Shown here: positions 1-64,000 of the stretch, piece after piece
How the letters are laid out: the number at the start of each line of letters is the position of its first letter
Position numbering within the stretch: the first letter of the stretch is position 1
Virus record (IMG/VR): IMGVR_UViG_3300006173_000003
Coordinates: 1 to 64,000 of that record
Direction: 5' to 3' (one strand)
From: a virus
Taxonomy: Duplodnaviria > Caudoviricetes
Length of the DNA stretch: 64,000 nt
The notes under the pieces: generated by a model
What the model was told of the DNA's origin: nothing
The model's database searches: none
Seen by the model: the letters and a program-made list of their open reading frames with translations, nothing else
Translations under genes and position numbers: made by a program

Positions 1-61
1 AATTATTCCCCTCACTCCTTAATTGGTGAGACTGGATTGCAATGACTAATGAGCTTTTCCC

Positions 62-325
62 TTGCGTAGTACGCTAATCAATCGGCTCGATACCGATGAG
101 GGGACTAAAATGTATAAATTTATGAAAAAAAACATCGACAGAACCGAAGAACTGAGAAACTGGCTAAAAGATCGTAAAGAGCTAAGCATCAATAAGATTG
201 AAGATGCTTCCGGTATCCCTCACGGAACATTGGCAAAATCCTTAATGACCAATCCGAGAAAGCTGCCTTATCATCACTGGGAAGCTCTTGAATGTGTATT
301 AGTTAAATACGGGTGGAAACGATGA
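62..325 (+). CDS. XRE/Cro-like helix-turn-helix protein (real start may be ATG 107)
   Basis: LSINKIEDASGIPHGTLAK has the pattern of an HTH motif; small basic protein. Confidence 0.5.
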   Translation: MRSTLINRLDTDEGTKMYKFMKKNIDRTEELRNWLKDRKELSINKIEDASGIPHGTLAKSLMTNPRKLPYHHWEALECVLVKYGWKR

Positions 326-348
326 AAAAAGCCCCTTATTTAGGGGCT
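325..348 (-). terminator. Rho-independent terminator for the minus-strand lipoprotein gene
   Basis: Stem AGCCCCT/AGGGGCT (330-336/342-348), 5-nt loop, A6 run at 325-330 (U-tract on the minus strand). Confidence 0.75.
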
Positions 349-656
349 ATGATCTGCACGTATTTTTTGTTAACCTGCTGATATCTATAGGAATGTATTG
401 CGTTTGGGACCTTTAGGGTGTCTGTTTGGATCTTCATGGCCCAGAGGGTGTCTGTATGCCAGAACCCCACCGTGGAACTACTGTCTACCGGAAGGAAGGT
501 GCGGGTAGTCTGGTAGATTCCAGTGAACAGGAATGGCCCCTGAACGGAGTCTTTATAGACTACCTGAACGCTGTCCAGATTGGGGATGAATTTAACGGAG
601 GGGTGTCCGCAGGAAATCAAGGCGACGACAGCCAGAAGAGAACAAATTTGCTTCAT
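336..656 (-). CDS. Small lipoprotein
   Basis: From ATG 656: MKQICSLLAVVALISC, a basic N-terminus, hydrophobic core and lipobox Cys. Confidence 0.75.
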   Translation of the reverse strand: MKQICSLLAVVALISCGHPSVKFIPNLDSVQVVYKDSVQGPFLFTGIYQTTRTFLPVDSSSTVGFWHTDTLWAMKIQTDTLKVPNAIHSYRYQQVNKKYVQIIAPK

Positions 657-692
657 GTTGGGATTTTTTATTTGCCCGAAGGTCTGGAATAA

Positions 693-724
693 TTTACGAT
701 TTACCAAATAAACGTTTATCTTTG
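693..724 (+). promoter_or_regulatory. Bacteroidota sigma70-type promoter
   Basis: TATCTTTG at 717-724 (TAnnTTTG consensus), TTTA 20 nt upstream, ATG at 747. Confidence 0.6.
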
Positions 725-746
725 GGTGAAATAAAAAAAACAAGTC

Positions 747-1142
747 ATGGGGTGTCTTAACTGTGGTAAGGATTTGATTCAAATTACAGGCAAAAGGGCT
801 AAAACATTTTGCAGCGTGACGTGTCGGTCTAATTACTGGCAGAAGAAAAACAGGGACAGGAAGGGGACCGGAAAGGCGGGACGTCCCAAAAAAGGAACGC
901 CGAAGATTTCAACTGTTGAAAAAGACTTTCCGAACGTAGTATGGCATCCGGATGTTCACGATGCGATGATGGCCGATGCTAAACAAACTGGCGTTAAGAT
1001 AGCCATACAAGTTCCGAAAAAAGATCTAAAAAAGTACTCAGAAGAATCTTTCATGGGGCATCCAATACCCAAGGGGTTAAAGGGAATTGAATTATCTATT
1101 TGGAAGGCTGAAATTAAAGAAAATGGCATACACAAAGGCTGA
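747..1142 (+). CDS. Zn-finger DNA-binding protein with an AT-hook-like motif
   Basis: CLNC...FCSVTC treble-clef pattern followed by KAGRPKK. Confidence 0.55.
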   Translation: MGCLNCGKDLIQITGKRAKTFCSVTCRSNYWQKKNRDRKGTGKAGRPKKGTPKISTVEKDFPNVVWHPDVHDAMMADAKQTGVKIAIQVPKKDLKKYSEESFMGHPIPKGLKGIELSIWKAEIKENGIHKG

Positions 1143-1335
1143 GTGGAAGCAAGAGGAAGAGGCTAATTATTTTGCCAACTGTCTCTTAATGCCACGAGAA
1201 ATGTTTGTGGAAGAGTTTTTAAAGCATAAATCCATTTTAGAAGAAGATAGGGTTAAGATATTGGCAAAAGCATTTGATGTTCCGGATTGGGCTGTCATTA
1301 ACCGGATACGAGAATTAAAAAACGATCTTCGATAA
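1123..1335 (+). CDS. Stand-alone C-terminal fragment of an ImmA/IrrE (M78)-like protein
   Basis: EEEANYFANCLLMP...LAKAFDV matches the IrrE C-terminal motif; no HExxH present. Confidence 0.6.
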   Translation: MAYTKAEWKQEEEANYFANCLLMPREMFVEEFLKHKSILEEDRVKILAKAFDVPDWAVINRIRELKNDLR

Positions 1336-1355
1336 CTATTAAACTTAAATAGTCT

Positions 1356-1769
1356 ATGCATTCATTATTGACAGAAGAAAGATACATGGTAAGAGTCGAA
1401 ATGCCTACTTTTAAAGATAAAATTGGGGACGTAGTATTAGAACAAACATACTCTGGGTTTTGGCTTAAAGATTGGCCTGCTATCTACAGAAAGATGGAAT
1501 GGTGGGAACATAGGCGTCCGGACGAAATGCCCCAATTAGTAAAGAAAGTTAGTGATAAGGACGGGTATCATAGAAAAGACGACGTGTTTTATGTGTCAGC
1601 ATGGCTATACAATCCCCCAAACCTTGTGGCTACAAAACATGCTTCAGGCGGTCGATGGGTAGCGCAAATAGCTGGGGGACATTTTTACAATGCCGCATGT
1701 CTTATTCCCATCACCGAGGCGCAGTACTCCGAAACACCAAATGAAAATAAACCATCTGTTGGAAATTAA
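1356..1769 (+). CDS. Hypothetical protein
   Basis: 137-aa ORF in a tightly packed rightward block. Confidence 0.6.
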   Translation: MHSLLTEERYMVRVEMPTFKDKIGDVVLEQTYSGFWLKDWPAIYRKMEWWEHRRPDEMPQLVKKVSDKDGYHRKDDVFYVSAWLYNPPNLVATKHASGGRWVAQIAGGHFYNAACLIPITEAQYSETPNENKPSVGN

Positions 1770-1778
1770 TCTTAACCA

Positions 1779-2030
1779 ATGAACCAGCAGATAATAGATA
1801 TTTTACAATCAATGGGGGATAATGCGTTAAAGGTGGCCGAAATCATGAAGCCGCCAACGGATGAAGGACTAACAAATATCCTTAGAACAATGGACGATAT
1901 AGAGGTATATGGGATTTATAAATGGGGATCAAAACGGGGACGAAAATTAGCAAAAGAAGAATGTCTTCGCCGTGGTCTCATAACCCCCAACTTTTTTATA
2001 TGGCTATATCAAAAATACTTTAACCAATGA
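1779..2030 (+). CDS. Hypothetical protein
   Basis: 83-aa ORF, co-oriented with neighbours. Confidence 0.55.
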   Translation: MNQQIIDILQSMGDNALKVAEIMKPPTDEGLTNILRTMDDIEVYGIYKWGSKRGRKLAKEECLRRGLITPNFFIWLYQKYFNQ

Positions 2031-2185
2031 ATACTATTGTAGCATATCAAAGTAATGGGAATTGCAACTTAATAGATGAAAAACAACATCATTATTGGAT
2101 ACGAATGCCATTTCTTTTTCTATCCGCAGAATGTAAGTGGATATTTTATCAACCAGTAGCCCGCTGGATAATTAAACTTAAATAA
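2027..2185 (+). CDS. Small hypothetical protein (52 aa, not in the ORF track)
   Basis: ATGA overlap with the upstream stop; fills the gap to 2187. Confidence 0.45.
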   Translation: MNTIVAYQSNGNCNLIDEKQHHYWIRMPFLFLSAECKWIFYQPVARWIIKLK

Positions 2186-2186
2186 T

Positions 2187-2534
2187 ATGGCAATTAGCCC
2201 ATTAGAAATAATGAAGCATTCGATTCTCTGTCATGAGGGTAAAACAAAAGTAGTCGTCGCCATAGGAGACTACATACAGTTTTCTGATGCTAAGGTATGG
2301 ATCGGGGGAAGCATGGTGGAGGGGGAGCCCATTTCAGAATTGTGGCTTGAACGATTCGATTTCAAGAAAATGGATCAAGACGTTTGGAGTAACGGGAATT
2401 TAGATATAGTATTAGGGAACAATTTTTTTACCAGTCCACTATCTCGAAGAACATTTCAATATTGTCATCAACTTCAAATGCTTCATTATACCATAGTTGG
2501 AGAACACCTTAAACTACCTAAAATTAAAAAGTAA
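2187..2534 (+). CDS. Hypothetical protein
   Basis: 115-aa ORF; resembles the 3327-3701 product (F..F.....HQLQ/HQAQN tail). Confidence 0.6.
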   Translation: MAISPLEIMKHSILCHEGKTKVVVAIGDYIQFSDAKVWIGGSMVEGEPISELWLERFDFKKMDQDVWSNGNLDIVLGNNFFTSPLSRRTFQYCHQLQMLHYTIVGEHLKLPKIKK

Positions 2535-2787
2535 AATGGCTAGAGACGAAAGGCTAACGTTCTTCCGGAATAGAGTCGGAAGGCGAGTTTATAGGACTTG
2601 GCTCCCTGGTGGATCAAAAGCCGATGAAAGGGTTCACCGGGAGGGTCAGATTATATTCAACCGATACCATGCCGAGTGGCTTTACGAACGGGAACGAGCA
2701 TGGAGAAATCTAGGATTCAATGTGGTATATTTCGGATCTGTTTCGGAAAGAAACAAAGCCGAAGACGTTGATGTTATTTTAGCCTGA
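2497..2787 (+). CDS. Hypothetical basic protein (probable start at MARDER, about 2536)
   Basis: Last ORF of the rightward block. Confidence 0.55.
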   Translation: MENTLNYLKLKSKMARDERLTFFRNRVGRRVYRTWLPGGSKADERVHREGQIIFNRYHAEWLYERERAWRNLGFNVVYFGSVSERNKAEDVDVILA

Positions 2788-2793
2788 GAACTA

Positions 2794-3003
2794 TTAAATT
2801 GGTAAGATAACACTAGAAGATTGTTTCCCTTGATTTCTCCTGATTGCTTCTACTCGTTCAATACATTCTCAGGAACAAGCATGGATTGGCGTCGTTTCTT
2901 TTTCCGGTAGTCTTTCAAACCACTGAACGGGCTTAGACCAATAATGTCCATTGTGAGCCGCAGGAAGTTCTTTCTCACATCCATCGCATTTACAGTACAT
3001 CAT
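2794..3003 (-). pseudogene. Zn-ribbon protein gene interrupted by an in-frame TGA
   Basis: Hand translation MMYCKCDGCEK...HACS*ECIERVEAIRRNQGKQSSSVILPI; TGA at 2869-2871 falls inside a CxxxC motif. Confidence 0.55.
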
Positions 3004-3004
3004 A

Positions 3005-3319
3005 TTACTTTCTTATTAGAGTGTATTTTTTAGCCCATTCATCCACAATATCAGGACGTGGGAACCGGAATGCTCCGCCAGTCATATCGTTCCTGATTTC
3101 ATCCCATAGTACATCTTGATTGGGTTCTTCGGATGGGGTTTCATCTAGCCATTTTATTTGATCATATGGATAATAATTCAGGTTGACATTATCCTGAAAT
3201 GATTCTTGCCCATGTTGTCTTTGACCCAAGGAATACATCTCTGGGCCTCCGTCACATATTTTGATGGGCAATTCCCAATAATGATTGGGTAATCTATCTA
3301 CGGCTTTAATCCAAGGCAT
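3005..3319 (-). CDS. Hypothetical protein (DUF551-like N-terminus)
   Basis: MPWIKAVDRLP resembles the common phage W.sv.drLP start. Confidence 0.6.
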   Translation of the reverse strand: MPWIKAVDRLPNHYWELPIKICDGGPEMYSLGQRQHGQESFQDNVNLNYYPYDQIKWLDETPSEEPNQDVLWDEIRNDMTGGAFRFPRPDIVDEWAKKYTLIRK

Positions 3320-3326
3320 AAGTATA

Positions 3327-3701
3327 TTATTGTTTAATTGTTAGGTTTTTCCCAGTTTTACAATAAAACCAATTCTGAGCTTGATGTAAATACAACATTG
3401 GGTAATCATGATATCTACATCCTTCATTATCTATGAACCCAAAATGGTCTAATGAAAATGAAAATCCTTCCATTTCGAAATCCCACCATACTCCCCCCGT
3501 CCATCGACAATCCATTTTATTTAACCACTCGGCAGTCAATGGGATGCTATAAAGTCCGTAATTACCGCCCATATCTGGATGGTCGAAGGCATGTAGGTCA
3601 TTTATTCTGATTGCGTGAACTTCTCCATGTCGGTTATAGACTAGGTTGTCCAGCATCAATCCAATAGGTGATGAAATCTTGTGGTCTTTAAAATCGGTCA
3701 T
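3327..3701 (-). CDS. Hypothetical protein
   Basis: 124-aa ORF; IPLTAEWL and LHQAQN motifs are typical of small Bacteroidota phage proteins. Confidence 0.6.
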   Translation of the reverse strand: MTDFKDHKISSPIGLMLDNLVYNRHGEVHAIRINDLHAFDHPDMGGNYGLYSIPLTAEWLNKMDCRWTGGVWWDFEMEGFSFSLDHFGFIDNEGCRYHDYPMLYLHQAQNWFYCKTGKNLTIKQ

Positions 3702-3777
3702 TTTATTGTTTTATTTACGTTAACGTGGCATGAGATTCGCGGTATTTAAGTATTTTACAGTCAAATTCCACATATTT

Positions 3778-4332
3778 ATGGATCTTTTTCACGACAAAGA
3801 GCTAAAAGAAGACAAGGACATTATCCAACATCTTCTTAGGAACGAACAGCGGTTCCAGGAAAATGAAAAACGCTCTTTAGAAAATGAGGAACGAATGTTA
3901 AAAATAATTGACAAGTTACTTCCAAAACACCCTGTTAACGATTTTATTATCACTTCTTTACGCGTAACTAAAATATCAATTGACAATTTAAAAATCCAAG
4001 GACAAATTATGTTAGTAACATTCGGCAAAGCACAAAAAGTAACTCAGACAGTAACGGGCTTCAATGCAGCGCTTCAGGCGGTTCCTCTTGGCCATTTATC
4101 CGGCCTTACCGCGACCATCGACAACACTGCCGTTGCAGCAGTGGGAACAATTGACCCCGTAAATCAGACAGTGGATATTTTAGGCGTCTCCGATGGCACC
4201 TACAATATCACCTACTCCGGCGTGAACGATCTGGGCGCTACAGTAACCTTCACCGAAGGCGGAACTATCGCAGATGTAGATAACGTTATCACGTCGCTAC
4301 AGACCACGTCTTCTACCCCTGTTGCTCAGTAG
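3778..4332 (+). CDS. Coiled-coil plus Ig-like (Big_2-like) protein with a probable second in-frame start at 4009
   Basis: Charged helical N-terminal part, then TATIDNTAVAAV...GVSDGTYNITYS; GC content and codon usage shift at 4009. Confidence 0.6.
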   Translation: MDLFHDKELKEDKDIIQHLLRNEQRFQENEKRSLENEERMLKIIDKLLPKHPVNDFIITSLRVTKISIDNLKIQGQIMLVTFGKAQKVTQTVTGFNAALQAVPLGHLSGLTATIDNTAVAAVGTIDPVNQTVDILGVSDGTYNITYSGVNDLGATVTFTEGGTIADVDNVITSLQTTSSTPVAQ

Positions 4333-4351
4333 TCTTACCCACTACACTGAA

Positions 4352-4558
4352 TCACTTAGCCTCTTCTTCAGAAGGGGCTTCTTTTTTAATCCTATGTTCA
4401 AGACAGTCAATGTAATATGCTACATATAATGCCGAACCAGTAGCGACTATAGCGGATATTAAGGCCACAAGATTATTATGCGCTTGCTTTGCTTCAGCAA
4501 GCATAGATCCTCCAGAAAGAATGAGAAGAAGGCATATAGGTATTAGTGCTTTTTTCAT
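4352..4558 (-). CDS. Small membrane protein
   Basis: MKKALIPICLLLILSGG signal-like start plus a second hydrophobic segment. Confidence 0.6.
   Translation of the reverse strand: MKKALIPICLLLILSGGSMLAEAKQAHNNLVALISAIVATGSALYVAYYIDCLEHRIKKEAPSEEEAK
4358..4387 (+). terminator. Rho-independent terminator
   Basis: AGCCTCTTC/GAAGGGGCT stem, TTCA loop, TCTTTTTT tail, directly after the stop at 4332. Confidence 0.75.
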
Positions 4559-4585
4559 TATTTACTCTTTTATATGATTTAATGT

Positions 4586-4999
4586 TTACCAGAAATGAAC
4601 TACGCCATAAATAGGATATTCTTTCATTTTATCTCCAAAGCCTCCAATAACAAGCGTAGTTAAATCCTGTGTGATATCGCTGTATAATATCGAATATATT
4701 CCCCTCTCTGTTTCGTACATATATACAACGACCCCTGCACTATCCATGAAAATAAATGGTTTCTGTGTTTTAAACCTTTCGCTTTTAATGACTTTCCCTG
4801 TCTGTAATACAGAGCCCCCAATAACTATATCTTTGTATACGACTGAATCATGAAATCCCCAATCGATATGCCCTTTCCCTTTAGGGTTGTCTGTGGAAAA
4901 TAAATAACTATGCTGAATATCTCTAGGTTGTTTTACTTTAAATTGCCCATTACTGAATATAGCAGACAGCAAAAGGGTTATTGTTAATGTGTATTTCAT
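4586..4999 (-). CDS. Secreted protein with a Sec signal peptide
   Basis: MKYTLTITLLLSAIFSNG-Q; a Gln after the predicted cleavage site is typical of Bacteroidota. Confidence 0.65.
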   Translation of the reverse strand: MKYTLTITLLLSAIFSNGQFKVKQPRDIQHSYLFSTDNPKGKGHIDWGFHDSVVYKDIVIGGSVLQTGKVIKSERFKTQKPFIFMDSAGVVVYMYETERGIYSILYSDITQDLTTLVIGGFGDKMKEYPIYGVVHFW

Positions 5000-5013
5000 T
5001 TTATGTGATTTTA

Positions 5014-5316
5014 TTAATCCCATTTACTGGCGTATTTTCTATATACAGACAGGCTATCCTGCGCTTGTTTTCTCATGTGAAGCTCTACGTTTAAACATAT
5101 ACTATCTACTTTTATTTTTATGCCTTCGTGTAGTATTTTGTCTATTCGTAGAGTACTTTTACTCACTTCATCTTGCCAATAACAATAGGTAATCCATTCA
5201 ATTGGTCCATCATAATCCAGATATGCTTCATAGGAGCCCTTCTTATGTCCATCTGGATAGTAATCACTATGACAAGACACAAGGAATAAGATAAGCAAAC
5301 CGAATAATAGTTTTAT
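5014..5316 (-). CDS. Lipoprotein (probable ATA start at 5316)
   Basis: (M)KLLFGLLILFLVSC lipobox when read from the ATA that overlaps the upstream TAA. Confidence 0.55.
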   Translation of the reverse strand: MKLLFGLLILFLVSCHSDYYPDGHKKGSYEAYLDYDGPIEWITYCYWQDEVSKSTLRIDKILHEGIKIKVDSICLNVELHMRKQAQDSLSVYRKYASKWD

Positions 5317-5525
5317 TTCTTTTTATTTAAACTGTTTTGTAAAAATTGTTCTCGTTGGTTAATTAGGGAATCCATCTCCTGCCGATTTCGACATATTACT
5401 TCTCCCCACTTCCATCCAGTGGGGACTTTCTCCCAATTTACGCCCCTATAGGCATAGAACCACTGTCCCTTTCCTTTTTCGAAGGCTCTTCCAATATCTC
5501 CTTTTATAGGGAACTCGTCATTCAT
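5313..5525 (-). CDS. Hypothetical protein
   Basis: 70-aa ORF with overlaps that chain it into the leftward operon. Confidence 0.55.
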   Translation of the reverse strand: MNDEFPIKGDIGRAFEKGKGQWFYAYRGVNWEKVPTGWKWGEVICRNRQEMDSLINQREQFLQNSLNKKK

Positions 5526-5707
5526 ACCGGTATAATTTCAGTTGGTAAAGTTGTGTTTTTGTCTCTGAATGATTCAGCCTCTTGTTCTGAATGGAATTCC
5601 ACTGCGTTGTCTCTTCTTTGACTCCAATACGCGAGTAGTTTTTGGGTTCCCGGCAAAGCTCCCATATAATGAATCTTAGAATCTATTTTGGCGGTTATGA
5701 TATACAT
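5522..5707 (-). CDS. Hypothetical protein
   Basis: 61-aa ORF with an ATGA overlap. Confidence 0.55.
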   Translation of the reverse strand: MYIITAKIDSKIHYMGALPGTQKLLAYWSQRRDNAVEFHSEQEAESFRDKNTTLPTEIIPV

Positions 5708-5711
5708 AAGA

Positions 5712-5861
5712 TTATCTGTTTTTCGTTGAATCCTTGGCCCATCTCATGTTTTCAGTTCCATCAAAATATTCCCAATGTCCAGTGTCTTTCTTAAGAGGAG
5801 GGATAGACTTTCTCTGCGGACAACAGGATACAATCAGTAAGACAATGAATAAGTATTTCAT
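5712..5861 (-). CDS. Small lipoprotein (49 aa)
   Basis: MKYLFIVLLIVSCC lipobox; ATG overlaps the TGA of the upstream gene. Confidence 0.65.
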   Translation of the reverse strand: MKYLFIVLLIVSCCPQRKSIPPLKKDTGHWEYFDGTENMRWAKDSTKNR

Positions 5862-6604
5862 TTTAAAAAGTTTTTCCATACCTCCAACATTCGACTGTAC
5901 AGCAAATGTAGTTTCCTGGTATGTTTGTTTATTATAGTTTCTCGATCTGTTCCGGTCCTGCAATTGTCGAAGAAAGGAAATGGAGTTCGCTCGTATCTGT
6001 AGGTTCGTCCAAGGCCCTCTGCAATGGCAAGTAAAGAAGATTGAGTGCCAGTAAAATATTTGGCACCACGAATTAAATACGCTGCTTGTAGATAGTCGTC
6101 ACATTGCTTCCACCAAATTCTGTTATCTCCATATTTCTCAGAAAACTCTGCGTACTCCTCAAACAGTCCTAGAAACCAGATATCCGTGTCAATGTTTTCT
6201 TTTAAAAATCTCAACTCTTTCTTATATGAAAAAATCTTATCACGATATCTTTGGGTAACATTTATGACAGAATAGTCCATCCACCAAAGAGCGGGCTCAG
6301 GTAAAGTAAGCCATCCATCCTTATACTTTATCTTCACATCTAAAACCTTTGCAAACGCTTCACAAATATGCATTCCTTCCTCGATTACATAACTAAATTT
6401 AGAGAGATTTATAAACCCAGCAGGAAGACCATCTAGCTCATGAAAGAACCCAGTTATACCCGGCTGCACCTCGATAAGCGGCTTCAAGACTAAGTATTGT
6501 TCCATGGGTATTCCAGTATAAATAGCTCCTCCTCCATGTGCTTGTATTGCTGGAAGACTATAGATGATATCTCCCATTGCTCTATAGATGTAATAGTTAT
6601 TCAC
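5858..6604 (-). CDS. GT-B glycosyltransferase, family 9 (heptosyltransferase)-like
   Basis: N-terminal MGDIIYSLPAI and C-terminal LQAAYLIRGAKYFTGTQSSLLAIAEGLG match GT9 patterns; probable GTG start at 6604. Confidence 0.65.
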   Translation of the reverse strand: MNNYYIYRAMGDIIYSLPAIQAHGGGAIYTGIPMEQYLVLKPLIEVQPGITGFFHELDGLPAGFINLSKFSYVIEEGMHICEAFAKVLDVKIKYKDGWLTLPEPALWWMDYSVINVTQRYRDKIFSYKKELRFLKENIDTDIWFLGLFEEYAEFSEKYGDNRIWWKQCDDYLQAAYLIRGAKYFTGTQSSLLAIAEGLGRTYRYERTPFPFFDNCRTGTDRETIINKHTRKLHLLYSRMLEVWKNFLK

Positions 6605-6977
6605 TGGATTGTTTTGTGTTAAGCGTATTATACCATTTGACAAAATCAACGACAGCTTCATACGTTGCCAAAAGTTTTGTTTCTGCTACCTTCTTTATTT
6701 TATAAGTAGAGCCACTTCCAATTGTACGAATAACTTCCACAGGATCATAATAGTTCCAGATCATGCAACTTTTACCGTTTATCGAGACATAAACTTTATC
6801 TATATGGTCAGTTGCCAGAGACTCTATCTTTTCTACTACCATTATCAAGTGATTCCAGTTGGCGTGATAGCCCAATTTTGACATTTCCCATATATCCATA
6901 TCTTCAAACTTAGAATGAATATATCCCATAAAATCCGCTATCATGGTATTGTTCGATATTATTTCTTCCGCTTCCAT
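6597..6977 (-). CDS. Conserved-type hypothetical phage protein
   Basis: IADFMG...YHANWNHLIMVVEKIE motif. Confidence 0.65.
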   Translation of the reverse strand: MEAEEIISNNTMIADFMGYIHSKFEDMDIWEMSKLGYHANWNHLIMVVEKIESLATDHIDKVYVSINGKSCMIWNYYDPVEVIRTIGSGSTYKIKKVAETKLLATYEAVVDFVKWYNTLNTKQSSE

Positions 6978-6994
6978 ATATATAATTAGTTAAT

Positions 6995-7189
6995 TTATAG
7001 ATCTGGTTCAATATCTAACACCCTAATGAGTTCTCCGCAGGAATATTCTCCAGTCCCAATATATTTATTTCCATCACCGTCGACGCCATATACCTCCCAT
7101 GTTTCGGACCGCTCGTCAACATCTGAATCCATTAAAGTTTTTTGATTCCAATCTATTTCGGGATACAACTTGGTGGCCTTTGTTTTCAT
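6995..7189 (-). CDS. Small acidic hypothetical protein
   Basis: 64-aa ORF. Confidence 0.55.
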   Translation of the reverse strand: MKTKATKLYPEIDWNQKTLMDSDVDERSETWEVYGVDGDGNKYIGTGEYSCGELIRVLDIEPDL

Positions 7190-7208
7190 TTACCTAATAT
7201 TTAATGAT

Positions 7209-7439
7209 TTAGAATATCCCGTTAATTTTAGCCCACTCTTTATTAGGGTATTGGGGATGTGAGAAGTCAGAATAAAGACTAATCTTCCATATGGTTTGTA
7301 TTTCGTCATCACCAATCCACATCCCAGCGTCTATGCATGTCGGGTCGGAAACACAAACTAAATTTCCTGAAATATGCTCCACCGAAAGTATGGCTCCCCA
7401 ATTAGTCACGCATCTTATGCAAGAATAACTTCCTCTCAT
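7209..7439 (-). CDS. Hypothetical protein
   Basis: 76-aa ORF overlapping the ninG stop. Confidence 0.45.
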   Translation of the reverse strand: MRGSYSCIRCVTNWGAILSVEHISGNLVCVSDPTCIDAGMWIGDDEIQTIWKISLYSDFSHPQYPNKEWAKINGIF

Positions 7440-8011
7440 AATTTCATCGGTTTTGTTTTACGCATTTTATTTACCAATCTACTGTAGTGGGAGATAAGAC
7501 CTTTTATTTCGGATACTCCGTAGTTGTATTCCATTCTGGCCTGCTCTTCTAAGTATTCTACACCTCCAGACCTATCTTTTTCTATGATGTTTCCAAAATG
7601 TGGGCTATAAGAACTAAGAAGGCCCCCTTCGTTTTTATTGCAGGAATGACAGCTTGGGAGACAGTTTTCTTCTAAAAATCTGGTGTTTTTATGTACTCGT
7701 GGAATATAATGACAGCACTCCATATCAGTCCAATAATACCCCCTTCCACATCCGAGGCAACCGCAGTATCCATTTTCGTCCGACGCTTTTAGTCTTATAT
7801 ATTGACTAAATACAACATCCAGATCATCAATTACAGTGGACAGGGTTTCATTTTGCTGCAATTCCTGTTCTTCGAATTTAGCGGCAGACTTCATTCTTAT
7901 GCCAGACCAATAATGAGTGGGGCATAATTTTTTAGTCAGCGGTCCTTTATATGTACACCCCGGATGTTCGCATTGTCCTTTCTTCTGACGAATAGTAGAT
8001 CCGTATCCCAT
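7436..8011 (-). CDS. ninG: NinG/Rap-family recombination endonuclease
   Basis: LDVVFSQYIRL...CLGCG...CCHYIPR...TRF.EEN...C.SCN signature, with an extra N-terminal CxxxxC...CxxH finger. Confidence 0.8.
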   Translation of the reverse strand: MGYGSTIRQKKGQCEHPGCTYKGPLTKKLCPTHYWSGIRMKSAAKFEEQELQQNETLSTVIDDLDVVFSQYIRLKASDENGYCGCLGCGRGYYWTDMECCHYIPRVHKNTRFLEENCLPSCHSCNKNEGGLLSSYSPHFGNIIEKDRSGGVEYLEEQARMEYNYGVSEIKGLISHYSRLVNKMRKTKPMKL

Positions 8012-8178
8012 TATTTATTCCCCTTTTTCTTTTTATCGATTACCGGTTCAGCATGATCCATGAGAACCTTTTCCATATAATTCTTGACAGTTCTGTTATC
8101 TTTTTCTCCAAGAACTATCAGCTTATCGACAACCGTCTCAGGCAAGTCGATGTTTTTTCGGATTATTTTCTTCCCCAT
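8011..8178 (-). CDS. Ribbon-helix-helix (CopG/Arc-like) repressor
   Basis: RKNIDLPETVVDKLIVLGEKDNRTVKNYMEKVL fits the RHH pattern; ATG 8178. Confidence 0.7.
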   Translation of the reverse strand: MGKKIIRKNIDLPETVVDKLIVLGEKDNRTVKNYMEKVLMDHAEPVIDKKKKGNK

Positions 8179-8189
8179 GACGTAAAAGT

Positions 8190-8230
8190 AAATATTATTT
8201 GTGTAATACAAAATATTATTTCTACATTTG
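8190..8230 (+). promoter_or_regulatory. Rightward promoter and operator in a divergent control region
   Basis: TTTG (8198)-N21-TACATTTG (8223); palindrome TTTGT-N5-ACAAA at 8198-8212; direct repeat AAATATTATTT at 8190 and 8211. Confidence 0.8.
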
Positions 8231-8239
8231 ATAAAAAAT

Positions 8240-8473
8240 ATGTCGGAATATAAATTTATAGGAGAAGAGATAACCGTATTCCATACATTTGGAGAATGGG
8301 TAAATAAGGCCAGTAGCAGGATCGGCGGATTTCCGAGATATCAAAAAGTGATATGTCTTGATAAAAATGGAAATGTATGTACCGGTGGTGAAGATTTTCA
8401 ATATGCCCTGGATAATGATCTATTTCCAGTAACAGCATACCTTTTAACTCGATCTTCAGAAGCAAACAAATAG
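8240..8473 (+). CDS. Conserved-type hypothetical phage protein
   Basis: First ORF after the promoter; F.EWVNKA...CLDK.G..C..G.DF motif. Confidence 0.65.
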   Translation: MSEYKFIGEEITVFHTFGEWVNKASSRIGGFPRYQKVICLDKNGNVCTGGEDFQYALDNDLFPVTAYLLTRSSEANK

Positions 8474-8476
8474 ATA

Positions 8477-8824
8477 ATGAATAAGAAAACAATTCTTTGC
8501 TTTTCTCTATTGAAAGGAGATGTCATTAATGTTAGCAATAGTCTTAAACTTTGCGGGTTAAGCAATCCAGCCCGAGAAATTCCAAGACAGGTAGAGAAGC
8601 CTTTTGGAGTAGAGGTCAGTCGTGTTAAAAAAGAGACGATAGATCAATACGGAAACTACTGCACTTATGATGACTATAGACTTAATACTTCTGAACATAA
8701 TTTGGCAGGGATCGAAAAAATGAAGGCGTATGTTAAAAAGAATATGTCCTCTCGAGCGGTTCCAAAAACAGAGGAGCAAGCAAAAATATACAGGCAAACG
8801 AGTATGTGGTTAGAATCACTTTAA
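8477..8824 (+). CDS. Winged-helix (HTH_39-like) protein
   Basis: LLKGDVINVSNSLKLCGLSNPAREI...VEVSR...DYRL. Confidence 0.5.
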   Translation: MNKKTILCFSLLKGDVINVSNSLKLCGLSNPAREIPRQVEKPFGVEVSRVKKETIDQYGNYCTYDDYRLNTSEHNLAGIEKMKAYVKKNMSSRAVPKTEEQAKIYRQTSMWLESL

Positions 8825-8827
8825 TAT

Positions 8828-9109
8828 ATGCAGCAGAATAAATTTTTAGTAAGCAGCGAATCCCTTCGTCGAATGTTCAATAATTTAGGTCAAAAGACTA
8901 AGTATGAATTTGAGGTAACAAAAAATTTATTGCAATGTCAAGGAGAATCAGTAGGCATAGAAGCCCAGTTAAAAGATTCAACTGTTTTTGATTTAACGTA
9001 CGAACAATTCGAAAGACTTCGTAAAATCCTATTCCAGTTGACCGACCAGCCCATACTTATCGCAATAGATACAAGCGGTTGGGTATTTTTAAAAGATTGT
9101 ATTATATGA
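8828..9109 (+). CDS. Single-domain protein resembling domain I of the Bacteroidota beta sliding clamp
   Basis: KFLVSSESL...EFEVTKNLL...LRKILFQLTDQPILIAI parallels the DnaN N-terminal pattern KFIVSS..L...L.ILK..PEQPL.F. Confidence 0.5.
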   Translation: MQQNKFLVSSESLRRMFNNLGQKTKYEFEVTKNLLQCQGESVGIEAQLKDSTVFDLTYEQFERLRKILFQLTDQPILIAIDTSGWVFLKDCII

Positions 9110-9483
9110 GTTGTCCAGCCTGGGAAGACTGTAATAAGAAGTCTTGCATGGAAAACGAGCAGTGTGTGAATAAGGAGTACTGGAATAGTGCGTCTGGACT
9201 CATTCATAGACAAACCATAAGGAAAGATAAGGAATCCGACAAAAAAGATACTGTTGATGGGCACAACCCATGTCCCAAAGGGGAAAGCAAGTTCTGTAAT
9301 AAGCGAACCACTTGTGAGTTCTTGGGTCAGTGCATCTTCACTATATCAGCCGTTAAGGGCAACAAGGCACTTATTAAGGCCCTATCTGGAAAGAAAAGCA
9401 TGAAGCAAGTCATAGAAGTCTTTGCCAAGCACAATCCAAAGCCCATGATATCCTATTATCCAAATTTAAAAAATAAAAAATGA
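9106..9483 (+). CDS. Cys-rich protein with two 4-Cys repeats
   Basis: CPAWEDCNKKSC...C and CPK...CNKRTTC...C. Confidence 0.55.
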   Translation: MSCPAWEDCNKKSCMENEQCVNKEYWNSASGLIHRQTIRKDKESDKKDTVDGHNPCPKGESKFCNKRTTCEFLGQCIFTISAVKGNKALIKALSGKKSMKQVIEVFAKHNPKPMISYYPNLKNKK

Positions 9484-10118
9484 GAGAAATAAAATTCAAA
9501 GCTTGGTATGCGGGCAACGAGAAAGAAAACGGAGGATGGATTCAGGGATTTAATATGGTAAACTTCCATTCCTACTACAACAAGGGGTCAGAGCCAAATA
9601 TTTATCGTTATAGTAAAGAATGGAAGTTAAGTGAAATATCCCTCTGTCAATTTACTGGATTATACGATTGTACAAAATGGGAGGAGCTTTCTGAAAAGAA
9701 CAGGAGTGTTGTAAAAAAAGAAGAGTGGAATGGGTTTCCAATATATGAGGGGGATATTCTTAAAATTAGACGCCCATTCCGGTTAACACAAACGCATTAT
9801 GGGAATAATATTCCCCAAGGAAGCTATACGGAACCTCTCGAACCAGCCATAAAAGAGGAGTTCCTTTCTGTTTCATTCCACGGCGGTTGTTTCGTCATCG
9901 GAGATCCTTCACTAGGCGATTTACTTTGTTGGCAACTTGGTTCCTATGATAAAGAATCTGCTATTGAATTGTTCCGGTCCGCTGAATGGGAGGGAGAAGA
10001 TGGAGACTTAGCGTACCTGCTTGATAATTACAAGTTTGATTCAGAAAAAGAGCTATTAAACTCACTCGGAACTAGAGTTGTTGGAAATATCTATCAAACC
10101 CCAGAACTTTTAAAATAA
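9480..10118 (+). CDS. yopX: YopX-family protein
   Basis: MREIKFKAW, QFTGLYD, IYEGDIL, VVGNIYQTPELL. Confidence 0.9.
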   Translation: MREIKFKAWYAGNEKENGGWIQGFNMVNFHSYYNKGSEPNIYRYSKEWKLSEISLCQFTGLYDCTKWEELSEKNRSVVKKEEWNGFPIYEGDILKIRRPFRLTQTHYGNNIPQGSYTEPLEPAIKEEFLSVSFHGGCFVIGDPSLGDLLCWQLGSYDKESAIELFRSAEWEGEDGDLAYLLDNYKFDSEKELLNSLGTRVVGNIYQTPELLK

Positions 10119-10140
10119 TACCAACCAGTATTAAAAAAGA

Positions 10141-10173
10141 TTTGGTAATAACATTTATCTAGTCGTATCTTAG
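10141..10173 (+). promoter_or_regulatory. Promoter of the replication operon
   Basis: TTTG (10141)-N21-TATCTTAG (10166), one mismatch to TAnnTTTG. Confidence 0.6.
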
Positions 10174-10234
10174 TCCTCATGTTTTTATTTAAAGCTCACT
10201 CATATGCAAAATCATAAGTTTACATAAGTATCAT

Positions 10235-10336
10235 TCTGTTTGTCTGGTCCGCAAAACAGAGGTCTAAATATTTTTTGGCGAAAGCTGAAATAAGAAGTAG
10301 CCCCCGCGAGGACCAGTCGCGGGGCTTTTCTATTTT
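10235..10336 (+). ncRNA. Structured leader with three hairpins, the last terminator-like
   Basis: Hairpin 10235-10260 (loop contains CTGGTCC), GAAA-tetraloop hairpin near 10273-10290, GC-rich stem 10299-10326 with loop GGACCAG followed by TTTCTATTTT. Confidence 0.6.
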
Positions 10337-10366
10337 ATACCTGTCCTATGCTTTACTAACCCTGAA

Positions 10367-10930
10367 TTGAATGAGAGAATGGCAAAGGAATCTTTCTGGT
10401 TTAAACACGATTACAACGCTAGGAGCGATAAAGAATTGGTCAAAGTCCGAATGAGAATGGGGTTGGCTGGTATCGGATTATACTGGTGCATCGTTGAAAT
10501 GTTATACGAAGAAGGTGGCTATCTATTACGAACCGAATACGAACGTATTTCGTTCGAATTACAAACGAAAAACGAATGTATTACGGAATTAATAGAATCG
10601 TACGCTCTATTCCAGTACGACGACAAACGGTTTTGGTCTACGTCTGTTCTTTCAAGATTAGCCACCAGAAAGGAAAAGAGCGAGAAAGCACGAGATTCAA
10701 TCAATGCAAGATGGAGCAATACGAACGTATCAGTTTCGAATTACGACAACGATACTAAGAGAGGAGAAAAGAAGAGAAGAGAAAAGAGCAGGGGGGTTAG
10801 GTTTTCGGAAGACAGATTATCTGTAATTTTTGAAGATGGATCAAGCCAGAAATTAGGGCTAGGGCAACTTCAACGGATAAAAGAGGGAGAATATCAACCA
10901 CATTACATCGAACAAGGAAAAATTGAATAG
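10367..10930 (+). CDS. Phage replication initiator / replisome organiser, DUF4373-like
   Basis: WFKHDYNARSDKELV.VRM.MG..G.GLYWCIVEMLYE motif, KRGEKKRREKS linker, immediately upstream of the primase-helicase. Confidence 0.75.
   Translation: MNERMAKESFWFKHDYNARSDKELVKVRMRMGLAGIGLYWCIVEMLYEEGGYLLRTEYERISFELQTKNECITELIESYALFQYDDKRFWSTSVLSRLATRKEKSEKARDSINARWSNTNVSVSNYDNDTKRGEKKRREKSRGVRFSEDRLSVIFEDGSSQKLGLGQLQRIKEGEYQPHYIEQGKIE
10536..10744 (+). repeat. 27-bp imperfect direct repeats (candidate iterons/origin)
   Basis: AATACGAACGTATnnnnTTCGAATTAC at 10536-10562 and 10718-10744, 23/27 identical. Confidence 0.7.
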
Positions 10931-10932
10931 GT

Positions 10933-12816
10933 ATGTACTACGACAAATTATACGATTTAGGTATAAAATTGACGCGACGGTCTGGAAACGAAAAGTGTTT
11001 TTGCCCCATTTGCCATGATGGAAGAAAGAATAAAAAAGATCGATCACTTTCTGTAAATATCACTACCGGGGAATATAAGTGTCATAATCCAGGTTGTGAT
11101 TTTAAGGGAAATGTGAGGGCTATGGAACGGAAAAGAAACGAAAAAAAATACGAAAGGCCCCCACAAGATATTATCAAATCTATTCAACTTCAAGAAAAAG
11201 CTGAACGGTGGTTTGGTTCACGCGGAATTTCTAAAAAGACGTTGGAGAAGTTTATGATTTTTAGCAGGGAAGAATATATGCCCCAAACGAGCAAAAAAGA
11301 ACATTGCATTTGCTTTCCTTATTTTCGAGATGGAAGTCTCATAAATATAAAATTCAGAACAGGTGCCAAGCATTTTAAAATGGTCAAGGATGGAGAACTT
11401 ATTCTATTCAATTTAAATACTATTGGAGATAAGAAGTTTTGCATTATTACAGAAGGTGAGATAGATTGCATGAGTTTGTATGAATCAGGTTTCGGTGCTG
11501 ACCCAATACCGGATGAAACGACGGGAGAATTGACTAACGAAAAATATAGCAAATGGTGCCAAGTTTCTGTCCCCAATGGCGCTGCAATCGGCAATCAAAA
11601 ATTAGACTATCTGGATAATTGCGCCGAATGGCTAGTGAGTATTGAAGAGTTTGTTTTAGCCACGGATGGGGATGCAGCGGGCGAACAATTAAAAATGGAA
11701 CTTATAAGACGTTTAGGTGTTGAAAGGTGCCGAGTTATTTCTTATCCTATTGAAGAATGTGTTCCTCTCGACAATGGATTAAAGCGCCGATGTAAAGATA
11801 TGAATGAAGTTTTAATGTATCTTGGTAAGGAAGTTGTTGTCAATGTTATAAATAATTCAGAATCCATACCTGTTGATGGCATTTACTATGTGGAAGATAT
11901 ATTCCCCTCGATGCTAGAGAATTTTAAAAACGGGATACAGTTAGCCCCTAAGACATACTTTGGTGAAATGGATGATTTTTTTAGGTGGAAGAAGGGAGAA
12001 ATAAACTTGATTGTGGGTCATGCAAATCATGGGAAAACTACCTTAGTTCTTCAAATGATGCTTACAAAAAGCGTATATGATGATTGGAAATGGGCAATAT
12101 TTAGCCCAGAAAATTATCCCGCCTCTGATTTTTACGATGACCTGATTGAAATGTATATTGGTAAATGGTTAGATAAAATGACAGAGGATGAATACATAGA
12201 AGGTGCTATGTTTGTAGATAAACATATATTTTATGTTTATCCAGACGATGGGCATGATATTCATTCCATCAATGAGAAGTTCAGATATCTTGTTCTAAAA
12301 AAAGGCATAGACGGAGTTTTGGTAGATCCGTTCAACCAGTTGGATCATGTTCAGAAACCATATCAGAGAGAGGATCAATATTTATCTGAAACACTTAAAG
12401 ATGTAAAGCGGTTTGCTTTACTGAATGGAATATCTTACAACATAGTTGCCCATCCTGTTAAGCAACAAAGGGATCAAGATAAGTCTATTCCTCCTGTAGA
12501 TATGTATGACATAGCAGGAGGAGCAATGTGGGCCAACAAAACAGATAATATAATTTCATACTATAGGCCAAATCATCATACTAATAAAACAAGTCCAGAA
12601 GTTGTTGTTTATCTTCAGAAAGTAAAGAGGCGAAGGACTGGAGGGAAGCCAGGGGAATTTAATATTAGAATGGATTGGGAAATAAAAAGATTTGTAGATC
12701 CTATAAGTAGAATACCCTTTTTAAACCCAAAGCGTATTGTTCAAACAGATGTGTCTAGGTCTGGTCGATTACCATATTTCGATGACACAAATCTTTTGGA
12801 TGAGTTACCGTTTTAG
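10933..12816 (+). CDS. Bifunctional primase-helicase (T7 gp4/Twinkle-like)
   Basis: Zn finger CPIC...CHNPGC; TOPRIM TEGEID and ATDGD; Walker A GHANHGKT; Walker B LVDPFNQ; IVAHP. Confidence 0.9.
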   Translation: MYYDKLYDLGIKLTRRSGNEKCFCPICHDGRKNKKDRSLSVNITTGEYKCHNPGCDFKGNVRAMERKRNEKKYERPPQDIIKSIQLQEKAERWFGSRGISKKTLEKFMIFSREEYMPQTSKKEHCICFPYFRDGSLINIKFRTGAKHFKMVKDGELILFNLNTIGDKKFCIITEGEIDCMSLYESGFGADPIPDETTGELTNEKYSKWCQVSVPNGAAIGNQKLDYLDNCAEWLVSIEEFVLATDGDAAGEQLKMELIRRLGVERCRVISYPIEECVPLDNGLKRRCKDMNEVLMYLGKEVVVNVINNSESIPVDGIYYVEDIFPSMLENFKNGIQLAPKTYFGEMDDFFRWKKGEINLIVGHANHGKTTLVLQMMLTKSVYDDWKWAIFSPENYPASDFYDDLIEMYIGKWLDKMTEDEYIEGAMFVDKHIFYVYPDDGHDIHSINEKFRYLVLKKGIDGVLVDPFNQLDHVQKPYQREDQYLSETLKDVKRFALLNGISYNIVAHPVKQQRDQDKSIPPVDMYDIAGGAMWANKTDNIISYYRPNHHTNKTSPEVVVYLQKVKRRRTGGKPGEFNIRMDWEIKRFVDPISRIPFLNPKRIVQTDVSRSGRLPYFDDTNLLDELPF

Positions 12817-12840
12817 TAAAAATTAAAATTAGAACAGATT

Positions 12841-13185
12841 ATGACTAAGGGAAAAAAAGAAAAGAAGCCAGCCGAATTATATTGGCAGAAGTTTATTGAA
12901 ACTTACTTTGAATTTACAAAGTCTAAGTTTTCGGAATTGCCATCATTTGATGGAAGCGCACCCAGAGACCTTCGAACGATAGTTCAGGCTCTTCGTAAAC
13001 GTGCGGAAGATGCTGGAGTTGAATGGACAGAAGAAGTAGCATTATCAAGATTTAAGACGTTCTTGGAATTCTCATTTTCCGATTGGTGGCTGAGTGAAAA
13101 TTGGATGTTACAGAATATCAACCGACAAAAAGATAAAATATTTTTTAAGGCAGCTAAGAATAAGAACAATAATGAGATGCAATAA
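12841..13185 (+). CDS. Hypothetical replication-associated protein
   Basis: 114-aa helical ORF in the replication operon. Confidence 0.6.
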   Translation: MTKGKKEKKPAELYWQKFIETYFEFTKSKFSELPSFDGSAPRDLRTIVQALRKRAEDAGVEWTEEVALSRFKTFLEFSFSDWWLSENWMLQNINRQKDKIFFKAAKNKNNNEMQ

Positions 13186-13480
13186 TTGTTTTGACGAAAG
13201 CGTTTTGGTCTTTCCTGTAATTCCAGGTAAATATTTTTCATGTCCTAATTGCAGTGTAACGTATGCTAAAGATAGGACGGGAATAGCTTTCATTTTAGAT
13301 GAAGAAGTATATTTGAGGCCCTTATATTCTGCCGCGGAAGGGAGATTGTTTGTGATAAAGGGTATTTACATAATGGAAGAATGTGAGTCCGGAAGGATGA
13401 TACATGTCTTCGACAAAATAACTGGTAAGCCTTTCAAATCAGTATTAGATACAAATTGGTTAATAAAAATTAAAAAGTAA
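13172..13480 (+). CDS. Zn-ribbon protein
   Basis: CNNC...CPNC from ATG 13172. Confidence 0.55.
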   Translation: MRCNNCFDESVLVFPVIPGKYFSCPNCSVTYAKDRTGIAFILDEEVYLRPLYSAAEGRLFVIKGIYIMEECESGRMIHVFDKITGKPFKSVLDTNWLIKIKK

Positions 13481-13483
13481 ATT

Positions 13484-13843
13484 ATGAATCAGCTTTTTTT
13501 CGGTAGTATTTGCCTTACAGACTTAATCGAGTTAGCAAAGAAAAAACACTCTGCTTTTACCAAAGGGAATAACGGGAAAATTTACGCTTCGGTGAACGTA
13601 TGGCTTAATGACAAGACGGATAAGTTTGGGAACATTATGTCCGTACAAGTGAATCCGACAAAAGAAATGAAGGACTTAGAAGACAGGGTTTATATTGGTA
13701 ACCTTAAGCAGTCGGATGGACCCAAGCCAATATCAGATAAAGATGCCAATGACTTGGACGTAGACATAGACGCTCCTACGTATCAAAAACCACCTACGGA
13801 TAGTGCTAATATTTCCGAACCAATTGATGATTTACCCTTTTAA
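13484..13843 (+). CDS. Single-stranded DNA-binding-like protein
   Basis: Small beta-rich protein (GSICLTD, NGKIY..VNVW, YIGN) ending in the acidic DDLPF tail. Confidence 0.65.
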   Translation: MNQLFFGSICLTDLIELAKKKHSAFTKGNNGKIYASVNVWLNDKTDKFGNIMSVQVNPTKEMKDLEDRVYIGNLKQSDGPKPISDKDANDLDVDIDAPTYQKPPTDSANISEPIDDLPF

Positions 13844-13853
13844 AATATTCAAT

Positions 13854-14222
13854 ATGGGAAAATATCTAACAGTTGAAGAGAGGTTGAAAGTCCTCGAACT
13901 AAAAAAACAAGGGATGCAGCAAAAGAACATTGCCAAGGTAATAGGCCGGTCTCCATCTGCCGTATCTTACCTTATCAACAAAGGAGAATATTCTGTACTA
14001 AGAATGAAAGTAGATGCAGAAGTACCTCAAAAGACAAAGGACGCGGAACGACCTCCGGAGAAAGACCTGTCTTCTTTACCAGATACCGTTCTTTTCAAAC
14101 ACGTAAACTGGGCTATACCCATACTTATAGTCATTGTTATTGGGGTGTCTTCATGTGCTTCAAAGAGAAAAATTCAACATGATCCACATCCAATTTTAAA
14201 TATGAAAGGAAGGGTACTATGA
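13854..14222 (+). CDS. HTH protein with a C-terminal hydrophobic segment and lipobox-like motif
   Basis: LTVEERLKVLELKKQGMQQKNIAKVIGRSPSAVS (HTH), then WAIPILIVIVIGVSSC. Confidence 0.6.
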   Translation: MGKYLTVEERLKVLELKKQGMQQKNIAKVIGRSPSAVSYLINKGEYSVLRMKVDAEVPQKTKDAERPPEKDLSSLPDTVLFKHVNWAIPILIVIVIGVSSCASKRKIQHDPHPILNMKGRVL

Positions 14223-14392
14223 AGCTAATTATAGTTGGAGTTATATTTTTCTATTCCTGCTGTCCTTCCAGAGATCCGAAAACTGGAAAATTTTGGACAA
14301 GTGAGCATGTATGGAAGAGAATGGTAGCCAGAAACTTTAACCACTGTAAAATTTACTATGACCGATTTGATAACCCAATACCTTACAAGTAA
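14219..14392 (+). CDS. Small lipoprotein (57 aa, not in the ORF track)
   Basis: MKLIIVGVIFFYSCC; overlaps both neighbours (ATGA and TAATG). Confidence 0.6.
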   Translation: MKLIIVGVIFFYSCCPSRDPKTGKFWTSEHVWKRMVARNFNHCKIYYDRFDNPIPYK

Positions 14393-15036
14393 TGTGGACT
14401 AATTTCTTTTCTCGGATAGTTTTGATAAATCTTCGCAGCAGGCCGGATAGACTTATAGAAAGTTCATTGGAATTAAAACGGCACAAGATACCATTTGAAG
14501 TGGTCAATGGCATAAAGAACGAAAACGGGCAGCAAGGAATATCAGATACGTTGAGGGGGCTATTCCGGAACTCCCTTGATGCCGGACATCGTAATTTATT
14601 GGTATTCGAGGATGATGTCCAAATGGTAGTAGAACCAGAGGAATTTGAACGAGTAATGGATTTGGCCTTAATTGAACTTCCATATAACTATGATATGCTG
14701 TACCTGGGGGCTAATTTACCTAACCCCAGAAGAGTATCCGAATATTCCGCCCATTTGCTGAGAACAATTCGTGCTCTTGCTCTTCATGCTGTAGCCTATA
14801 GTCGCCGTGGAATGGAAGAAATACTTTCACTGGAACCACGGTTGCCTATTGACCTCCAAATAGCTGAGGAGATCAACACGGCAGGAGGTTCATTCGTAAC
14901 CTATCCCCTACTTTGTACTCAGAAAGAATCGTTCTCAGATATCGAAAAGAGACCTACAAACTATGCCTGCTTCATTGAAGACCGATACAAGGAAGTAGAA
15001 AAATATTTGGGATTATCTAAAAGTTCCTTACCTTAG
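14392..15036 (+). CDS. Glycosyltransferase family 25
   Basis: INLRSRPDR, LVFEDD, DMLYLG, ALHAVAYS, LCTQ. Confidence 0.85.
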   Translation: MWTNFFSRIVLINLRSRPDRLIESSLELKRHKIPFEVVNGIKNENGQQGISDTLRGLFRNSLDAGHRNLLVFEDDVQMVVEPEEFERVMDLALIELPYNYDMLYLGANLPNPRRVSEYSAHLLRTIRALALHAVAYSRRGMEEILSLEPRLPIDLQIAEEINTAGGSFVTYPLLCTQKESFSDIEKRPTNYACFIEDRYKEVEKYLGLSKSSLP

Positions 15037-15040
15037 CACT

Positions 15041-15167
15041 GCTTCAGAAAACCTCAATGTAACAAATTTATCATTTTTCTTTTTTAAGATAGAGAGTTAC
15101 CGCAGGTTGAATTCTTGATGTTTTACGACGTTAGGTTTTCTGAAGCCCCTGCGGTAACTCTTTTTTA
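15041..15167 (+). promoter_or_regulatory. Two interleaved perfect 14-bp inverted repeats ending in a U-tract (attenuator, pseudoknot or invertible element)
   Basis: A 15041-15054 pairs with A' 15133-15146; B 15093-15106 pairs with B' 15148-15161; T run follows; ATG at 15171. Confidence 0.7.
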
Positions 15168-15170
15168 TTT

Positions 15171-15863
15171 ATGAAACTATCTCTCGCCATAACTAACTTC
15201 AATAGGTATGATCTGCTGCTTAAATCCTTTGAGCAAATGGTGGATGATTCTAGGATTTCAGAAATAATAATTTACGACGATGCGAGTGACTGGGATGTTC
15301 AGGAGTCCCTAAGAGAATTAGTGAAGGGATTCCCCGACAAAGTAAAACTTTTCCTTGGAGTAAAAAATGTCGGCATGAGCCGAGCAAAAAGAAACGCCAT
15401 TTCGTTATGCGAAAATGAATTTGCGATTATCCTAGACTCAGACAACGTTATATCCCCGTCATATATCGATGCACTGGAAGGATTCTTCTGGGACGACGGA
15501 ACGATTATGATGCCGGAGATGGCGGCTCCTAATTTTGACTATCGGGCGTTCTCTGGCGTAACATTCGATTCAAGCAACGTGAACGAGTATTTGGATAGGC
15601 CGCTATTCGAAGCCCTACTAAATACGTCGAATTATGTAGTTCCTGTTTTGGAATATTTGAAAGTCTATCAGGAAGACAAAACAGTAAAAGAAACAGACAC
15701 AGTTCACTTCGCATACCATTGGCTGAGAAATGGATACCAGTTTAAGGTAATTGAAGGACTCCGGTATGATCATCTTGTACATCCTGATAGCGGCTGGTTA
15801 AAGAACGCTTCATACAACTCAGCAAGAGGAAAACAAACTATTGAACAAATACGGGCGCTATGA
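15171..15863 (+). CDS. Glycosyltransferase family 2 (GT-A)
   Basis: LAITNFNR, IIYDDAS, NVGMSRAKRNAI, IILDSDN. Confidence 0.85.
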   Translation: MKLSLAITNFNRYDLLLKSFEQMVDDSRISEIIIYDDASDWDVQESLRELVKGFPDKVKLFLGVKNVGMSRAKRNAISLCENEFAIILDSDNVISPSYIDALEGFFWDDGTIMMPEMAAPNFDYRAFSGVTFDSSNVNEYLDRPLFEALLNTSNYVVPVLEYLKVYQEDKTVKETDTVHFAYHWLRNGYQFKVIEGLRYDHLVHPDSGWLKNASYNSARGKQTIEQIRAL

Positions 15864-16612
15864 TCTACAACAGGCTCCTTGGCGGATTAGGCAATCAACT
15901 TTTCCAACACGCATGCGCGATTGGATTGAGTAAAAAATGGGGTATGGATTACTGCGCACCTTCGGAGTCTATTAATCCAAACGTGTGGCCCGCATATAAG
16001 CTCCCCGGATTGAACTACTGTAAGGAGGGTGTCGTTACTGCTGTATTTTATAAAGAACCTACCCATGCCTTTCACGAAATACCCTTTCACCCAAATATTA
16101 TCCTTGAAGGATATTGGCAGTCGTACAAGAGGTTCGACTTCTGTAGAGAAGAGGTTATGAAGGCTTTTGGATTCGATGACCTCGATTGCAACTACGGGAC
16201 CGTAGGGTTGCAAATAAGAAGGGGAGACTATTTAAAGTTTCCTCTACATCACCCCGTTGTTACGTTGGAATATATTCGAATGGCAGCAGAGAAGATAAAA
16301 GGGGATTACGAATTTTTGGTCTTTACTGACGACGAAGAATGGGCGAAAGAGAACATTACTTCTGAGTTGCTGGGGGATAGGTATTTTGAAATAATCGAAA
16401 AGGGAGATGCGCTGAATGATTTGACGTATCTGGCAATGTGCGAGAAGCATATAATTTCAAACTCCACGTACGGATGGTGGGGCGCGTGGTTAAGCAATAG
16501 CACGAATAAGCAAGTTGTAACCCCATCAGAGGATAATTGGTTTGGAGAAAGGAATAAGCATCTATCCGTGGCTGATCTTTTATTGCCTGAATGGGAACGA
16601 ATAAAATTTTAA
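15860..16612 (+). CDS. Alpha-1,2-fucosyltransferase, glycosyltransferase family 11
   Basis: GGLGNQLFQ, EGYWQS, QIRRGDY, VFTDD, IISNSTYGWWGAWL. Confidence 0.9.
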   Translation: MIYNRLLGGLGNQLFQHACAIGLSKKWGMDYCAPSESINPNVWPAYKLPGLNYCKEGVVTAVFYKEPTHAFHEIPFHPNIILEGYWQSYKRFDFCREEVMKAFGFDDLDCNYGTVGLQIRRGDYLKFPLHHPVVTLEYIRMAAEKIKGDYEFLVFTDDEEWAKENITSELLGDRYFEIIEKGDALNDLTYLAMCEKHIISNSTYGWWGAWLSNSTNKQVVTPSEDNWFGERNKHLSVADLLLPEWERIKF

Positions 16613-16614
16613 TC

Positions 16615-16836
16615 ATGCCGATAACAGAAGTGGAATGGAGGAAATATTCCGAAAAGCAATATCCTCTTGGGAAGATTTCACAAAAAAGGAAAATTGTTAG
16701 GTGTAGTAAGCCGGATACGGCTTGGTACAAGGATATGATTGGTCAGGTGGTTGACGTTCATTATTTCGTTACATTCGGAGCGTGGACAACGGACGGAAAA
16801 TATATTGATTACTATGATTTATCAAATCCATTGTAA
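16615..16836 (+). CDS. Hypothetical protein (SH3-like beta pattern)
   Basis: 73-aa ORF inside the glycan cluster. Confidence 0.5.
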   Translation: MPITEVEWRKYSEKQYPLGKISQKRKIVRCSKPDTAWYKDMIGQVVDVHYFVTFGAWTTDGKYIDYYDLSNPL

Positions 16837-17379
16837 ATGACACTTCAACAACTAGCGGATAAGTACGGGAGCGACAAAAGTGGAACTAATGGTCACGGGT
16901 ACATACAGTACTATGAAAAACACCTTCCGGCTGAATGCGACTCTCTGCTTGAAATTGGAATACTTAGAGGCGGAAGCATGAGGATGTGGAAGGAGTATCT
17001 GCCAAACACCCGGCTGTATGGCGCTGACCTGTTCATTGAACATCCAGAGCCAAAGATAGAAGGAGTAGAATGGTTTAAAGCTAATCAACTTGATCATGAG
17101 TTCCTTTACCACGTAAGGAACGACGTAAAGCCACAGGTGATTATTGAAGATTGCTCTCATAACTGCCGGGATCAAATCGTGACATTTTTTTCTTTGATAG
17201 GGTCGTGCGAACTATATGTACTCGAAGATGCCCACACGGCAGCGGAAGAGTTTTACAGGCAAGGATTGCCATTCGAAGCAACAATGCTGGGCATGATGAA
17301 GTCCGGAAGCTTCCCGTTCGAATTTGACCTTTATGATGATAAAATTGCGTTCATAAAAAATAAAGTAAAATGCTCTTAA
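16837..17379 (+). CDS. Class I SAM-dependent (sugar O-)methyltransferase
   Basis: KYGSDK..HGY...Y, LLEIGI..GGS.RMW, IIEDCSH, YVLED. Confidence 0.8.
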   Translation: MTLQQLADKYGSDKSGTNGHGYIQYYEKHLPAECDSLLEIGILRGGSMRMWKEYLPNTRLYGADLFIEHPEPKIEGVEWFKANQLDHEFLYHVRNDVKPQVIIEDCSHNCRDQIVTFFSLIGSCELYVLEDAHTAAEEFYRQGLPFEATMLGMMKSGSFPFEFDLYDDKIAFIKNKVKCS

Positions 17380-18002
17380 ACTTCACTGAAATATTAAAAA
17401 AGTATCAAATTAAACCAAAGGCTGTTATTGTTGTAGGCGGACATTGGGGGGAAGAACACAACGACTACTTGTCCAATGGAATTAGCCGGATGGTATACAT
17501 TGAACCATGCGCCAAGGCGTTTGCAGAATTGAAGCGCCGATTTCAGTTTGCCAGTAACGTGAAGTTGTTCAACCTTGCCTGCGGAGATGAAACTGGGCAA
17601 TCGATTATGTACACCGGAGACAATACTGTCAATCATGGGCAGAGCAATAGCTTGCTTAAACCGGCCAAACACAAAGAAATTCACCCAACGGTTTTGTTCA
17701 CAGATGAAGAAACCGTTGATGTTGATCTGCTGGACAACTTGGGATTGGCCAACAAGGGGTATGATTTATTGGTGATGGACGCTCAGGGATATGAAGGGTA
17801 TGTACTACGAGGTGGCAAGGAAACATTGAAACAAATAAACTGGGTCTATTCCGAGATCAATTTTGACAGCGTGTACGAAAATTGCACACAAGCCGAAGAA
17901 TTGGACGCCTTATTGTCTGACTTTGAAAGGGTAGAAACAGGAACAAAGGTCGGCGGCATGTGGTCGGATGCTTTTTATATTCGCAAATCCCTGCTTAAAT
18001 GA
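17370..18002 (+). CDS. FkbM-family methyltransferase
   Basis: VGGHWGEE, IEP, VDLLD, LVMDAQGYEGYVLRG, EIN. Confidence 0.9.
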   Translation: MLLNFTEILKKYQIKPKAVIVVGGHWGEEHNDYLSNGISRMVYIEPCAKAFAELKRRFQFASNVKLFNLACGDETGQSIMYTGDNTVNHGQSNSLLKPAKHKEIHPTVLFTDEETVDVDLLDNLGLANKGYDLLVMDAQGYEGYVLRGGKETLKQINWVYSEINFDSVYENCTQAEELDALLSDFERVETGTKVGGMWSDAFYIRKSLLK

Positions 18003-18841
18003 TACGAGTACCAGACGAATTTAGGCCAGTAGAGAAGCATCGGTATCCCGCCGACAACCTTTGTCCATTTGAAGAGTGGTATGCTCAAAATCATCCTCCA
18101 GATGTTAATGGAAGAGAGTATTTGGGGGTAATGTGGACGGGATATTATAAGAACCATAGCTACGGCAACGATAAGGCGGCTATCGAAAGGCTTCAAGGAT
18201 GGCTCGATTCCCTGTCGACGGATAAAAAGTACTACGCAGTGTGCCAATACGACAATGGCCCGCTGAATGACCTGTCTCATTTGGATGTGAAATTGTTTTG
18301 CATGTCTGGGGGGCCGGAAGGATTTATTCCCATACCGCTTGTTTGCTCTCCCCATCCCTATAAATTCCCAGAAGTTGAAAAGGATATCCTGTGTTCTTTT
18401 ATTGGTAGGTTGACGGACCCGATCAGAAACGAAATAGTAATGTGGGGGAATGGAAGAAAGGATTGTTACGTAACCGCCGCCCCCCATCCACTAGAAGCCT
18501 ATTGTAAAATTCTAGCAAGGTCTAAGTTTGTCTTAGCTCCGCGTGGGTTCGGTCCGTCCTCTTTTCGCGTTTGCGAGGCGTTGCAGTATGGAGCAATGCC
18601 CTTCTTGTTCGGGAATCATGGAGATGTTATATTCGAGACAAAGGTTCTTCTGTTTTTTCAAACCTATTCGGATTGGTATGATCCGGATCATCACCATGAT
18701 CTTGAAAAATATCTGACAGAGAAGCAGAAAGAAATTGACCGAAGCCATATAGGAGCAACATATAGCATGTTTTACACATTTGGGGGCGTCAGATCTTACA
18801 TCATTCACCAATTGACGTATGGAGATACATTGCATTCATGA
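17999..18841 (+). CDS. Exostosin-like glycosyltransferase (GT47)
   Basis: KDILCSFIG, SKFVLAPRGFGPSSFRVCEALQYGAMP. Confidence 0.85.
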   Translation: MIRVPDEFRPVEKHRYPADNLCPFEEWYAQNHPPDVNGREYLGVMWTGYYKNHSYGNDKAAIERLQGWLDSLSTDKKYYAVCQYDNGPLNDLSHLDVKLFCMSGGPEGFIPIPLVCSPHPYKFPEVEKDILCSFIGRLTDPIRNEIVMWGNGRKDCYVTAAPHPLEAYCKILARSKFVLAPRGFGPSSFRVCEALQYGAMPFLFGNHGDVIFETKVLLFFQTYSDWYDPDHHHDLEKYLTEKQKEIDRSHIGATYSMFYTFGGVRSYIIHQLTYGDTLHS

Positions 18842-19412
18842 TAAAAAAAGAGCGGATCGGTTCGATCTACTGCAAAAAGAGATAACTACCCAAGGATTAA
18901 CCGTCCGGTACTGGCCTGCTATAAAAGATCCCCTTAATAGATCGTTTGTAGGGATATCCCAAGCCCATAAGCAGATAGTAAGGTGGGCGGCAACAGAAGG
19001 ACTCCCGGAGGTCTGTATCATGGAGGATGACTGTTATTTCTTCGCACCAGGAGCATGGGATTACTACCTGAGCCAGAAGCCAGAAGACTTTGATCTTTAT
19101 CTGGGAGGGGTATTCCACGGGCTAAATGAGGACAATACAGCAACCGACTACTGTGGGAACACTCTATACATTGTTCATTCCCGATTCTACGCCACGTTTT
19201 TGGATACCAATGAGCTAAACCATCTTGATCGGGCGCTTGCCGGAAAGGGGCGTTATGTAGTCTGTGACCCGATGGTTGTAAGCCAGCATGGAGGCTTTTC
19301 GGACAATAAATTGCGCCACGATAGCTATGAAAGGTACTTGGTAGGCAAAAGATTGTTCGGCGGAGTGAAGTATGACCGCATAAACGTCGATAAATCAATA
19401 AAAAATCCGTAA
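18819..19412 (+). CDS. Glycosyltransferase family 25
   Basis: GISQAHKQI, CIMEDD, FDLYLGG, YIVH. Confidence 0.8.
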   Translation: MEIHCIHDKKRADRFDLLQKEITTQGLTVRYWPAIKDPLNRSFVGISQAHKQIVRWAATEGLPEVCIMEDDCYFFAPGAWDYYLSQKPEDFDLYLGGVFHGLNEDNTATDYCGNTLYIVHSRFYATFLDTNELNHLDRALAGKGRYVVCDPMVVSQHGGFSDNKLRHDSYERYLVGKRLFGGVKYDRINVDKSIKNP

Positions 19413-19426
19413 ATTAATCGGATAAC

Positions 19427-20230
19427 ATGCCCAATACTTTAATTGATCCAATTTTAAATGATGTGGTTTATAGCCTCCTTTACGGTGCATCATATGAAGA
19501 AAAAAGAGGTTTAAAGGGGAAATATCTTCGGGCAGCGATGAGCGGAGAGAAAGCTAAACGCTTTTGCGCTAACAGTACCAGAGAAGAAAAGGAGTATCTT
19601 TTAGCTCACTTTGGGATCAGGTTTTTCTATGTGTTTTCCAAAAATGGAGTTGGATTTGCAAAAATAAAGGGACTCTTAGCCCAATTTGATAATGGTAAAA
19701 GGGTTGCTGCACTAAAGGATATTGCCGAACAGGGTATTTTCGTAACATCAGATAAAGAGGTTGTTCGGGGGCTGGGGATTATGGCGCAGTCTATTCATCA
19801 TCATTCCTATTTCCTAAACCTAGAATTCGTCCGGCAGGGATACCACATACAGAAATGGAAGAAGCATAGTACTAATAATCAGGACATTGCTGCTAGGGAA
19901 GCGGACGAAAGTGCTAAATTAGTGGCCAGTACGTTATTAAGCGGCTGTATTACTATGGATTACGTCGAGGGACTGTCTGGTATCTCGCCTACGGCAATGA
20001 AGATATTGCTGCATCTTTATTCGTTAAGCCATACTTATGTCCCCGATCAGGTATTGTATGACAGATTTGCCGGAGCCTTCAATAAAACAAAGTATCGGTA
20101 CGCTATAAAAGCCTTATTGAAGGAAGACCTGATTATCCAACATGGCCCGAAGCTTAAGAGAGAGATTACTATCACTTCCGCAGGCGTGAAACACGTCAAT
20201 AATTTCATGGATTCTGCTATGAAAATTTGA
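19427..20230 (+). CDS. Probable transcription regulator with a C-terminal MarR-like winged helix
   Basis: GISPTAMKILLHLY...IKALLKEDLI...ITITSAG. Confidence 0.55.
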   Translation: MPNTLIDPILNDVVYSLLYGASYEEKRGLKGKYLRAAMSGEKAKRFCANSTREEKEYLLAHFGIRFFYVFSKNGVGFAKIKGLLAQFDNGKRVAALKDIAEQGIFVTSDKEVVRGLGIMAQSIHHHSYFLNLEFVRQGYHIQKWKKHSTNNQDIAAREADESAKLVASTLLSGCITMDYVEGLSGISPTAMKILLHLYSLSHTYVPDQVLYDRFAGAFNKTKYRYAIKALLKEDLIIQHGPKLKREITITSAGVKHVNNFMDSAMKI

Positions 20231-20273
20231 TATTTGTGATTCATGGAACGTATCGTGGAACAAAATGTAAGTT

Positions 20274-20450
20274 ATGCCAGCAAGATTCTTCAAAAAACCT
20301 CCAAAAACAACCTGCTCTAAATGCGGGAATCCGATTGATCGAAATGGCAGATATTGTAAATCCTGTCATAAAGAGTATATGCGAGCCCAAAGAAGGAAAC
20401 AGCGGGCAGAACTGGAAGAATTGAGAAATTTTAAAATGACACATGTATGA
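20274..20450 (+). CDS. Small double-CxxC Zn-ribbon protein (58 aa, not in the ORF track)
   Basis: MPARFFKKPPKTTCSKCGNPIDRNGRYCKSCHKEYMR...; ATGA overlap with 20447. The listed 20227-20424 ORF is a different frame. Confidence 0.65.
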   Translation: MPARFFKKPPKTTCSKCGNPIDRNGRYCKSCHKEYMRAQRRKQRAELEELRNFKMTHV

Positions 20451-21064
20451 GTCTGTTGGAATTTATCATAACGTTTATTGGATTGTGCCTTATATCTTCA
20501 TTTGCTATTTACGGATTCTACACTGTCAGTCGCGGAGAATGGCAACTGACGCCAGACGGAAAATATAAGAAAACAGGGATGATTTTCAAATATTGGAGCT
20601 TATTTTGGGAACAATATAGAAGGAGTCGAACTATAATTTATAGTGGCGATTCGTTGGAAAAAAAATATATTCTTTTGTGTAAGACGTATCCAGGAATCTC
20701 TGAAAATTTGAGACTAACTACGGGAGGGCTTCGCAATGTTAACAAACTGATTACTGGAGCACAGGTTAAATTAATTGAAGATTTATTACTTTGTAAAAGT
20801 CAATGGGACGAGGATGTTCTGATTTTAACCACTGAGGTTCCGGTTTATGACTGGCCTGAATGGCTTCAAAAACCTATATCGTCCTGCCCCCCCTGTATGA
20901 CATCGGTTTACGGAACACCTATCTGGCTTCTGTTTCTGAAACTCCAAAAAGACGCCTTTTCTTGGACAAACTACCCAATTACCGGGGAAATATCGTTTGG
21001 ATTGATTTTTTTATTAACTTTAGTGTGCATTGTGTCTTTTTTGCATAAACAGTTAAAATTCTGA
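20447..21064 (+). CDS. Membrane protein with CxxC (DUF1360-like)
   Basis: About three hydrophobic segments; WLQKPISSCPPCMTSVYG. Confidence 0.6.
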   Translation: MSLLEFIITFIGLCLISSFAIYGFYTVSRGEWQLTPDGKYKKTGMIFKYWSLFWEQYRRSRTIIYSGDSLEKKYILLCKTYPGISENLRLTTGGLRNVNKLITGAQVKLIEDLLLCKSQWDEDVLILTTEVPVYDWPEWLQKPISSCPPCMTSVYGTPIWLLFLKLQKDAFSWTNYPITGEISFGLIFLLTLVCIVSFLHKQLKF

Positions 21065-21069
21065 ATGGT

Positions 21070-21249
21070 ATGTCAACACCTTGTATCCCTTGCGGACAAA
21101 GCGCCGCCAACATGCAGGCCCCGCCACGTCAACAGCCGCAACCACCACAGCAGGCCCCGGCCCAAAGCGTAATCGCACCCAACAACGTCACTACAGTAGC
21201 CAATCCAAGGATGGCAAGGCCCCGTCACTTTTACAATGGAACGAAGTAA
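21070..21249 (+). CDS. Small CxxC, Pro/Gln-rich protein (59 aa, not in the ORF track)
   Basis: MSTPCIPCGQSAANMQAPPRQQPQPPQQAP...; fills the gap exactly. Confidence 0.6.
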   Translation: MSTPCIPCGQSAANMQAPPRQQPQPPQQAPAQSVIAPNNVTTVANPRMARPRHFYNGTK

Positions 21250-21924
21250 TTGGGCCAGCCAATCGACATAGTAGCTCAAAGGGCAATGGACTTGCACCTG
21301 GGAAATTTCAGATCGAACAGTGATTTTTTTGATCTGAGTGATTATGCCTACTATGTAGGCGCGGAAGTAGCCGATCTTTTCCGTCAGGAGTACATGCAAA
21401 AATACGGAGAGCTTCGGCAGGAAAAGAGCGATTCAATGGTAGAGTTCGATCCGACATGGTTAAACGAAAAAGAGTTGGATGTGGAGATAAAAGACGGTCG
21501 ATACTTTGCCAAACTGGATTTCGGTTTCATGAATTTTCCATATGATGCGCAGTCTACCGGCATACAGTCAGTAATTTCCATTACACCGAACTACGGGAAG
21601 GAATTGCAGCGCGTGACGCTCAATCAGGTTTGGCAACTACAATACATCCCAGCGACCAATGAAATATTTTTTCAGCCAGAGAAAACAAGGCTGAATATTT
21701 TCAAGTACGGAACGGCCAACACCAACAAGATAAAAGTTTTTTACATCCCGGCCATCAGTGAAGATATGGAAGTGCCAGATGGTCTTGTCGAGTTGGCAAT
21801 AACGAACACCATCAGTAAGATGAAGGGACTGCTGCAAGGAAATGTGGTGAAGAAGTCCATAGACGGCAACATCAACCGGGTCATGGAAACTGAAATTGAT
21901 AAAGATCAACTCAAACAACATTGA
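21250..21924 (+). CDS. Putative head-tail connector / ring protein
   Basis: 224 aa, TTG start, first gene of the tail/ejection block. Confidence 0.5.
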   Translation: MGQPIDIVAQRAMDLHLGNFRSNSDFFDLSDYAYYVGAEVADLFRQEYMQKYGELRQEKSDSMVEFDPTWLNEKELDVEIKDGRYFAKLDFGFMNFPYDAQSTGIQSVISITPNYGKELQRVTLNQVWQLQYIPATNEIFFQPEKTRLNIFKYGTANTNKIKVFYIPAISEDMEVPDGLVELAITNTISKMKGLLQGNVVKKSIDGNINRVMETEIDKDQLKQH

Positions 21925-23060
21925 TCGATACTGAATCCATAGCGAAGAATATAACTCTAGCCGATGGGCTGAATGAATATCTGGCCCTGCGTCAAATAGA
22001 CAAGCGGAAGTACTATCCGATGTACTTAATCTCTGCTAAGCAGACATGGAAGGAAATGTTCGAGGGGACTATTTATGTGATGACCTCTGTGTGGAAGACA
22101 GTAAAGGCCGGAGATCCGTATCCATATGTTGACGTTCCCAGGGATGCGCAGCGGATTTTTTCAGTAGGTATAGAAGATCATTGTGGCGATATAAAGACGC
22201 TGTACTATAACAATAGGATGAATATCATCCCTAAACCTACTGAAAAAAAATGCGGGTGTACTGATTGTGATTGTGGCGGGATGTGTGAAGAAGTCAATTC
22301 CACCATTCTAACTACGAAAGTCCTGTTCAATATTTCGGGGGTAGATTACGTGGAAAAAACGTACCTAAAATATTGTTCGAATGGGGATATGATCGAATAT
22401 AAGGAAACGCCTGTCAAAAAGTACAACGACTTTAAAGGGGATGGGGGGGATTTTAATAATGACTACGGGTCGGACTACTCTGGAGGAAGCTCTGCTTTCC
22501 CTAACTTCACTATCGTTACTAACACGACGCAAAGAAAGATTTGCAGCCTTCAAACGAAACCATGTGGATGCCCAGTTGACTCGTCGGAGAACGAACACAT
22601 TCTTTTGGAATCCTGCGGATGCTTTCTTCCCTTCTTTGGTCGTCATAGAAAACAACATTGCGATAAGTTTCTTGCAGACACAAACACTTCGGAATACGGC
22701 TCAGTAAAAATAAGTGAATGTGGGAGTAAGATTTATTTCCAGCCGGGACACAAAAACCACCACCACCACCATAGAGACCATAAAAGGATTCCAGATTTCC
22801 TTTTGGTCATATATCAGACAGGCGGGGAGCCAAAGAACATTACGGAACAGGTGATGATTCCAGACGTGGCCGCATATAAGAATTGCTTATGGACCGGAAT
22901 TGACTGGCAATCAAAACGGTTTAACAATAAATATCCGGCCAACGAAAAGCAGTTGGCCAAGTATCAATATAACGATGCGTCAAACGGTTTAGTAGGATAC
23001 CTTAACCCGTTAAACATGGCAGACCTTGCAGATATGCAGGATTTGCCCCATAAATGGTGA
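21921..23060 (+). CDS. Putative tail ring protein with Cys- and His-rich insertions
   Basis: 379 aa; CGCTDCDC, CGC repeats, HKNHHHHHRDH; position in the tail block. Confidence 0.5.
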   Translation: MIDTESIAKNITLADGLNEYLALRQIDKRKYYPMYLISAKQTWKEMFEGTIYVMTSVWKTVKAGDPYPYVDVPRDAQRIFSVGIEDHCGDIKTLYYNNRMNIIPKPTEKKCGCTDCDCGGMCEEVNSTILTTKVLFNISGVDYVEKTYLKYCSNGDMIEYKETPVKKYNDFKGDGGDFNNDYGSDYSGGSSAFPNFTIVTNTTQRKICSLQTKPCGCPVDSSENEHILLESCGCFLPFFGRHRKQHCDKFLADTNTSEYGSVKISECGSKIYFQPGHKNHHHHHRDHKRIPDFLLVIYQTGGEPKNITEQVMIPDVAAYKNCLWTGIDWQSKRFNNKYPANEKQLAKYQYNDASNGLVGYLNPLNMADLADMQDLPHKW

Positions 23061-23647
23061 TTATGGAAAACAAAACGTGGGATGAACAGATGATAGAGCA
23101 AGCAAGGGAAGATATATCCCTTTTTGGAAATCGTATGCTCAGCATCCCCGCCATTCCATCCAAAACAATGGATGAACAAATCGACGAATTGGAGGCTCTG
23201 GTTATTAAAGAAGGAAATCTCGTTGATTGTCCATTGAGGCACGTATTTACCCCCGGCCTGTACACTCGAACCATTCTCATGGAAGAGGGAGCACTGGTCA
23301 CTAGCATGGTTCACAAAGAAGAGCATCAATACATCATCTCAAAAGGTACGGCCCTCGTGAAAATAGGTGATGGGGAGTGGCAGTCATTGTCAGCGCCATA
23401 TGTGGGCGTAACACAAGCGGGGACACGTCGTGTTTTGTATATCGAAAGCACCTGCATTTGGACTAGCATCCATCGTACTGACATACAGCCGATAAATGAC
23501 TCGAAAGAAGCATTTGACTTGGCGGTTGATGCAGTGGAGGAAGAAATATATATCAAGAGAGAAAATCCCCTATTGGGCGGGTTTTTAAAAGGGAATAAAA
23601 TAATTAAAACTATTGAAAAATGGCCGGATGGGCAAGCGCAGCAATAG
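23054..23647 (+). CDS. Cupin-fold protein
   Basis: RHVFTPGLYTR...VTSMVHKEEH...GTRR metal-binding cupin pattern. Confidence 0.7.
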   Translation: MVIMENKTWDEQMIEQAREDISLFGNRMLSIPAIPSKTMDEQIDELEALVIKEGNLVDCPLRHVFTPGLYTRTILMEEGALVTSMVHKEEHQYIISKGTALVKIGDGEWQSLSAPYVGVTQAGTRRVLYIESTCIWTSIHRTDIQPINDSKEAFDLAVDAVEEEIYIKRENPLLGGFLKGNKIIKTIEKWPDGQAQQ

Positions 23648-24336
23648 GGCTGGGAACATTTGCTTACGGGCTTTACAACAAAGGTAAGGCTAATAAAAAA
23701 GCAGCCGAGCTTCAGGCAAGTCGCCCAAAGCTACAGGATTCCCAGTATCTAAAAGATCAGTTATCATTAGCTGAAAGCAACCTAAGCACGGGGATGTCCG
23801 CAGAGTCCAAAAATGCCTATGAAACAGATTTGGATAAAAGTCTTTCTACGTCGCTTTCGACAGTTTTGAAGGGTGGGGGTAGCGTCAATAATATAAGCGA
23901 ACTTCTTTCTTCGGACCAGCAGGGGCGTCAACGGTTGGCAATGATGAAAGATAATCTTCGGTTGGCAAACATAGATCGATTGACAAGAGCACAAGACGCA
24001 GAAGAACAATTCAGGCAAGAACAATTCCAGGTGAACAGCGATGCTCCTTGGAAGGATGCCGCGCAAGCTAATGCGCAGGCTAAGCAAAGCGCAGAAAATA
24101 CGATGTGGAGCGGAATTGGCATGGCCGGTTCTGGGGTGTTAAAAGGATTAGAGGGGGCCAGGTCGGCAGCCTCTTATGCCAGCGCACTGAATCCCGGTGC
24201 AAGCAATCCAAATAACGTTTCCACTGCCTCGACTGCCGGAGGGTATTCTAATCCTGCCGGTCAGTATTCGACACTTAATCCTAACACAAGCGGTCCGTCA
24301 CTGGTTGACACCCTCTTGGAAAATCCAAACGGGTAA
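23620..24336 (+). CDS. Putative small ejection (core) protein
   Basis: Gly/Ala-rich N-terminus AGWASAAIGLG, Q/A-rich coiled coil, first of three genes of increasing size. Confidence 0.6.
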   Translation: MAGWASAAIGLGTFAYGLYNKGKANKKAAELQASRPKLQDSQYLKDQLSLAESNLSTGMSAESKNAYETDLDKSLSTSLSTVLKGGGSVNNISELLSSDQQGRQRLAMMKDNLRLANIDRLTRAQDAEEQFRQEQFQVNSDAPWKDAAQANAQAKQSAENTMWSGIGMAGSGVLKGLEGARSAASYASALNPGASNPNNVSTASTAGGYSNPAGQYSTLNPNTSGPSLVDTLLENPNG

Positions 24337-26012
24337 TGGCAGGAAGCTCCATAGTAAACTATACTGGGAATGCCGGTCTTGGTGTTGGTTCAAATCCAAG
24401 CATACCAGCATCAACCCCTAACGATAATCTAAAGATAATCGCAGACACCTCTCGCGATATCATGCTACTTGACTCTGAGCGAAACATGAAATTGTTCCAA
24501 CAGAAGATTCAAGAAAGGAATCAGCTAACAAATCTCATTCTTCAAAACCAAGTATCAACAAAAGATATCAGTGACGAGTATCTTCCAAAATTTCTTGATG
24601 TAAAAAAAGATGTAGAGAAAGCCTACAATGAATGGGGCGGAAATCCTAATGATATCAAAGGGTTCAAAAAATATCAAGATACAGTCACTCACCTACAAGA
24701 CTATGCGGCTCACGCTCAGACCAACACGGCCCAAATACAAAAACTCAAACAGGAACGCGCTGCCGAAACACTTCCGTGGAAACAAAAGGCTCTTGATAAG
24801 TGGATCGATGAACAGCAGAGTAAAACAAAGAAAGATCCTTGGGCCTTAGTTGATCCGTATCAGAATCTTTTTAGTTTTAGTATTGATCCTATTTTAAAGT
24901 TGTACAAAACAGGGACGGGGACTTCTTATTCTCCCGATGGTCTTTTTAAATACGAAGACACCTATGGTGATTTTGTTGCTACATTGAAAAGCGCACAGAA
25001 TGAATATTTAAACCACGGGGAGCCCTCAGAAGATATGCGCCAGTTTTTGGGTCAAGTAGACGCATATGACCCACTTCAAAAAAGACAATTCATCCAGTCC
25101 ATAAATGGTCAGCTAGAGAAGTACAACCAGGAGAGAAGGCTTCAGCCGGGACAAGCCGAATATGCTGATCCTATTGATCTTGTTACCGGACCGGATGGGC
25201 AATATCACATAAAGGCTGACCCGGCGACATTCGCTGCCAAATACGCGCTTGCTAATCAAGAGAAATACACCACTAGGACGCCTGTATTCAACAAAGATTT
25301 GGCTGCATATGGATTGAATAAAGAAAAGTTGGCTCTGCAAGGAAAGAAACTTGGAATAGAGGCATCTAAGGCGGGGGCGTATGTTCGCAACCTGAATGCT
25401 AAGACTGAAAAATTCCTTCGTGAAAACAAGGATCAATCTACGCAGATTGAGCACCAATATCAAGATTTCATTGACAATATCAAGCCGCGTGGTATTGCCG
25501 AAACAGACAAGAAGACCAAGCAGCAGACGGGTACACTTGACGCTATATTCGTGGATAATTTACCCGCAAGTTATCAATACATCAGCGGCCCTATAGTGGC
25601 TATGAGAAATACAATGGACAAATCCGGAAAAATAACAAGCAGTACTCCGACCGGAAAGGTCACAGTCGGTAAGTTGGAACCATTTAAGGCAAAAGACGGA
25701 AGACAGTATTATATCCCCCGATATGTCAACCCGCAGACAGGAGACAGGGTTTCTTTGGATTCCGATATGCTTAAATCAAATTACAAAGAAAGCCGAAAGG
25801 CTGGATTTTCTGGATCATATGATGATTATGTTCGTACCTTGTTAAAAAAAGGAGGGCTGGAAATGGTGCTACAAGGGGCTAACGGTACAGCAAATTATAC
25901 ATCCATGTATCAATCTGCCAAGGCCCTCAACAACGAAGGCTCTAAGAAAGGACAGGAAAATATTGAAAACCCTCCGCAAGACGCAGATTCGGACGTAAAT
26001 ATAGAACAGTAA
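24336..26012 (+). CDS. Putative ejection (core) protein
   Basis: 558 aa, helical, between the small and giant ejection-like genes. Confidence 0.55.
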   Translation: MAGSSIVNYTGNAGLGVGSNPSIPASTPNDNLKIIADTSRDIMLLDSERNMKLFQQKIQERNQLTNLILQNQVSTKDISDEYLPKFLDVKKDVEKAYNEWGGNPNDIKGFKKYQDTVTHLQDYAAHAQTNTAQIQKLKQERAAETLPWKQKALDKWIDEQQSKTKKDPWALVDPYQNLFSFSIDPILKLYKTGTGTSYSPDGLFKYEDTYGDFVATLKSAQNEYLNHGEPSEDMRQFLGQVDAYDPLQKRQFIQSINGQLEKYNQERRLQPGQAEYADPIDLVTGPDGQYHIKADPATFAAKYALANQEKYTTRTPVFNKDLAAYGLNKEKLALQGKKLGIEASKAGAYVRNLNAKTEKFLRENKDQSTQIEHQYQDFIDNIKPRGIAETDKKTKQQTGTLDAIFVDNLPASYQYISGPIVAMRNTMDKSGKITSSTPTGKVTVGKLEPFKAKDGRQYYIPRYVNPQTGDRVSLDSDMLKSNYKESRKAGFSGSYDDYVRTLLKKGGLEMVLQGANGTANYTSMYQSAKALNNEGSKKGQENIENPPQDADSDVNIEQ

Positions 26013-29000
26013 TGGGAAAGTCAGTAAGAAGTAATAACCCTTTTGTACTGGGTGCGGAAGACTCCGATCAAATACCAGTAAAGCAGCAGCCACAACAGCA
26101 GCCGAACAATCCTTTTGTCTTAGGCGCACAAGACTCTCACTATGTAAAAAAAAAAGCTGGTGGCGACGGTTCTGCCTCCGATACTTCCCATACTCCATCC
26201 GAATCTCCAGAACAAGCCGCTAAAGCATTTCAGGATAAGACGCTAACCAAACAGTCTGTAGACGTATTGGCTGATACAGACGCCGGAAAGAAAGCTGGCC
26301 TTAACAATATGTCCCCCGATGCCAGGGAAGTGTTTGCGCAAGCTCATAATGGCCCAAAGAAGTCGGATCTTGTTCAGTCTGTGACAGGGATACTTGATAC
26401 CTATTTCCCAAAAAGCCTAGACCCTGCGCAGAATAAAAAGACCTTCGACATGAAGCAGGCCATATTACAGGGCAATCAGGATGCTATCATAGGAACAAGG
26501 GACAATCTTATTCAAGGATTGCAAAAAAAGATTGATCAGAGAAAGAACGAGATATACCGACCTTTGCCGGGAACTCTTGGAGCGAAACAGTATTCCGACG
26601 CCCTATTGGAAGCGGACGCTACAATACAACAGTTAAAGGCTCAGCAGAAAAAAGTAACCGATTCGTTCAATGAGTACGGTAAGCAGTCGTTGGTAAGTAG
26701 TAAGGACATGGAGGCGTGGCTGAAATTAGATGCCGAACACCCAAACATCCAAACGAGTATCGCTTCCGAAAAACTGGGAAAGGCAGTCGAAGAAAAATAT
26801 GGCATCGAACGTGAAACCCCCAACAAGGAACACGACCGAATGGCTTCAGGTATGCGCCTTATCATGCAAAGTCTTCAAATGGATGTTAATGAGGCATTGG
26901 CTTATGGCATTCCTACTAAGAACCCGGAACTTCTAAAAAAGGCTCAGGATAAAATAGCCACACTGGCCCGGTATCGGGATATGTATGAAAAGCTGGATAC
27001 AGAACAATTCCCAGACGTTGGCTTAGATAAAACTGCCCGTTTTTTAGGAGATATTATAGCTGAAAAACACCCAAACAAGCTCATTCGCACCGCGGCTGAT
27101 GTAAGAGAAGCGGGGAAGATAGCCAACGAACGGAATCCGGGGTTCATGGATAAGTACGGGAAGTTTGTAGAGACTGCGGCCCAAAAGCAAGATCAGGGAA
27201 CATTTATTCCCCGTGGTGGTGGAGTGATTAATGAATTTGTGGGAGGCGTGATATCTGCGTCCGCAAGAAATGCCCTTGACCTTCTGAAATGGAAGGCCAG
27301 AGCCGGTACTTTGTCGGAGACAGATAAGACCGACTTGTCAAGGGAAACGTCTCCGGGCCTGAGAGGGACAACCCAATCCGGAACGGAAACAACCAAAATA
27401 ACCTACGACAAGGAAGGGAAGGCGTATCGGGAACTCCCCAACGAAAACTACAGCACCCTACCTTGGAATAACTTCTTCCGTTTTGCAGGAGAAAGTGCGC
27501 CGGGGCTGGCTGAGTTTATAGCCGCCGAGGGAACGGCAAAAGTGGCAACCGAGGCACTTTCTTTTGGAAGGGCCGGTGCTGCAACGAAACAGTTTGCTGG
27601 ATTACTTGGAGCCACTTACTTAACAAGCTATAACAGCAATAGAGAGTTTGCAGATGCTAACATTGACGATAAAACATCCACAGGTGAGGCAAAAAAGATC
27701 GTATTAGCTAACCTTCTTACGGTGGCAAATGCTGGGGTTTTTCATGCATTGGGTGCATCTCCATCTAAACTTGTAGAAAAAGCAATATCTAAAGCTGTAA
27801 CTCCTGACGTGCTTGAAGTGCTGGAAAAGAACTCGTGGGAACAATTGAGTCAGAAAACCGCAGAAAAATTATTGAAGGATAAAATACTCCCTCGCGCAAA
27901 GGCTATCGTCCAAAAGTTCGGAGAAAATTTAGAAGGAGGAGCAAAGATGGGGGCCGCGTCCGTAATCGATCAAAAGATACATGATCTGGCCGGGGTGATG
28001 ACTAATACAAACTATAGGCCATCCACGGTAGAAGACAATGCCCGTTCTTTTGTGCAGCAGGCTCTACTTATGACTGTTGTTGGGTTGCCAGGAATGATCT
28101 CTTCCGGGGCCATGCCGCATACTACCAGGGAAGCGCTTCATGAGGCTGGACTATATGGACCTCAATACATCGACCAAATAAATGAGCGAGTACAGAATGG
28201 GGACTTAGACCCGGTAAAGGCCAACGGCATGATTGCCATGATAAAAACCATGCATGAAGAGTTGGGAAAAGCAGCCAAGGAAACCAACGACGACGGAACC
28301 CCTTTAACAATCCATCAGCAGCGTGATTTAGCCATAGCTAACTTTCGGAAGAGAGCCGCTGCGTCTATGGAAGAACAGGGATTGCCTGTTTCAAAAGAAG
28401 GGGCTGAGTCTGAGGCGGACAAAGACATCAAAAACATCAAGCAGCAAAATAATTGGCAGAACATTGAAGACACCCCTACCTTTAAATCCATAAAAGAACA
28501 GCAGGGGAAAGCGTTAGAGAGTTCGCTAAGGAACAAGGAAGACGTACAAAACGCATTAGATAATGATAAATCATTAACCGATAAGCAGAGAAATAATTTA
28601 GAAAAAGCAATAGAGAATATTGACGAATATATAGAGATGTTTAAATCTCAAAAACCAGTTGAATCTTTATCTGATATAGATCCCACTGCCCGATATTATT
28701 ACGAGAAAGACGGAAAAATAGTATTGGAGAGTGGAAGCGATCTTATTCACCATTTAGAAACAGGAGACATTTATGAAAAAGAGAAGCCTGACAATAAAAA
28801 AACACCCACTGAAAAAACCGAAAATACTGAAGTTAAAGGCAAAGATGCCGAAGATAAAAAAACATCCGCTATAGCGCAACCCGTTTCTGAAAAAGGGAAA
28901 GCGGCCATAAAAGAGGCGAATGAAAGGGAAAAAGAAGTAGAAGATGCCGGTTTTAATTTTTTGACCCAAGAAGATGATGGAGAGTTTTATAATAAAAACA

Positions 29001-32000
29001 GAAAATATGAGTCAGATGAGGTGCCAATAGGAATGGTTGGTCTGAAAGAAGAGGAACAGGGGAAGGGATTGGGAACCCTTGCATATATTTTGAAAGGAGA
29101 GGAATACTTGAAACAAGGAAGACATCTTGTGTCCGACGCCCCTCATATTCCCGAGGCTCGAACTGATCAGGCGACAGGTGTTTGGAAAAAACTGGTAAAG
29201 CTTGGACTCGCTACCGAAACAAGCCCAGGGAGTTATCGATATGGAGGGGAAAGGGAGGGTACTTCCGAATCTGGAAAGTATAAGCCCAACATCAGGGATG
29301 ACTACTTTGCTAAAGCGGACTTCTTTACTCCAGAAGAAAAAAAGAAGTTTGAAACTCTGGATGACGATGGGAAGGATAAAATGATTGATGACAAGAGGGC
29401 TGAATTAAAGTCGGCAAAACATTCTGATGAGGAACCGAACAATCTGAGTGCGCAAGATGAACAGGCGGCAAGGGAAGCCGACGCCAATATTTCAAAGCAA
29501 CTACAAGCAAGTTATGACAGACTTATAGCATCCGGAACGGACCCTAGCGATCCAGAAATGAAACGGTTGCAAGAACGAATAGAATCTCTTTCACCAAAAA
29601 CAGAAACCGATGGCAATGTCAAAACAGAGCAAAGCGGCGATAGCCAAAAAGAAGGTGTCTCCGAAGGTAAAGAAAGCGGCCAAGAAAGCGAAGGCCCAGA
29701 CAAAAAAGGGGATGTATTAACTCCCGAATCAGAGACGGGTGCGGCAAAGCCTCCGGAGGATAAACCCGCACCCACCCCTGAAAACTCTTCCCCAATAGTA
29801 GGAATAAGGGATTCTATCGTCAACGCAGACCGTATCCATAAAGGATTAGAGCCATTGGTTAAAGAATTTACCCGACATTGGCAGGATAACTGGAATCAGA
29901 TTAAAAAGAACATTCGGAAAGGATTTAGCCCGCGTAAATTCATTGAAGATACAGCCGCAAAGATAGCCAGGGAAGACAAGGATAACCAAGGGCGAAAATC
30001 AAAAAAGAGAACAACGTTTAGCGATTATGATTATGCGACGCTACTTTTTGATCGACTGGATATTCAAAACAATATAGCCAGAGCCGATGATGTATTAAGG
30101 GATGCGAAAGAAAAAGGAGACATGGGATCTGAAACAGCCGCTCAACAACTTCTGGATCGATATAACGAGCAGTTAATGCAAAATGACATTGTAGGTCGTC
30201 GCATGAAATCGGAAAGCGGTCGAGCCTTATCTGCTATCCAGATGATGACAAAAATGGATGGAGAATTGGTAAATTGGACTCGCGACCTTGCTAATTTGTA
30301 TCATGGAACGATGCCCGATGTCCTTAAAACTTTCGTTGAACGTATAGAAAAGGATTACAAACAGAAGACCGAAGAACTTCGACAACACTATGAATCCCTG
30401 TTACAAAAAGCTGCCGAAGATGCTTTCACAAAATGGCAAGAGGATGCCACAAAAACAAAAAAAACAGACAAGCCGACAAAAACGGTAAAAACTCAGGGCA
30501 AAGAATTGGCCGATAAAATAAGGGGGTTACGGGATAAACTTGGAACCAATAAGCGTGATTCCTTGCAGTCCAATATATTTGGGTTGCCTATTGCCATTGC
30601 CGACAGCGCATTAGTCACAATAGCCAATTTGGTAGAAGGGGGAGCTAAGTTGATAGATGCTATTAATGAGGCCCTGAAAGATGTTAAATTTGATAACGAA
30701 AAAGATAGGGATGCCTTCATTTCCCATCTTCAAAACACCGAAGACCCGGAATCCGAACAGGCTAAAAGGGCAAACAGCATTGAAAATATAAAAAGTATTG
30801 CAAAAGAACAGGGTGTAACCACGCTTCCCCCAGAGGCCAATAAAGACTTACAAAGTTTAATGAAGTCCTACATAAAAGACGGAGTCAAGTCGTTGGATGA
30901 ATTGGTTAAAAAAACGATGGAAGACATTAAAGGCGACCTTCCAGATGTTGAAGAAAGGGATGTGCGGGATGCTTTTTCTGGTTACGGGCCTAAGCCTGAC
31001 GGAGAATCTAAAATGAAGTCAGATTTAGCCAAACTTAAAGAACAGTCACGTAAGGTTTCTGAATACCAAGATTTACTTCAAAAGCCTGCCGGGGAAACGC
31101 TAGCACAAGAGGCAAGGCGTCTGGAAAAGGCCCGTAAGTTAGCTGATGAAGTAAATGGGTACATGCGTGAAATGGGTATCGAGCAAGAGCCGCCTCCGAC
31201 TACACCAGAAGCTAAAAAGGCACTAGCACTAGAGAAATCTAAGGCCAGAATGAAGTCTGTGATAGAAGGTTTGAATAAGCAAATATTGGCCGGTGAACGC
31301 AAGGAACGAAATGGCATTACTCCTGATAGGGAATTGTCTGTTCTTAAATCTGAACGCGATCGGTTGTCTAAGCAGTTGGATGAAATCGAAAAAGCAAAAG
31401 TATCTCCCGAAGAAAAAATAAAGCAGACCGTAGATGCTTTAAATCGGCAGATACTAAATTACGAAAGACAAATAAGAGAAGGAGTAGACCTTATGAAGCC
31501 AAAAGAAGAACGCCCTTCGACCAAACAAATAGAACAACTTCGTAAGAGAAAGAATGAGCTTAAAAAGGAGGTAGAAGGCATACGTAGGGATACAGACCCA
31601 AATTATGATCCTCAAAAAAGAGCATTGGAAGATTATAACGAAGGACTGCAAAAAAGAGCATGGGAATTGGAAGATAAGATAGAAAACAAGGATTACGCCG
31701 AACCAGAACCACCAAATAAAGTAGATTTCTCAAAGGATAAAAAATCTATTGAATTGGAATCCAATATCAGGAAATTGGAAGCTAACTTTTATGCGGCAAG
31801 AAAGGCAGGAGAACTAATAAATAGGTCTTGGTTACAGAAAGCAATGTCATTCTTAGCCTCACTTAAACGATCTTTTGTATTATCCAGGATATCGACTTTC
31901 GGACGGCTTGTTGCTGCTGACTTTTGGTCTAATGCGGTGTTCTCCCCATTGGAATCCGTGTCCGGGACTGGTCAATATTTGGGAACAAAAATAGGCTTTG

Positions 32001-33274
32001 CTAAAAAACTATCCCAACAAGCTGATAGATATGGAGTTTCAACCAAAGGAGATTTAGGCGCAATATGGAAAGGAGAGGTGGCGGCTATCAAGGCTCTTGG
32101 AAGCCCACAAACGTGGAAAGATTTTGTAAGCGATGCAAAGAATGGCTATAGTGAATTGACATTAATGTATGCGGAACATCAACACATAGGCGTGCCTAAA
32201 GAATTAAGAGACCATTGGCAAACAATAGAACATGGATTGGAGGTCATAGGAAGGACTCACGGAGCAGTGAAAGGAATTTCCAAAAGGATGGAGTTCATGC
32301 GGTCATATGTGATTAGAAAAGAGGCAGCGAGAAGAAAAGGCGCTGACGTGGATAATCCTGTGATTCAGGCTTCAATAGGAGCAATGGCGTACAAGGACGC
32401 GCTGAGACACATATTGATGGAAGACAACATGGCCTCTAAAGGGTACGCATGGGTAATTGACAAACTCGAAAAACAAGGTCTTGCCTCTCAATTTCTGGCT
32501 CTGGGGATGAAAGAATTGATGCCTATCGTCAAAATACCTACCAATCTCGTGTTAAATGCAGTAAGGGGAGCCGTTGGTACTCCTTTGGCCGGGGGAATGA
32601 TTGCTTTTAGGGGCCTTGTAGAAGTAATGAGTAAGGGAAACAGCGAATGGGGCATAAGCAAATTGACGCCAGAGCAATCCGACGCTTTGTTACGTAACCT
32701 ACGTAAAGGTAATGTTGGCATGGCCTTAATGATAGCCGGATTCGTCGCTCCCAATATGTTTGGCGCTGCTCATTATTATCAAAAAGGATCAGAACAGCCA
32801 GAAGGATTAGCAGAAGGAGAAGTTAATTTCTTTGGAGTGACCGTCCCTCGTTGGCTGGCTGATAATCCTTACTTAGTCACTATGAAAATAGGGGCATCTT
32901 TACGTAGCGCGTTTGATTACTATACTGACGAGAAGGATCAATCGTTTGCCAAGGCTGGGGCTAATGCGTTAATCCACACAATGGCCGGAGCAGCAGAAGA
33001 AACACCTTTGATTGGCTCCCCGGCTCAATTATATCAAGCCGCCACTGGATATGGAGGCGATTATTTCTGGTATAATTTCGTTAAGGGAACTGCTGAACCC
33101 GGACTGCTTCAAGAAATCGCTGAGGATACGGATAATACAGAAAACAATTTAAGGAACGTAATATTCGGGGATTTTATAAAACCAAGTCCCAGAATTAAGA
33201 GAAAACCATCATCCATTGGAGAGGCATTAGAAACAGGACTTCCAGGGGCCAGAGAAAACGTGGAAGAAAAATAA
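26012..33274 (+). CDS. Giant ejection/polyvalent protein (2420 aa) with a GNAT-like domain
   Basis: Extensive coiled coils; IGMVGLKEEEQGKGLGTLAY motif near 29020-29090; C-terminal hydrophobic helices. Confidence 0.7.
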   Translation: MGKSVRSNNPFVLGAEDSDQIPVKQQPQQQPNNPFVLGAQDSHYVKKKAGGDGSASDTSHTPSESPEQAAKAFQDKTLTKQSVDVLADTDAGKKAGLNNMSPDAREVFAQAHNGPKKSDLVQSVTGILDTYFPKSLDPAQNKKTFDMKQAILQGNQDAIIGTRDNLIQGLQKKIDQRKNEIYRPLPGTLGAKQYSDALLEADATIQQLKAQQKKVTDSFNEYGKQSLVSSKDMEAWLKLDAEHPNIQTSIASEKLGKAVEEKYGIERETPNKEHDRMASGMRLIMQSLQMDVNEALAYGIPTKNPELLKKAQDKIATLARYRDMYEKLDTEQFPDVGLDKTARFLGDIIAEKHPNKLIRTAADVREAGKIANERNPGFMDKYGKFVETAAQKQDQGTFIPRGGGVINEFVGGVISASARNALDLLKWKARAGTLSETDKTDLSRETSPGLRGTTQSGTETTKITYDKEGKAYRELPNENYSTLPWNNFFRFAGESAPGLAEFIAAEGTAKVATEALSFGRAGAATKQFAGLLGATYLTSYNSNREFADANIDDKTSTGEAKKIVLANLLTVANAGVFHALGASPSKLVEKAISKAVTPDVLEVLEKNSWEQLSQKTAEKLLKDKILPRAKAIVQKFGENLEGGAKMGAASVIDQKIHDLAGVMTNTNYRPSTVEDNARSFVQQALLMTVVGLPGMISSGAMPHTTREALHEAGLYGPQYIDQINERVQNGDLDPVKANGMIAMIKTMHEELGKAAKETNDDGTPLTIHQQRDLAIANFRKRAAASMEEQGLPVSKEGAESEADKDIKNIKQQNNWQNIEDTPTFKSIKEQQGKALESSLRNKEDVQNALDNDKSLTDKQRNNLEKAIENIDEYIEMFKSQKPVESLSDIDPTARYYYEKDGKIVLESGSDLIHHLETGDIYEKEKPDNKKTPTEKTENTEVKGKDAEDKKTSAIAQPVSEKGKAAIKEANEREKEVEDAGFNFLTQEDDGEFYNKNRKYESDEVPIGMVGLKEEEQGKGLGTLAYILKGEEYLKQGRHLVSDAPHIPEARTDQATGVWKKLVKLGLATETSPGSYRYGGEREGTSESGKYKPNIRDDYFAKADFFTPEEKKKFETLDDDGKDKMIDDKRAELKSAKHSDEEPNNLSAQDEQAAREADANISKQLQASYDRLIASGTDPSDPEMKRLQERIESLSPKTETDGNVKTEQSGDSQKEGVSEGKESGQESEGPDKKGDVLTPESETGAAKPPEDKPAPTPENSSPIVGIRDSIVNADRIHKGLEPLVKEFTRHWQDNWNQIKKNIRKGFSPRKFIEDTAAKIAREDKDNQGRKSKKRTTFSDYDYATLLFDRLDIQNNIARADDVLRDAKEKGDMGSETAAQQLLDRYNEQLMQNDIVGRRMKSESGRALSAIQMMTKMDGELVNWTRDLANLYHGTMPDVLKTFVERIEKDYKQKTEELRQHYESLLQKAAEDAFTKWQEDATKTKKTDKPTKTVKTQGKELADKIRGLRDKLGTNKRDSLQSNIFGLPIAIADSALVTIANLVEGGAKLIDAINEALKDVKFDNEKDRDAFISHLQNTEDPESEQAKRANSIENIKSIAKEQGVTTLPPEANKDLQSLMKSYIKDGVKSLDELVKKTMEDIKGDLPDVEERDVRDAFSGYGPKPDGESKMKSDLAKLKEQSRKVSEYQDLLQKPAGETLAQEARRLEKARKLADEVNGYMREMGIEQEPPPTTPEAKKALALEKSKARMKSVIEGLNKQILAGERKERNGITPDRELSVLKSERDRLSKQLDEIEKAKVSPEEKIKQTVDALNRQILNYERQIREGVDLMKPKEERPSTKQIEQLRKRKNELKKEVEGIRRDTDPNYDPQKRALEDYNEGLQKRAWELEDKIENKDYAEPEPPNKVDFSKDKKSIELESNIRKLEANFYAARKAGELINRSWLQKAMSFLASLKRSFVLSRISTFGRLVAADFWSNAVFSPLESVSGTGQYLGTKIGFAKKLSQQADRYGVSTKGDLGAIWKGEVAAIKALGSPQTWKDFVSDAKNGYSELTLMYAEHQHIGVPKELRDHWQTIEHGLEVIGRTHGAVKGISKRMEFMRSYVIRKEAARRKGADVDNPVIQASIGAMAYKDALRHILMEDNMASKGYAWVIDKLEKQGLASQFLALGMKELMPIVKIPTNLVLNAVRGAVGTPLAGGMIAFRGLVEVMSKGNSEWGISKLTPEQSDALLRNLRKGNVGMALMIAGFVAPNMFGAAHYYQKGSEQPEGLAEGEVNFFGVTVPRWLADNPYLVTMKIGASLRSAFDYYTDEKDQSFAKAGANALIHTMAGAAEETPLIGSPAQLYQAATGYGGDYFWYNFVKGTAEPGLLQEIAEDTDNTENNLRNVIFGDFIKPSPRIKRKPSSIGEALETGLPGARENVEEK

Positions 33275-33278
33275 AAGC

Positions 33279-33854
33279 ATGATACTACTATCAGCACATA
33301 AAGATACTATAAAGAATAACTACCAACTTCGGTATGAAAAAGGAGAGTTTATAGGATTGTTGGATAATTGGATAGGGGTATTTATTACGAACCTACTTAT
33401 TTTTGATGATCCTAATATCGCAAGACTTGAAAAAGATGGAGAGATTAGAATATTTATGGGGGATAGCGAAGAATGGGGAACAATTACTCCGCTACCCCAT
33501 TTAGATGATAAAGATATTGTGTTGGTTATAGATGTAGAGACTGGCAAAAAGTACGACAAATACGACTTGGCGTTTGTTAATATATCTGGATTTCCAAAGA
33601 AGGAAATAAGAGGTCTTTGTGATCATTTAAAATGGGAAGGATTTTCAGTTTTGAGTAAGTTTTATGATGGGGATAGGAATAATGAGGATGAGGCATGGCA
33701 ATGGAGAAAGAAGGGGGTTAGAGTTATAAGTATAGTTATCCCTTGTAATGATGCCGGGAAAACAGGATGGCACGTGGACAATTGCACCATTTCGTATGAA
33801 AAAGTGGTTGTTTGTAAGGAAGCCATAAAAAGAGTAATAAATTATTTGTTATGA
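33279..33854 (+). CDS. Zn-dependent exopeptidase (M28/M20-like fold)
   Basis: SAHKD, LLDN, SEEWG, VIDV, WH: the complete metal-ligand set. Confidence 0.75.
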   Translation: MILLSAHKDTIKNNYQLRYEKGEFIGLLDNWIGVFITNLLIFDDPNIARLEKDGEIRIFMGDSEEWGTITPLPHLDDKDIVLVIDVETGKKYDKYDLAFVNISGFPKKEIRGLCDHLKWEGFSVLSKFYDGDRNNEDEAWQWRKKGVRVISIVIPCNDAGKTGWHVDNCTISYEKVVVCKEAIKRVINYLL

Positions 33855-34051
33855 ATCTTTGTAATGGGAGAGTGTCGATAATCGATGACCCAGAGGTTGG
33901 TGGACGGGTCATTTTAACATTTTACCCCGACAATAAACCGATTCATTATAGTGTGTCATATTGGGATTTGAAAGAGTTGCTTGAGAAGTCAAATTCATCT
34001 ATTAAACTAATAGATAGCAAATTCACTTTAACGGAAAATCATGGAAATTAA
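33851..34051 (+). CDS. Hypothetical protein
   Basis: 66-aa ORF overlapping both neighbours. Confidence 0.5.
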   Translation: MNLCNGRVSIIDDPEVGGRVILTFYPDNKPIHYSVSYWDLKELLEKSNSSIKLIDSKFTLTENHGN

Positions 34052-35324
34052 TTTGAAAGACAAAACAGTTTTAGTTTTCGATTATGGCGGATTCGTTGAA
34101 GTGGCTATTCGTTTGTCCAGAGACTTTGGCCGTGTGTTATATTATTGTCCATACGAAAGCGAGTTTATGAAGCATCAGCCATATATAATTGGCGATGGCA
34201 TACCATCAGTGGAAAGGGTGAATAACATATGGGATTATTACCATGAAGTAGACTTATTTGTGTTTACTGATTTGCATCAAGGGCCATTTCAAGATTGGCT
34301 TAGAGAACATGGGAAATTAGTGTTTGGCGCTGGTCGTGGCGAGGATATGGAATTGTATAGAGATAGAATGAAGTCCCTTCAGAGAGAAATAGGATTACCT
34401 GTAAATGAACATTGGATTGTAGAGGGGCTGGATAATTTGAAAACCTTGTTGGAACCAATGGAAGACGTGTGGGTAAAAACAAATTTATTCAGGGGAGACG
34501 GAGAGACATGGCACTATATAAATAAACAATTAAGTGAAGAAAAATTGATAGAGCTAGAGGATTCCTTAGGAGCCAACAGGGACAACGTTATATTTGTGGT
34601 AGAGCAGTCTATTAAAGATTGCGTTGAAGCCGCTTATGATGGATTTGCCATTAATGGGCTGTATACCCGGATATGCCCTGTTGGGTTGGAAATAAAGGAC
34701 GAAGCGTACATAATGAAGTTGGTGGAATATGATAAAATACCCAAACCACTGAAAGATGTAACAGATAAATTAGCTCCGATATTCAGAGAATATAACTACA
34801 GGGGAGACTATGGCAATGAGGTAAAAATACTTAAAGACGGAACTGGATATTTATTGGACCAAACAACACGATGCCCCTCACCGCCAACTAGCATAAAGAT
34901 AGAAATAATTGAAAACTATAGTCAGTGTGTATATCTGATTGCAATGGGGATGGTTCCTGAAATAAGGTATAAATACAAATATGGGTGTCAAGTATCCATA
35001 AAGAGTGATTGGGCCAAGGCAAAGCCGCAGCCGGTTTATTTCCCGGAAAAATATAAAGACTTTGTTAAGTTAAAAAATTTATACATTGATAAGGATGGGG
35101 TTTATAAATATATACCCAAAAAAGATTTAGAAACTGATTACGCTGGTGCAGAAGGAATAGGAGCGGTTGTTGGGCTGGGAAATACCTTAGAAGAAGCTCA
35201 AGGTATGTGTAAAAAAATAGCAAAAGAGGTAAAAGGGTATGGTATATACATCGAGTCTCATACCCTTGATGCGGCTCAAAAGGAATTAGACAAGTTAACA
35301 AAGTTTGGAATAAAATTATTTTAA
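34041..35324 (+). CDS. ATP-grasp amide ligase, PurD (GAR synthetase)-like
   Basis: FGAG..E.MELYR..MK, VWVKT, VVEQ, YRGD, LLDQTTRCPSP. Confidence 0.75.
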   Translation: MEINLKDKTVLVFDYGGFVEVAIRLSRDFGRVLYYCPYESEFMKHQPYIIGDGIPSVERVNNIWDYYHEVDLFVFTDLHQGPFQDWLREHGKLVFGAGRGEDMELYRDRMKSLQREIGLPVNEHWIVEGLDNLKTLLEPMEDVWVKTNLFRGDGETWHYINKQLSEEKLIELEDSLGANRDNVIFVVEQSIKDCVEAAYDGFAINGLYTRICPVGLEIKDEAYIMKLVEYDKIPKPLKDVTDKLAPIFREYNYRGDYGNEVKILKDGTGYLLDQTTRCPSPPTSIKIEIIENYSQCVYLIAMGMVPEIRYKYKYGCQVSIKSDWAKAKPQPVYFPEKYKDFVKLKNLYIDKDGVYKYIPKKDLETDYAGAEGIGAVVGLGNTLEEAQGMCKKIAKEVKGYGIYIESHTLDAAQKELDKLTKFGIKLF

Positions 35325-35325
35325 T

Positions 35326-35496
35326 ATGCCACTAAAAAAAGCTCATGGCAGAGGTAAAAAGGCGGTGCAATCTGCTGTATCTGCCAATATAAGAGAGTTG
35401 TATCATGCAAATGATAGTAAACCATCCGGAAAGAAAAGATCGGCGGCTCAGATTAAGGCTATTGCCTATTCCGCTGCTAAAAAGAAGAAAAAGTAA
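35326..35496 (+). CDS. Small very basic protein (56 aa, not in the ORF track)
   Basis: MPLKKAHGRGKKAVQSAVSANIRELYH...AIAYSAAKKKKK, a type often seen next to terminase genes. Confidence 0.7.
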   Translation: MPLKKAHGRGKKAVQSAVSANIRELYHANDSKPSGKKRSAAQIKAIAYSAAKKKKK

Positions 35497-36092
35497 TGGT
35501 AAATATATTTTCGGAAGTAGTCAACTTTGATGGAGTAAACTTTCAGGATCACCTAAAGAGGCTTAATGTCTTCCACCTGTTCGATAAGATATTTACAAGT
35601 CCCTTATTTGATGATAATAAAGTTCAAATAAAAGTCATTCAATATATAGCATATTCTCATTCAACGGAAAGCCAGAAACTAAGCCTTGGAGGGGACAGAA
35701 GAAAAGAGTGTGCCAGGATATTCAAAGAATTGGAACTAGATGATAAATACTATGAGCCAGTGGTTATGTTGGCAAGTAGAGATGTCCTTGATTGCGCACA
35801 AGCATGGATGAAGCATAAGGACAACCGTCAGATCGAATACCTTTTTACACTTGAAAACGCCTATATGCAGCAGCAGAAGGCGTCTTTGGAGATGTTGAAG
35901 AAATCAGATGGACTAACGGTTGACTATAATCAAAAGATGGATTGTATTTTGCATATGACTGACCTTAAAAAAATGATTAAGGAGGCCGAATCGGAGCTTC
36001 AACAGAACGACATTAAGTTGAAAGAGGCGCATCAGGAGGTCAAAAAGGCAGCAGCCAAATTTACTATAAGTCCGGAAAATTTTGCAAAATAA
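35496..36092 (+). CDS. Putative terminase small subunit
   Basis: 198 aa with a C-terminal coiled coil, directly upstream of TerL. Confidence 0.5.
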   Translation: MVNIFSEVVNFDGVNFQDHLKRLNVFHLFDKIFTSPLFDDNKVQIKVIQYIAYSHSTESQKLSLGGDRRKECARIFKELELDDKYYEPVVMLASRDVLDCAQAWMKHKDNRQIEYLFTLENAYMQQQKASLEMLKKSDGLTVDYNQKMDCILHMTDLKKMIKEAESELQQNDIKLKEAHQEVKKAAAKFTISPENFAK

Positions 36093-38318
36093 ATGGGTAA
36101 ACTGATTCAAATATGGGAACATGCGGTAACAATTCCTGAGCCAAAGGACAAAAGAGATATTCTTTTCTTTGACCAAAAAGACCCGTATTGGATAAGGGAA
36201 GAGGCCCTGAGTGATTATCGGGATATCTTCTGGAATTTTGTTCCCAGGCACACAAAGTTGTATCAGTCGGCAACGCTTTATGATCAGGACGGTGTTTTGA
36301 TTTCCCTTAACAAAGATGACAGTGATTATGTGGTGAGAACATATGAGCGAGAAATGTATCGACGCACATATGGGGTTCACGTAAAGATGGGTAAGGAAAT
36401 AGTCTGGTTGACCGGAGATCATTGGTTCATATTAGCACACTGCAAAACGAAAAGGCCAGATAAAAAATCTGACTATTTTGACTTTAGGAAGTTTCAGGCT
36501 AAATTCCTTATGTTGCTATGGTATGTGAACTTTCATCCGTGGGCAGAAGGAGGAGTATTCAGCAAGGCAAAAAAAACCGGGATAACAAATCTGATGTGGC
36601 TTTATTATTTAAACAAAGCCACAATGACTAAGAATGTGAACCTCGGAAATATGAATATCGACTTAGATAAGGGGGCAAAAACATTTAGGGACCATTTTCT
36701 GTACGCCTATCATGGTCTTCCTATGTCATTAAAGCCGCAAATAAAAAGTCTTACGGAGAGAGAAGGGAAAGTTGTTTTCGGTCAACAGTTTACTAATTCA
36801 AAAAAAGCCAGATTAATTCAATCCGATGCCGATAGCGAACTAGGAACATCCGTAATGTGTGTCCCTACTATGATGCAGGCGTTTGACGTTGACGTGTTTT
36901 CTGATACATGGTACGATGAATTTGTTAAACCAAAGCAGGACTTCGGAGAGATATATAGGTCTAATGAGGCTGCAACAAACTTGCAAGACACGTCCATCGG
37001 GAAAAGATGGCTAACATCGTATACGCCAGAAGAATCAGGCCCCTCTTTTTATTCTGGGAAGCAGATATTTTATGATTCAGAGCTTTCGACGATGAATAAG
37101 CCGGGGAATAAGGGGAAAACAACCAGCCGGATGATTTGCGCCCACATTCCCGCATACGAATCTTGGTCGTCTTCTTTCGATAAGTATGGAGAGTGTAACG
37201 AAAAAGACGCAATGGAGAAAATAAAAGACGGTAGGGATAGGTTACGTGGACGCCCAAGAGAATTACAAGCGGAAGTTCGTCGTTATGCCAATACTAAAAA
37301 AGAAGCATGGTCGGTAGGTGGTATTGGTAGTGTGTTTGACAACATGAGACTGGGCTCACTGCTATCCGAAATAGAATCAGAAGAAAGGGATATCACAGGT
37401 AATATGTATGTGGAGGGTGATTTGAAATGGGAAAATGAAATATGGAACATACAAGCGTCCCGACGTCGGAAGGGGGAATTTTGCCGACTTAGATTTGTTC
37501 CTTTATCGGAAGATGAAAAAGAAAAAGGTGAATCCGGAAAGTTCAGGATGTACTACGATATACCAAGAGACCATCAAAATCTAGCGTTGAAATTTGGTAA
37601 AGATGAGTGGGGGTGCTTAATCCCACCCAGTAAATTTCCTTACGTTTTAGGTGGAGATCCGACATCATATGCTAGTGCTTCTGAGACAATAGAGGGGTCT
37701 AAAAATGGAGGATACGTGTTTAGTATGCCAGATGAATTGACCGATGCTCGGATGCGTAGAGTTGCCTCAAAAATAATGATTATTGAATATTTCGACCGGC
37801 CAGAGTCGCCGGACGAGGCTTTTAACGATTATCTTAAATTGATATTGTATACTGGGGCTTTGGCAAATATTGAAGCCAACCAGTCCTACGTATGTACCCG
37901 GTTGATGGAAGAGGGGCTGGGTCGGTTCATGCTGGTGAAGGATGAAAATGGGATTGTCACTCTTTGGAAGCGATGGATGGGGCTGGCGCATGAATCTGAA
38001 AAGTCCTATAAGTTCATACGTACAACGGCCAACGCTGACAGCAAAGACATGCTCGAAACAATTGTCCGGCTGATAAAAGCGTACTTTGAGAAGCCAGCAG
38101 AAGGTGGAAAGGACTATGGGGCTACCTTTAAATCGGCAAGAGCAATTAACCAGTTGATGAACGTGGACATAACAAATACAAAGGTGTTTGACTTGTTCAT
38201 GGCACTGGGGTATGCCCTTTTTGGGGTGGAATATTATCAGGATATCCTCTTATCTGAGCAATCCGAAGAGCAAGACCCGGAAAACATATCCAGCGTACTT
38301 TCAGCCTTTGAATTGTAA
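36093..38318 (+). CDS. terL: Terminase large subunit
   Basis: Variant Walker A SKAKKTG, Walker B WYDE, nuclease motifs GGDPT, NIEAN, DLFMA. Confidence 0.85.
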   Translation: MGKLIQIWEHAVTIPEPKDKRDILFFDQKDPYWIREEALSDYRDIFWNFVPRHTKLYQSATLYDQDGVLISLNKDDSDYVVRTYEREMYRRTYGVHVKMGKEIVWLTGDHWFILAHCKTKRPDKKSDYFDFRKFQAKFLMLLWYVNFHPWAEGGVFSKAKKTGITNLMWLYYLNKATMTKNVNLGNMNIDLDKGAKTFRDHFLYAYHGLPMSLKPQIKSLTEREGKVVFGQQFTNSKKARLIQSDADSELGTSVMCVPTMMQAFDVDVFSDTWYDEFVKPKQDFGEIYRSNEAATNLQDTSIGKRWLTSYTPEESGPSFYSGKQIFYDSELSTMNKPGNKGKTTSRMICAHIPAYESWSSSFDKYGECNEKDAMEKIKDGRDRLRGRPRELQAEVRRYANTKKEAWSVGGIGSVFDNMRLGSLLSEIESEERDITGNMYVEGDLKWENEIWNIQASRRRKGEFCRLRFVPLSEDEKEKGESGKFRMYYDIPRDHQNLALKFGKDEWGCLIPPSKFPYVLGGDPTSYASASETIEGSKNGGYVFSMPDELTDARMRRVASKIMIIEYFDRPESPDEAFNDYLKLILYTGALANIEANQSYVCTRLMEEGLGRFMLVKDENGIVTLWKRWMGLAHESEKSYKFIRTTANADSKDMLETIVRLIKAYFEKPAEGGKDYGATFKSARAINQLMNVDITNTKVFDLFMALGYALFGVEYYQDILLSEQSEEQDPENISSVLSAFEL

Positions 38319-38335
38319 TAAATTTGGTAGATTTG
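38307..38335 (+). promoter_or_regulatory. Host-type promoter upstream of the tail stabilisation gene
   Basis: TTTG (38307)-N17-TAGATTTG (38328), plus TAAATTTG at 38319. Confidence 0.6.
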
Positions 38336-38353
38336 GAATAAATACGTAAATAA

Positions 38354-41300
38354 ATGGGATTTGGGCAGAAATACATTGGCCGGAGAATCGATCTTGATAG
38401 CCATGAATCGCTGTGTGGCCCAGACGTTTGCCGCTATATAAAAAATCTTATATATTCCATCGAAGATACCAGTACGGAAGCCGTAGGCCAAGGATCACAA
38501 ACAGGGGTATATAAGCCGCTGCGAAGTAATTTTGTGTACGTAGATGACTTCACCCTTCCGGACGGAGACAATCACCCCATAGGACGGTATAGCGTCAAAG
38601 AACTAAAGCAGGTATTTTTCTTCAACTACAATAGCAAAGGAAACCACGGAGTCTACAGGATAAATGGATCAGATCGGTCCATAGATACAGTATATGTAGG
38701 CCCAGCATTAAATTTTGTACTGAACCCGGAGAATTTTATCCACTTTGGTGCTTGCTGGTTGGAAATAGTAAGTGTCGCAGACCCCGTAACGGGAGAGAAG
38801 GTAAACCGTACTTTTTTGTTTTTCACGAGAGGGATAGGAGATCAGTGTTTTATATCTGTGGAGGATGCCATTGCGACAAAAGGATTTAATGCCACATTGT
38901 TTCCATATTTCCAAGGTGATTATGATCCCAAGATACTTATCAGTATGGCATCTCCAACGCCCGATGATTGCATAGAAATATCTGAAGTTCCCTTGGATCA
39001 AACATCCGTTCAATTAAGCAACAACCTCCTTTATAATACATGGCAATTCAGGATTAGAACACTGGACGTATGGGGTAGGCCCTCTGAATATGGCATTATC
39101 TCAGATATGTACATTCCAGGGGGAGGCGGATGTATTCAAGCGTCAACAAATCTGCCCCGTTGTCTTGATCTGTCTTTTGATGCTCCGCCTCCGCATATAA
39201 ACCAAATAGAGGTTGCCTATCGAAACTGTAACAATACTCAATGGTATTTGGCCGACACATTGGACTTGTATAACGGGTCTCAATTAGGAGAATGGTGGAC
39301 GCGCCAACGAAATCCAAAGATAAATTACGATAGTAATACCGGGAAAATAACCTATCGATTCTGTGCTGAACAAGGATGTGACCCGATAGGGCAAGACTTG
39401 ACAAACAGAATAGAAAACCCCATTCCAAGAGTCTCTGAAGCTGTAACTAAGATCGGATCTGCTATCGCCCTATCGAATAACAAAGATGGATTCCTGCCAT
39501 TTTCTCAGGATTTAAAGGATAAGTTCAAGTTTACCGTAACTCCCGCCAGTCAGACCACAAATGCAGCCAGAAACATAGAAATATTCGTAGAAATATACAA
39601 TCCATATCTTGGACAGAACGAGCCTATTTATCAAGGCATACTCACCGGAAATACTAAGTTTTATGGGTTTGGAAGTTTTGGATTTGGTCCTTTTAATGGT
39701 GGTGTACAAAACACTATACCCGGAGGTCTTTTCGCCAAATACAAGCAGTATTTTGTAAATCCAAACCAACAAGGATTAATAGGATATTTGGCCGGAACGG
39801 GAGCCTATGTTGTAAGTGAACAGTATGCAATGGATGTTTCCGGTAATCTGACTAAGGTCACTGATTTTTCCACATTAAAGAGGGACCCATCCAATCCCGT
39901 CCGCTGGTTTCAGAAGTTTACCTTCTCCAACCTGAGTGCCCAAACATACATCTTTCGAATTATCTCGCCGCAATCTGACCCAACAGTAGACCCAAATTAT
40001 ACTAAGACCAGCACTTACTTGAAGGGATCATTTAGTTTCAATATCAACAATCCTTCCAATCCTGTAAATCACAATAACACCGTAGACGATGCAAAGGAAT
40101 TAGTAATAAATGTGTGCAATTCCAATTACAGCACACTGACCGATAACAGAATGCTGGTTATCTACGATCTTACCCCAAGCTGTGCAGTTCGGGCTGGGTA
40201 TGTAAAAACAACAGCGGACACTACGAAAGACCCAATAGGGATAGAATTAGCTCACATAGATAATAGCAACCCGGCAAAAATCGATAGTCATTATACAGAC
40301 CATAATGGATTTTTCTTTGTTGCGTCTGACGCATCCGGTCATGGATCAACATACCACATAAGCGGATACTACAACTGTAAGTATTCTGACTTTACCGGAG
40401 GGATTGATACCGGAAGTTCAAGCGGCTTAGTGGTAAATAACTTCTACCTCGACAATGATGTTTATCTTCCGAATTACGCTATCCAACCATGTAATTACAT
40501 TTTAATAAAGGGACGGGTTTTGATATGCGGTACGGATGTTGGAGTGCCAAATGTAGGGGTCGTATTATCAAGGGGGGGGCTGGCAACAACAGACAATGAC
40601 GGTAATTTTACGATTATTGCACACGATGACTGCAATGGGCCGAATGCTAATTTTATCAGTCAGTCAAAAAGAAACGACAACCTTTACTTCATAACAAGCG
40701 CCTGTTCCTTTACCGATTGTAACGGGGGGTGTATTGCGCCGATATCTGTAAGTATATCCAAATGCGTAGTCTGTTCCGATAGGACTGTGACCGTATCGGA
40801 TACATCGGTCATGTTTGTATCCCTGAGAGGTCTTTTGAGCGGCGGTACATACCCGGTTGGAATAACTGGGTGGGACTGGGCAGACAGGCCAACGTTTGTT
40901 CAGGATTTGGGGAACATAACCATCCCTTCCATTTATGAGACCAAATCGTTTGCCCCATCTGTTTTGTCCCTACAGATAGATCCGTCTGCTGTATTTCCTG
41001 ATGAGATCGATCACATATCGTTCTTCATAGGTGACGAATCAAGCATAGCAGACTATGTGACATGGATAGTAGATAGCGTGGTATTCGTAGATAATACCGG
41101 ACTGGAAAACGACACGGCCCCAACCCAGATAAAAATATTTTACGCCAGCCTTATAGAGTATAACAAGCAGAACAATTACAACACGACGGTAAACTGGGCA
41201 TTCCTGGCAACCGCTGCCGGAACTACAACTCAAACTCCGGTGACAACGGATAGGGTTCAGTTCTTGGTTAATGGGGATGGAACTTTCTTTGATAAGAATA

Positions 41301-42901
41301 TCGTGTCTCTGGTAAAATACGATCAGGCGGGGCAGTATTTCTTAATAAACTACACCCCAGACTTAGCGAATCTGAAAGCGAATGCTCGTATAAGATTATT
41401 TAGGCCCAAGCAGTGTACGACAACGGCTCCTTATTTCGAACTTTGCTCTACCATAAAGATCGTAAATGGTCATGCACAGACTAACAGTGTTGTTCTGAAT
41501 GCATACGATACCTATTACATCAACAGGGGATTAATACCGGTACCTGTGGCTCAAGATACTAACCCCGTAACATTTGTGAACCAACCAAGGCTTCAAGGAC
41601 TTCCATTCGAACATAACAGCCCTTCGGACTTTTGGGGTCAAGGATGCCATAACATAGGCCGAGCAAACTCAAAGAATCCACAGGAAACGATCATATACAA
41701 CAAAGATCAGATAGCATTGAGCGGTGCGTTGTCTCCAACCGGTCTGCTGAATTTTCTGTGTTACTTTGATGATGCTCAAAAGTTTTCCTTTACGGACAAT
41801 CCTTTAAACGGGATAACTGCGGTATTGCCCTATGGTGTTATATTGTTAGTAATAGGGCAGGCAGATCACTTTGTAATAGGATTCAACGATAACATTATGA
41901 GGGTAGATGCCAATGGTCAGATTATTGTACCTAGTGCGCAGGACAAATTCGGACAGCCACAGGGAAAATTGACACCTAAGTGGGGATGTCTTGTATTCGA
42001 TAAAAATACCATATATGAAAAGAACGGGTTGGTTCATTGGCTGGATACCGCCAAAGGATATTTGATCCAGCACAACTACGTAAACGCGGAACAGGTTACT
42101 CAATTTGATCCGAAAAGAGGGATACCAGGAGGCGTGGATAGCTGGATAAGACCAAAGATAAAAGAAGTTCAAAACTTCAACTTAAAAAACGGAAATATCA
42201 GATACTTTCACGGGATAGTCAACATGCAGGGGACTGAATATCTACTCACCGATTTTACCATTGGCAGTACGCAGACGGTAAACGATTCAAGAGGGGTAGA
42301 TGTGTCGCTGAATGAAACAATGACTATGGGGATTTTTTCCAGATTTTGGAAAGGGTCGTACGGGTTCACTCCTGCATTGTACGCAGAGTTGGAGGGAGAG
42401 ATAGATTCCCAACAATTATTCTCTTTTGTAAAAGGAATTCCAAATGGTCACTATGATGAAATAGAGCAGCAATCATATGGTCAAATGTACGGCAAGTCTC
42501 TGGTTAGAGTAATTGAACCAGTAATGGCTATCGATAATATGAGAAATAAGAAGCCATTGTCAATAGGGGTCATGTGTAAAGAGAGCCAATATTTCGCAGA
42601 CCGCGTTATAAGCTCTACCGGACAGCAGACAAGGATGTTGTTGGCCGCGTGGATTCAAGCGTCATTTGGCTGGTTCGCTCCTTTCTATTGCGATCTGAAT
42701 ACCCCATTTGATCCCAACAGATCAAATCAGACAAAAGAAAATGTACTTTTGGATGGAAATATGCTAATCGGTACGTGGGTGAAGGTGAGATTAATAGGCA
42801 ACCCGATGAATGATACGTCCTATAGCGAACTACAGGGAAATACGATATCTGTCATGGCTGATGTAACTAATCTTGAAACTCAAACTAAACAGAATGGGTG
42901 A
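38354..42901 (+). CDS. Tail stabilisation / muzzle (nozzle) protein with large insertions
   Basis: 1515 aa, beta-rich, size and position as in crAss-like phages; C-terminal WFAPFYCD block. Confidence 0.65.
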   Translation: MGFGQKYIGRRIDLDSHESLCGPDVCRYIKNLIYSIEDTSTEAVGQGSQTGVYKPLRSNFVYVDDFTLPDGDNHPIGRYSVKELKQVFFFNYNSKGNHGVYRINGSDRSIDTVYVGPALNFVLNPENFIHFGACWLEIVSVADPVTGEKVNRTFLFFTRGIGDQCFISVEDAIATKGFNATLFPYFQGDYDPKILISMASPTPDDCIEISEVPLDQTSVQLSNNLLYNTWQFRIRTLDVWGRPSEYGIISDMYIPGGGGCIQASTNLPRCLDLSFDAPPPHINQIEVAYRNCNNTQWYLADTLDLYNGSQLGEWWTRQRNPKINYDSNTGKITYRFCAEQGCDPIGQDLTNRIENPIPRVSEAVTKIGSAIALSNNKDGFLPFSQDLKDKFKFTVTPASQTTNAARNIEIFVEIYNPYLGQNEPIYQGILTGNTKFYGFGSFGFGPFNGGVQNTIPGGLFAKYKQYFVNPNQQGLIGYLAGTGAYVVSEQYAMDVSGNLTKVTDFSTLKRDPSNPVRWFQKFTFSNLSAQTYIFRIISPQSDPTVDPNYTKTSTYLKGSFSFNINNPSNPVNHNNTVDDAKELVINVCNSNYSTLTDNRMLVIYDLTPSCAVRAGYVKTTADTTKDPIGIELAHIDNSNPAKIDSHYTDHNGFFFVASDASGHGSTYHISGYYNCKYSDFTGGIDTGSSSGLVVNNFYLDNDVYLPNYAIQPCNYILIKGRVLICGTDVGVPNVGVVLSRGGLATTDNDGNFTIIAHDDCNGPNANFISQSKRNDNLYFITSACSFTDCNGGCIAPISVSISKCVVCSDRTVTVSDTSVMFVSLRGLLSGGTYPVGITGWDWADRPTFVQDLGNITIPSIYETKSFAPSVLSLQIDPSAVFPDEIDHISFFIGDESSIADYVTWIVDSVVFVDNTGLENDTAPTQIKIFYASLIEYNKQNNYNTTVNWAFLATAAGTTTQTPVTTDRVQFLVNGDGTFFDKNIVSLVKYDQAGQYFLINYTPDLANLKANARIRLFRPKQCTTTAPYFELCSTIKIVNGHAQTNSVVLNAYDTYYINRGLIPVPVAQDTNPVTFVNQPRLQGLPFEHNSPSDFWGQGCHNIGRANSKNPQETIIYNKDQIALSGALSPTGLLNFLCYFDDAQKFSFTDNPLNGITAVLPYGVILLVIGQADHFVIGFNDNIMRVDANGQIIVPSAQDKFGQPQGKLTPKWGCLVFDKNTIYEKNGLVHWLDTAKGYLIQHNYVNAEQVTQFDPKRGIPGGVDSWIRPKIKEVQNFNLKNGNIRYFHGIVNMQGTEYLLTDFTIGSTQTVNDSRGVDVSLNETMTMGIFSRFWKGSYGFTPALYAELEGEIDSQQLFSFVKGIPNGHYDEIEQQSYGQMYGKSLVRVIEPVMAIDNMRNKKPLSIGVMCKESQYFADRVISSTGQQTRMLLAAWIQASFGWFAPFYCDLNTPFDPNRSNQTKENVLLDGNMLIGTWVKVRLIGNPMNDTSYSELQGNTISVMADVTNLETQTKQNG

Positions 42902-43472
42902 TTATACGGCTAATTTTACCGCTCTCTTAACAGGGCATCTTGGCATAAACCCAAATAGTGGTGGAGGGGAAGGAGGAAAGTCTGGGAGTGTTCCTTCTGT
43001 TCCTGAAAATTTCAAGCCATTAACGGCTCCTGAAAGAACTGAATGGAATAATTTTCTTAACTTTCTTGAAAAGAAGGGAGTAGGCGGCAGTAAAGAACTA
43101 GATAAAAAAGACCAATCGCTAGGGTTAAAATACATTGACGAATACAGGAAGTCTAACCCGGATACATTCATAAATAAGGATGCCATTTCCAGAATACAGT
43201 ATGATCAATATTTGCTTAGGAAAGGAGATAGCTACCCAACCCTTAGCAAAGATGAATTACAGCAATTGAGGTCTGGATTGAATCCGTCTTTCTTAGCTAG
43301 AGACGTATCTGATACTGACGGATGGCTTGGAAGTATTACATCAAGGCTATATTATCCGCAGGCAAGAAGGGGAGATAATATTGGCAATCACTATAATTTT
43401 GGAACTGATTTCGAGTCATACGTAAAGGGAAGAACAGACCCATCTTTAAACGAAAAATACAGAGAAAAATAA
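42894..43472 (+). CDS. Hypothetical protein
   Basis: 192 aa from ATG 42894. Confidence 0.6.
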   Translation: MGDYTANFTALLTGHLGINPNSGGGEGGKSGSVPSVPENFKPLTAPERTEWNNFLNFLEKKGVGGSKELDKKDQSLGLKYIDEYRKSNPDTFINKDAISRIQYDQYLLRKGDSYPTLSKDELQQLRSGLNPSFLARDVSDTDGWLGSITSRLYYPQARRGDNIGNHYNFGTDFESYVKGRTDPSLNEKYREK

Positions 43473-44575
43473 TGTTACCGTTAACCATAAAGAAGCTGAA
43501 ATTCCCAGGTAATGGAAATATACTTGCTCCGATAGTCGTTGACCTATATATAAAAGGGTACTACCAGCCAGATAGCTCATATTCTTTAATCGAAGCAAAT
43601 GTAAATGTTGGTGTAGACGGAACTATTTTGTCTTCTCCGCTTCCTTCGGTACTAATTGACCCATCACAATATCACGTCTTAAAAGCCGTCAACGATTTGT
43701 GTAGTTTTGAATATGCGCAAGAAGTTAGGCTAAATCCGTATTGTCAAACTGGTTATATTTTATCAGCAGATAGCTCATATTGTTACACGATGAGCGAAGT
43801 GCCTGCTACGCCCCCTACAAATTCTCAAAACGCCGTTAGCGTAAGTGGCCCCAACAATTACTATTACGGGATATTTGGCACGTTAATATTTAATCCCGGA
43901 TATAACATCAATGGCACGGGCTCTTTTACTCAAATACCATACACCAATGCTTTTTGGGTAAACGGAGCAGGATACCCGGCACATCCAAGCGCAAGTAATA
44001 ACGCAGGGCCACTTAATAGATCGGGGGTATGGAGTACTACGGTAGCTAGTCCACAAACAATTGGGTTTTCTGTTTGCGTAACGCTTGCGTCAGATGGAGT
44101 TTATTACGTCGGTTTTGGATGCGACGATTTTGGGCAGATAAATATAGACGGAGTGACGGTAGTGTCTCAGGACAGAACAGCCCTGAAAGCATACATACAA
44201 GCCAACGGATATCCATATCCAGTCGGTCTTGATCCTAATCAGGTTACATTCAACTTTTGGTACATATATCCCGTTTCGCTGACTTCTGGAACACACGTAA
44301 TTGAAATAATCGGCAACAACACATCAGGAACAGTTGCGGGGGCCGCAGACATCGGTTGTGAGGTTTACAACATGACGCCTTCGGCTATTGCCAGTGTCAC
44401 TTCTTATGCCGCAATGGGGGCGGGTCTGGTATTCTCTTCTAAGGATTTTGTGGGGATGCCTATACAGGTGGGATCTGGCGGCATAGGTTTTTCCTGTCCG
44501 TCGGGGTATTCGTTAAAGTTGTGCGATAGCCCTCCGTCCTGTGTAAGATTAGTAACGACTCCCGTTCTGTATTAG
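43472..44575 (+). CDS. Virion protein with a PA14-like sugar-binding domain
   Basis: GCDDFGQINIDG..VV...VSLTSGTHVIEI. Confidence 0.55.
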   Translation: MLPLTIKKLKFPGNGNILAPIVVDLYIKGYYQPDSSYSLIEANVNVGVDGTILSSPLPSVLIDPSQYHVLKAVNDLCSFEYAQEVRLNPYCQTGYILSADSSYCYTMSEVPATPPTNSQNAVSVSGPNNYYYGIFGTLIFNPGYNINGTGSFTQIPYTNAFWVNGAGYPAHPSASNNAGPLNRSGVWSTTVASPQTIGFSVCVTLASDGVYYVGFGCDDFGQINIDGVTVVSQDRTALKAYIQANGYPYPVGLDPNQVTFNFWYIYPVSLTSGTHVIEIIGNNTSGTVAGAADIGCEVYNMTPSAIASVTSYAAMGAGLVFSSKDFVGMPIQVGSGGIGFSCPSGYSLKLCDSPPSCVRLVTTPVLY

Positions 44576-45417
44576 AGAACCGCATTCATGTATTTGGTCT
44601 CAGAGATGATATATTCTTTTCCCATAAATTCTACCTGCATGTAACAAGCGATGTTAAGGGTATATATTGAGTCTCCGGGGCGAAGGTTTAACTCAGGATT
44701 GGCGGCGGCTACCGTATGGCATTCGGAAACGACAGTGTTGATCTGCTTGGACATTTTTTCATTCTCCTGTTCCAAGGTTTTGATCTCAGGAGCCACACGT
44801 TGGAACATATCCGGGAATTGGAGCCATCTGGAGAGTTTTTTTATCTTCTCTGTATTTTCGGCCATTTTAGCTGTTAATTCTTCCCGCGTCTTTGTCCGTT
44901 CCTTGGCAATCACAATTCCGTGTCCAGCCTGCTTGAATGCGATATTTGTTACGAAGTTAGGCAATCCGGCTACCGGAAGATTGAAATCTTCCATATCGCT
45001 TTCCATTGCCTTTTCGACTTCCAAAAATATATAGTCCTTGTTGGGAATTATTTTTTCTCCATCCCAAATGCCGAAAGTCAAGTTGCGGTCCCCATTGTGT
45101 TCGAAGGCGGTTACTATGTAATAATTCCAGTCTTCATCTTGATCGATGAAAAAGAATTTCTTTTTGTTTGTAGTCTCCTTATGTTCGGTAAAATGGTGAG
45201 TGATCAGGATATCTCCCTTTTTAGCCTCCGGGAAATATTCGTGTGCTTTCTTGCCGATTGCTACTATTTCCCCGCACTGCATTCCTCTTTTCATAAAAGT
45301 AAATTCCAGAGGGTAGTAAAGAATCCCTATTTTTTCAAGTCTTTCCCTCTGGGCTTGCTTGGGGATGCGGATCATAAAAAAGGGGGGCATTACCTGCTTA
45401 ATCTGAGGGGTTGGCAT
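44572..45417 (-). CDS. GroES-like co-chaperonin domain protein
   Basis: GEIVAIGKK...KKGDILI and a second VAAANPELNLRPGDSI module; ATG 45417. Confidence 0.55.
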   Translation of the reverse strand: MPTPQIKQVMPPFFMIRIPKQAQRERLEKIGILYYPLEFTFMKRGMQCGEIVAIGKKAHEYFPEAKKGDILITHHFTEHKETTNKKKFFFIDQDEDWNYYIVTAFEHNGDRNLTFGIWDGEKIIPNKDYIFLEVEKAMESDMEDFNLPVAGLPNFVTNIAFKQAGHGIVIAKERTKTREELTAKMAENTEKIKKLSRWLQFPDMFQRVAPEIKTLEQENEKMSKQINTVVSECHTVAAANPELNLRPGDSIYTLNIACYMQVEFMGKEYIISETKYMNAVL

Positions 45418-45425
45418 ACGAAGTG

Positions 45426-45455
45426 TTTGATTTTTAACGAAATTAACTAAATTTG
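45426..45455 (+). promoter_or_regulatory. Promoter of the portal gene (divergent region)
   Basis: TTTG (45426)-N18-TAAATTTG (45448). Confidence 0.65.
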
Positions 45456-45472
45456 GATAAATTCCCACTATT

Positions 45473-47902
45473 ATGTATGGTCCTAGTTATGAGTTGTACC
45501 GCACCATAGACGCAAGTAAGAAGGATGCAGTTTGGGGCGACCTCTGCGTCACGATTTGCCGCAGGGACTGGCGGCCCCTCATAAATCAATCCCGGTGCAG
45601 GGAAAACAAAAGGTACTTAGACTCCATGCAGTCTTTGGAGGACATAATGAATAGGTTTAAAGATAAAAAATTCAAAGAAAGTCTTAATTGGGACCCGCTG
45701 GGAATTTGGGAGCCATTTAAAAATACTCTTGTTGAGGATATTCTAAAAAATCCACCGAAGGCCGAATTGAAAGCTACAGACGCATCGGCCATAACCGACC
45801 GAAAGAAAGACCTGTCCCTTCTCAGAAACAGAAAAATCATAGAAGGAGATATATCCAAATACCAGCAACAGGTTGGCCTCCCCGGATACAAATATGAACA
45901 TAAAAACTTCAAAGGGAATGTCGAAGAATTTGATAGTCTTCATTTGGACGAGAATGATCCCGAAGATTTGACTTTTTATGAACAGAATCTACAACGACTT
46001 AACTACGAAATATCCGGGCAGTCAATTGTTAATAATGTTCTTAAATCGTGCAGATTCGATGAAGACATAGCAATGAAAACGGTAAGGGATATCCTTGCTG
46101 TCAAAGCGCTATGCATTCAGGTTTATGTGGATAAAATGACTGGCGAGATAAAAACAAGATATCTATATCCAGAAACATTCTACGGGATATTCGGAGACTC
46201 CGGGGATGGCAGAAATGACATAGCTTTAGGGTGGGTAGACAATATATCTGTTAACGAATGGCTTCAATTGGTAGGAGACGAATTCAACTGGGATCGGGAT
46301 TGGAGAAAACTTCTTTGGGCCATCAACTACTGCGGTAACACTAAATACACTGGATTTATCCGTAACAACACTCCGTATGATTGTTTTGGCCAAAGAGAAT
46401 GGATGAGCGAAGGCGGCATAGGTGGTGTAACGCAGAGTAATCTAATTGAATGGACAATGGCCTTCAATTATCAAGTTAATTGCGGTTATATCGAGTGGAA
46501 AACAATTGAGGCTACCTCTACTTTTGTCACCCACGACACAAGAGAAGGATACGCCTTTCAGGATATTCCTTATCATATAGAGCTTGAGGAACAGCAAAAA
46601 CTTGATGGGTACAGTAAAACGAGCAAATACCAGCAGCAGACATACGGAAGTTATTTCATATCCACCACAGCAGTATCTCAGTGGATTTTTGGTTTCGGAA
46701 AGGTATACTATCAAACATTGGAGGGAGCCAATGACGAATATTCTTCCGGAACACTACGATACTACCTCATGGAAGGACGCAGCGCCGTTGAGCTTTCCAA
46801 GCCATATATAAGACTAGCCAATCATTGCTTTTATAAGATGCTCTGGTGCATTGATAAGGCAAAGCCGGAGGCGAGAGAATACGTCTACGAAGAGTTGATT
46901 CAAATTGCTAAGGGCATGCAGCGAATGACTCCGCAGACGGGAAATGCTAAGGCCCCCAAACTGGATAACATATTACGGGATACCATAGCCTTCATGGAAG
47001 AAAATCTGGTGAACATCAGGGCCTACCCGCAAGTGGAAGGCCGACCCGTTATGCAGCTTCACCCATTGGAAGGGAAACGAAACGGGGTAGATCCGGTTGC
47101 TCTTACGTTTCAGGCTATCCTCACATGGGCCACCCAAATGGTTTCTCAGTCTATCGGAGTTAATCCAATGCGCGTAGGAGCTAACCCGCCCGCCAGGGAA
47201 AGCGGAAAGACGGAAATGAATACCATTGAGTATTCCATCAACGCAACAAGCTATATCTATCGGATGCAGCAGAACGTGAAGATGAAAACGGCAACCACTA
47301 TTCTAAATATCACTCAGGATATAATAAAATTCAAAGACTCCATTCCCTATAAATGGCTTCTGACTATAATGGGGAATGAGACATTTAACGGGCTGTTTAA
47401 TATCGACGACTATGCGGCACATCGGTTCGGCATGTTTATACGCGACTACAACGCTACCGCAGAAAAACAACGTATAACCCAAGCTGCCGACATTGCTCTT
47501 ACGAAAGGAGAATTGTCTTTCGACCAATGGGTAATGGTTACTCAGGTGGAAGACTTCAAAATGGCCGCAAAAATGCTGTCTCTGTACAAGAGCAAGAAAG
47601 AAAAAAGAGAAAGGAAGCAGAAGTTGCAAGAATTAAAAATCGCCCAACAGACACAGGCTGAAGCGCACAAGCAAGAAATGGAGCGTATTGTCACAAAAGG
47701 GAAACTGGATATCGAAAAAGCCAAACAAGAGAAAGAAGGGTTTATTGCCGCTGCGCAGATACAAGCAGATAGCCGGATAAAGGTTAAGGAGATTACTGTT
47801 GAATCGGAAGGAGATAAACAGGCAGCAAAAGCTACTGCCTCTAATGAAATAAATACTAAAAAAGAGGATTTAAAAGAGCAAGCCCCATTCGCTAAGACGT
47901 AA
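45473..47902 (+). CDS. Portal protein
   Basis: 809 aa, upstream of scaffold and capsid; GVNP.R.G...RES and K/E/Q-rich C-terminal tail of podovirus portals. Confidence 0.8.
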   Translation: MYGPSYELYRTIDASKKDAVWGDLCVTICRRDWRPLINQSRCRENKRYLDSMQSLEDIMNRFKDKKFKESLNWDPLGIWEPFKNTLVEDILKNPPKAELKATDASAITDRKKDLSLLRNRKIIEGDISKYQQQVGLPGYKYEHKNFKGNVEEFDSLHLDENDPEDLTFYEQNLQRLNYEISGQSIVNNVLKSCRFDEDIAMKTVRDILAVKALCIQVYVDKMTGEIKTRYLYPETFYGIFGDSGDGRNDIALGWVDNISVNEWLQLVGDEFNWDRDWRKLLWAINYCGNTKYTGFIRNNTPYDCFGQREWMSEGGIGGVTQSNLIEWTMAFNYQVNCGYIEWKTIEATSTFVTHDTREGYAFQDIPYHIELEEQQKLDGYSKTSKYQQQTYGSYFISTTAVSQWIFGFGKVYYQTLEGANDEYSSGTLRYYLMEGRSAVELSKPYIRLANHCFYKMLWCIDKAKPEAREYVYEELIQIAKGMQRMTPQTGNAKAPKLDNILRDTIAFMEENLVNIRAYPQVEGRPVMQLHPLEGKRNGVDPVALTFQAILTWATQMVSQSIGVNPMRVGANPPARESGKTEMNTIEYSINATSYIYRMQQNVKMKTATTILNITQDIIKFKDSIPYKWLLTIMGNETFNGLFNIDDYAAHRFGMFIRDYNATAEKQRITQAADIALTKGELSFDQWVMVTQVEDFKMAAKMLSLYKSKKEKRERKQKLQELKIAQQTQAEAHKQEMERIVTKGKLDIEKAKQEKEGFIAAAQIQADSRIKVKEITVESEGDKQAAKATASNEINTKKEDLKEQAPFAKT

Positions 47903-48197
47903 TCAATCTTGAAATAATAAACTCATCTACAACGGATGCGACTGGGCGTTGCATCCGTTTTGCTATTTGGGAAAGAGCATCGTACGTTTCCTGATCCATG
48001 AAACAATTTCTTTTTATTCTCTTTCCCATAGCTGGAGTGATACAGATGGGGCATTCATCAAACTTGGACTTCATTTTCTGTAGTTCAGATCTCATCAATG
48101 AATTGAAGTCCCTCTTTTTTAGCTCAGTCGCTTTGGCGTCAAGCGCAGCCCACTCTGCTTCCGTTCGGGATAACTGTACACGTTTTGGGGTTTTCAT
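47892..48197 (-). CDS. Tandem ribbon-helix-helix regulator
   Basis: KRVQLSRTEAEWAALD... and RNCFMDQETYDALSQIAKRMQRPVASVV. Confidence 0.55.
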   Translation of the reverse strand: MKTPKRVQLSRTEAEWAALDAKATELKKRDFNSLMRSELQKMKSKFDECPICITPAMGKRIKRNCFMDQETYDALSQIAKRMQRPVASVVDEFIISRLITS

Positions 48198-48265
48198 TCC
48201 ACAAATTACATCTTTTTTTGGAGCTATAAATACTGGTATTCAAAAAAACGGACTATAAAGAAAAC

Positions 48266-48273
48266 TACATTTG
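48266..48273 (+). promoter_or_regulatory. -7 promoter element for the scaffold-capsid operon
   Basis: TACATTTG ending 21 nt before ATG 48294. Confidence 0.5.
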
Positions 48274-48293
48274 AACTGAAAATCATAAAATTC

Positions 48294-49361
48294 ATGAGTT
48301 TAGAGGCGATAAACAACATGCGGAAATTACAGGGACTTGAACCCTTGACCGAACTTCCAAAAGAGGGAGGAGCCGCAGACGCTAAAACTCCGGAACAGAT
48401 TGAAGCCGAAAGGCTGGCCGCAGAAGCGAAGGCAAAAACGGAAAACCAAAATAATTCCACTGAAACGGAATTGAGCGACGAACAATTGCTCAAGCAGTTG
48501 GAAAAGAGAGGGATAACCGCAAAATCCTTTGAAGAACTAAAAACTCCCCCCACTCCGCCTGACCCAGCTAAATTAGCCGAACAGAGAGAGGCTGAAGAGT
48601 TGGCTTATGGGCTTAGCAAGGGCCTTTTCAATAAAAAAGAATATGACGGGTTCGTTGCAGATACGAACAATGCACAGAATCTCGTTTTCGCGCAATACCA
48701 CGCAGAAGCCAAGGCCGAAGACCCCGAACTGACCGACGAAGAAATTCAATTGGAGTTCGAATCGAAATATGGTCTGGATGCTGAACCTGGGACTCGCAAG
48801 CACAAGCGTGGTGTAAAAGAGATCAACACCATTGCTGAATCTCTCCTGAAACAGAAATATGGGAAAATTTATGAAGCTAAATCTTCCTTTACTGGATACG
48901 AAAAACAAGCTCAGGCCGAAAGGTCCGATAAGGCCAAACTTGAAGCCGGTCTCCCCGTCTTTAATAAAGACCTTGAAGAAGTTTTCGGACAGTTGAAGAA
49001 AATCCCCATTAAGTTTTCAGATACAGAAAGCGTTGAAGTTGATGCTTTGCAGTCTGGGCTGGATGAACTGAAGGAGATGATGCTGAAACCGGATAATGCC
49101 AAAAAAGAGGTTCTTTCCGGATACACAAAAGAAGAATTGAAAGAGCGGATGTTCGCTGCCTTTTTGTACAGAAATTTCCCAGCCATTGCAAAAGAAGTCG
49201 CCAATCAGCACTTGATGAAACATGCTGCGGGAACAAAGGGTATTCCCCTGTTAGGAGGAAAGACAAGGAAAGACGGGGAAGGAGATTTGGTTCCTACCGA
49301 GGCCCAGAAAGTTCTTATCGAGTTGCATAAAAAACACAATCAGCCTGCAACTGCAAATTAA
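48294..49361 (+). CDS. Capsid scaffolding protein
   Basis: Acidic, helical, directly upstream of the major capsid protein. Confidence 0.65.
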   Translation: MSLEAINNMRKLQGLEPLTELPKEGGAADAKTPEQIEAERLAAEAKAKTENQNNSTETELSDEQLLKQLEKRGITAKSFEELKTPPTPPDPAKLAEQREAEELAYGLSKGLFNKKEYDGFVADTNNAQNLVFAQYHAEAKAEDPELTDEEIQLEFESKYGLDAEPGTRKHKRGVKEINTIAESLLKQKYGKIYEAKSSFTGYEKQAQAERSDKAKLEAGLPVFNKDLEEVFGQLKKIPIKFSDTESVEVDALQSGLDELKEMMLKPDNAKKEVLSGYTKEELKERMFAAFLYRNFPAIAKEVANQHLMKHAAGTKGIPLLGGKTRKDGEGDLVPTEAQKVLIELHKKHNQPATAN

Positions 49362-49387
49362 AACCACAAAAAGAATAAACGTTTAAT

Positions 49388-50926
49388 ATGGCTATCCCAA
49401 TTTACTCAAACCGGCCCCGATTTTCGACCAAGCAGCAAACGCTTGATCAAATCCTGACGATTGACAAGTTCAACGCCATGACTCAATCGGCGCTGGAAAC
49501 TACTTCCGGGAATAACATCACCCCCGCTCAGGCCGCTTTGTATGGCGACCCAAACATGGGGACGACCTTCCGGCAAAATGTAGTCCACCAAGTAATCAAC
49601 CTATCGGGTAGCCCTATTGACCTTAACTTCTTTATGGCTGCGTTTGGCTCTCAGGAAAAAATGGTAGACACGAAAAGGTTCTGGAATCATTACATGGGTG
49701 ATACTTCCTTAAATCTGTATCCGGCCAACTCTGCAACCGCTGCTGGTCCTGGTCAGCCACTTGTGTTTCAGGTGTTAAAGCAGAACCACGGATCAAACGG
49801 TACGTTGACCTTCGCCGGTCAGGGATATTCCTTCTGGGATAAGGATAACATGATTGAAGGCATCATTACCAACGTTGACCCAACAATTCCTTTTGCCAAT
49901 AAGGTAACGGTTATCCCGACAGACGCAACAGTAACTCTTTCTGTAACTGCAAACAGCCCATACCTCATTACACCTGCCCGTAGGGTCGGGGGGTTAAGCC
50001 AGCAGCAGATCACTAACCAGATGTCCTCTATTGGATATTCTCAGGAAGTAAACTTCCTGCGTGTTCGTAGGGACTGGAAAGTGGCTATTGACCTGCTTCG
50101 TTCTTACAGGGACAAGATTCAATACCCCGTTATCTATGACATCAACGGTAATCCAATGGATAGCTGGGATGTGTACGAAGCAATGGAAGCCAGAGAGGGT
50201 CTACGTATGGCGCTCAACCTCGCCTCGTGGATCGGCACTCCGACCACAAACCAGTCCCTCATTACCGGAGCAAACGCTGTCATCGACGGAGATCATACAG
50301 GCTTCTACGGTATGCTGCCTTCCATCAAATTTGGCGGAGGTGTAGTATATGACTTCCCGCAGAGTATCGGTTTTGACTTCGAAGCAGACGGGGAACCTCT
50401 GTTCTTATGGCAGGATAGCCGGAAGCAGACTACCCGGTTCATGTGTAAGCATGGTCTTGCCTTCGACTTCACAAAGAACGACCGGTCAAACAAGCTCGTA
50501 GCCAATACGCAGGTAGGGTCTACCGTGTACGAAGCCTACAAGCGTCTGGAAGGAATGGATTCTTCCTACAAGACTGGTCTCGCAAAAATGGGTATCAACT
50601 CTTACAAATACAATTCCTTCGAGCTTGACTTCATGCTCTGGGGCGCGCTGTCCGATCAGCGTTACGCTGGTTCTGATTACTTCAGCAACCTTTGCGTAAT
50701 GATCCCAGCAGAAGGCGCTCGTGAAGGCGGTCGCCAGATCAATCCAATGGAGTTCTACCAGTACGGTCAGAACGGTTGGACAGGCGATTACGAAGAGTTC
50801 TATGTAGACAACCGGACCCAGACAATCGCAGAAGACTCTATCCAAGGGTTCTGTGCTCAATCCCTGGCATTCGCAATGCACGGTCCGGATCTGTTCATTT
50901 TGTTAAACCCTGTAAAGGCTGCATAA
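49388..50926 (+). CDS. Major capsid protein
   Basis: 512 aa, strongest high-expression codon bias in the window, follows portal and scaffold. Confidence 0.8.
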   Translation: MAIPIYSNRPRFSTKQQTLDQILTIDKFNAMTQSALETTSGNNITPAQAALYGDPNMGTTFRQNVVHQVINLSGSPIDLNFFMAAFGSQEKMVDTKRFWNHYMGDTSLNLYPANSATAAGPGQPLVFQVLKQNHGSNGTLTFAGQGYSFWDKDNMIEGIITNVDPTIPFANKVTVIPTDATVTLSVTANSPYLITPARRVGGLSQQQITNQMSSIGYSQEVNFLRVRRDWKVAIDLLRSYRDKIQYPVIYDINGNPMDSWDVYEAMEAREGLRMALNLASWIGTPTTNQSLITGANAVIDGDHTGFYGMLPSIKFGGGVVYDFPQSIGFDFEADGEPLFLWQDSRKQTTRFMCKHGLAFDFTKNDRSNKLVANTQVGSTVYEAYKRLEGMDSSYKTGLAKMGINSYKYNSFELDFMLWGALSDQRYAGSDYFSNLCVMIPAEGAREGGRQINPMEFYQYGQNGWTGDYEEFYVDNRTQTIAEDSIQGFCAQSLAFAMHGPDLFILLNPVKAA

Positions 50927-50927
50927 C

Positions 50928-51878
50928 ATGGCAAAAAAAGAAGAAATCGGGTTCGACTCAGAAGAGGTCAAAGAAGAAAAGGCCCCTGTCCTATACATTG
51001 AACTATTCGACCGTAGAGGTAGTGGGTTCATATTGGATGACGGGAACCGGGGGACACAAAAACAGACAGAGATCGACTGTCCCACTGCTGAGTTTATCCC
51101 GAATTTTGGGTTTCGCCGGGGTGTTAAAAAAGTAAATGGTAAGGAAGTGTTCTACAACGAACAAATCCGGTACATAAAAGAGCAGACGGAAATATCTGTC
51201 GAAAAGCAAAAGGAATTGGGTATTGTCCGCTCCCGAGCAGGGAAAGAGGATATGATCGAAGTAAAGAAAGGTAGTTTTACCGTTGCCAAAGAAGGCTCTT
51301 TCATCGGCTTATATGACTACCTGATGGAGTCTTTCTACAATGCCGATAACCCTGATCGTAGCTCTACTGCAACGAAGATATATCGGGTCATTAAGCTAGG
51401 TGAGGAAGAAGAAGGTATGAACGAGGACGATATCTTAATGGCTGATGCAATTAAGTTGGTGGCTAAATTTTACCAAAAAGTTGGCAAAAATAAGTTCACC
51501 TATAACGAGGAAAAGATCAACGCCCTCTGCGAATTGTTTACCATTTTTGCCGAAACGATGCCAGGTAAGATCGCCGCTCTGAACGGTCTGGCTAAGATCG
51601 ATCCCAAAACCTTCCTTGAAAAAGCGGCCAAGTTCGAACAGGTCACTATTACTGAGATTGCTCAGGCCCTTCAACTGAACGTCATCCAGATCAAAGATAA
51701 TGTTCTCCAGTACGTAGACAAGGAGAAAATCATCCTTAGTTTTGGAACCGCCAAGTTGAGCCGGGAGAAACAAATCGAAAAAGCAGCCGACCTCCTGCAT
51801 ACCCCGGAACTGAAAGCAGCATACGAAGAACTGCAATTAGAACTGGAGATTGCTCAGGAAAAACAGTTAAAATCGTAA
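50928..51878 (+). CDS. Conserved capsid-module protein
   Basis: 316 aa directly after the capsid gene, as in crAss-like gene order. Confidence 0.55.
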   Translation: MAKKEEIGFDSEEVKEEKAPVLYIELFDRRGSGFILDDGNRGTQKQTEIDCPTAEFIPNFGFRRGVKKVNGKEVFYNEQIRYIKEQTEISVEKQKELGIVRSRAGKEDMIEVKKGSFTVAKEGSFIGLYDYLMESFYNADNPDRSSTATKIYRVIKLGEEEEGMNEDDILMADAIKLVAKFYQKVGKNKFTYNEEKINALCELFTIFAETMPGKIAALNGLAKIDPKTFLEKAAKFEQVTITEIAQALQLNVIQIKDNVLQYVDKEKIILSFGTAKLSREKQIEKAADLLHTPELKAAYEELQLELEIAQEKQLKS

Positions 51879-51899
51879 CTAATTTAAAATAGAAATTCA

Positions 51900-52622
51900 A
51901 TGCCAGCTTACATTCCAGCACTTGTCGTACAAAAAAACAACAGTGTCTTTATTGCAACAACGGGAGTAACTGTCCAAAAAAGCGGCGGCGCTGAAATTTT
52001 GGCCGGCGTGGGCCTCTCTACTGAGATACCAACAGCGGACGATGGCGGTGTTCCTGACGGGGATTACTGGGCGCTACCAGTAAATGACAGCGGCATTGTA
52101 ACCTCATTCCATTATCTGCCATACAATGCAAATGATCCTATCGGAAGCATTAAGCCCAATGCACAGGCTTTTGCTGTTTGCCGGATCATGAACACCAAAG
52201 CTAGTGATTACTGGTATATTGTCGGAACGGTGGCTCAATACATCACAGCCAATGGCGGCGCAGCGTTACCAACTACTATTTCGGCTCTTGTTGCTCCCTG
52301 CCAGGGTCTTGGAGAATGGAATGTCAATAAAAAGTACTTTGCTATTTTGGCCCTTCCGGCCCTTGGCCCTGTTAATGATCGATATTTTCCGTATGGATAC
52401 TTCAATGGAGTTGCGTTGCCTGCCGCTTCGAATGCTGGCTATACTACGCCGGCCACGTTGCTGACGTTTCTGAATGCTAACTGGACAAATGTCGGTAGCC
52501 CCGTATCTCAGATTACATGGACGGTATCTGCGGATAATCTGACACTGATGGGAGAAGAAAACAATGGAGTCGGAACGGATATTTTCTGTGGAGCGGTCGT
52601 TGCTATTAATCCATCTTTGTAA
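51900..52622 (+). CDS. Putative capsid decoration protein (paralog 1)
   Basis: Colinear motif sharing with 52634-53338. Confidence 0.55.
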   Translation: MPAYIPALVVQKNNSVFIATTGVTVQKSGGAEILAGVGLSTEIPTADDGGVPDGDYWALPVNDSGIVTSFHYLPYNANDPIGSIKPNAQAFAVCRIMNTKASDYWYIVGTVAQYITANGGAALPTTISALVAPCQGLGEWNVNKKYFAILALPALGPVNDRYFPYGYFNGVALPAASNAGYTTPATLLTFLNANWTNVGSPVSQITWTVSADNLTLMGEENNGVGTDIFCGAVVAINPSL

Positions 52623-52633
52623 TCTTATTTTGA

Positions 52634-53338
52634 ATGGCGTTTCAGATACCTAATGCGTTAATTCCCTGCTATGTCATTCAAATGAATAATACCTTATTCA
52701 TTGAGGGCGATCAGATTAAGGGAAGGATATTGGAGATACCATGCAAGAACGATTTTATCGATGATCCTAATTATTGGGCTGTTCCGATAAAAGATGCTGG
52801 TATTTTTACGACCATTGAGTATATACCGGTAGCTTTATCTCCCAACCCACCCACCTTTGATAGCTTCAATGTGTTTAGGGTAAGGGACAAACTTTCTGGA
52901 TATTTTTGGTGGATATATGGGACACAGCAGAATTTCGTAAGTTCTTGTTCTACTTGTTGCGGAGCCGGGGCGATACCAATGCCCAATACAACAGTTGGCG
53001 GCGTAGTTATATCAATAGCTCCTTGTGATACGATGGATATTGTGAATACAGCAGGTGTGCCTTATTCTAGGACGGCTCTTCCTGATTTGGTTGGTAGCGA
53101 GACATATTTTCCATATGGAGCGTACAACAACGTAGCGTTGCCAGCAGCCAGCGGGTCAGGATATCCGGACACAACAACTCTCCTGACCTTTTTGAATACG
53201 AGTTGGAAGAATGTCGGTAGTCCGAACGCAAATTTCACATGGACACTATCTGCCGACGGAATAACATTGACCGCCACCGGTGGTTTTGCAGGAGACTCGC
53301 TGTGTGTCGTTATCGCAACGGTCGGGACATCGGCGTAA
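52634..53338 (+). CDS. Putative capsid decoration protein (paralog 2)
   Basis: YWA.P..D.GI.T, YFPYG..N.VALPAAS, TLLTFLN..W.NVGSP, TWT.SAD shared with paralog 1. Confidence 0.55.
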   Translation: MAFQIPNALIPCYVIQMNNTLFIEGDQIKGRILEIPCKNDFIDDPNYWAVPIKDAGIFTTIEYIPVALSPNPPTFDSFNVFRVRDKLSGYFWWIYGTQQNFVSSCSTCCGAGAIPMPNTTVGGVVISIAPCDTMDIVNTAGVPYSRTALPDLVGSETYFPYGAYNNVALPAASGSGYPDTTTLLTFLNTSWKNVGSPNANFTWTLSADGITLTATGGFAGDSLCVVIATVGTSA

Positions 53339-53380
53339 AGACATAAAAAATTCCTCCGCTGCGAGGGTTAGTAATACCAG

Positions 53381-53411
53381 AGGGGGCAGTTCGTAAGGAT
53401 TGGCCCCTTTT
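53381..53411 (+). terminator. Terminator of the capsid operon
   Basis: AGGGGGCAGTTC-GTAA-GGATTGGCCCCT followed by TTT; GNRA loop. Confidence 0.75.
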
Positions 53412-53425
53412 AAATTAAATAGGAA

Positions 53426-55567
53426 ATGATTATCAACGGGTCGCCTGATATCAGCTTATTGTCACTCCAAGCAACTTGGGATATCTCAGGAACTTTGCCT
53501 GCTATCACCCTCGTGAATCAATCCCAAGGACCCAATCTTGGCAACTTGACCACATGGTTTGTTGTATCCTCCCCTACGCAGACTCTTATTCACGAAGGAT
53601 CGCAAACAACTCCGGATATTACAGGTAATTGGACAAACTATTCTTTGACTGACTCTTGGCCCCGTCCGTTTAATCAGATAGAGTTTTCTGGTGCTCCATA
53701 TTCATTGACCATTTACATAATGGACAGCATAGGGAATATTTACAGCGATAATTATCTGGCTGTAATTTGCCGACCTTCAGGGAATACAAACCTTTCAAAA
53801 AACTTCTACGGGATATCCAATACAGACGTTCAGGTTCAATGCCAGCAGGCGAGACTTTATTTTCAGGATCAGACAAACACGTCTTACCAGGGGCTACCTG
53901 GGACACTTGTTTCCTCTGTCCTTCGACTGGTATACCCGATAGACGAAACGGGTAATATACCGGCCCCATTTGTTATAACCAATTTTTCATCCGCTGCGGC
54001 TCCCATAAGCTACAGTTCTGATAATTACCAGTTTCAAACACAACTGGTATATGACTACGACTTTGGAAACGGAATTCATGTAAGGATAAGATACCAGACG
54101 ATAAATCCAAAGAACGGGGTTAGTTATATCACTTTCCCGGTTCTGTGCAACATCGATTTATCTCCTCTTGTATGCGAATATGAAAAATTGGTTGATAGTA
54201 TAGAAAGTGGCTCTTGTGTCAACGTACAAGATGCGGAAAGAAAGTTGATGTTGATCAATCCAAAATTTGCTATGGTGGTCATGGGATTGATGCAGCCACT
54301 TACAGGCATCGATGTTCCGGGGTTGATATCTGAGATTGAAACCATAGGAGGATTTACCTGTGACTGCTGTAATGCGCCTACTGGAATTATCCCACAAACC
54401 TCTTCCGTCATCGACGGATATTCTTTTCAGATAGTACCCGTTTGTGGGGATATAACAGGAACAGTTCAGGTGACGGGAACAAACGTTCAACTTTTACTAT
54501 CGGACAAGACTTACAACTTTGTCATAAGCGGTTCGTCTCCTACTGCCGCATTTGCCATAACTCCGGCTACCGTAGGGTGCGTAAAGACTTATTCATTCAA
54601 TGTCGATCTGGTTACTCTAAGTACGGATTTATTGAATACCATAAAGACCGACGCCGGACTAGTTAACCTGTTCAACAGCATAGTAACCGGAGGATCTGCT
54701 GGACTCATAGCGGCAGACGGTAAGTGCGTGTATCAATCTTCGTCAACATTTAATTACACGTTCACCCTTTCTAATATACCGATATCGACAACATTTGCAA
54801 TACTTAGTCAGCTAACAGTAGGAGCGTCCGTTCAGAGCCTTAGTTTCTCGTTCAATCTGACCAATCTTCCGGCGCTTCAATCTTATTTGAATGGCCTTGG
54901 TCTTGGAACTTTTGTGGTCACTAACCCATCGGGACAGACCGTACAGATAGCCAGTTCCGACAACTCGAATATCCTGTCCTCTATGGTGTATGGGATATCA
55001 TCTACTAATTTTATTGCTACCCAGTCTTCAAATGCGTCAGGATACACGCCAATACCGGCAAATCAGGTAATCCAATTCATCATAAACTATTTATGCGGAC
55101 TTACCGATGGGCAGATAATAACCTCTCAGGATTATACCATTTCTTTTATAGGGAATAATGGTCAACCTCAGCAAGTAGTTTTTGGTAAAGGAAGTACATT
55201 GGCCGCATTCCTTGCCGAATTAGTAAGCCTTCAGGGGCAAACAGTGCAGAATATAGGGAATAATCTATCCGTAAGCTGCGATAGTTTGAAGAACGCATTT
55301 CCTGTTTCTCAGACACCCATAACAGCGACCGATTTCTTATACATAACGAGGGGAGGAGAATGCAGTCGAGGAAACTTTTTAGATGTGTTTAATTACATGC
55401 TTACCTCTGGAATTACAAATGCTACTACCAAGGCCGCTTTCTGTGCATTTGTATCGTCTTGTGGGGCCGGTATGACATGCGACGGATACAGCTTTTTTGA
55501 CACTTTCGTGACAATATTCGACACTAGCTGTCCTAGTATCGTCGGTATTTCGTATCAACTTAATTAG
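53426..55567 (+). CDS. Cys-rich virion structural protein
   Basis: 713 aa, S/T/N-rich beta content, CDCC motif. Confidence 0.55.
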   Translation: MIINGSPDISLLSLQATWDISGTLPAITLVNQSQGPNLGNLTTWFVVSSPTQTLIHEGSQTTPDITGNWTNYSLTDSWPRPFNQIEFSGAPYSLTIYIMDSIGNIYSDNYLAVICRPSGNTNLSKNFYGISNTDVQVQCQQARLYFQDQTNTSYQGLPGTLVSSVLRLVYPIDETGNIPAPFVITNFSSAAAPISYSSDNYQFQTQLVYDYDFGNGIHVRIRYQTINPKNGVSYITFPVLCNIDLSPLVCEYEKLVDSIESGSCVNVQDAERKLMLINPKFAMVVMGLMQPLTGIDVPGLISEIETIGGFTCDCCNAPTGIIPQTSSVIDGYSFQIVPVCGDITGTVQVTGTNVQLLLSDKTYNFVISGSSPTAAFAITPATVGCVKTYSFNVDLVTLSTDLLNTIKTDAGLVNLFNSIVTGGSAGLIAADGKCVYQSSSTFNYTFTLSNIPISTTFAILSQLTVGASVQSLSFSFNLTNLPALQSYLNGLGLGTFVVTNPSGQTVQIASSDNSNILSSMVYGISSTNFIATQSSNASGYTPIPANQVIQFIINYLCGLTDGQIITSQDYTISFIGNNGQPQQVVFGKGSTLAAFLAELVSLQGQTVQNIGNNLSVSCDSLKNAFPVSQTPITATDFLYITRGGECSRGNFLDVFNYMLTSGITNATTKAAFCAFVSSCGAGMTCDGYSFFDTFVTIFDTSCPSIVGISYQLN

Positions 55568-55571
55568 TAAT

Positions 55572-56210
55572 ATGAATAGAAGGAAACATAATATTGGCGA
55601 TAAGTTTGGCAGGCTGACAATATCTAAAATTCTTCCTAACCGAATTGTGGAAGCAGAGTGCGAATGCGGCAAAGTGAAGGAGTATCATTTTAACAACATT
55701 ACCTCTGGGAAGACATCTTCTTGTGGTTGCTATAATTCAGAGCTTAATTTTAAGCATGGCGGATGCGCTCACCCGCTATACACTGTTTGGGAGGGAATAT
55801 GCCAGAGGTGTTATAGTAAAAATCACCAAAACTATAAAAACTATGGAGGGAAGGGGGTTACTATGTGTAATGAATGGAAAGAAGATTTCGGGTCGTTTAA
55901 AAAATGGGCATTGGATAATGGATGGAAGAAGGGATTGAAGGTGGATAAAGATATTAAGGCCCCCAAAACAGGTCCAAAAATATACTCACCAGATCATTGT
56001 TCTATAATAACTCATCAAGAGAATTTAAGAAATAAGGTAGACAATAAAATAATAGAATACAACGGCGTTTCTTTGTGTTTAACCGAATGGTCTGAAGTAT
56101 TGGGAATAAAATACTGTTGTTTGAGAGCTAGAATAGATAGGGGCTGGGACACAGAGCGGGCTTTCACAAAACAAAATTTTACTCATAATCAAAAAAGAAA
56201 GGTTGCGTAA
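55572..56210 (+). mobile_element. Free-standing HNH-type homing endonuclease-like gene
   Basis: KFGRLTI, CECG, TSSCGC, QRCY...YGGKGV.MC.EW, YSPDHC, WSEVLGI; more AT-rich than its flanks. Confidence 0.75.
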
Positions 56211-56212
56211 AA

Positions 56213-56470
56213 ATGGCTACAGGATTTACGATAGAAAAAGTTGACTATTCTAATATTCCTTCGGGGGTAATAACGTGGACTTTCGAATTTAAATTATTCA
56301 GCGCGACCTCGTATACGCTGATAAGCAATTCGGCTCTTGTGAACACGGATGGAACGCTGTTGTCTCCGCTTCCTGTAACTGGATTAACAGCCGGGCAGTT
56401 GTATTACATTCGGGGATCAGCGAATTGTACTAGTCCGGTCGAAACGTTTTTGCAAATGGTTCAAACCTAA
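56213..56470 (+). CDS. Small FN3/Ig-like structural protein
   Basis: VTGLTAGQLYYIR, an FN3-like strand motif. Confidence 0.55.
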   Translation: MATGFTIEKVDYSNIPSGVITWTFEFKLFSATSYTLISNSALVNTDGTLLSPLPVTGLTAGQLYYIRGSANCTSPVETFLQMVQT

Positions 56471-56476
56471 TATATT

Positions 56477-57544
56477 ATGTCGATAAATTTGTCCGTTAAC
56501 TTAGGGGTGCCAGCGGGAGTAAGCACAAACAGCATATCTTACGCTAGGATAGACAATTTGGCTCCGGGACAATCTCCTGTGTTTACAAATGCAGGAAACT
56601 TTAATACTTTTCCTGCAACTATTGCGACCAATATCCCAGCAGGGCAATATCAGATTCAGGCGGTCCCCGTATACCCAGATGGAAGGGTATGCACCCCAAC
56701 GATTCAAACAACTCAGGGATGTCCGGGTCTCATTTCTATTACAGCATCTTTGAATAATAATGTAATTGTCGTCAACTATGTTGCCCCATCAACGGCACCA
56801 AAAGTAAGGATCACTATAGACTATCCAAATGGAGGTAGCTCTGTAGCCAACTATGTAAATGACGGGAATCCTATTTCTGTTGGTATCCCTTCCGGACTGT
56901 TCGGAACGTATTCTGTTTTTGGTCAGTCGGTTTGTGACGAAGGAAGTGGTTTTTATAGTCCCAACTCTTCCACTGTGACGCTGAGTAATTCTCAAACTAT
57001 TTCAGGGAGCTTCTTCCTTGGAAATACGATTAGCGCTGCCTGCGGAGCGGCTGCAACCACTCTTTATTCGAATGGGGCAGCTATCCCTGGCGTTCAGTTG
57101 TTCTTAGATAACACTCTTACGACGCCTGTTACTGGATACTTGTTCGCCTTATACAATGGTATAATATACAACCTTGATAATACGACCGGAGTGTTGGGGT
57201 CTGATTCCGGACAGTCTTGTAGTCCAACGGTCATTATACAGAACAGTCTTACGTTTATGAACCTGAGCGCCGTGGTTGGAATATCTGGGTTCATATATTC
57301 CCCATCCAGCGGGCAGAATACACAGACCGGATCTCATGGGGCGTTTACGGGTAGCATAACGGTTGGATGGAATGGAAACGTTCCCTCTACCCCAGCCTTC
57401 AGTATGGTATTGAAGAAAAACGGGATACAGACGGGATGCAACAACTTCCCTACAGGAAGCGGAAGTTCCTCCTTTGTTTTTGCAAGCGATACCTATTTGT
57501 CAACAGACATTATTCAAATATCTTGTTCAACTGGTTCTTGTTAA
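56477..57544 (+). CDS. Beta-rich structural protein
   Basis: 355 aa, S/T/G-rich, several Cys pairs. Confidence 0.55.
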   Translation: MSINLSVNLGVPAGVSTNSISYARIDNLAPGQSPVFTNAGNFNTFPATIATNIPAGQYQIQAVPVYPDGRVCTPTIQTTQGCPGLISITASLNNNVIVVNYVAPSTAPKVRITIDYPNGGSSVANYVNDGNPISVGIPSGLFGTYSVFGQSVCDEGSGFYSPNSSTVTLSNSQTISGSFFLGNTISAACGAAATTLYSNGAAIPGVQLFLDNTLTTPVTGYLFALYNGIIYNLDNTTGVLGSDSGQSCSPTVIIQNSLTFMNLSAVVGISGFIYSPSSGQNTQTGSHGAFTGSITVGWNGNVPSTPAFSMVLKKNGIQTGCNNFPTGSGSSSFVFASDTYLSTDIIQISCSTGSC

Positions 57545-57546
57545 TT

Positions 57547-58326
57547 ATGATTGACGTATACGACTTATATCAGAGCTTTTGCAGTACATACAATTTGTAC
57601 TTAGGCGGATGGTTTCGACCTAACACCGATTTTTTGCAAAAATGCAATGATATAAGTAAGGAGTTGTGGGTAAAGTGGACGGAAGAAGCAGAGAAATCTC
57701 AGGAAGCAAAAGATAATCTTTTGCCATTTCTTGTTTCTAAGAATATCATAGTATCCAATAAGGGACCGTATGGAACTTTTCCAATCCCAAAAGATGAAGA
57801 GAAGCCATATGGAAGGTTTTCGGCAGCTAGGATCATTGTTTCGGGAAAACATTGTGTTCCTTGCAAAGAGGTAGACGGAGGCAGGTGTTCTAATGGTGAT
57901 TTTACCAGCTCGGAACAATTGGCCGAAGATTATTACAATACAATTGAGCAAACAGATGTTGATCTTGTCGATAATCAGAAATGGGGAGCTTGTAATTCTC
58001 ACTTGACTAAAAAACCTTCTCTTAAAAAGCCAAAGATGAGGCAGATAGACGATGGATTTCAGGTTGCTCCAAGGGAGGTTAGCGTTATAGTATTGGATTA
58101 TTACAGGCCACCAAAAGAGGCAACGTTTGTGTATGATAAGAGTCCGGGTAATGAACAAACTGGGGCTGGGGATATGATAATCTATGATCAGAAAAATAGC
58201 CAACCATTAGAATGGCCTTTTAATATAAGAGAAGAGTTTTTGAATCGTTTGGGACAGGCTTATGGAACTTTTACAAAGGATCAGTTTCTTAGCCAATTTT
58301 CAGCACAACAAAAAGCAGCAAGCTAA
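57547..58326 (+). CDS. Putative tail ring/tubular protein (start at ATG 57547, not 57367)
   Basis: MIDVYDLY...; VLDYYRPPKEA.F.Y...L.W pattern of ring proteins. Confidence 0.55.
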   Translation: MIDVYDLYQSFCSTYNLYLGGWFRPNTDFLQKCNDISKELWVKWTEEAEKSQEAKDNLLPFLVSKNIIVSNKGPYGTFPIPKDEEKPYGRFSAARIIVSGKHCVPCKEVDGGRCSNGDFTSSEQLAEDYYNTIEQTDVDLVDNQKWGACNSHLTKKPSLKKPKMRQIDDGFQVAPREVSVIVLDYYRPPKEATFVYDKSPGNEQTGAGDMIIYDQKNSQPLEWPFNIREEFLNRLGQAYGTFTKDQFLSQFSAQQKAAS

Positions 58327-59087
58327 TGCCTAGTCAAGATTTTACCACATTGCAGCAATTGTTAAACTATACTAATACGTACTTCGTTACCAATGGGGTT
58401 AATTCCATCACCGGAGACGAAGGGAATAATATATTGAATGGGTTCGGAAAGTTTATTCAGTCGTACACAATGAATAACGGGTTGGCCGGAATATCTTCTA
58501 GTAGCGGCGTCGTTCCTTTGTCTAAGCCTGTAACTATATTTTCAGTTGCTCCGACTTCGTTTAATTGGACCGACAATGTTCAACAAGAGTATTATATCGT
58601 AAACGCCACTGGTGTTGCCATAAATGCGACATCGGGATATTCCTTTGTGGATGCATATGGGACAACGCAGACATCCATTGCGGCTAGGGATTCGGTACAT
58701 ATTGCTAAGGCGACGAATGGGACATGGTATAGAATAAACAACGTTTCCGGGTCTGCATCTGGCGGATTGCCTCCGATGACTGGTAATGCAGGAAAAGGTC
58801 TGTTCACCGATGGAACAAGCGCGTTTTGGGGAGATAATGTTCTCCAGATACCAGCAGGAGACGCAAATTATACCGATGCTACAACATGGGTAAATGGAAG
58901 TAGCTATAATCTGGTGCTTCCGAGTCCTCATTTCTTGCTGTTTTGGAACGAGACCAACAGATTCTTGCTAAGAAATATAAGTCCAGTCGAGTACGGATAT
59001 GTAACAAATGGGTTTAAAGTTTTTGTTCCGGGATTTGACGGATCAAATTCAAATGTATTTTTATTATTCAAAGGAGCAACTTCGTAA
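58326..59087 (+). CDS. Tail fibre anchor / collar protein
   Basis: FVTNGVNSITG..N.IL N-terminus; PMTGNAGKGLFTDGTSAFW fibre motif. Confidence 0.6.
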   Translation: MPSQDFTTLQQLLNYTNTYFVTNGVNSITGDEGNNILNGFGKFIQSYTMNNGLAGISSSSGVVPLSKPVTIFSVAPTSFNWTDNVQQEYYIVNATGVAINATSGYSFVDAYGTTQTSIAARDSVHIAKATNGTWYRINNVSGSASGGLPPMTGNAGKGLFTDGTSAFWGDNVLQIPAGDANYTDATTWVNGSSYNLVLPSPHFLLFWNETNRFLLRNISPVEYGYVTNGFKVFVPGFDGSNSNVFLLFKGATS

Positions 59088-59089
59088 GC

Positions 59090-62000
59090 ATGAAAAAAAT
59101 ATTATTCATAGTAGGTCTTCTGATCGGTTTTCAGGTTGCTTTTTCGCAATCCAGCCCTACCTTTTTGCCTCCAAGGTCATCTGCTACAACTACGGTTCAG
59201 GATTCCAGACTTAGAGCGTTGCTGACATTTTATTATCCACATACGCATGGATTAACGTTAAACGGAGGGTTGGATACTTTGGGAGCCGTTATATACGAAG
59301 ACAGCAGTGGGCACGTCTGGTATAGAGACACTATTCCTGCTGGGGGGCATAGATGGAGAATGATGTTGAGTTTTGGAGATCCAACAGGGGGAGTATCTTC
59401 TTTCAATACAAGAACCGGAGCCGTAACGCTTACGTCTGGTGACGTGATTACAGCGCTTACTTATACTCCAATAAATCCCAATGGAACATCGTCTCAGTAC
59501 ATAGCAGGAGATGGATCAAAAGTTACCTTCCCGACTATACCAGAGCAAATAAATATTACTGATGCTGGTCTCTTTGTTCATTCTGGAAGCTATCCAAATT
59601 ATACGTTTACCGGGAATACTCCTACGCAGCAACAGGTTTTTACTCAGGGATCTACCCTTAATCAAAATAACTTCTGGGTAACAGGAGCGAATGTTTTAGG
59701 AATGACCGGGACGGCAGCTTTCGGATTGCCTACGGGAAGCACATCGCAACGCCCATCGTCTGCCGGAGTAGGATATTTCAGATACAATACCGATAGCGCT
59801 TCAACAGAAACATATAATGGAAGTCAGTGGATTAAAACGGGTACAGGAACGGCCATAACAGGGGTTACAAGTTTCAATACAAGGACGGGTGCTGTTACTT
59901 TGAACTCCTCTGATGTTACAACCGCATTGGCTTTTACGCCATATAATTCCACCAATCCGGCTGGCTATATTTCTAATATAACTGGAAAAATAATTAATGG
60001 AGCCAATATAGTCATAACCGGAAGCGGAACCGGTGTTGATCCATATGTAATCATCGGAACTGGTGGTGGGGGAGGTGGGGGGAATACCAATTCAAATATT
60101 GGATCGGGGTATAGGTTTGCGGTTCCCAACACCAACAGTATAAAAACTTTATTCTGTTCAGGATGTACGTTGGATAGCACCACGAATGCCAATGCTCTTA
60201 CATTAACGGTAACTGGGGGTAGTGGAATTACCCAATTAACAGGGGATGGAACCGCTGGGCCAGGATCGGGAAGCCAGGCATTTACTTTAACGACCGTCAA
60301 TAGTAATGTAGGAACTTTTGGAAGTGCATCATCGGTTCCTGTTTTTGTCGTCAATGGAAAGGGTCTTGTGACCGGCGTAACGAATACATCAATTCAGATA
60401 ACTGAATCTCAGGTAACGAATTTAACAACAGATTTGGCTGGCAAGCAACCAACTGGAAATTATATAACTGGGATTACTGGAGATGTTGTCGCCACTGGCC
60501 CCGGATCGGTAGCCTCTACAATTCAAGCAAACGCGGTAACTACAGGAAAAATAAATAATAACGCTGTTACCTATGCAAAATTTCAAGCCTCTTCTCAAGC
60601 TGCTTTATTGGGGACAAATGCTGCCGGAAATTTTGGAGAAATAACGTTGGGGACTGGATTGTCTTTTAGCGGCTCAGTTTTAAATGCAACAGGGGGAGGG
60701 TCTCAGACATTAACGTATACTCAGCTTGCTCTCAATAACACACTGTCTATTAGTGGGGGTAATACCCAGACATTTCTTGTAGCTACCCACGCTTTGGCAG
60801 GGTTAATGGATTCTGCATCAAAAGCCGTTGTAGACAGCTTGCGCCTTAGAACTTATACTTTTCCTTCTGGCAGCGGATTGACGGCAGGAGGAGGATTCTC
60901 TCCATTATTCACCAATACGGTAACTGGGTCTACTCTTAATTTTGTTGCCTCCAATGCTGCTGCTAATTCTGCTTTTGGAAATTTTACTGGATCACCAGCG
61001 CCGGCAGCATTTGGGAAACTTCCCCTTGCAGCAATGGCTACAGGAACAGCCAATACTCTAATAGGATATGATGGGTCTGGTAATCCTTCGGGAATAACAG
61101 TGGGCTCCGGATTGTCGCTGGTTAGCGGTACATTAAGCTCTACAGCAGGAGGAGGTAGTGTTACAAGCGTAGGACTCGCATTGCCCGCTAGTTTATTTGC
61201 TGTTTCTGGTTCCCCCGTCACCGGTGCGGGAACTTTAACCGGTTCATTCAATACTCAAAACGCAGGATTCGTTTTAGTGAGCGATTCGGTAAATAATGGT
61301 CAAGTGCCTACCATGCGTCATCTTGTGGTTAAAGACCTTCCAGTATTTAGCCCGTGGCCCGCAGAGGCTCCAATGGGAACCATATACAGTAAATCAGCAT
61401 GGTCATTGCCGGTCACAGATTTTATTCCCGGACCAATAGCTCAGCTAACATATGCAATCAGCACAGAAGGTTATTTAAATGTTACAGGTCCATCCGCAGT
61501 AACGTTTAACAACTATGCTAGAGTGTTACAGCAAAGACCGACCCAGCTACCCAGATTTACGGAGACTGTCGTTTTTAAAATGCTGACCACTCCTGCCGCT
61601 GGAACGGTAGGATTTGGAATAGGCATTAAACAAAACAATGGAGCCATTGGAGATTTCACGGCATATGTCAATACGACAAATAGCGGATCTTCTGGCTTTC
61701 TTACCATCGTTCGTTCAGACGGTAGCGTTACTTATCAGAGTGGGTCCAGTTCAAATACTGTACACTTGAATGATGTCATGCAATTAAAGGTTGTGTATGC
61801 CGACTCCGTTGTAACGGCTTTTTTGACTAATATAACTACTGGTATTACGTCTACTCCATTAGTATGGACAAATACCATCCCAAGTGCTGTTAGTCCTCTT
61901 TTTACGGATTGTAGTTTTTCTTTTACACCATTTGGGCCAGCCACATACCAAATCCAATCCTATACTATTACCTCTGAAACCATTAGGAATGCAAATATGA

Positions 62001-64000
62001 TTTTCATTGGGGACTCAAAGACCCAAGGATTTAAGGCTAATTTTTTCAATGGTAGATTCGGGTGGCAAATGGGACAGTCTTTCCCGTCTGCTGTAATTTG
62101 GGCTGGAGGTTCCAATAAAACTACTGATGTCCTTCTGCAAATGGACGAATTGTCCCAATTGAACGGAGCCAATATTTTTATGAGTCTTGGATCGAATGAT
62201 ATTCGGGGAGGAGCTACAGTGACAGCAACAATGATTAACTATAACAGAATAGTTAATATGCTCCGCGCCTATGGTGCCAACGTATATCACATGGTATTCC
62301 CAGAAGACTCTACGTCTACTGGAGTTGGATTAACAGCGCTGAAGAATGCAATACTAGCAACATACCCTACAACATATATAGACACATGGGACACGCTTTC
62401 TACAGCAGGAAATAATATTTTAAGAGCCGCTTACCAAGGAGATGCCGTACATCCAAATCAGGCCGGTAATGATGCCATAGTCCGAGCAATTAATGCCAGT
62501 GGATTTGGTAAAGTAATTGCTACAAATAGGAAATCGGCCTATAGAATCACTGATGGTAATATTAAATTCAACGGAGACAGTTTATTCTTATTCCCCATTG
62601 ACAAAAACACAAATTATGTAAACCACTGGACAAGCAATGGTAGTTTTACAACTGGATTATTGCAGGACAATGGAATTGTATCCGGAGCCTCTGCCTCTCC
62701 ATTGGCCCCAGTAGCCAACACCATATTTAATGTTAATGGAGTGCTGGGTATTCAGGGAACAAGTGGTGGAATTTTGTTTTCAGGTAGAGACAACGCAGAT
62801 CAAACAATAGGAGAGGCGGCTATTTTTTGCTCAAATTATGCTATTCGGTATTTTGCCAATGGAGTCCAGACATTCTCTGTAGATTCCGCAGGAAGAGCAG
62901 CGATAGGCAATGTGGCTGTAGGCAATGGAGTAAATGCGTTCTTGTCTATAAGCCCTGGTCTTGCCGCTAGACCCCCTCTTAGATTTACTGTTAATGGGTC
63001 GGTGCTAACATCAACCCCACAGGCAGGCGCATTAGAGGTATTAGTTGATAGCCTTTATTTTACAGGGAATAATGGTACAAGGAACAAAATATGGCCACAA
63101 TCCGCAAGTGGAGGTAATCCATTTGCAGACAACACCGCATTGGTAAAGAATAATGCAGACAACACAAAATTGCTAATCTTAAGCGCTGCATCCATTTCCA
63201 CAGCAACCACAAGGACGGCAACCTTCCCAGATGCAAATATCACTGTAGCAGATAAATTAAGCCCTTTAAGCCAATTCGCTTCTACCACATCTGCTCAATT
63301 ACTTGGAGTCATTTCAGACGAAACAGGGACCGGATCATTGGTATTTGGGACATCTCCAACTATTGCTACACCCCTCTTCACTGGATTAACAAGTTCAGGA
63401 GCCAATGACTCAGTTCTTACTGTTGATCCTACCACTGGGCAATTACATAGAAGATCTGGGGCTTTCAATTTATTCTTCGCAAACGGATTGACAGCAGCAG
63501 GAGGGGATAGTGCATATTGGGGAGGAACTTTAAATCAGCCCACTACCATTTCTGGAGCCGGATTCCCTGTATCGTTGGGGACTTCGGGAAGCAACTTAGG
63601 AGGTCTATCTATTACAGGTGGAAAGTATAACAGTGCGCAAGGGTCTCAAATATTAGGTGTGGCCTCGACCATAAATAATGCTATAACAGCAGGTAGCGGG
63701 AACGTTACCAATTTTTCTGCATACGCTTTCTTGGCCCCCACGATTACTAGTACGAATACTTCGGTTACTTATACAACTCCATCCACTTTATATATTGACA
63801 ATGCCCCAACGCTAAGCACAAATTCTTCTGCAACTGGGAGGGTGTATGCATTAAATGTAAACGCAGGAATAAATCACTTTGGATTAGGGCCTGCTAATGT
63901 TACTGCTCTTTTTGATGGTTGTGTATTTGTAGGAAATGCAACTATAACCGGAAACACATTGTTAGGCATTGGACCTTCAACTGCTACTCAAACAGCGGTT
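59090..64000 (+). CDS. Very large tail-fibre/spike-like protein with an N-terminal Sec signal peptide and an SGNH hydrolase domain (at least 1637 aa, runs off the window, not in the ORF track)
   Basis: Frame open by hand translation from ATG 59090 to 64000; MKKILFIVGLLIGFQVAFS-Q; fibre motifs SFNTRTGAVTL x2, LPTGSTSQRP, SDETGTGSLVFGTSPT; GDS/GSND/DAVHP at about 61990-62495. Confidence 0.85.
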   Translation, partial: MKKILFIVGLLIGFQVAFSQSSPTFLPPRSSATTTVQDSRLRALLTFYYPHTHGLTLNGGLDTLGAVIYEDSSGHVWYRDTIPAGGHRWRMMLSFGDPTGGVSSFNTRTGAVTLTSGDVITALTYTPINPNGTSSQYIAGDGSKVTFPTIPEQINITDAGLFVHSGSYPNYTFTGNTPTQQQVFTQGSTLNQNNFWVTGANVLGMTGTAAFGLPTGSTSQRPSSAGVGYFRYNTDSASTETYNGSQWIKTGTGTAITGVTSFNTRTGAVTLNSSDVTTALAFTPYNSTNPAGYISNITGKIINGANIVITGSGTGVDPYVIIGTGGGGGGGNTNSNIGSGYRFAVPNTNSIKTLFCSGCTLDSTTNANALTLTVTGGSGITQLTGDGTAGPGSGSQAFTLTTVNSNVGTFGSASSVPVFVVNGKGLVTGVTNTSIQITESQVTNLTTDLAGKQPTGNYITGITGDVVATGPGSVASTIQANAVTTGKINNNAVTYAKFQASSQAALLGTNAAGNFGEITLGTGLSFSGSVLNATGGGSQTLTYTQLALNNTLSISGGNTQTFLVATHALAGLMDSASKAVVDSLRLRTYTFPSGSGLTAGGGFSPLFTNTVTGSTLNFVASNAAANSAFGNFTGSPAPAAFGKLPLAAMATGTANTLIGYDGSGNPSGITVGSGLSLVSGTLSSTAGGGSVTSVGLALPASLFAVSGSPVTGAGTLTGSFNTQNAGFVLVSDSVNNGQVPTMRHLVVKDLPVFSPWPAEAPMGTIYSKSAWSLPVTDFIPGPIAQLTYAISTEGYLNVTGPSAVTFNNYARVLQQRPTQLPRFTETVVFKMLTTPAAGTVGFGIGIKQNNGAIGDFTAYVNTTNSGSSGFLTIVRSDGSVTYQSGSSSNTVHLNDVMQLKVVYADSVVTAFLTNITTGITSTPLVWTNTIPSAVSPLFTDCSFSFTPFGPATYQIQSYTITSETIRNANMIFIGDSKTQGFKANFFNGRFGWQMGQSFPSAVIWAGGSNKTTDVLLQMDELSQLNGANIFMSLGSNDIRGGATVTATMINYNRIVNMLRAYGANVYHMVFPEDSTSTGVGLTALKNAILATYPTTYIDTWDTLSTAGNNILRAAYQGDAVHPNQAGNDAIVRAINASGFGKVIATNRKSAYRITDGNIKFNGDSLFLFPIDKNTNYVNHWTSNGSFTTGLLQDNGIVSGASASPLAPVANTIFNVNGVLGIQGTSGGILFSGRDNADQTIGEAAIFCSNYAIRYFANGVQTFSVDSAGRAAIGNVAVGNGVNAFLSISPGLAARPPLRFTVNGSVLTSTPQAGALEVLVDSLYFTGNNGTRNKIWPQSASGGNPFADNTALVKNNADNTKLLILSAASISTATTRTATFPDANITVADKLSPLSQFASTTSAQLLGVISDETGTGSLVFGTSPTIATPLFTGLTSSGANDSVLTVDPTTGQLHRRSGAFNLFFANGLTAAGGDSAYWGGTLNQPTTISGAGFPVSLGTSGSNLGGLSITGGKYNSAQGSQILGVASTINNAITAGSGNVTNFSAYAFLAPTITSTNTSVTYTTPSTLYIDNAPTLSTNSSATGRVYALNVNAGINHFGLGPANVTALFDGCVFVGNATITGNTLLGIGPSTATQTAV

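Follow-up and report, generated by a model that had tools for sequence, protein, structure and literature searches.

A phage fibre-like protein with a predicted Bacteroidota-type secretion leader and an excess of O-glycosylation sequons, encoded apart from a glycan island

General O-glycosylation in Bacteroidota is limited to non-cytoplasmic proteins and uses a phylum-wide motif; its substrates share Sec or lipoprotein leaders, a periplasm-facing location and an enrichment in D-(S/T)-(A/I/L/V/M/T) (PMC12871550, PMC11632369). The known substrates are bacterial proteins, in contrast with the candidates described here, which are phage-encoded and include a giant fibre-like protein of a late operon. 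Full-text literature searches retrieved no paper describing phage-encoded substrates, and the review PMC12871550 makes no mention of phage. Signal peptides of Bacteroidetes follow a Q-rule (PMC5837995), and leaders of this kind, exposing Gln, were found in Porphyromonas gingivalis prophages and read as an adaptation to host secretion (PMC10367356). That set consisted of five small proteins of unknown function, and the study dealt with neither fibres and depolymerases nor O-glycosylation.

Known tail fibres and depolymerases are cytoplasmic and lack an export signal, and the fibre-like protein reported here departs from them in its predicted cleavable leader. Tailed-phage particles are thought to be wholly cytoplasmic in assembly, and we know of no route that would bring a periplasmic component into such a particle. 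In the MAT fibres of Bdellovibrio bacteriovorus, which are trimeric, phage-fibre-like mosaics, the signal peptide is followed by a conserved domain and then by swappable distal modules (PMC10769870). They are bacterial, are displayed on the predator's own surface and are likened to the phage protein by layout, not homology. To our knowledge, no glycosylation sequons have been discussed for them. WceF of Pantoea stewartii is similarly a bacterial tailspike-fold enzyme that modifies glycans for the cell's own exopolysaccharide (PMC7949094); as it is made by a bacterium, such folds can work outside a virion.

Among cultured phages, Cellulophaga phage phi19:1 and the podovirus phi19:3 (KC821607.1, KC821608.1) encode consecutive leader-bearing proteins between their tail and lysis genes, one of them of the pectate-lyase type. 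Those of phi19:1, gp101-gp104, have classic leaders, occupy the same genome position as the protein studied here and are annotated as 'structural protein, experimental MS/MS'. However, they have no detectable sequence relation to it, are much smaller and come without a glycosyltransferase (GT) island. Further, no excess of sequons was seen across these Cellulophaga proteins (4 vs 12.9, summed), which makes export and sequon enrichment separable.

The window analysed here is the first 64,000 nt of a 73-kb phage record that is about 68% complete, so that absent genes could alter the picture. Indirect signs (Q-rule leaders, homologue labels and the nearest cultured phages) suggest that this uncultured phage may infect Bacteroidota: a contig bearing a homologue of its primase has a Ferruginibacter MAG label, its GT11 homologues carry the names Bacteroidota or Taibaiella, and the nearest cultured phages have Tenacibaculum, Flavobacterium and Cellulophaga as hosts. 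No host genome or CRISPR match was found for the phage. Leader calls rest on the Q-rule and a heuristic of charge and hydrophobicity rather than on SignalP; sequons were counted as D-[ST]-[AILVMT], with expected counts taken from shuffles. The features of the fibre region were as follows.

58326..59087, + strand: late gene ending 2 bases before the fibre ATG, in the same operon (ORF map)
59090..64000, + strand: ORF of the fibre-like mosaic protein, 1768 aa, ending at contig position 64396
59090..59146, + strand: predicted Sec/SPI signal peptide, 19 residues (basic n-region, hydrophobic core, A-x-S then Q)
62003..62473, + strand: SGNH/GDSL esterase domain, residues 972-1128 (PF13472, E 4.8e-14)

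The fibre ORF (59090-64396) extends 396 bases beyond the window end and encodes a conserved N-domain, repeats, the SGNH esterase and a conserved C-terminal end. Its basic-hydrophobic leader ends in VAFS with Gln at +1, and when the N-terminal fold was modelled, only the signal-peptide helix (pLDDT 69-84) came out with confidence. The protein has 15 sequons, where shuffles gave 6.0 (p about 0.002), while control motifs (E-first, N-first and reversed) were not enriched in the fibre. The Sec-exported, sequon-rich fibre proposed in the initial annotation is thus upheld, as a prediction where the Q-rule leader is concerned. Two of the sequons (D62-T-L, D80-T-V) occupy invariant alignment columns in the N-domain, which spans about 240 aa and is conserved. 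The remainder is mosaic, and across 74 mosaic homologues the swapped modules include esterase, SASA, pectate-lyase, K1-lyase-C, S74 and collagen types. Pfam matched no CTD family, the sorting domain of type IX secretion cargo, in the fibre, RCC1/PKD or beta-helix proteins.

The fibre gene abuts the late operon, in a late gene-fibre order kept in the syntenic relative L004, and more fibre-type genes and then lysis genes lie downstream. This distal-tail site within a late structural operon is the position expected of a phage tail fibre or receptor-binding depolymerase. The nearest ESM Atlas clusters were all viral tail or fibre types, with scores < 0.9 that make this resemblance a lead only. Few other candidate receptor-binding proteins were seen in the phage, namely only a 197-aa short-fibre-like protein.

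Smaller proteins with a leader or lipobox are encoded elsewhere in the window.

336..656, - strand: lipoprotein, 106 aa, lipobox ending in LISC; 4 sequons vs 0.3 expected (shuffles, p <= 0.001)
4586..4999, - strand: exported protein, 137 aa, leader then Q; 2 sequons vs 0.5
5712..5861, - strand: lipoprotein-like ORF, 49 aa; 1 sequon
14219..14392, + strand: lipoprotein-like ORF, 57 aa, just before the GT cluster, N-terminal hydrophobic stretch then Cys-Cys; no sequon

The sequon-bearing lipoproteins of the initial annotation are real: the 336-656 product has 4 sequons, and the two lipoprotein-like ORFs have 1 and 0. Most of these lipoprotein-like ORFs fall outside the range that the initial annotation gave for its system. 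A sequon excess of 3-11x was found in most other exported proteins of the phage, among them two encoded on the same contig beyond the window, a beta-helix protein (7 vs 2.2) and a spanin-like DUF6808 protein (8 vs 0.7); the leader-bearing RCC1/PKD protein showed no enrichment (3 vs 2.0). Sequons in about 47 leaderless proteins of the phage were at chance level (44 vs 44.9).

The pairing of leader and sequons recurred in relatives. A leader is kept in 46 of the 74 fibre homologues, and in 44 of these 46 the predicted cleavage falls at [A/S/G]-Q, matching the Q-rule; the leaders differ in sequence while keeping charge and hydrophobic core. Homologues with a leader contained 696 sequons vs 279 expected and those without one 167 vs 187, with median ratios of 2.7x and 0.68x, respectively (Mann-Whitney p 1.6e-8). 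Similarly, in seven related phage records, leader proteins had 148 sequons vs 53, and the remaining proteins 233 vs 267. All seven carry large leader-bearing, sequon-rich proteins, and the pairing also holds in loci L004, L005, L009, L012 and L013. These sequence patterns make the leader-bearing proteins, the fibre included, look like genuine Sec substrates that have adapted to general O-glycosylation by the host. A secretion leader together with sequons at about 3x chance suggests that maturation of these envelope-facing proteins probably takes place outside the cytoplasm. In phage genomics, the combination of a Q-rule leader and a sequon excess may also serve as a simple marker for Bacteroidota hosts and for phage proteins exposed at the envelope.

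The second group of genes considered was the glycan island at 14392-19412.

14392..15036, + strand: GT25-like protein, weak match (PF01755, E 7e-4, 20 bits vs a cut-off of 24)
15041..15161, + strand: interleaved inverted repeats A-B-A'-B' and a T-run, terminator/antiterminator-like RNA element (sequence, folding)
15171..15863, + strand: GT2 glycosyltransferase (PF00535, E 1.4e-13)
15860..16612, + strand: short GT11 alpha-1,2-fucosyltransferase-type enzyme (PF01531, E 1.2e-24; phrog_2644, full length)
16837..17379, + strand: methyltransferase (phrog_21658, E 4e-20)
17370..18002, + strand: FkbM-family methyltransferase (PF05050, E 1.9e-11)
17999..18841, + strand: GT47/exostosin-like glycosyltransferase (PF03016, E 2.4e-6, below cut-off here)
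18819..19412, + strand: last island gene, 197-aa protein with no Pfam or PHROG match

In agreement with the initial annotation, the GT/methyltransferase cluster is real, with GT2, GT11 and FkbM recognized by Pfam and a methyltransferase by PHROGs, and no leader or membrane segment was detected in any of its GT and methyltransferase proteins. The weaker assignments have counterparts in relatives: GT25 genes are present in their islands, the GT47-like position is recorded as Exostosin_GT47 (above cut-off) in L009, L010 and L066 and is fused to FkbM in L011, the L009 gene at the place of the 197-aa protein has a faint GT25 match, and Methyltransf_24 occupies a similar place to the methyltransferase in some islands. 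Judged by its enzyme families, the island would build a methylated, fucose-containing glycan. No initiating transferase, flippase or ligase was present among its Pfam and PHROG matches, so that it must either draw on a pathway of the host or act on an acceptor directly. Unlike the LFG-type outer O-glycan locus, in which a wzx flippase and a conserved terminal GT pair lie beside variable GTs (PMC12871550), 14392-19412 contains no flippase or membrane protein according to Pfam, PHROGs and topology.

The island adjoins the primase and replication genes rather than the fibre genes or the structural operon. Its content varies between close relatives, as in a surface-glycan locus, with a GDP-mannose-dehydratase/epimerase-type gene added in three of them and a GT9 heptosyltransferase-like gene in one. 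More than 4000 GT11 homologues were found, many on phage-sized contigs, and cyanomyoviruses such as P-SSM2, S-SRM01 and ACG-2014f share the short GT11 form at about 34-36% identity over full length, one match being annotated with an adjacent methyltransferase. The hosts of these cyanomyoviruses belong to another phylum, one that lacks the O-glycosylation system of Bacteroidota. The island is a cassette prone to swapping, which recurs in phages whose replication genes differ, and adds one more case to a widespread, unexplained class of phage cassettes.

The initial annotation had joined the cluster and the fibre into one system. This link was not supported: when co-occurrence of the two traits was checked, as a condition set beforehand, across seven related records, they largely failed to occur together, the GT2/GT11/FkbM island being present in only 2/7 and large leader-bearing, sequon-rich proteins in 7/7. 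Records G004 and G008 had no match to the families searched (GT2, GT25, the window's GT11 and FkbM), and G006 and G010 had weak GT2 matches only, yet all four encode leader-bearing, sequon-rich fibres. Neither was the enrichment ratio higher where the island was present. The glycan island is a separate module, and nothing ties it to the export and glycosylation module.

Overall, we consider it somewhat probable that two separate modules are at work, one in which host Sec and general O-glycosylation mature exported proteins in the periplasm and an independent glycan island. The exported module would comprise the fibre, the late proteins after it (a 142-aa membrane-anchored protein, the RCC1/PKD protein and the beta-helix protein), the spanin-like lysis protein and the small early lipoproteins, all with predicted Sec leaders carrying Gln at +1 or with lipoboxes. 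Such Bacteroidota-type leaders or lipoboxes imply translocation to the periplasm and trimming by signal peptidase. There, the proteins, most of them motif-enriched about 3- to 11-fold, would meet the host's general O-glycosylation. Only once the holin has opened the inner membrane would the fibre/depolymerase proteins most likely meet and bind particles assembled in the cytoplasm; some exported proteins may instead, or also, be free enzymes that modify envelope glycans.

Two other readings of the exported proteins were weighed. That the hydrophobic N-termini do not work as signal peptides, and that sequons are in excess only through the chance composition of beta-rich fibres, is very hard to credit: although the leaders were called by a heuristic, leaderless homologues of the same kind of architecture have only 0.68x the expected sequons, the same excess occurs in unrelated small exported proteins, and the +1 Gln, charge and hydrophobic core persist while the leader sequence varies. 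It is a tentative but serious possibility that the leader-bearing proteins never join virions and act as exported enzymes or adhesins at the infected cell's envelope, held there by the conserved N-domain as in MAT fibres; their task could be to remove or deacetylate capsule, LPS or EPS so that phages are released, to keep them from re-adsorbing or to shut out competing phages. Export takes proteins away from the site of particle assembly, SGNH, SASA and lyase modules suit receptor destruction, and a conserved domain directly after the leader followed by a mosaic distal part is the MAT layout (PMC10769870). Further, the phi19:1 cassette is about 98% identical between a siphovirus and a podovirus, and such near-identity across tail types fits free enzymes or generic attachment better than a tail-specific anchor. 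Against this, the genes lie within the late structural operon, few other candidate receptor-binding proteins are at hand, and GenBank notes record MS detection of the Cellulophaga counterparts in purified virions. By analogy with these annotations, the leader-bearing fibre may be virion-associated, although the MS signal could reflect co-purifying exported proteins.

Alternative roles for the island are less probable. In mycobacteriophages and chloroviruses, virus-encoded soluble GTs and methyltransferases decorate particles; these enzymes are cytoplasmic, act on capsid or tail-tube proteins and are encoded among structural genes, and the chlorovirus capsid-glycan machinery resembles the GT47-like, fucosyltransferase and FkbM set found here. 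Direct decoration of the phage's own virion proteins in this manner, for which the soluble enzymes, the lack of lipid-carrier genes among Pfam and PHROG matches and the wide spread of same-family cassettes on phage-sized contigs speak, is nevertheless unlikely, since the island adjoins the primase and no tail that could serve as acceptor was seen: Gly/Ser-rich tails are missing from all 26 late proteins whose C-termini were inspected, candidate capsid and tail proteins among them. The integrated system of the initial annotation, in which phage enzymes rebuild the undecaprenyl-linked outer O-glycan and the host flips and transfers it onto fibre and lipoproteins, gains some plausibility from a set of soluble GTs and methyltransferases without initiating transferase, flippase or ligase matches, as the outer O-glycan is species-specific and built by soluble GTs on Und-P (PMC12871550). 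Bacteroidota O-glycans can also be heavily fucosylated, with O-methylated fucoses (PMC11632369), comparable to the GT11 and methyltransferase content, and the dehydratase/epimerase-type gene and variable content of relatives' islands point the same way. It is improbable, however, given the fibres found without the island, an enrichment ratio unrelated to it, its place beside replication genes and the GT11 homologues of cyanomyoviruses. More improbable still is the addition of sugars to hydroxymethylated bases after replication, suggested by the neighbouring replication genes, by the GT9-like gene of one relative and by LPS-enzyme-related phage GTs that put mono- to trisaccharides, including heptose, on 5hmC (bioRxiv 10.1101/2023.12.21.572611). 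TET/JBP (PF12851), C5-methyltransferase (PF00145) and thymidylate-synthase-type hydroxymethylase (PF00303) are absent from the 73-kb record, itself about 68% complete, and unlisted for the called genes of six 20-22-kb loci around related islands, and a fucosyltransferase with several O-methyltransferases differs from the reported pattern.

Returning to the two-module reading, we tentatively extend its first part to a large group of Bacteroidota tailed phages, whose fibres may be Sec-exported, pyroglutamate-trimmed and host-O-glycosylated and may dock after the holin merges the compartments; in the strongest version, the island would also rewrite the outer glycan. If so, exported, host-glycosylated recognition proteins would add an extracytoplasmic, lysis-coupled step to assembly, and the host O-glycosylation system would become one factor in how infective, stable and antigenic the phage is. 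Cultured Cellulophaga phages, for which virion proteomics exist, offer a direct test. Camouflage, switchable binding and competitor exclusion, as put forward in the initial annotation, are speculation.

The switch-like element was also described there as standing ahead of the cluster. The element is real, with its repeats and a predicted fold, but it lies downstream of the first GT gene. It consists of two inverted repeats of 14 bp, both perfect, which interleave at 15041/15133 and 15093/15148; a T-run and then the start codon (ATG) of GT2 come next. The predicted terminator fold (-37.9 kcal/mol, z = -4.85) and the alternative A:A' fold (-31.8 kcal/mol), which would form first in transcription, before the 3' terminator arm exists, show the marks of an attenuator, namely a GC-rich hairpin with a U-run and a mutually exclusive upstream pairing. 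We propose that this putative terminator/antiterminator RNA element gates entry into the part of the island from GT2 to its end. In relative L013, the same architecture lies ahead of GT2 with unrelated sequence.

The exported proteins of the phage considered here are the following, where contig positions refer to the whole IMG/VR virus record, which is linear and 73,438 bp long, with the window as its first 64 kb and a CheckV completeness of about 68%:

59090-64396, + strand: fibre ORF, beginning 2 bases past the end of the preceding late gene
336-656, - strand: lipoprotein (4 sequons vs. 0.3 expected)
contig 66505-68409: beta-helix protein (7 sequons vs. 2.2)
contig 68790-69461 (L003:11790-12461, outside the window): DUF6808 spanin-like protein of 223 aa in the lysis cassette (8 sequons vs. 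0.7)

The N-terminus of the fibre is a basic-hydrophobic predicted leader that ends in ...VAFS and is followed by Gln, while its SGNH esterase domain spans residues 972-1128. Gln at position +1 is what the Q-rule describes for Bacteroidetes substrates of signal peptidase I (PMC5837995, PMC10653852). Further, the fibre contains 15 copies of the sequon D-[ST]-[AILVMT], compared to 6.0 after shuffling with composition preserved (p about 0.002), and control motifs (E- or N-first, reversed) were not enriched in it. This sequon is the O-glycosylation motif of the phylum, where it is restricted to non-cytoplasmic proteins (PMC12871550, PMC11632369). Among the other exported proteins, the RCC1/PKD protein was the exception to the excess (3 vs. 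2.0), and no leaderless protein of the phage showed a significant one.

We then compared 74 homologues of the fibre, which are mosaic, 1000-2900 aa long and mostly located on phage-sized contigs. Conserved among them is a roughly 240-residue domain immediately behind the leader, on whose invariant columns the sequons D62-T-L and D80-T-V of the fibre lie; the rest is module-swapped (GDSL and SASA esterase, pectate-lyase, K1-lyase-C, S74-chaperone and collagen units). A leader was predicted in 46 of the 74 homologues, with [A/S/G]-Q at the cleavage site in 44 of these. The leader-bearing homologues held 696 sequons (279 expected), in contrast with 167 (187 expected) in the 28 leaderless ones (Mann-Whitney p 1.6e-8). 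A similar profile was observed in seven phage records, where leader-bearing proteins of at least 150 aa had 148 sequons vs. 53 expected and all other proteins 233 vs. 267; each of the seven encoded at least one leader-bearing protein of at least 580 aa. The same excess was seen for small exported proteins encoded in the surroundings of related islands (e.g., 8 vs. 0.9 and 7 vs. 1.0). Since selection for a periplasmic modification motif requires arrival in the periplasm, the leader and sequon signals back each other, and export of these proteins, together with glycosylation by the host, is well supported at the sequence level.

A PDB sequence search with the fibre gave no match, and an AlphaFold model of its N-domain with 18 sequences was unusable (pLDDT 36.6). 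In tblastn searches against cultured phages, the fibre matched over a 39-residue motif only and the beta-helix protein not at all. T9SS cargo was discarded as an explanation, as no CTD sorting-domain family was present in the Pfam matches of the fibre, RCC1/PKD and beta-helix proteins. With regard to the DUF6808 protein, it is membrane-anchored at the N-terminus and has a beta-strand-like C-terminal end with Phe as last residue, and its counterpart in the syntenic relative L004 carries 7 sequons vs. 0.7; it is possibly a single-chain spanin, which would be heavily O-glycosylated.

By analogy with cultured phages, attachment of leader-bearing fibre-like proteins to the virion is plausible. In Cellulophaga phage phi19:1, gp101-gp104 (513, 777, 303 and 446 aa) are encoded between distal tail genes and lysis genes, all have classic leaders, and they are annotated as 'structural protein, experimental MS/MS proteomics'; they differ from the exported proteins of the studied phage, however, in showing no sequon excess. 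The pectate-lyase-type enzyme gp102 is conserved at full length and with its leader in two podoviruses (phi19:3 and phi13:2) and one siphovirus (phi10:1), and the myovirus phi4:1 carries this enzyme domain on a leaderless fibre of 962 aa. The four-gene 'structural' block is common to the siphovirus phi19:1 (Assiduviridae; loci L067/L068) and the podovirus phi19:3 (Pachyviridae; locus L070), which share a Cellulophaga host strain. Its identity between siphovirus and podovirus is about 98% (97.8% for the pectate-lyase member), which argues against a tail-specific anchor. The block represents a host-specific cassette that travels between phages of different tail types. Not every Bacteroidota phage has leaders at the fibre position: Flavobacterium phage hattifnatt9-1 and the phi4:1 fibre are without them. 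It is mechanistically plausible that exported fibres would remain periplasmic until holin lesions join both compartments and would dock at that point, ahead of the outer-membrane breach.

Full-text literature searches found no paper on Bacteroidota phages with leader-bearing tail fibres, nor any on O-glycosylation of phage proteins in the phylum. The nearest report describes five Q-rule proteins of unknown function encoded by P. gingivalis prophages (PMC10367356). Bdellovibrio MAT fibres resemble the studied fibre in having a leader, a conserved N-domain and a mosaic tip, but they sit on the bacterial surface (PMC10769870).

The initial annotation had combined three observations, namely a glycosyltransferase (GT) and methyltransferase island behind a switch-like element, the exported sequon-rich fibre and sequon-bearing lipoproteins, into one candidate system in which island enzymes would rewrite the host O-glycan placed on the exported proteins. 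All three observations were confirmed and are statistically solid. The island is organized as follows:

14392-19412: weak GT25-like; GT2; short GT11; methyltransferase; FkbM methyltransferase; GT47/exostosin-like; 197-aa protein of unknown family

The GT11 is a short form of the alpha-1,2-fucosyltransferase type. In close relatives (primase 77-84% identical), an island is always located just 3' of the primase, but its content varies and even its orientation can be reversed:

L012: GT9/DUF5672 and methyltransferases
L013: GT2, epimerase, GT11, GT1-like and three methyltransferases
L014 (14935-21881): set on the opposite strand

The GT2-GT11-methyltransferase-FkbM-GT47 core is also present in phages with other replication genes; in L011:10837-12306, its FkbM and GT47 parts form a single 489-aa fusion protein. 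Islands of relatives also carry NUMOD4/HNH homing endonucleases as insertions beside GT11 (L066:310-828; L009:10775-11431).

Co-occurrence of island and exported fibres was tested on IMG/VR records, with relatives reached by primase or fibre queries. GT2, GT11 and FkbM occurred together only in record G007 and the studied phage; G006 and G010 had one weak GT2 each, and G004 and G008 matched none of the GT or methyltransferase families searched. Nevertheless, all relatives examined encoded leader-bearing sequon-rich proteins, at ratios (1.9-4.1x) unrelated to the island, so the three-way system including the GT island was not supported. Given these island-free relatives and the full-length homologues of the short GT11 in about a hundred cyanophage records, the island is a portable module, neither needed for nor specific to the export-and-sequon trait.

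Rewriting of the host O-glycan is permitted but unsupported. Fucose transfer and O-methylation match known Bacteroidota O-glycans (PMC11632369), and the outer-glycan pathway would take soluble GTs (PMC12871550); no island protein has a leader or membrane segment, and neither an initiating transferase nor a flippase or ligase was detected in the island. Alternatively, the enzymes might glycosylate virion proteins directly, but mycobacteriophage-type acceptor tails were looked for and none was seen, or might remodel other envelope glycans. DNA sugar hypermodification (bioRxiv 10.1101/2023.12.21.572611) is a further alternative, but the partner enzymes that it requires are absent from the 73-kb record, itself about 68% complete.

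Between the first island gene and GT2, two perfect 14-bp inverted repeats are interleaved as A-B-A'-B', followed by a T-run and an ATG. The B:B' hairpin with its U-run (-37.9 kcal/mol, z -4.85) is, as modelled, a strong terminator. The A:A' pairing (-31.8 kcal/mol) is complete before B' is transcribed and, because A' and B' are only one nucleotide apart, the two helices are mutually exclusive. The same layout with unrelated sequence precedes GT2 in L013, which favours a conserved RNA switch. DNA inversion by the repeats is less likely, with spacings of just 78 and 41 bp and no recombinase among the proteins scanned, the adjacent 139-aa protein matching HTH_38 only; a metagenome scan for the element (15041-15161) found no copy in which orientation could be checked. 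A trigger by which the ribosome occludes arm A is not conserved, as the upstream ORF of L013 stops 36 nt short of the arm. Immediately 5' of a small lipoprotein ORF and the island, a 139-aa HTH_38/HTH_23 protein (13803-14222) could be the island regulator.

Nearly all genes of the window are on the + strand and most could not be annotated beyond those described and the following:

10933-12816: primase/helicase
23054-23647: short-fibre-like protein
36093-38318: large terminase
55572-56210: HNH endonuclease (phrog_374, E 8e-51)

No tRNA genes were found in the window. A 20-kb megablast query matched no cultured phage, and searching IMG/VR with TerL recovered no relative, whereas the primase did retrieve related records there. 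Homologues of the primase form more than 100 clusters (65-84% identity, on 60-90-kb contigs), indicating an abundant lineage. Indirect clues suggest a host of the Bacteroidota, probably within Chitinophagaceae: the contig of one primase homologue carries a Ferruginibacter MAG label, and names of GT11 homologues include Bacteroidota and Taibaiella. The nearest cultured phages, among them the Riemerella-named vB_RanS_PJN03, have Tenacibaculum, Flavobacterium and Cellulophaga hosts (28-34% identity).

The HNH endonuclease is inserted among tail genes, where L004 has unrelated small genes. A 2420-aa protein without family match (26012-33274) repeats an N-terminal ...NNPFVLGA... motif; its counterpart in the related locus L005 (2621 aa, His_Phos_1 match) lies ahead of the same two genes (192 and 424 aa), after which comes a leader-bearing fibre. 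The sole late-region stretch without a clear + strand gene (44572-45468 on the - strand vs. 44651-45450 on the + strand) contains a minus-strand ORF of 298 aa at 44572-45468, of uncertain coding assignment, with a marginal Cpn10/GroES match (E 0.009). Finally, the adjacent genes at 51900-52622 and 52634-53338 encode apparent paralogues of about 235-240 aa that share a C-terminal ...TWT.SAD..TL... motif, the second of which, a leaderless protein, has 3 sequons vs. 0.9 expected.

Follow-up and report, generated by a model that had tools for sequence, protein, structure and literature searches.

A putative two-state leader RNA with interleaved helices ahead of a glycosyltransferase gene in an uncultured phage and its relatives

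Within the 64,000 nt of phage DNA analysed here (hereafter the window), two perfect inverted repeats are interleaved in one intergenic gap, just ahead of a glycosyltransferase gene. The question raised by this locus is whether such repeats act as DNA or as RNA and, if as RNA, on which strand and to what end. An earlier note on this DNA had seen in them a control of entry to a glycosyltransferase operon, and had put forward a translation-coupled attenuator or pseudoknot, an antisense RNA and an invertible switch as explanations.

Layout of the repeats and their genomic setting

The window is the first 64 kb of an IMG/VR record (IMGVR_UViG_3300006173_000003) of 73,438 bp, the completeness of which is estimated at 68 %. 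It carries long gene arrays on one strand, with a primase-helicase gene at 10933-12816, a terminase gene at 36093-38318 and, at 14.4-19.4 kb, a cluster of glycosyltransferase and methyltransferase genes. Within that cluster, the element occupies a 134-nt gap between a GT25-like ORF (14392-15036, plus strand, 214 aa) and the ORF of a GT2 glycosyltransferase (15171-15863, plus strand, 230 aa), which is the first gene 3' of it; the terminase is the sole gene that PHROGs names downstream of the element. Arm A (GCTTCAGAAAACCT) lies at 15041-15054 and its partner A' at 15133-15146, arm B (AGAGTTACCGCAGG) at 15093-15106 and its partner B' at 15148-15161. Both pairs are 100 % complementary, their order is A, B, A', B', and a single base, C15147, separates A' from B'. 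The stop codon TAG of the upstream ORF is at 15034-15036, and the fifth base after it is the first of A. At the other end, a T6 run (15161-15166) and then ATTT lead up to the GT2 ATG at 15171. Perfect inverted repeats of at least 14 bp within 170 nt occur three times in the window (A, B and a pair at 22156/22235) and not once in 20 shuffles, and the perfect interleaved 14-bp repeats described in the earlier note are present exactly where they had been placed. The third such repeat, 22156-22169/22235-22248 (TTTTTTCAGTAGGT / ACCTACTGAAAAAA), is inside a 379-aa ORF (21921-23060).

When read as plus-strand RNA, both pairings extend beyond the perfect cores. The 5' arm of helix A spans 15041-15060, in that the core at 15041-54 is followed by a bulged C15055 and by a 5-nt extension (15056-60) pairing with 15128-32, one of these five pairs being U-G, for a total of 19 pairs with the 3' arm at 15128-15146. 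At the inner end of this helix is a start-stop mini-ORF, ATG-TAA (15057-15062). An AT-rich, unpaired loop of 31 nt, L1 (15061-15091), then leads to the 5' arm of helix B (15092-15106), which pairs with 15148-15162, one base past A', to give a stem of 15-16 pairs with an energy of -26 to -28 kcal/mol. In the minimum-energy fold, loop L2 (15107-15127, 21 nt) pairs weakly with the start of A' as an inner hairpin, and A' as a whole is contained in the loop of the B:B' hairpin. Directly 3' of the stem, the U-tract runs from 15161 to 15170, with its T6 beginning at the stem's last base.

Two-mismatch copies of the helix-A 14-mer also occur at 10799-10812 (minus strand), 20287-20300 (plus), 26762-26775 (plus) and 57814-57827 (minus), i.e. 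four copies vs about 0.5 expected from shuffles, mostly in coding sequence; they could be targets in trans or due to chance. The copy at 20287 is in the intergenic stretch that follows the glycan cluster's last gene, where CCTC directly after it is shared as well. An origin of the element as a MITE or through target duplication was considered and rejected, as the 9-bp direct repeat TCTTTTTTA (15078/15159) overlaps B' and flanks no clean unit.

The placement of the element at an operon's entry, as the earlier note had it, gives way to a different picture once related loci are compared. An alignment of GT2 homologues led to the retrieval of 160 loci from metagenomes and IMG/VR. The sequence 5' of GT2 could be read in 137 of them, and in 108 of these the preceding gene runs up to or into GT2, its stop codon overlapping or adjoining the GT2 start. 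That preceding gene is usually a homologue of the GT25-like ORF, lying directly 5' of GT2 in 69 related loci and generally overlapping it. Thus, the GT25-like and GT2 genes are normally overlapping, translationally coupled genes, and, because the GT2 start usually overlaps or abuts the upstream stop, the 134-nt gap is best described as an insertion within a normally coupled pair. A leader before GT2 was found only in the window, in the genome G001 and in locus L029 (the last with a different upstream gene), and four other relatives carry the leader immediately after GT2.

Recurrence of the architecture in related phages

Related uncultured phages have the same A-B-A'-B' layout, with unrelated helix sequences, at another 12 sites, 11 of them distinct. 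The resulting 13 instances (12 distinct) are those of the window, L093, L029, L046 (two), L040, L092, L028 (identical to L106), L039, L149, L192, L193 (identical to L196) and L217. All 13 are intergenic and on the gene strand, and 3' of each come a U-tract and, within 4-26 nt, a start codon. Helix A has 11-23 pairs and helix B about 10-15, whereas the loops range from 11 to 32 nt for L1 (11-17 nt in L040, L093 and L192) and from 9 to 25 nt for L2; L3, the spacer between A' and B', is 0-3 nt in 11 of the 13. L029 and L093 have a gap of equal size and an identical layout, with other helix sequences. L093 belongs to G001, the closest available relative, the primase of which is 67 % identical, and the closest relatives of the GT2 protein, from Logan assemblies, are 98, 86 (P0002) and 63 % identical.

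Most of these instances came from a scan that is anchored on T-runs and that uses RNAduplex to match B' with upstream sequence and then A' with sequence further upstream. The instances of the window, L029 and L093 are the sole ones to have been found with no T-run required, the scan adding those of L046 (two), L040, L092, L028/L106, L039, L149, L192, L193/L196 and L217; hence, the U-tract is not independent evidence for most of the additional instances. Pairs of helices that both reach -20 kcal/mol or lower behind T-runs numbered eight in real sequence vs one in shuffled sequence, and whole-genome scans gave exactly one strong element each in the window's own record (G000), G001 and the complete genome G002, whereas G003 gave none. 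When interleaved helices of at least 9 bp were sought without gaps, the result was noisy (20 matches vs about 11 in shuffles), and the duplex scan at -15 kcal/mol stayed at shuffle level in whole genomes, for which reasons only strong matches are used here. Searches by blastn against the phage collection, exact-pattern scans and single-protein scans of IMG/VR returned no DNA relatives, a degenerate pattern of B' plus T-run gave only three matches, which are unrelated and coding, and further GT2-bearing genome contigs are those of distant, mostly cyanobacterial relatives without the element.

The genes that flank the instances are diverse. Downstream are genes for GT2, GT11, two unknown families, a NUMOD-type homing endonuclease and a PD-(D/E)XK protein, as well as the pre-primase gene, whereas the upstream genes (GT25-like, DUF922, GT2 and methyltransferase) are mutually unrelated. 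Since the flanking genes differ, the element can be regarded as a portable cassette, and its neighbours suggest that it travels with selfish or accessory genes. Rfam yielded no match overlapping the element at E<=1 in the window or at E<=0.1 in nine instance loci, the C4 family included. Judged from sequence, what is new here is a conserved, uncatalogued leader RNA architecture that recurs with different sequences.

As to individual neighbours, the next gene after the element is homing-endonuclease-like at L039 (3853-4533) and L046 (6152-6844), with NUMOD3/NUMOD4 motifs and with PD-(D/E)XK plus HTH, respectively, and an internal plus-strand promoter of the kind found in T4 homing-endonuclease genes is absent in eight of nine instances. 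In both the window (13803-14222) and L029 (82-480), an HTH_38 protein is encoded two genes 5' of the element, the two being 43 % identical; this conserved protein is a candidate regulator.

Strand, promoter and a two-state reading of the leader

Several lines of evidence bear on whether the helices are a matter of DNA or of RNA. The plus-strand RNA of the window folds with z = -4.85 vs z = -2.4 for the minus strand, and its minimum-energy structure is the B:B' hairpin with the U-tract, so that the terminator-like appearance noted earlier, with A' in the loop, is borne out by the fold, by the 15-16-bp stem and by the T6. Across nine instances, the pairs comprise 128 G-C, 142 A-U and 23 G-U, compared to a single A-C 1x1 mismatch, and the arms fold worse when taken from the minus strand (B in eight of nine, A in six of nine), sometimes by 7-12 kcal/mol. 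The preponderance of G-U over A-C, together with the mostly weaker folds of the opposite strand, indicates a plus-strand RNA. A MAFFT alignment of the instances leaves the helices unaligned, and the loop sequences are not conserved; complementarity was assessed by comparing cognate with non-cognate arms. Although the arms are only about 45-50 % identical between instances, cognate A/A' pairs average -23.1 kcal/mol vs -5.4 for non-cognate ones, and cognate B/B' pairs -20.0 vs -7.1, whereas the cross pairings A:B' and B:A' are weak (about -4 kcal/mol). Close comparisons fit this pattern: between the window and L093, a C-G pair in helix B is swapped to G-C, and between L192 and L193 there are three changes in L1 and one from G-C to G-U in B. 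Thus, related phages keep both helices by means of different sequences, with arms that pair specifically with their own partners.

The two helices share no nucleotides, and their order is the S1-S2-S1'-S2' of an H-type pseudoknot. However, a classical H-type stack is impossible, because an L3 of 0-3 nt would have to span 17-23 bp, and by geometry the full helices should be unable to coexist end to end in L040, L093 and L192, because an L1 of 11-17 nt faces 34-38 stacked bp. The loop lengths of the window (L1 31 nt, L2 21 nt) do fit an end-to-end arrangement, and side-by-side packing of both helices as a pseudoknot is conceivable. In constrained folds, the energy difference between the A state and the B state ranges from -5.7 to +6.7 kcal/mol over the instances, and an RNA that ends at A' folds into A:A' in nine of nine.

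Upstream of helix A, the window contains a sequence of the Bacteroidota promoter type that the earlier note missed. A -33-like box, TTTG (15006-15009, plus strand), is followed after 19 nt by a -7-like box, TACCTTAG (15029-15036, plus strand), which departs by one mismatch from the sigma-A consensus TAnnTTTG. The sigma-A box TAnnTTTG of Flavobacterium is at -12 to -5, and 5' UTRs there have a median length of 24-32 nt (PMC9723704). By that spacing, transcription would start at G15041, i.e. on the first base of A, and would produce a leader of 130 nt; the start of A is therefore the predicted 5' end of a transcript driven from the boxes at 15006-15036. What argues for this putative promoter is its recurrence at one place, in that 12 of the 13 instances have a box of the form TAnnTT[T/A][G/A] whose end is 3-5 nt short of A (4 nt in eight, 3 nt in one and 5 nt in three, L029 being ambiguous), against a background of 0.0025 per position and although the finding of instances made no use of sequence upstream of helix A. 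In the MAFFT alignment, G15041 never varies, and neither do T, A, T and T of the box. The -33 box is often degenerate in other instances (TTAG, GTTG, TTAA), and in Flavobacterium it was likewise not recovered globally (PMC7366714). Genome-wide there are six matches to the strict pattern TTTG-N18-21-TAnnTT[AT]G, of which those at 8198, 10141 and 15006 are intergenic and on the plus strand, and the identical TAnnTTAG variant stands at the head of the replication-operon leader (10166-73); at up to one mismatch, the pattern occurs 53 times vs about 28 in shuffles, which makes any single match weak on its own.

Based on these data, the reading that is preferred here, at a probability of about 0.5, is that the element is a promoter-proximal leader of two states that decides whether transcription stops or runs on. 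A host-type promoter at 15006-15036, recognized by Bacteroidota sigma-A, would start a plus-strand RNA at G15041, and the first 20 nt of this transcript (A) would pair with A' in the loop of the terminator-like B:B' hairpin (15-16 bp plus U6), which ends 9 nt before the GT2 start codon. Because A' is transcribed before B', A:A' should form first. It would trap B in a closed loop and place a long, rigid helix flush against B', and would thereby delay or prevent formation of the terminator hairpin during the time that RNA polymerase spends on the U-tract, with read-through into GT2 and later genes as the outcome. If, on the other hand, A were unavailable, B:B' would close, transcription would end at about 15162-15168 and a leader RNA of about 125 nt would be left. 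Candidates for blocking A are a ribosome on the AUG-UAA mini-ORF, a ribosome that finishes the upstream ORF on read-through transcripts, and an RNA or protein acting in trans. The odds on this mechanism are about even; we infer that the promoter is active and that transcription terminates, and likewise the direction and the trigger of the switch. Structures that immediately adjoin a terminator can suppress termination without sequence overlap, given a short spacer (bioRxiv 10.64898/2026.06.17.733018), and that precedent would apply to A:A' by analogy, with a differing geometry in that A' is inside the terminator's loop.

The terminator itself is of an unusual form. The B:B' loop is 41 nt and contains A', as opposed to the 3-8 nt of a compact intrinsic terminator, a simple scan for the terminator consensus does not call it, and compact terminators are present elsewhere in the phage genome. 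The U-tract could instead belong to an A/U-rich translation-initiation region of the type typical of Bacteroidota. No Q-like or NusG-like antiterminator protein was recognized by a search that was made without Q families. In seven of nine instances, the inner end of helix A has an ATG, 12-21 nt away from the predicted +1. Leader-peptide attenuation was not adopted, because the leader ORFs range from 1 to 36 codons with stops at inconsistent positions, their peptides are not conserved and several of the instances are interrelated.

Among the alternatives, the one deserving most weight, unlikely as it seems, is a static folded leader or small RNA, in which either the helices, wholly or in large part, coexist as an extended pseudoknot that buries the 5' end, shapes the stretch ahead of the U-rich start site and so sets the stability or translation of the GT2 mRNA, or B:B' with U6 is a constitutive, leaky terminator giving a stable RNA of about 125 nt. 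Bacterial RNAs are commonly stabilized by 5'-terminal helices, the absence of shared nucleotides means that the sequence does not force the helices to be exclusive, the lengths of L1 and L2 in the window would permit an end-to-end arrangement, and a start codon is within 4-26 nt in all instances. However, that start codon is covered by neither helix, the spacing limits given above bar a classical H-type stack and, in three instances, any bridging of stacked helices, and the loops vary widely in length, as would be expected if the pairings alone matter. A leader RNA acting in trans, by which terminated leaders pair with A/A' of new transcripts, prevent A:A' in cis and so maintain a self-reinforcing off state, would add to the cis two-state model as opposed to replacing it, and is improbable. 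For it speak the B state, in which A and A' are both unpaired, the surplus of A-like copies in the window and the precedent of phage P4, whose CI RNA is processed from its own leader and pairs with seqA and seqC to cause premature termination (PMC4825925). The likeness to P4 CI and to the c4 RNA of P1/P7 extends to complementary segments internal to the leader of a phage operon, to premature termination and to the possibility of a leader-derived RNA (PMC4825925). In P4, however, there are three sites, a processed trans-acting RNA and lysogeny, whereas the present phage has no lysogeny genes that could be seen, no integrase that could be found, no sign of processing and no Rfam match, and its extra A-like copies are mismatched and mostly coding. 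More doubtful still is a translation-coupled attenuator without a promoter of its own, in which translation of the GT25-like ORF would settle whether A:A' or B:B' forms, since the ribosome that completes it masks A. It is true that the end of the upstream stop is separated from A by 4 nt in the window and by 3-4 nt in L093 and one instance of L046 (L046a). Elsewhere, though, the distance is 11-21 nt, which is beyond the reach of a terminating ribosome, and the upstream genes are unrelated between instances, whereas the -7-like box keeps its 3-5 nt. Since the distance from promoter to A is fixed in 12 of 13 instances, and the window's promoter boxes are in the last 10 codons of the GT25-like ORF, with its stop inside the -7 box, the closeness of A to the stop is a by-product. 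Hence, the earlier note was right that A starts 5 nt after the stop, but the footprint of a terminating ribosome does not carry over to distances that vary from 3 to 21 nt; likewise, its class of RNA attenuator or pseudoknot stands, given helices that are kept and G-U pairs on the plus strand, whereas its coupling to translation does not.

The two readings that depend on the minus strand or on the DNA itself fare worst. An antisense RNA that masks A, starting from the minus-strand box TAAATTTG, is very improbable. The -7-type element reported for that strand is indeed there, CAAATTTA at 15063-15070 being TAAATTTG on the minus strand and a strict match to TAnnTTTG, but no TTTG stands at 18-21 nt as a -33 partner (plus-strand 15089-15096 lacks CAAA), no minus-strand box recurs at a fixed position across the instances, and, because L1 is AT-rich, loose boxes arise in it by chance; the one in the window is accordingly judged incidental. 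An inversion by recombination between A and A', which would flip 15055-15132, destroy the terminator and turn the minus-strand -7 box towards GT2, is the least credible proposal. In its favour are the perfect 14-bp repeats, the wealth of invertases in Bacteroidota hosts and, as a matter of logic only, the fact that a flipped B would be a direct copy of B'. Also, as with the invertons of Bacteroides, there are inverted repeats ahead of glycan genes in a Bacteroidota setting. Unlike those, however, the promoter-like box lies upstream of A and thus outside the repeats, and the strand asymmetry is of the RNA type. The segment, at 78 bp, is shorter than invertons are known to be, the relatives' A helices are imperfect or bulged, and the minus-strand box inside is the unpartnered, non-conserved one just described. 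Tyrosine and serine recombinases (PF00589, PF00239) are absent from G000, G001 and the complete G002, which extends to the whole record and two relatives the earlier statement that no recombinase is visible in the window, a host enzyme being possible. Inversion would in addition leave the conservation of B:B' and the fixed upstream promoter box unexplained. Strand asymmetry, the specificity of the arms, the lack of a recombinase and the state of the minus-strand box together make both inversion and antisense control unlikely.

Known systems, significance and a second leader

The two-state leader has partial likenesses in several well-studied systems. With trp and pyr leaders and the expression platforms of riboswitches, it shares a promoter-proximal position, a hairpin and U-tract before the gene, an earlier competing helix and states that are nearly iso-energetic. 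Classical antiterminators, however, share nucleotides with the terminator, whereas A:A' and B:B' share none and would compete, if at all, by interleaving and abutment, and the conserved leader peptide or ligand-pocket sequence of classical attenuators and riboswitches is not seen in the present element. A further analogue is tug-of-war antitermination (Bushhouse, Fu & Lucks, bioRxiv 10.64898/2026.06.17.733018), where a stable structure sits about 1 nt from the terminator, comparable to the L3 of 0-3 nt in 11 of the 13 instances; there, the structure is upstream of the whole terminator, whereas here its 3' arm is inside the loop, abutting B', and the helix uses the 5' end of the transcript. The late-gene checkpoint of lambda (PR'-6S RNA-tR' with Q) is alike in having a terminator about 130-200 nt past the promoter, a long rightward gene array and a unique genomic site, but it needs no helix from the 5' end to the loop. 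The PeSL cassettes of T4-like phages (PMC4122927, PMC2839356) are likewise small, composite units with variable junctions in a plastic region, sometimes near homing-endonuclease genes. In those, however, the stem-loop is upstream of the promoter and copies share sequence, whereas here the structure is downstream, only the architecture is shared and there is about one element per genome.

If the two-state model is true, the element would be a natural case of antitermination without overlap between sensor helix and terminator, conserved across diverged phages; the principle itself was proposed only recently, from engineered and ZTP riboswitches. It would also mean that the glycan-modification cluster of a Bacteroidota phage, a setting in which the control of transcription is almost unknown, holds an internal, separately controlled transcription unit. 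Additionally, the promoter, 5'-end clamp and terminator would form a compact part with which to probe how the topology of nascent RNA affects termination. A caution for annotation follows as well, in that short interleaved inverted repeats in Bacteroidota DNA should not be called invertons until strand asymmetry has been checked.

A second promoter-proximal leader, at 10141-10340, bears on how general such an arrangement may be. It begins with TTTG-N21-TATCTTAG and continues with a first hairpin, the loop of which is CTGGTCC (10244-50), and with a compact terminator whose 7-nt loop, GGACCAG (10310-16), is the exact complement of CTGGTCC. The orthologous leader of G001 retains the loop pairing with other letters (GTGGCAG/CTGCCAC), and L192 and L193 have the long interleaved form at the orthologous position. 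These correspondences point to a common design, namely pairing between the terminator's loop and a part of the leader that is made early. A tentative extension, possible but less probable than the two-state model for the present element, is that this is a general and undescribed way of gating terminators, whereby an early segment, be it the 5' end or the loop of a first hairpin, engages the terminator loop without shared nucleotides, and whereby long interleaved and 7-nt kissing forms interconvert at orthologous positions. In that case, gating would act by topology or sterics, and a leader released by termination might also affect later transcripts in trans.

Just past this second leader, the conserved CCTATG start context of the pre-primase gene (10345-10356) opens only a 3-codon frame in the window (ATG CTT TAC TAA). 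The same context opens the full gene in G001 and L193, whereas the ORF listed for the window starts with TTG at 10367, and the window's pre-primase gene may have undergone a start shift or a frameshift.

Follow-up and report, generated by a model that had tools for sequence, protein, structure and literature searches.

A fibre-like protein of a Bacteroidota phage carries a predicted Sec signal peptide conserved across its family

Results

Genomic context of the fibre-like gene

Toward the end of the 64,000-nucleotide stretch of viral DNA analyzed here (the window), which is part of a 73,438-bp virus record, lies an ORF of this uncultured phage predicted to encode a fibre-like protein of 1,768 amino acids. 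In agreement with the original prediction, this ORF has no stop codon in the window; in the full record, the stop is reached at position 64396, such that the ORF spans 59090..64396 on the + strand. The features of this ORF and the gene preceding it are listed in Table 1. No start codon stands between the preceding in-frame stop and the ATG at 59090, which comes 2 nt past the stop of the upstream gene encoding a 253-residue protein. The two genes are probably co-transcribed and translationally coupled. A downstream start of the fibre-like protein was rejected, as the TTG at codon 26 is not kept in relatives and the next in-frame ATG, at codon 91, falls inside a conserved domain. These comparative data contradict a true start lying further downstream, one of two objections foreseen when the locus was first described.

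The 253-residue protein matched no Pfam or PHROG family. Its gene occupies the same position in a close relative (L003) and is absent from a more distant phage that encodes the same N-terminal domain (G001), in which a 713-residue protein is conserved. Given this absence, the 253-residue protein was set aside as a candidate conserved leaderless docking partner. Indeed, no conserved leaderless partner of the fibre-like protein was identified among the neighbors compared with relatives.

The fibre-like gene follows the structural genes and precedes the lysis genes. The earlier description of this position as the end of a tail operon is plausible, with TerL and a portal-like protein being encoded upstream, although weakly shown, since the other structural genes match no family. 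Maribacter phage Panino is a distant relative in terms of TerL and portal, and its structural proteins do not bear leaders. Downstream of the fibre-like gene are three genes encoding leader-bearing proteins, namely, a 142-residue anchored protein, an RCC1-PKD protein and a beta-helix protein. The latter two found no match among cultured phages.

Table 1. Positions of the fibre-like ORF, its predicted features and the preceding gene in the window.
Feature	Position	Strand	Remarks
Gene encoding a 253-residue protein without a leader	58326..59087	+	Directly upstream of the fibre-like gene; stop 2 nt before its ATG
Fibre-like ORF, portion within the 64,000-nt window	59090..64000	+	1637/1768 codons; remainder extends to 64396 of the record
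Predicted Sec/SPase-I signal peptide, residues 1-19	59090..59146	+	Lys-Lys n-region, hydrophobic core, A-x-S site
Conserved mature N-domain, residues 20-100	59147..59389	+	Starts at invariant Gln20; candidate attachment/anchor domain
Invariant sequon D62-T-L in the N-domain	59273..59281	+	D-S/T in 85/85 aligned N-domains
Short fibre repeat motif, copy 1, residues 104-114	59399..59431	+	Motif common to many phage fibre proteins
Short fibre repeat motif, copy 2, residues 261-271	59870-59902	+	Same motif as copy 1
SGNH/GDSL esterase domain, residues 972-1128	62003..62473	+	Pfam PF13472, E 4e-14, 53.8 bits, cut-off 32.9

A signal peptide followed by glutamine is conserved across the family

The translation from 59090 was read heuristically for a positively charged n-region, a hydrophobic h-region of 7-15 residues and small, uncharged residues at positions -3 and -1, with Gln at +1 being considered for the Q-rule. 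The N-terminus contains K2 and K3, a 15-residue hydrophobic stretch (residues 4-18), A-F-S at positions -3 to -1 (A17 at -3 and S19 at -1) and Gln20 at +1. The Sec signal of the original prediction, with its basic N-terminus, hydrophobic core, A-x-S site and Gln at +1, is thus borne out. In Bacteroidota, Gln at +1 following SPase-I cleavage is referred to as the Q-rule (PMC5837995, PMC10653852). In the predicted structure, the leader is modeled as a helix. Of the record's roughly 100 ORFs, only the fibre-like gene, the next three genes, the lysis genes and a handful of small early ORFs have a strongly hydrophobic N-terminus.

A profile comprising the signal and the next ~85 residues matched 558 protein clusters. 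When the representatives of the best 150 of these clusters were considered, the match was N-terminal and behind a hydrophobic leader in 148, the two remaining sequences being 5'-truncated gene calls, and Gln was found at +1 in 147. Likewise, in aligned close homologues, the conserved domain came in every case (24/24) after a basic n-region, a hydrophobic core that varies and a small-x-small site. Across the family, the sequence of the leader varies while its hydrophobicity is retained, and it is the mature domain that is conserved. Because it is kept across the family and because hydrophobic N-termini are confined to few genes of the record, the leader is not a chance feature; the second objection, namely, that no signal would be present, is contradicted by the same comparisons. 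Moreover, a leader that varies in sequence yet maintains an n/h/c organization, and that is so consistently followed by Gln, presents the signature of SPase-I processing rather than that of a folded or docking helix.

O-glycosylation sequons are enriched in leader-bearing proteins

The general O-glycosylation system of Bacteroidota recognizes the sequon D-S/T-A/I/L/V/M/T and acts only on non-cytoplasmic proteins (PMC12871550). The fibre-like protein contains 15 copies of D[ST][AILVMT], as compared to 6.0 expected (2.5-fold; p about 0.0005), all of which fall in that part of the ORF found in the window. The downstream beta-helix protein contains seven sequons, where 2.2 are expected. By contrast, no enrichment was seen in any of 17 leaderless proteins encoded by this phage. 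Across 122 homologues, the sequon was 2.46-fold enriched in leader-bearing proteins vs. 0.80-fold in leaderless proteins (Mann-Whitney p 2e-15, with the relatedness of the sequences in these tests meaning that p-values overstate independence). In 112 further family representatives, enrichment was 2.61-fold, while control motifs gave values of 0.70 (D[ST] followed by other residues), 0.62 (E[ST]-hydrophobic), 1.01 (N[ST]-hydrophobic) and 0.86 (reversed motif). At the invariant D62 sequon of the N-domain, the third residue is canonical in 71 of 85 aligned N-domains. The phage also carries a glycosyltransferase cluster of its own (14392-19412).

As the enrichment is specific to leader-bearing proteins, it offers support for export that is independent of the leader itself. 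Together, leader conservation, the Q-rule and sequon enrichment support the assignment of the fibre-like protein as a putative Sec/SPase-I substrate that is exported. The export proposed in the original prediction is therefore backed by three computational lines of evidence; as its destination, the virion, the envelope and release in free form all come into consideration.

The mature N-terminal domain

The N-domain is always found directly behind the leader. Q20, R29, D38, P50 and D62 are its invariant positions, with Q20 forming an invariant column in all three family alignments. Searches of 185k species genomes with two pattern sets yielded no match to the N-domain, and three scans of IMG/VR returned one locus in one scan and none in the other two. 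A first AF2 model of the N-domain, generated from a 21-sequence alignment, was discarded (pLDDT 51), while a second, generated from 85 sequences, reached a pLDDT of about 80. Comparison of this model with the PDB revealed no significant fold match (Foldseek E above 0.7; best VIA Z 4.2, below the usual noise level), nor did any known virion-docking domain match significantly in these Foldseek and VIA searches. Comparison with BFVD gave marginal matches (best E 6e-4), and the ESM Atlas returned sub-threshold viral clusters only. Tailspike N-terminal or neck pieces were frequent among the weak structural matches, a hint only.

Fibre architecture, esterase domain and C-terminus

More than 700 residues of the protein consist of fibre repeats. 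Its internal segments gave matches to proteins annotated in cultured phages as tail fibres or virion components, including one of 72% identity over 39 residues to MW202697, and leaderless homologues bear tail-fibre domains, such as Peptidase_S74. A tblastn search of cultured phages revealed no close relative of the protein, with a single 39-residue module being matched; PHROG matches were to families of unknown function only, and a sequence search of the PDB gave no match. As such, the earlier description of the protein as fibre-like stands in that its internal modules match annotated fibres and virion proteins, although this support is at the level of modules only. At the level of the family, the conserved N-domain is combined with C-terminal enzymes that differ widely (GDSL, pectate lyase, SASA and others), which is the layout of a fibre or tailspike. 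Here, the SGNH blocks are intact, comprising GDS (Ser976), G-x-N-D (residues 1034-1037, including Asn1036) and D-x-x-H (Asp1118 and His1121), and the esterase domain is predicted to be active.

Surface display via the T9SS, for which the original prediction had pointed to the C-terminus, gained no support. Neither a T9SS sorting domain of type A or B nor any other C-terminal family was detected in the whole protein (NCBIfam, E up to 0.1, a search that a very divergent domain could escape), no Pfam match was found in the last 398 residues at E up to 1, and none of the three leader-bearing neighbors presented a T9SS sorting domain in NCBIfam. Neither a lipobox nor Cys at +1 is present, and residues 1-355 contain no Cys. 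The C-terminal domain is also found in a related phage fibre (L006).

Discussion

A proposed route for the exported fibre

The cytoplasm is regarded as the site where tail fibres fold and dock. The sequence features described above suggest that a fibre-like protein of a Bacteroidota phage very probably matures instead in the periplasm, and not in the compartment where tailed-phage particles are built. As to its subsequent fate, we consider it modestly probable that the protein is an exported, glycosylated and periplasm-folded fibre that binds or modifies the receptor and docks on particles after the inner membrane is breached or upon lysis. This account builds on what the sequences show, namely, a conserved signal that obeys the Q-rule, enriched sequons and intact esterase motifs; what we infer beyond these is cleavage, cyclization, glycosylation, trimer formation and, above all, attachment of the fibre to virions.

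According to this account, the protein would be a late product of the structural operon that passes through SecYEG of the Bacteroidota host. Cleavage would occur between Ser19 and Gln20, with the new N-terminus being cyclized to pyroglutamate by the glutaminyl cyclase of the host. The general periplasmic O-glycosylation system of the host would then modify D-S/T-hydrophobic sequons, and the glycosyltransferase cluster of the phage might tailor the glycan. Folding in the periplasm would generate a long, probably trimeric fibre with an active SGNH esterase, while the downstream leader-bearing RCC1-PKD and beta-helix enzymes would take the same export route. The fibre, serving as the receptor-binding and receptor-modifying fibre of the phage, would not meet the cytoplasm-built particle until the inner membrane is opened by the holin or the cell has lysed, and would dock through its conserved N-domain.

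Virion association of the exported fibre may be considered on indirect grounds, namely, fibre architecture, genome position and the MS/MS-annotated, non-homologous proteins of Cellulophaga phages discussed below. At the same time, detection by MS in purified particles is no proof of attachment, and joining fibres to particles only after membrane disruption looks inefficient. Indeed, we know of no precedent for such attachment in tailed phages.

Other explanations

One could also imagine that the protein is exported but is not part of the virion. Here, the fibre-like protein and the two downstream enzymes would be free or envelope-anchored in the periplasm, or released, and would deacetylate or cut host surface polysaccharide from the inside, so as to destroy receptors on the cell or on debris, block superinfection, or loosen the capsule or biofilm for progeny. 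The same signal, Q-rule and sequon evidence would apply, the SGNH, beta-helix and RCC1-PKD domains are enzymatic, and no virion-docking fold was recognized in the N-domain, which could tether the protein to some component of the envelope, a role also proposed for the N-domain in Bdellovibrio MAT fibres. Precedents include the exported tailspike- or fibre-like bacterial proteins WceF (PMC7949094) and the MAT fibres (PMC10769870), as well as Q-rule proteins of Porphyromonas gingivalis prophages, which, as their authors propose, may modify the host outer membrane (PMC10367356). Still, we judge this explanation unlikely. An enzyme has no need of over 700 residues of fibre repeats, and lysis frees cytoplasmic enzymes anyway. 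A conserved N-domain combined with hypervariable C-termini is a receptor-binding design under host-range selection, the gene is coupled to the structural operon, and analogous leader-bearing proteins were detected in virion proteomes of Cellulophaga phages.

It is improbable that the hydrophobic N-terminus is no working secretion signal but rather an uncleaved assembly helix or temporary membrane tether, or that translation begins downstream, with assembly occurring in the cytoplasm. To our knowledge, all tail fibres studied assemble in the cytoplasm, and a TTG is indeed present at codon 26. Yet, that TTG is not conserved and the following ATG lies inside the conserved domain, the leader is hypervariable while keeping its n/h/c layout and the Gln at +1, both leaderless family members are truncated gene calls, and sequon enrichment is specific to leader-bearing proteins. 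Lastly, transfer of the exported fibre across the outer membrane by the T9SS or as a surface lipoprotein, for display on the infected cell, is highly improbable, since despite the wide use that Bacteroidota make of both and the aromatic last residue of the protein, which follows a beta-rich C-terminal domain, no sorting domain, lipobox or Cys at +1 was found in the searches described above, while the C-terminal domain is common to a related phage fibre, as expected of a fibre tip.

Broader meaning

Tentatively, the proposed export of a virion fibre may be extended to other Bacteroidota phages, represented by at least 558 N-domain clusters together with other leader-bearing fibre classes. Such phages might send receptor-binding fibres and depolymerases through the Sec system of the host, to be capped and O-glycosylated in the periplasm and joined to particles at the holin breach. 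Were the family obligatorily exported, part of virion maturation could occur outside the cytoplasm. Tailed-phage morphogenesis would then include an extracytoplasmic step involving decoration with host glycans, and phages would borrow host glycosylation and N-terminal capping for their most exposed parts. Consequences would follow for the annotation of receptor-binding proteins of Bacteroidota phages, where leaders are at present ignored, for their recombinant expression, which would call for removing the leader and supplying the glycan, and for the understanding of host range and of phage stability in gut, soil and water. The idea can be directly tested in cultured Cellulophaga phages.

Comparison with known systems

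Sec-dependent export is known for phage lysis proteins, including Sec/SAR endolysins and spanins, and, as far as we know, those phage proteins that are exported act in lysis or exclusion and are not fibres. Receptor-binding proteins bearing an SGNH deacetylase are likewise a known design among tailspikes and fibres of cultured phages, yet the esterase tailspikes of which we know lack a leader and assemble in the cytoplasm. In full-text literature searches, no description of tail fibres with Sec leaders was found.

Known Q-rule substrates share the basic n-region, hydrophobic core, small-x-small site and exposed Gln at +1 with the protein considered here (PMC5837995, PMC10653852), but are cellular envelope proteins, rather than a phage-encoded, fibre-like protein read from sequence. 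The O-glycoproteins of Bacteroidota rely on the same sequon, which here is enriched about 2.5-fold and in leader-bearing proteins only; the word "phage" does not occur in a review of this O-glycosylation (PMC12871550).

Similar layouts are seen elsewhere. The MAT fibres of Bdellovibrio bacteriovorus combine a signal peptide, a conserved beta-rich N-domain, a tail-fibre-like trimeric stalk and a variable tip (PMC10769870). When compared by described architecture alone, the signal peptide, N-domain and fibre-like stalk are common to both, whereas MAT fibres are encoded by chromosomal genes of a predatory bacterium, are used on the cell and present an N-domain of about 130 residues vs. about 80 here. 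WceF of Pantoea stewartii is an exported, tailspike-like trimeric beta-helix that trims exopolysaccharide (PMC7949094), but relies on a Tat and not a Sec signal, is encoded in a bacterial EPS cluster rather than by a phage, and lacks a fibre stalk. Prophages of P. gingivalis do encode Sec-leader proteins obeying the Q-rule (PMC10367356), although these are small proteins of unknown function from temperate phages and are not fibre-like.

Finally, in the Cellulophaga phages phi10:1 (gp091-gp095; NC_021802) and phi18:3 (gp085-gp087; NC_021794), a Sec-type leader and Gln at +1 are present in all eight proteins, seven of which carry a structural annotation "based on experimental MS/MS proteomics." Those other MS-detected Cellulophaga phage proteins translated here do not bear a leader. 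The leaders are unannotated in the phage records, and no paper on leaders of Cellulophaga virion proteins was found in the literature. These proteins differ from the fibre-like protein in being much shorter (317-785 residues) and in showing no sequence similarity to proteins of the window, no N-domain and no sequon enrichment. Like the fibre-like gene, however, their genes are flanked by tail or structural genes and by the lysis cassette, and their products include a "tail fiber protein" and "pectate lyases."

The fibre ORF and its leader

The window covers positions 1-64000 of an IMG/VR virus record that is linear and spans 73,438 bp (about 68% complete; 41.6% G+C). The ATG at position 59090, lying 2 nt beyond the stop of an upstream gene encoding a 253-residue protein, is the first start codon 3' of an in-frame stop. 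It opens an ORF that, as originally predicted, leaves the window without a stop, ending at position 64396 of the record to give a tail-fibre-like product of 1768 residues (P0002; here, the fibre). The signal peptide layout claimed for its N-terminus proved exact, since translation of residues 1-20 revealed a leader (residues 1-19) comprising a pair of lysines, 15 hydrophobic residues in a row and A-F-S at positions -3 to -1, directly followed by Gln20. Alternative in-frame starts correspond to a TTG at codon 26, with the next ATG found only at codon 91.

Of the predicted SGNH/GDSL esterase residues, Ser976, Asn1036, Asp1118 and His1121 are all present, while no family match was obtained for residues of about 760-960. 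A T9SS sorting domain, raised in the original prediction as a possibility for the C-terminus, was sought in the fibre, as were a lipobox and any other family; none was found.

Modules of the fibre and selected genes of the virus record
Feature	Location	Remarks
Conserved N-domain, about 80 residues	fibre residues 20-100	directly behind the leader
Gly/Thr/Ser/Asn-rich fibre sequence	some 650 residues after the N-domain	
Repeated 11-residue motif	fibre residues 104 and 261	
Predicted SGNH/GDSL esterase	fibre residues 972-1128	Pfam PF13472, 53.8 bits
Further fibre sequence	C-terminal to the esterase	
C-terminal part	final 170 residues or so	conserved in the fibre of L006, a related phage contig
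TerL	36093-38318	distant relative of Maribacter phage Panino and Flavobacterium podophage proteins
Portal-like protein, 809 aa	45473-47902	distant relative of a Maribacter phage Panino protein
142-aa protein	record 64406-64834, beyond the window	hydrophobic N-terminus resembling an uncleaved signal-anchor
557-aa protein	record 64835-66508, beyond the window	RCC1 propeller and PKD domain; leader with Gln at +1
634-aa protein	record 66505-68409, beyond the window	right-handed beta-helix; leader

Conservation of the leader

A word-based search using fibre residues 1-500 recovered 120 proteins of 970-2900 residues, many encoded on contigs of 60-90 kb, with both leader and N-domain being common to the close homologues. 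In an alignment of 24 sequences, the leader layout was kept while its sequence differed, and the mature domain was strongly conserved from the first residue past the cleavage site. Indeed, in alignments of fibre homologues, M1 and Q20 are invariant columns, with the rest of the leader being variable. A profile comprising the leader and N-domain was scored against 1.84 billion cluster representatives, yielding 558 clusters at E <= 1e-3, of which 159 also pass E <= 1e-10. Among the best 150 of these 558 clusters, the match began at or close to residue 1, a hydrophobic core was seen in 148 and Gln appeared straight after a small-x-small site in 147. The two representatives without a leader start within the leader and are therefore truncated gene calls. 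As read from these sequences, the pattern is that of the Q-rule, namely Gln at +1, described for signal peptidase I substrates in Bacteroidota (PMC5837995; PMC10653852). Further leader-bearing fibre classes with other mature N-termini were also recovered; after one such fibre, on contig L004, there are again proteins with leaders and then a lysis cassette.

Enrichment of the O-glycosylation sequon

In Bacteroidota, non-cytoplasmic proteins are O-glycosylated at D-S/T-A/I/L/V/M/T, a motif enriched in such proteins (PMC12871550). The fibre contains 15 such sequons, where shuffled sequences give an expectation of 6.0 +/- 2.3 (p about 0.0005). There are 7 in the beta-helix protein (2.2 expected) and 8 (0.7 expected) in a 223-residue protein of the lysis region that has a membrane segment at its N-terminus and ends in DUF6808 (record 68790-69461; 10790-11461 of L002, a stretch of the record). 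Of the proteins of this phage that have no leader, 17 were examined and none was enriched. When 122 homologues from the word-based search were considered, the 66 bearing a leader presented 978 sequons versus 397 expected (2.46-fold), whereas the 56 leaderless proteins presented 281 versus 352 expected (0.80-fold); the difference in ratio gave a Mann-Whitney p of 2e-15. The reversed motif gave 0.9-1.0 in both groups. Another 112 representatives of the family showed 2.61-fold enrichment of the sequon, as against 0.70 for D-S/T-other, 0.62 for E-S/T-hydrophobic, 1.01 for N-S/T-hydrophobic and 1.01 for D-A/G-hydrophobic. At the N-domain sequon D62-T-L, D-S/T was found in 85/85 aligned sequences. 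Relatedness of the sequences inflates these p-values; even so, the sequon effect is large, specific to the motif and limited to proteins with a leader.

On another contig, that of protein P0011, a 142-aa ORF is followed in a row by a NUMOD4 gene and a fibre of 1584 residues that is rich in sequons yet has no leader; a mobile element may thus have interrupted a fibre gene here. Elsewhere in the window, positions 14392-19412 hold a glycosyltransferase cluster (GT2 and GT11; weak GT25 and GT47) with an FkbM methyltransferase and no obvious sugar-nucleotide or flippase genes; this cluster could remodel host glycan, including that put on an exported fibre.

Genomic neighbourhood

Apart from TerL and the portal-like protein, no family match was obtained for the structural genes of the record. 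All three genes 3' of the fibre encode hydrophobic N-termini and are followed by lysis-cassette membrane proteins; no comparable N-terminus was seen in the other structural or replication proteins of the record. The leader-bearing accessory proteins in this position end in similar, lineage-specific tails, roughly P-G-V/S-R/K-I/W-I-x-H in this phage (record 64835-68409; L002:6835-10409) and a close relative (L003:15405-17222), and W-G-P-V-R/K-W-K-x-F-K-x-V-N in two related contigs (L006:14574-17672; L007:14093-15517). These tails may be docking or sorting peptides.

An HNH homing-endonuclease gene lies within the structural module (55572-56210), and HNH, GIY-YIG or NUMOD4 genes are found near the fibre gene of relatives, at differing sites. 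A conserved block encoding a giant protein of 2400-2700 residues (with a His_Phos_1 match in relatives) and proteins of 128-192 and 424 residues (window 26012-35324; L006:1-9085, L007:1-9122 and L008:2-9169, the last likewise a related contig) precedes TerL in the window; three phages that are more distant carry it immediately upstream of the leader-bearing fibre. On the minus strand of the early region (4352-5298), three small ORFs present export signals, one a Sec-like leader, another, if taken to begin at an internal ATG, a leader followed by +1 Gln, and the third a lipoprotein-like start; these are possibly exclusion or envelope-modifying morons.

Export and virion association of the fibre

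Export of the fibre, the central claim of the original prediction, is supported by comparative conservation of the leader, the Q-rule and sequon enrichment; given the latter two together, the fibre is very probably exported. The main alternative to a virion fibre retains export, with the fibre and its companions being free or envelope-bound enzymes. For this there is bacterial precedent in WceF, a tailspike-like protein exported by Tat (PMC7949094), and in the Bdellovibrio MAT fibres, 21/21 of which have a conserved, beta-rich domain behind the signal peptide (PMC10769870). Association with the virion is favoured by coupling of the fibre gene to the structural operon, ahead of the lysis genes, and by the design of receptor-binding proteins, with an N-domain that is conserved and C-terminal enzymes that vary extremely. 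In addition, internal modules match proteins annotated as tail fibres or virion components in cultured phages from other phyla, and scans of 185k species genomes of bacteria and archaea, using two pattern sets, did not detect the N-domain. Modelled from an 85-sequence alignment (pLDDT about 80), the N-domain is predicted to be small and beta-rich, with no significant match in the PDB and marginal matches only in BFVD (best E 6e-4), the weak structural matches being mostly tailspike N-terminal or neck pieces. Given export, virion association is considered moderately probable.

A virion-associated fibre would be synthesized late, exported by Sec and cut before Gln20, with pyroglutamate capping and O-glycosylation following. 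Folding would occur in the periplasm, where the 142-aa signal-anchored protein may assist; its gene is not conserved beside the fibre in relatives. The N-domain would then dock the fibre to particles once the holin has joined the two compartments, or following lysis, and the esterase would deacetylate surface polysaccharide at adsorption.

Comparison with known systems

In Cellulophaga phages phi18:3 (NC_021794) and phi10:1 (NC_021802), gp085-gp087 and gp091-gp095, respectively, each open with a leader that is followed by Gln at +1. Both sets adjoin lysis genes on the 5' side, with that of phi10:1 lying directly 3' of tail genes. The records of seven of these eight proteins call them structural, 'based on experimental MS/MS proteomics analysis', with annotations including 'tail fiber protein' and 'pectate lyase'; the other MS-detected proteins that were translated are without a leader. 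The Cellulophaga proteins are neither homologous to those of the window nor sequon-rich; they show only that leader-bearing proteins can occur with purified Bacteroidota phage particles. Over their first ~45 residues, gp086 and gp087 of phi18:3, a podovirus, match gp093 and gp094 of phi10:1, a siphovirus, identically or nearly so (L011:6545-10584 and L012:8101-11392, stretches of the respective genomes). As such, receptor-binding modules with a leader appear to be swapped among phages of different families that infect a single host genus.

Phage proteins known to be exported include those for lysis, exclusion lipoproteins and, in prophages of P. gingivalis, proteins that obey the Q-rule (PMC10367356). 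Full-text literature searches found no account of tail-fibre-like proteins with Sec leaders or with O-glycosylation by the host. Sec substrates and tail fibres are each known kinds. Were periplasmic maturation and late attachment of the fibre proven, the system would be categorically new.
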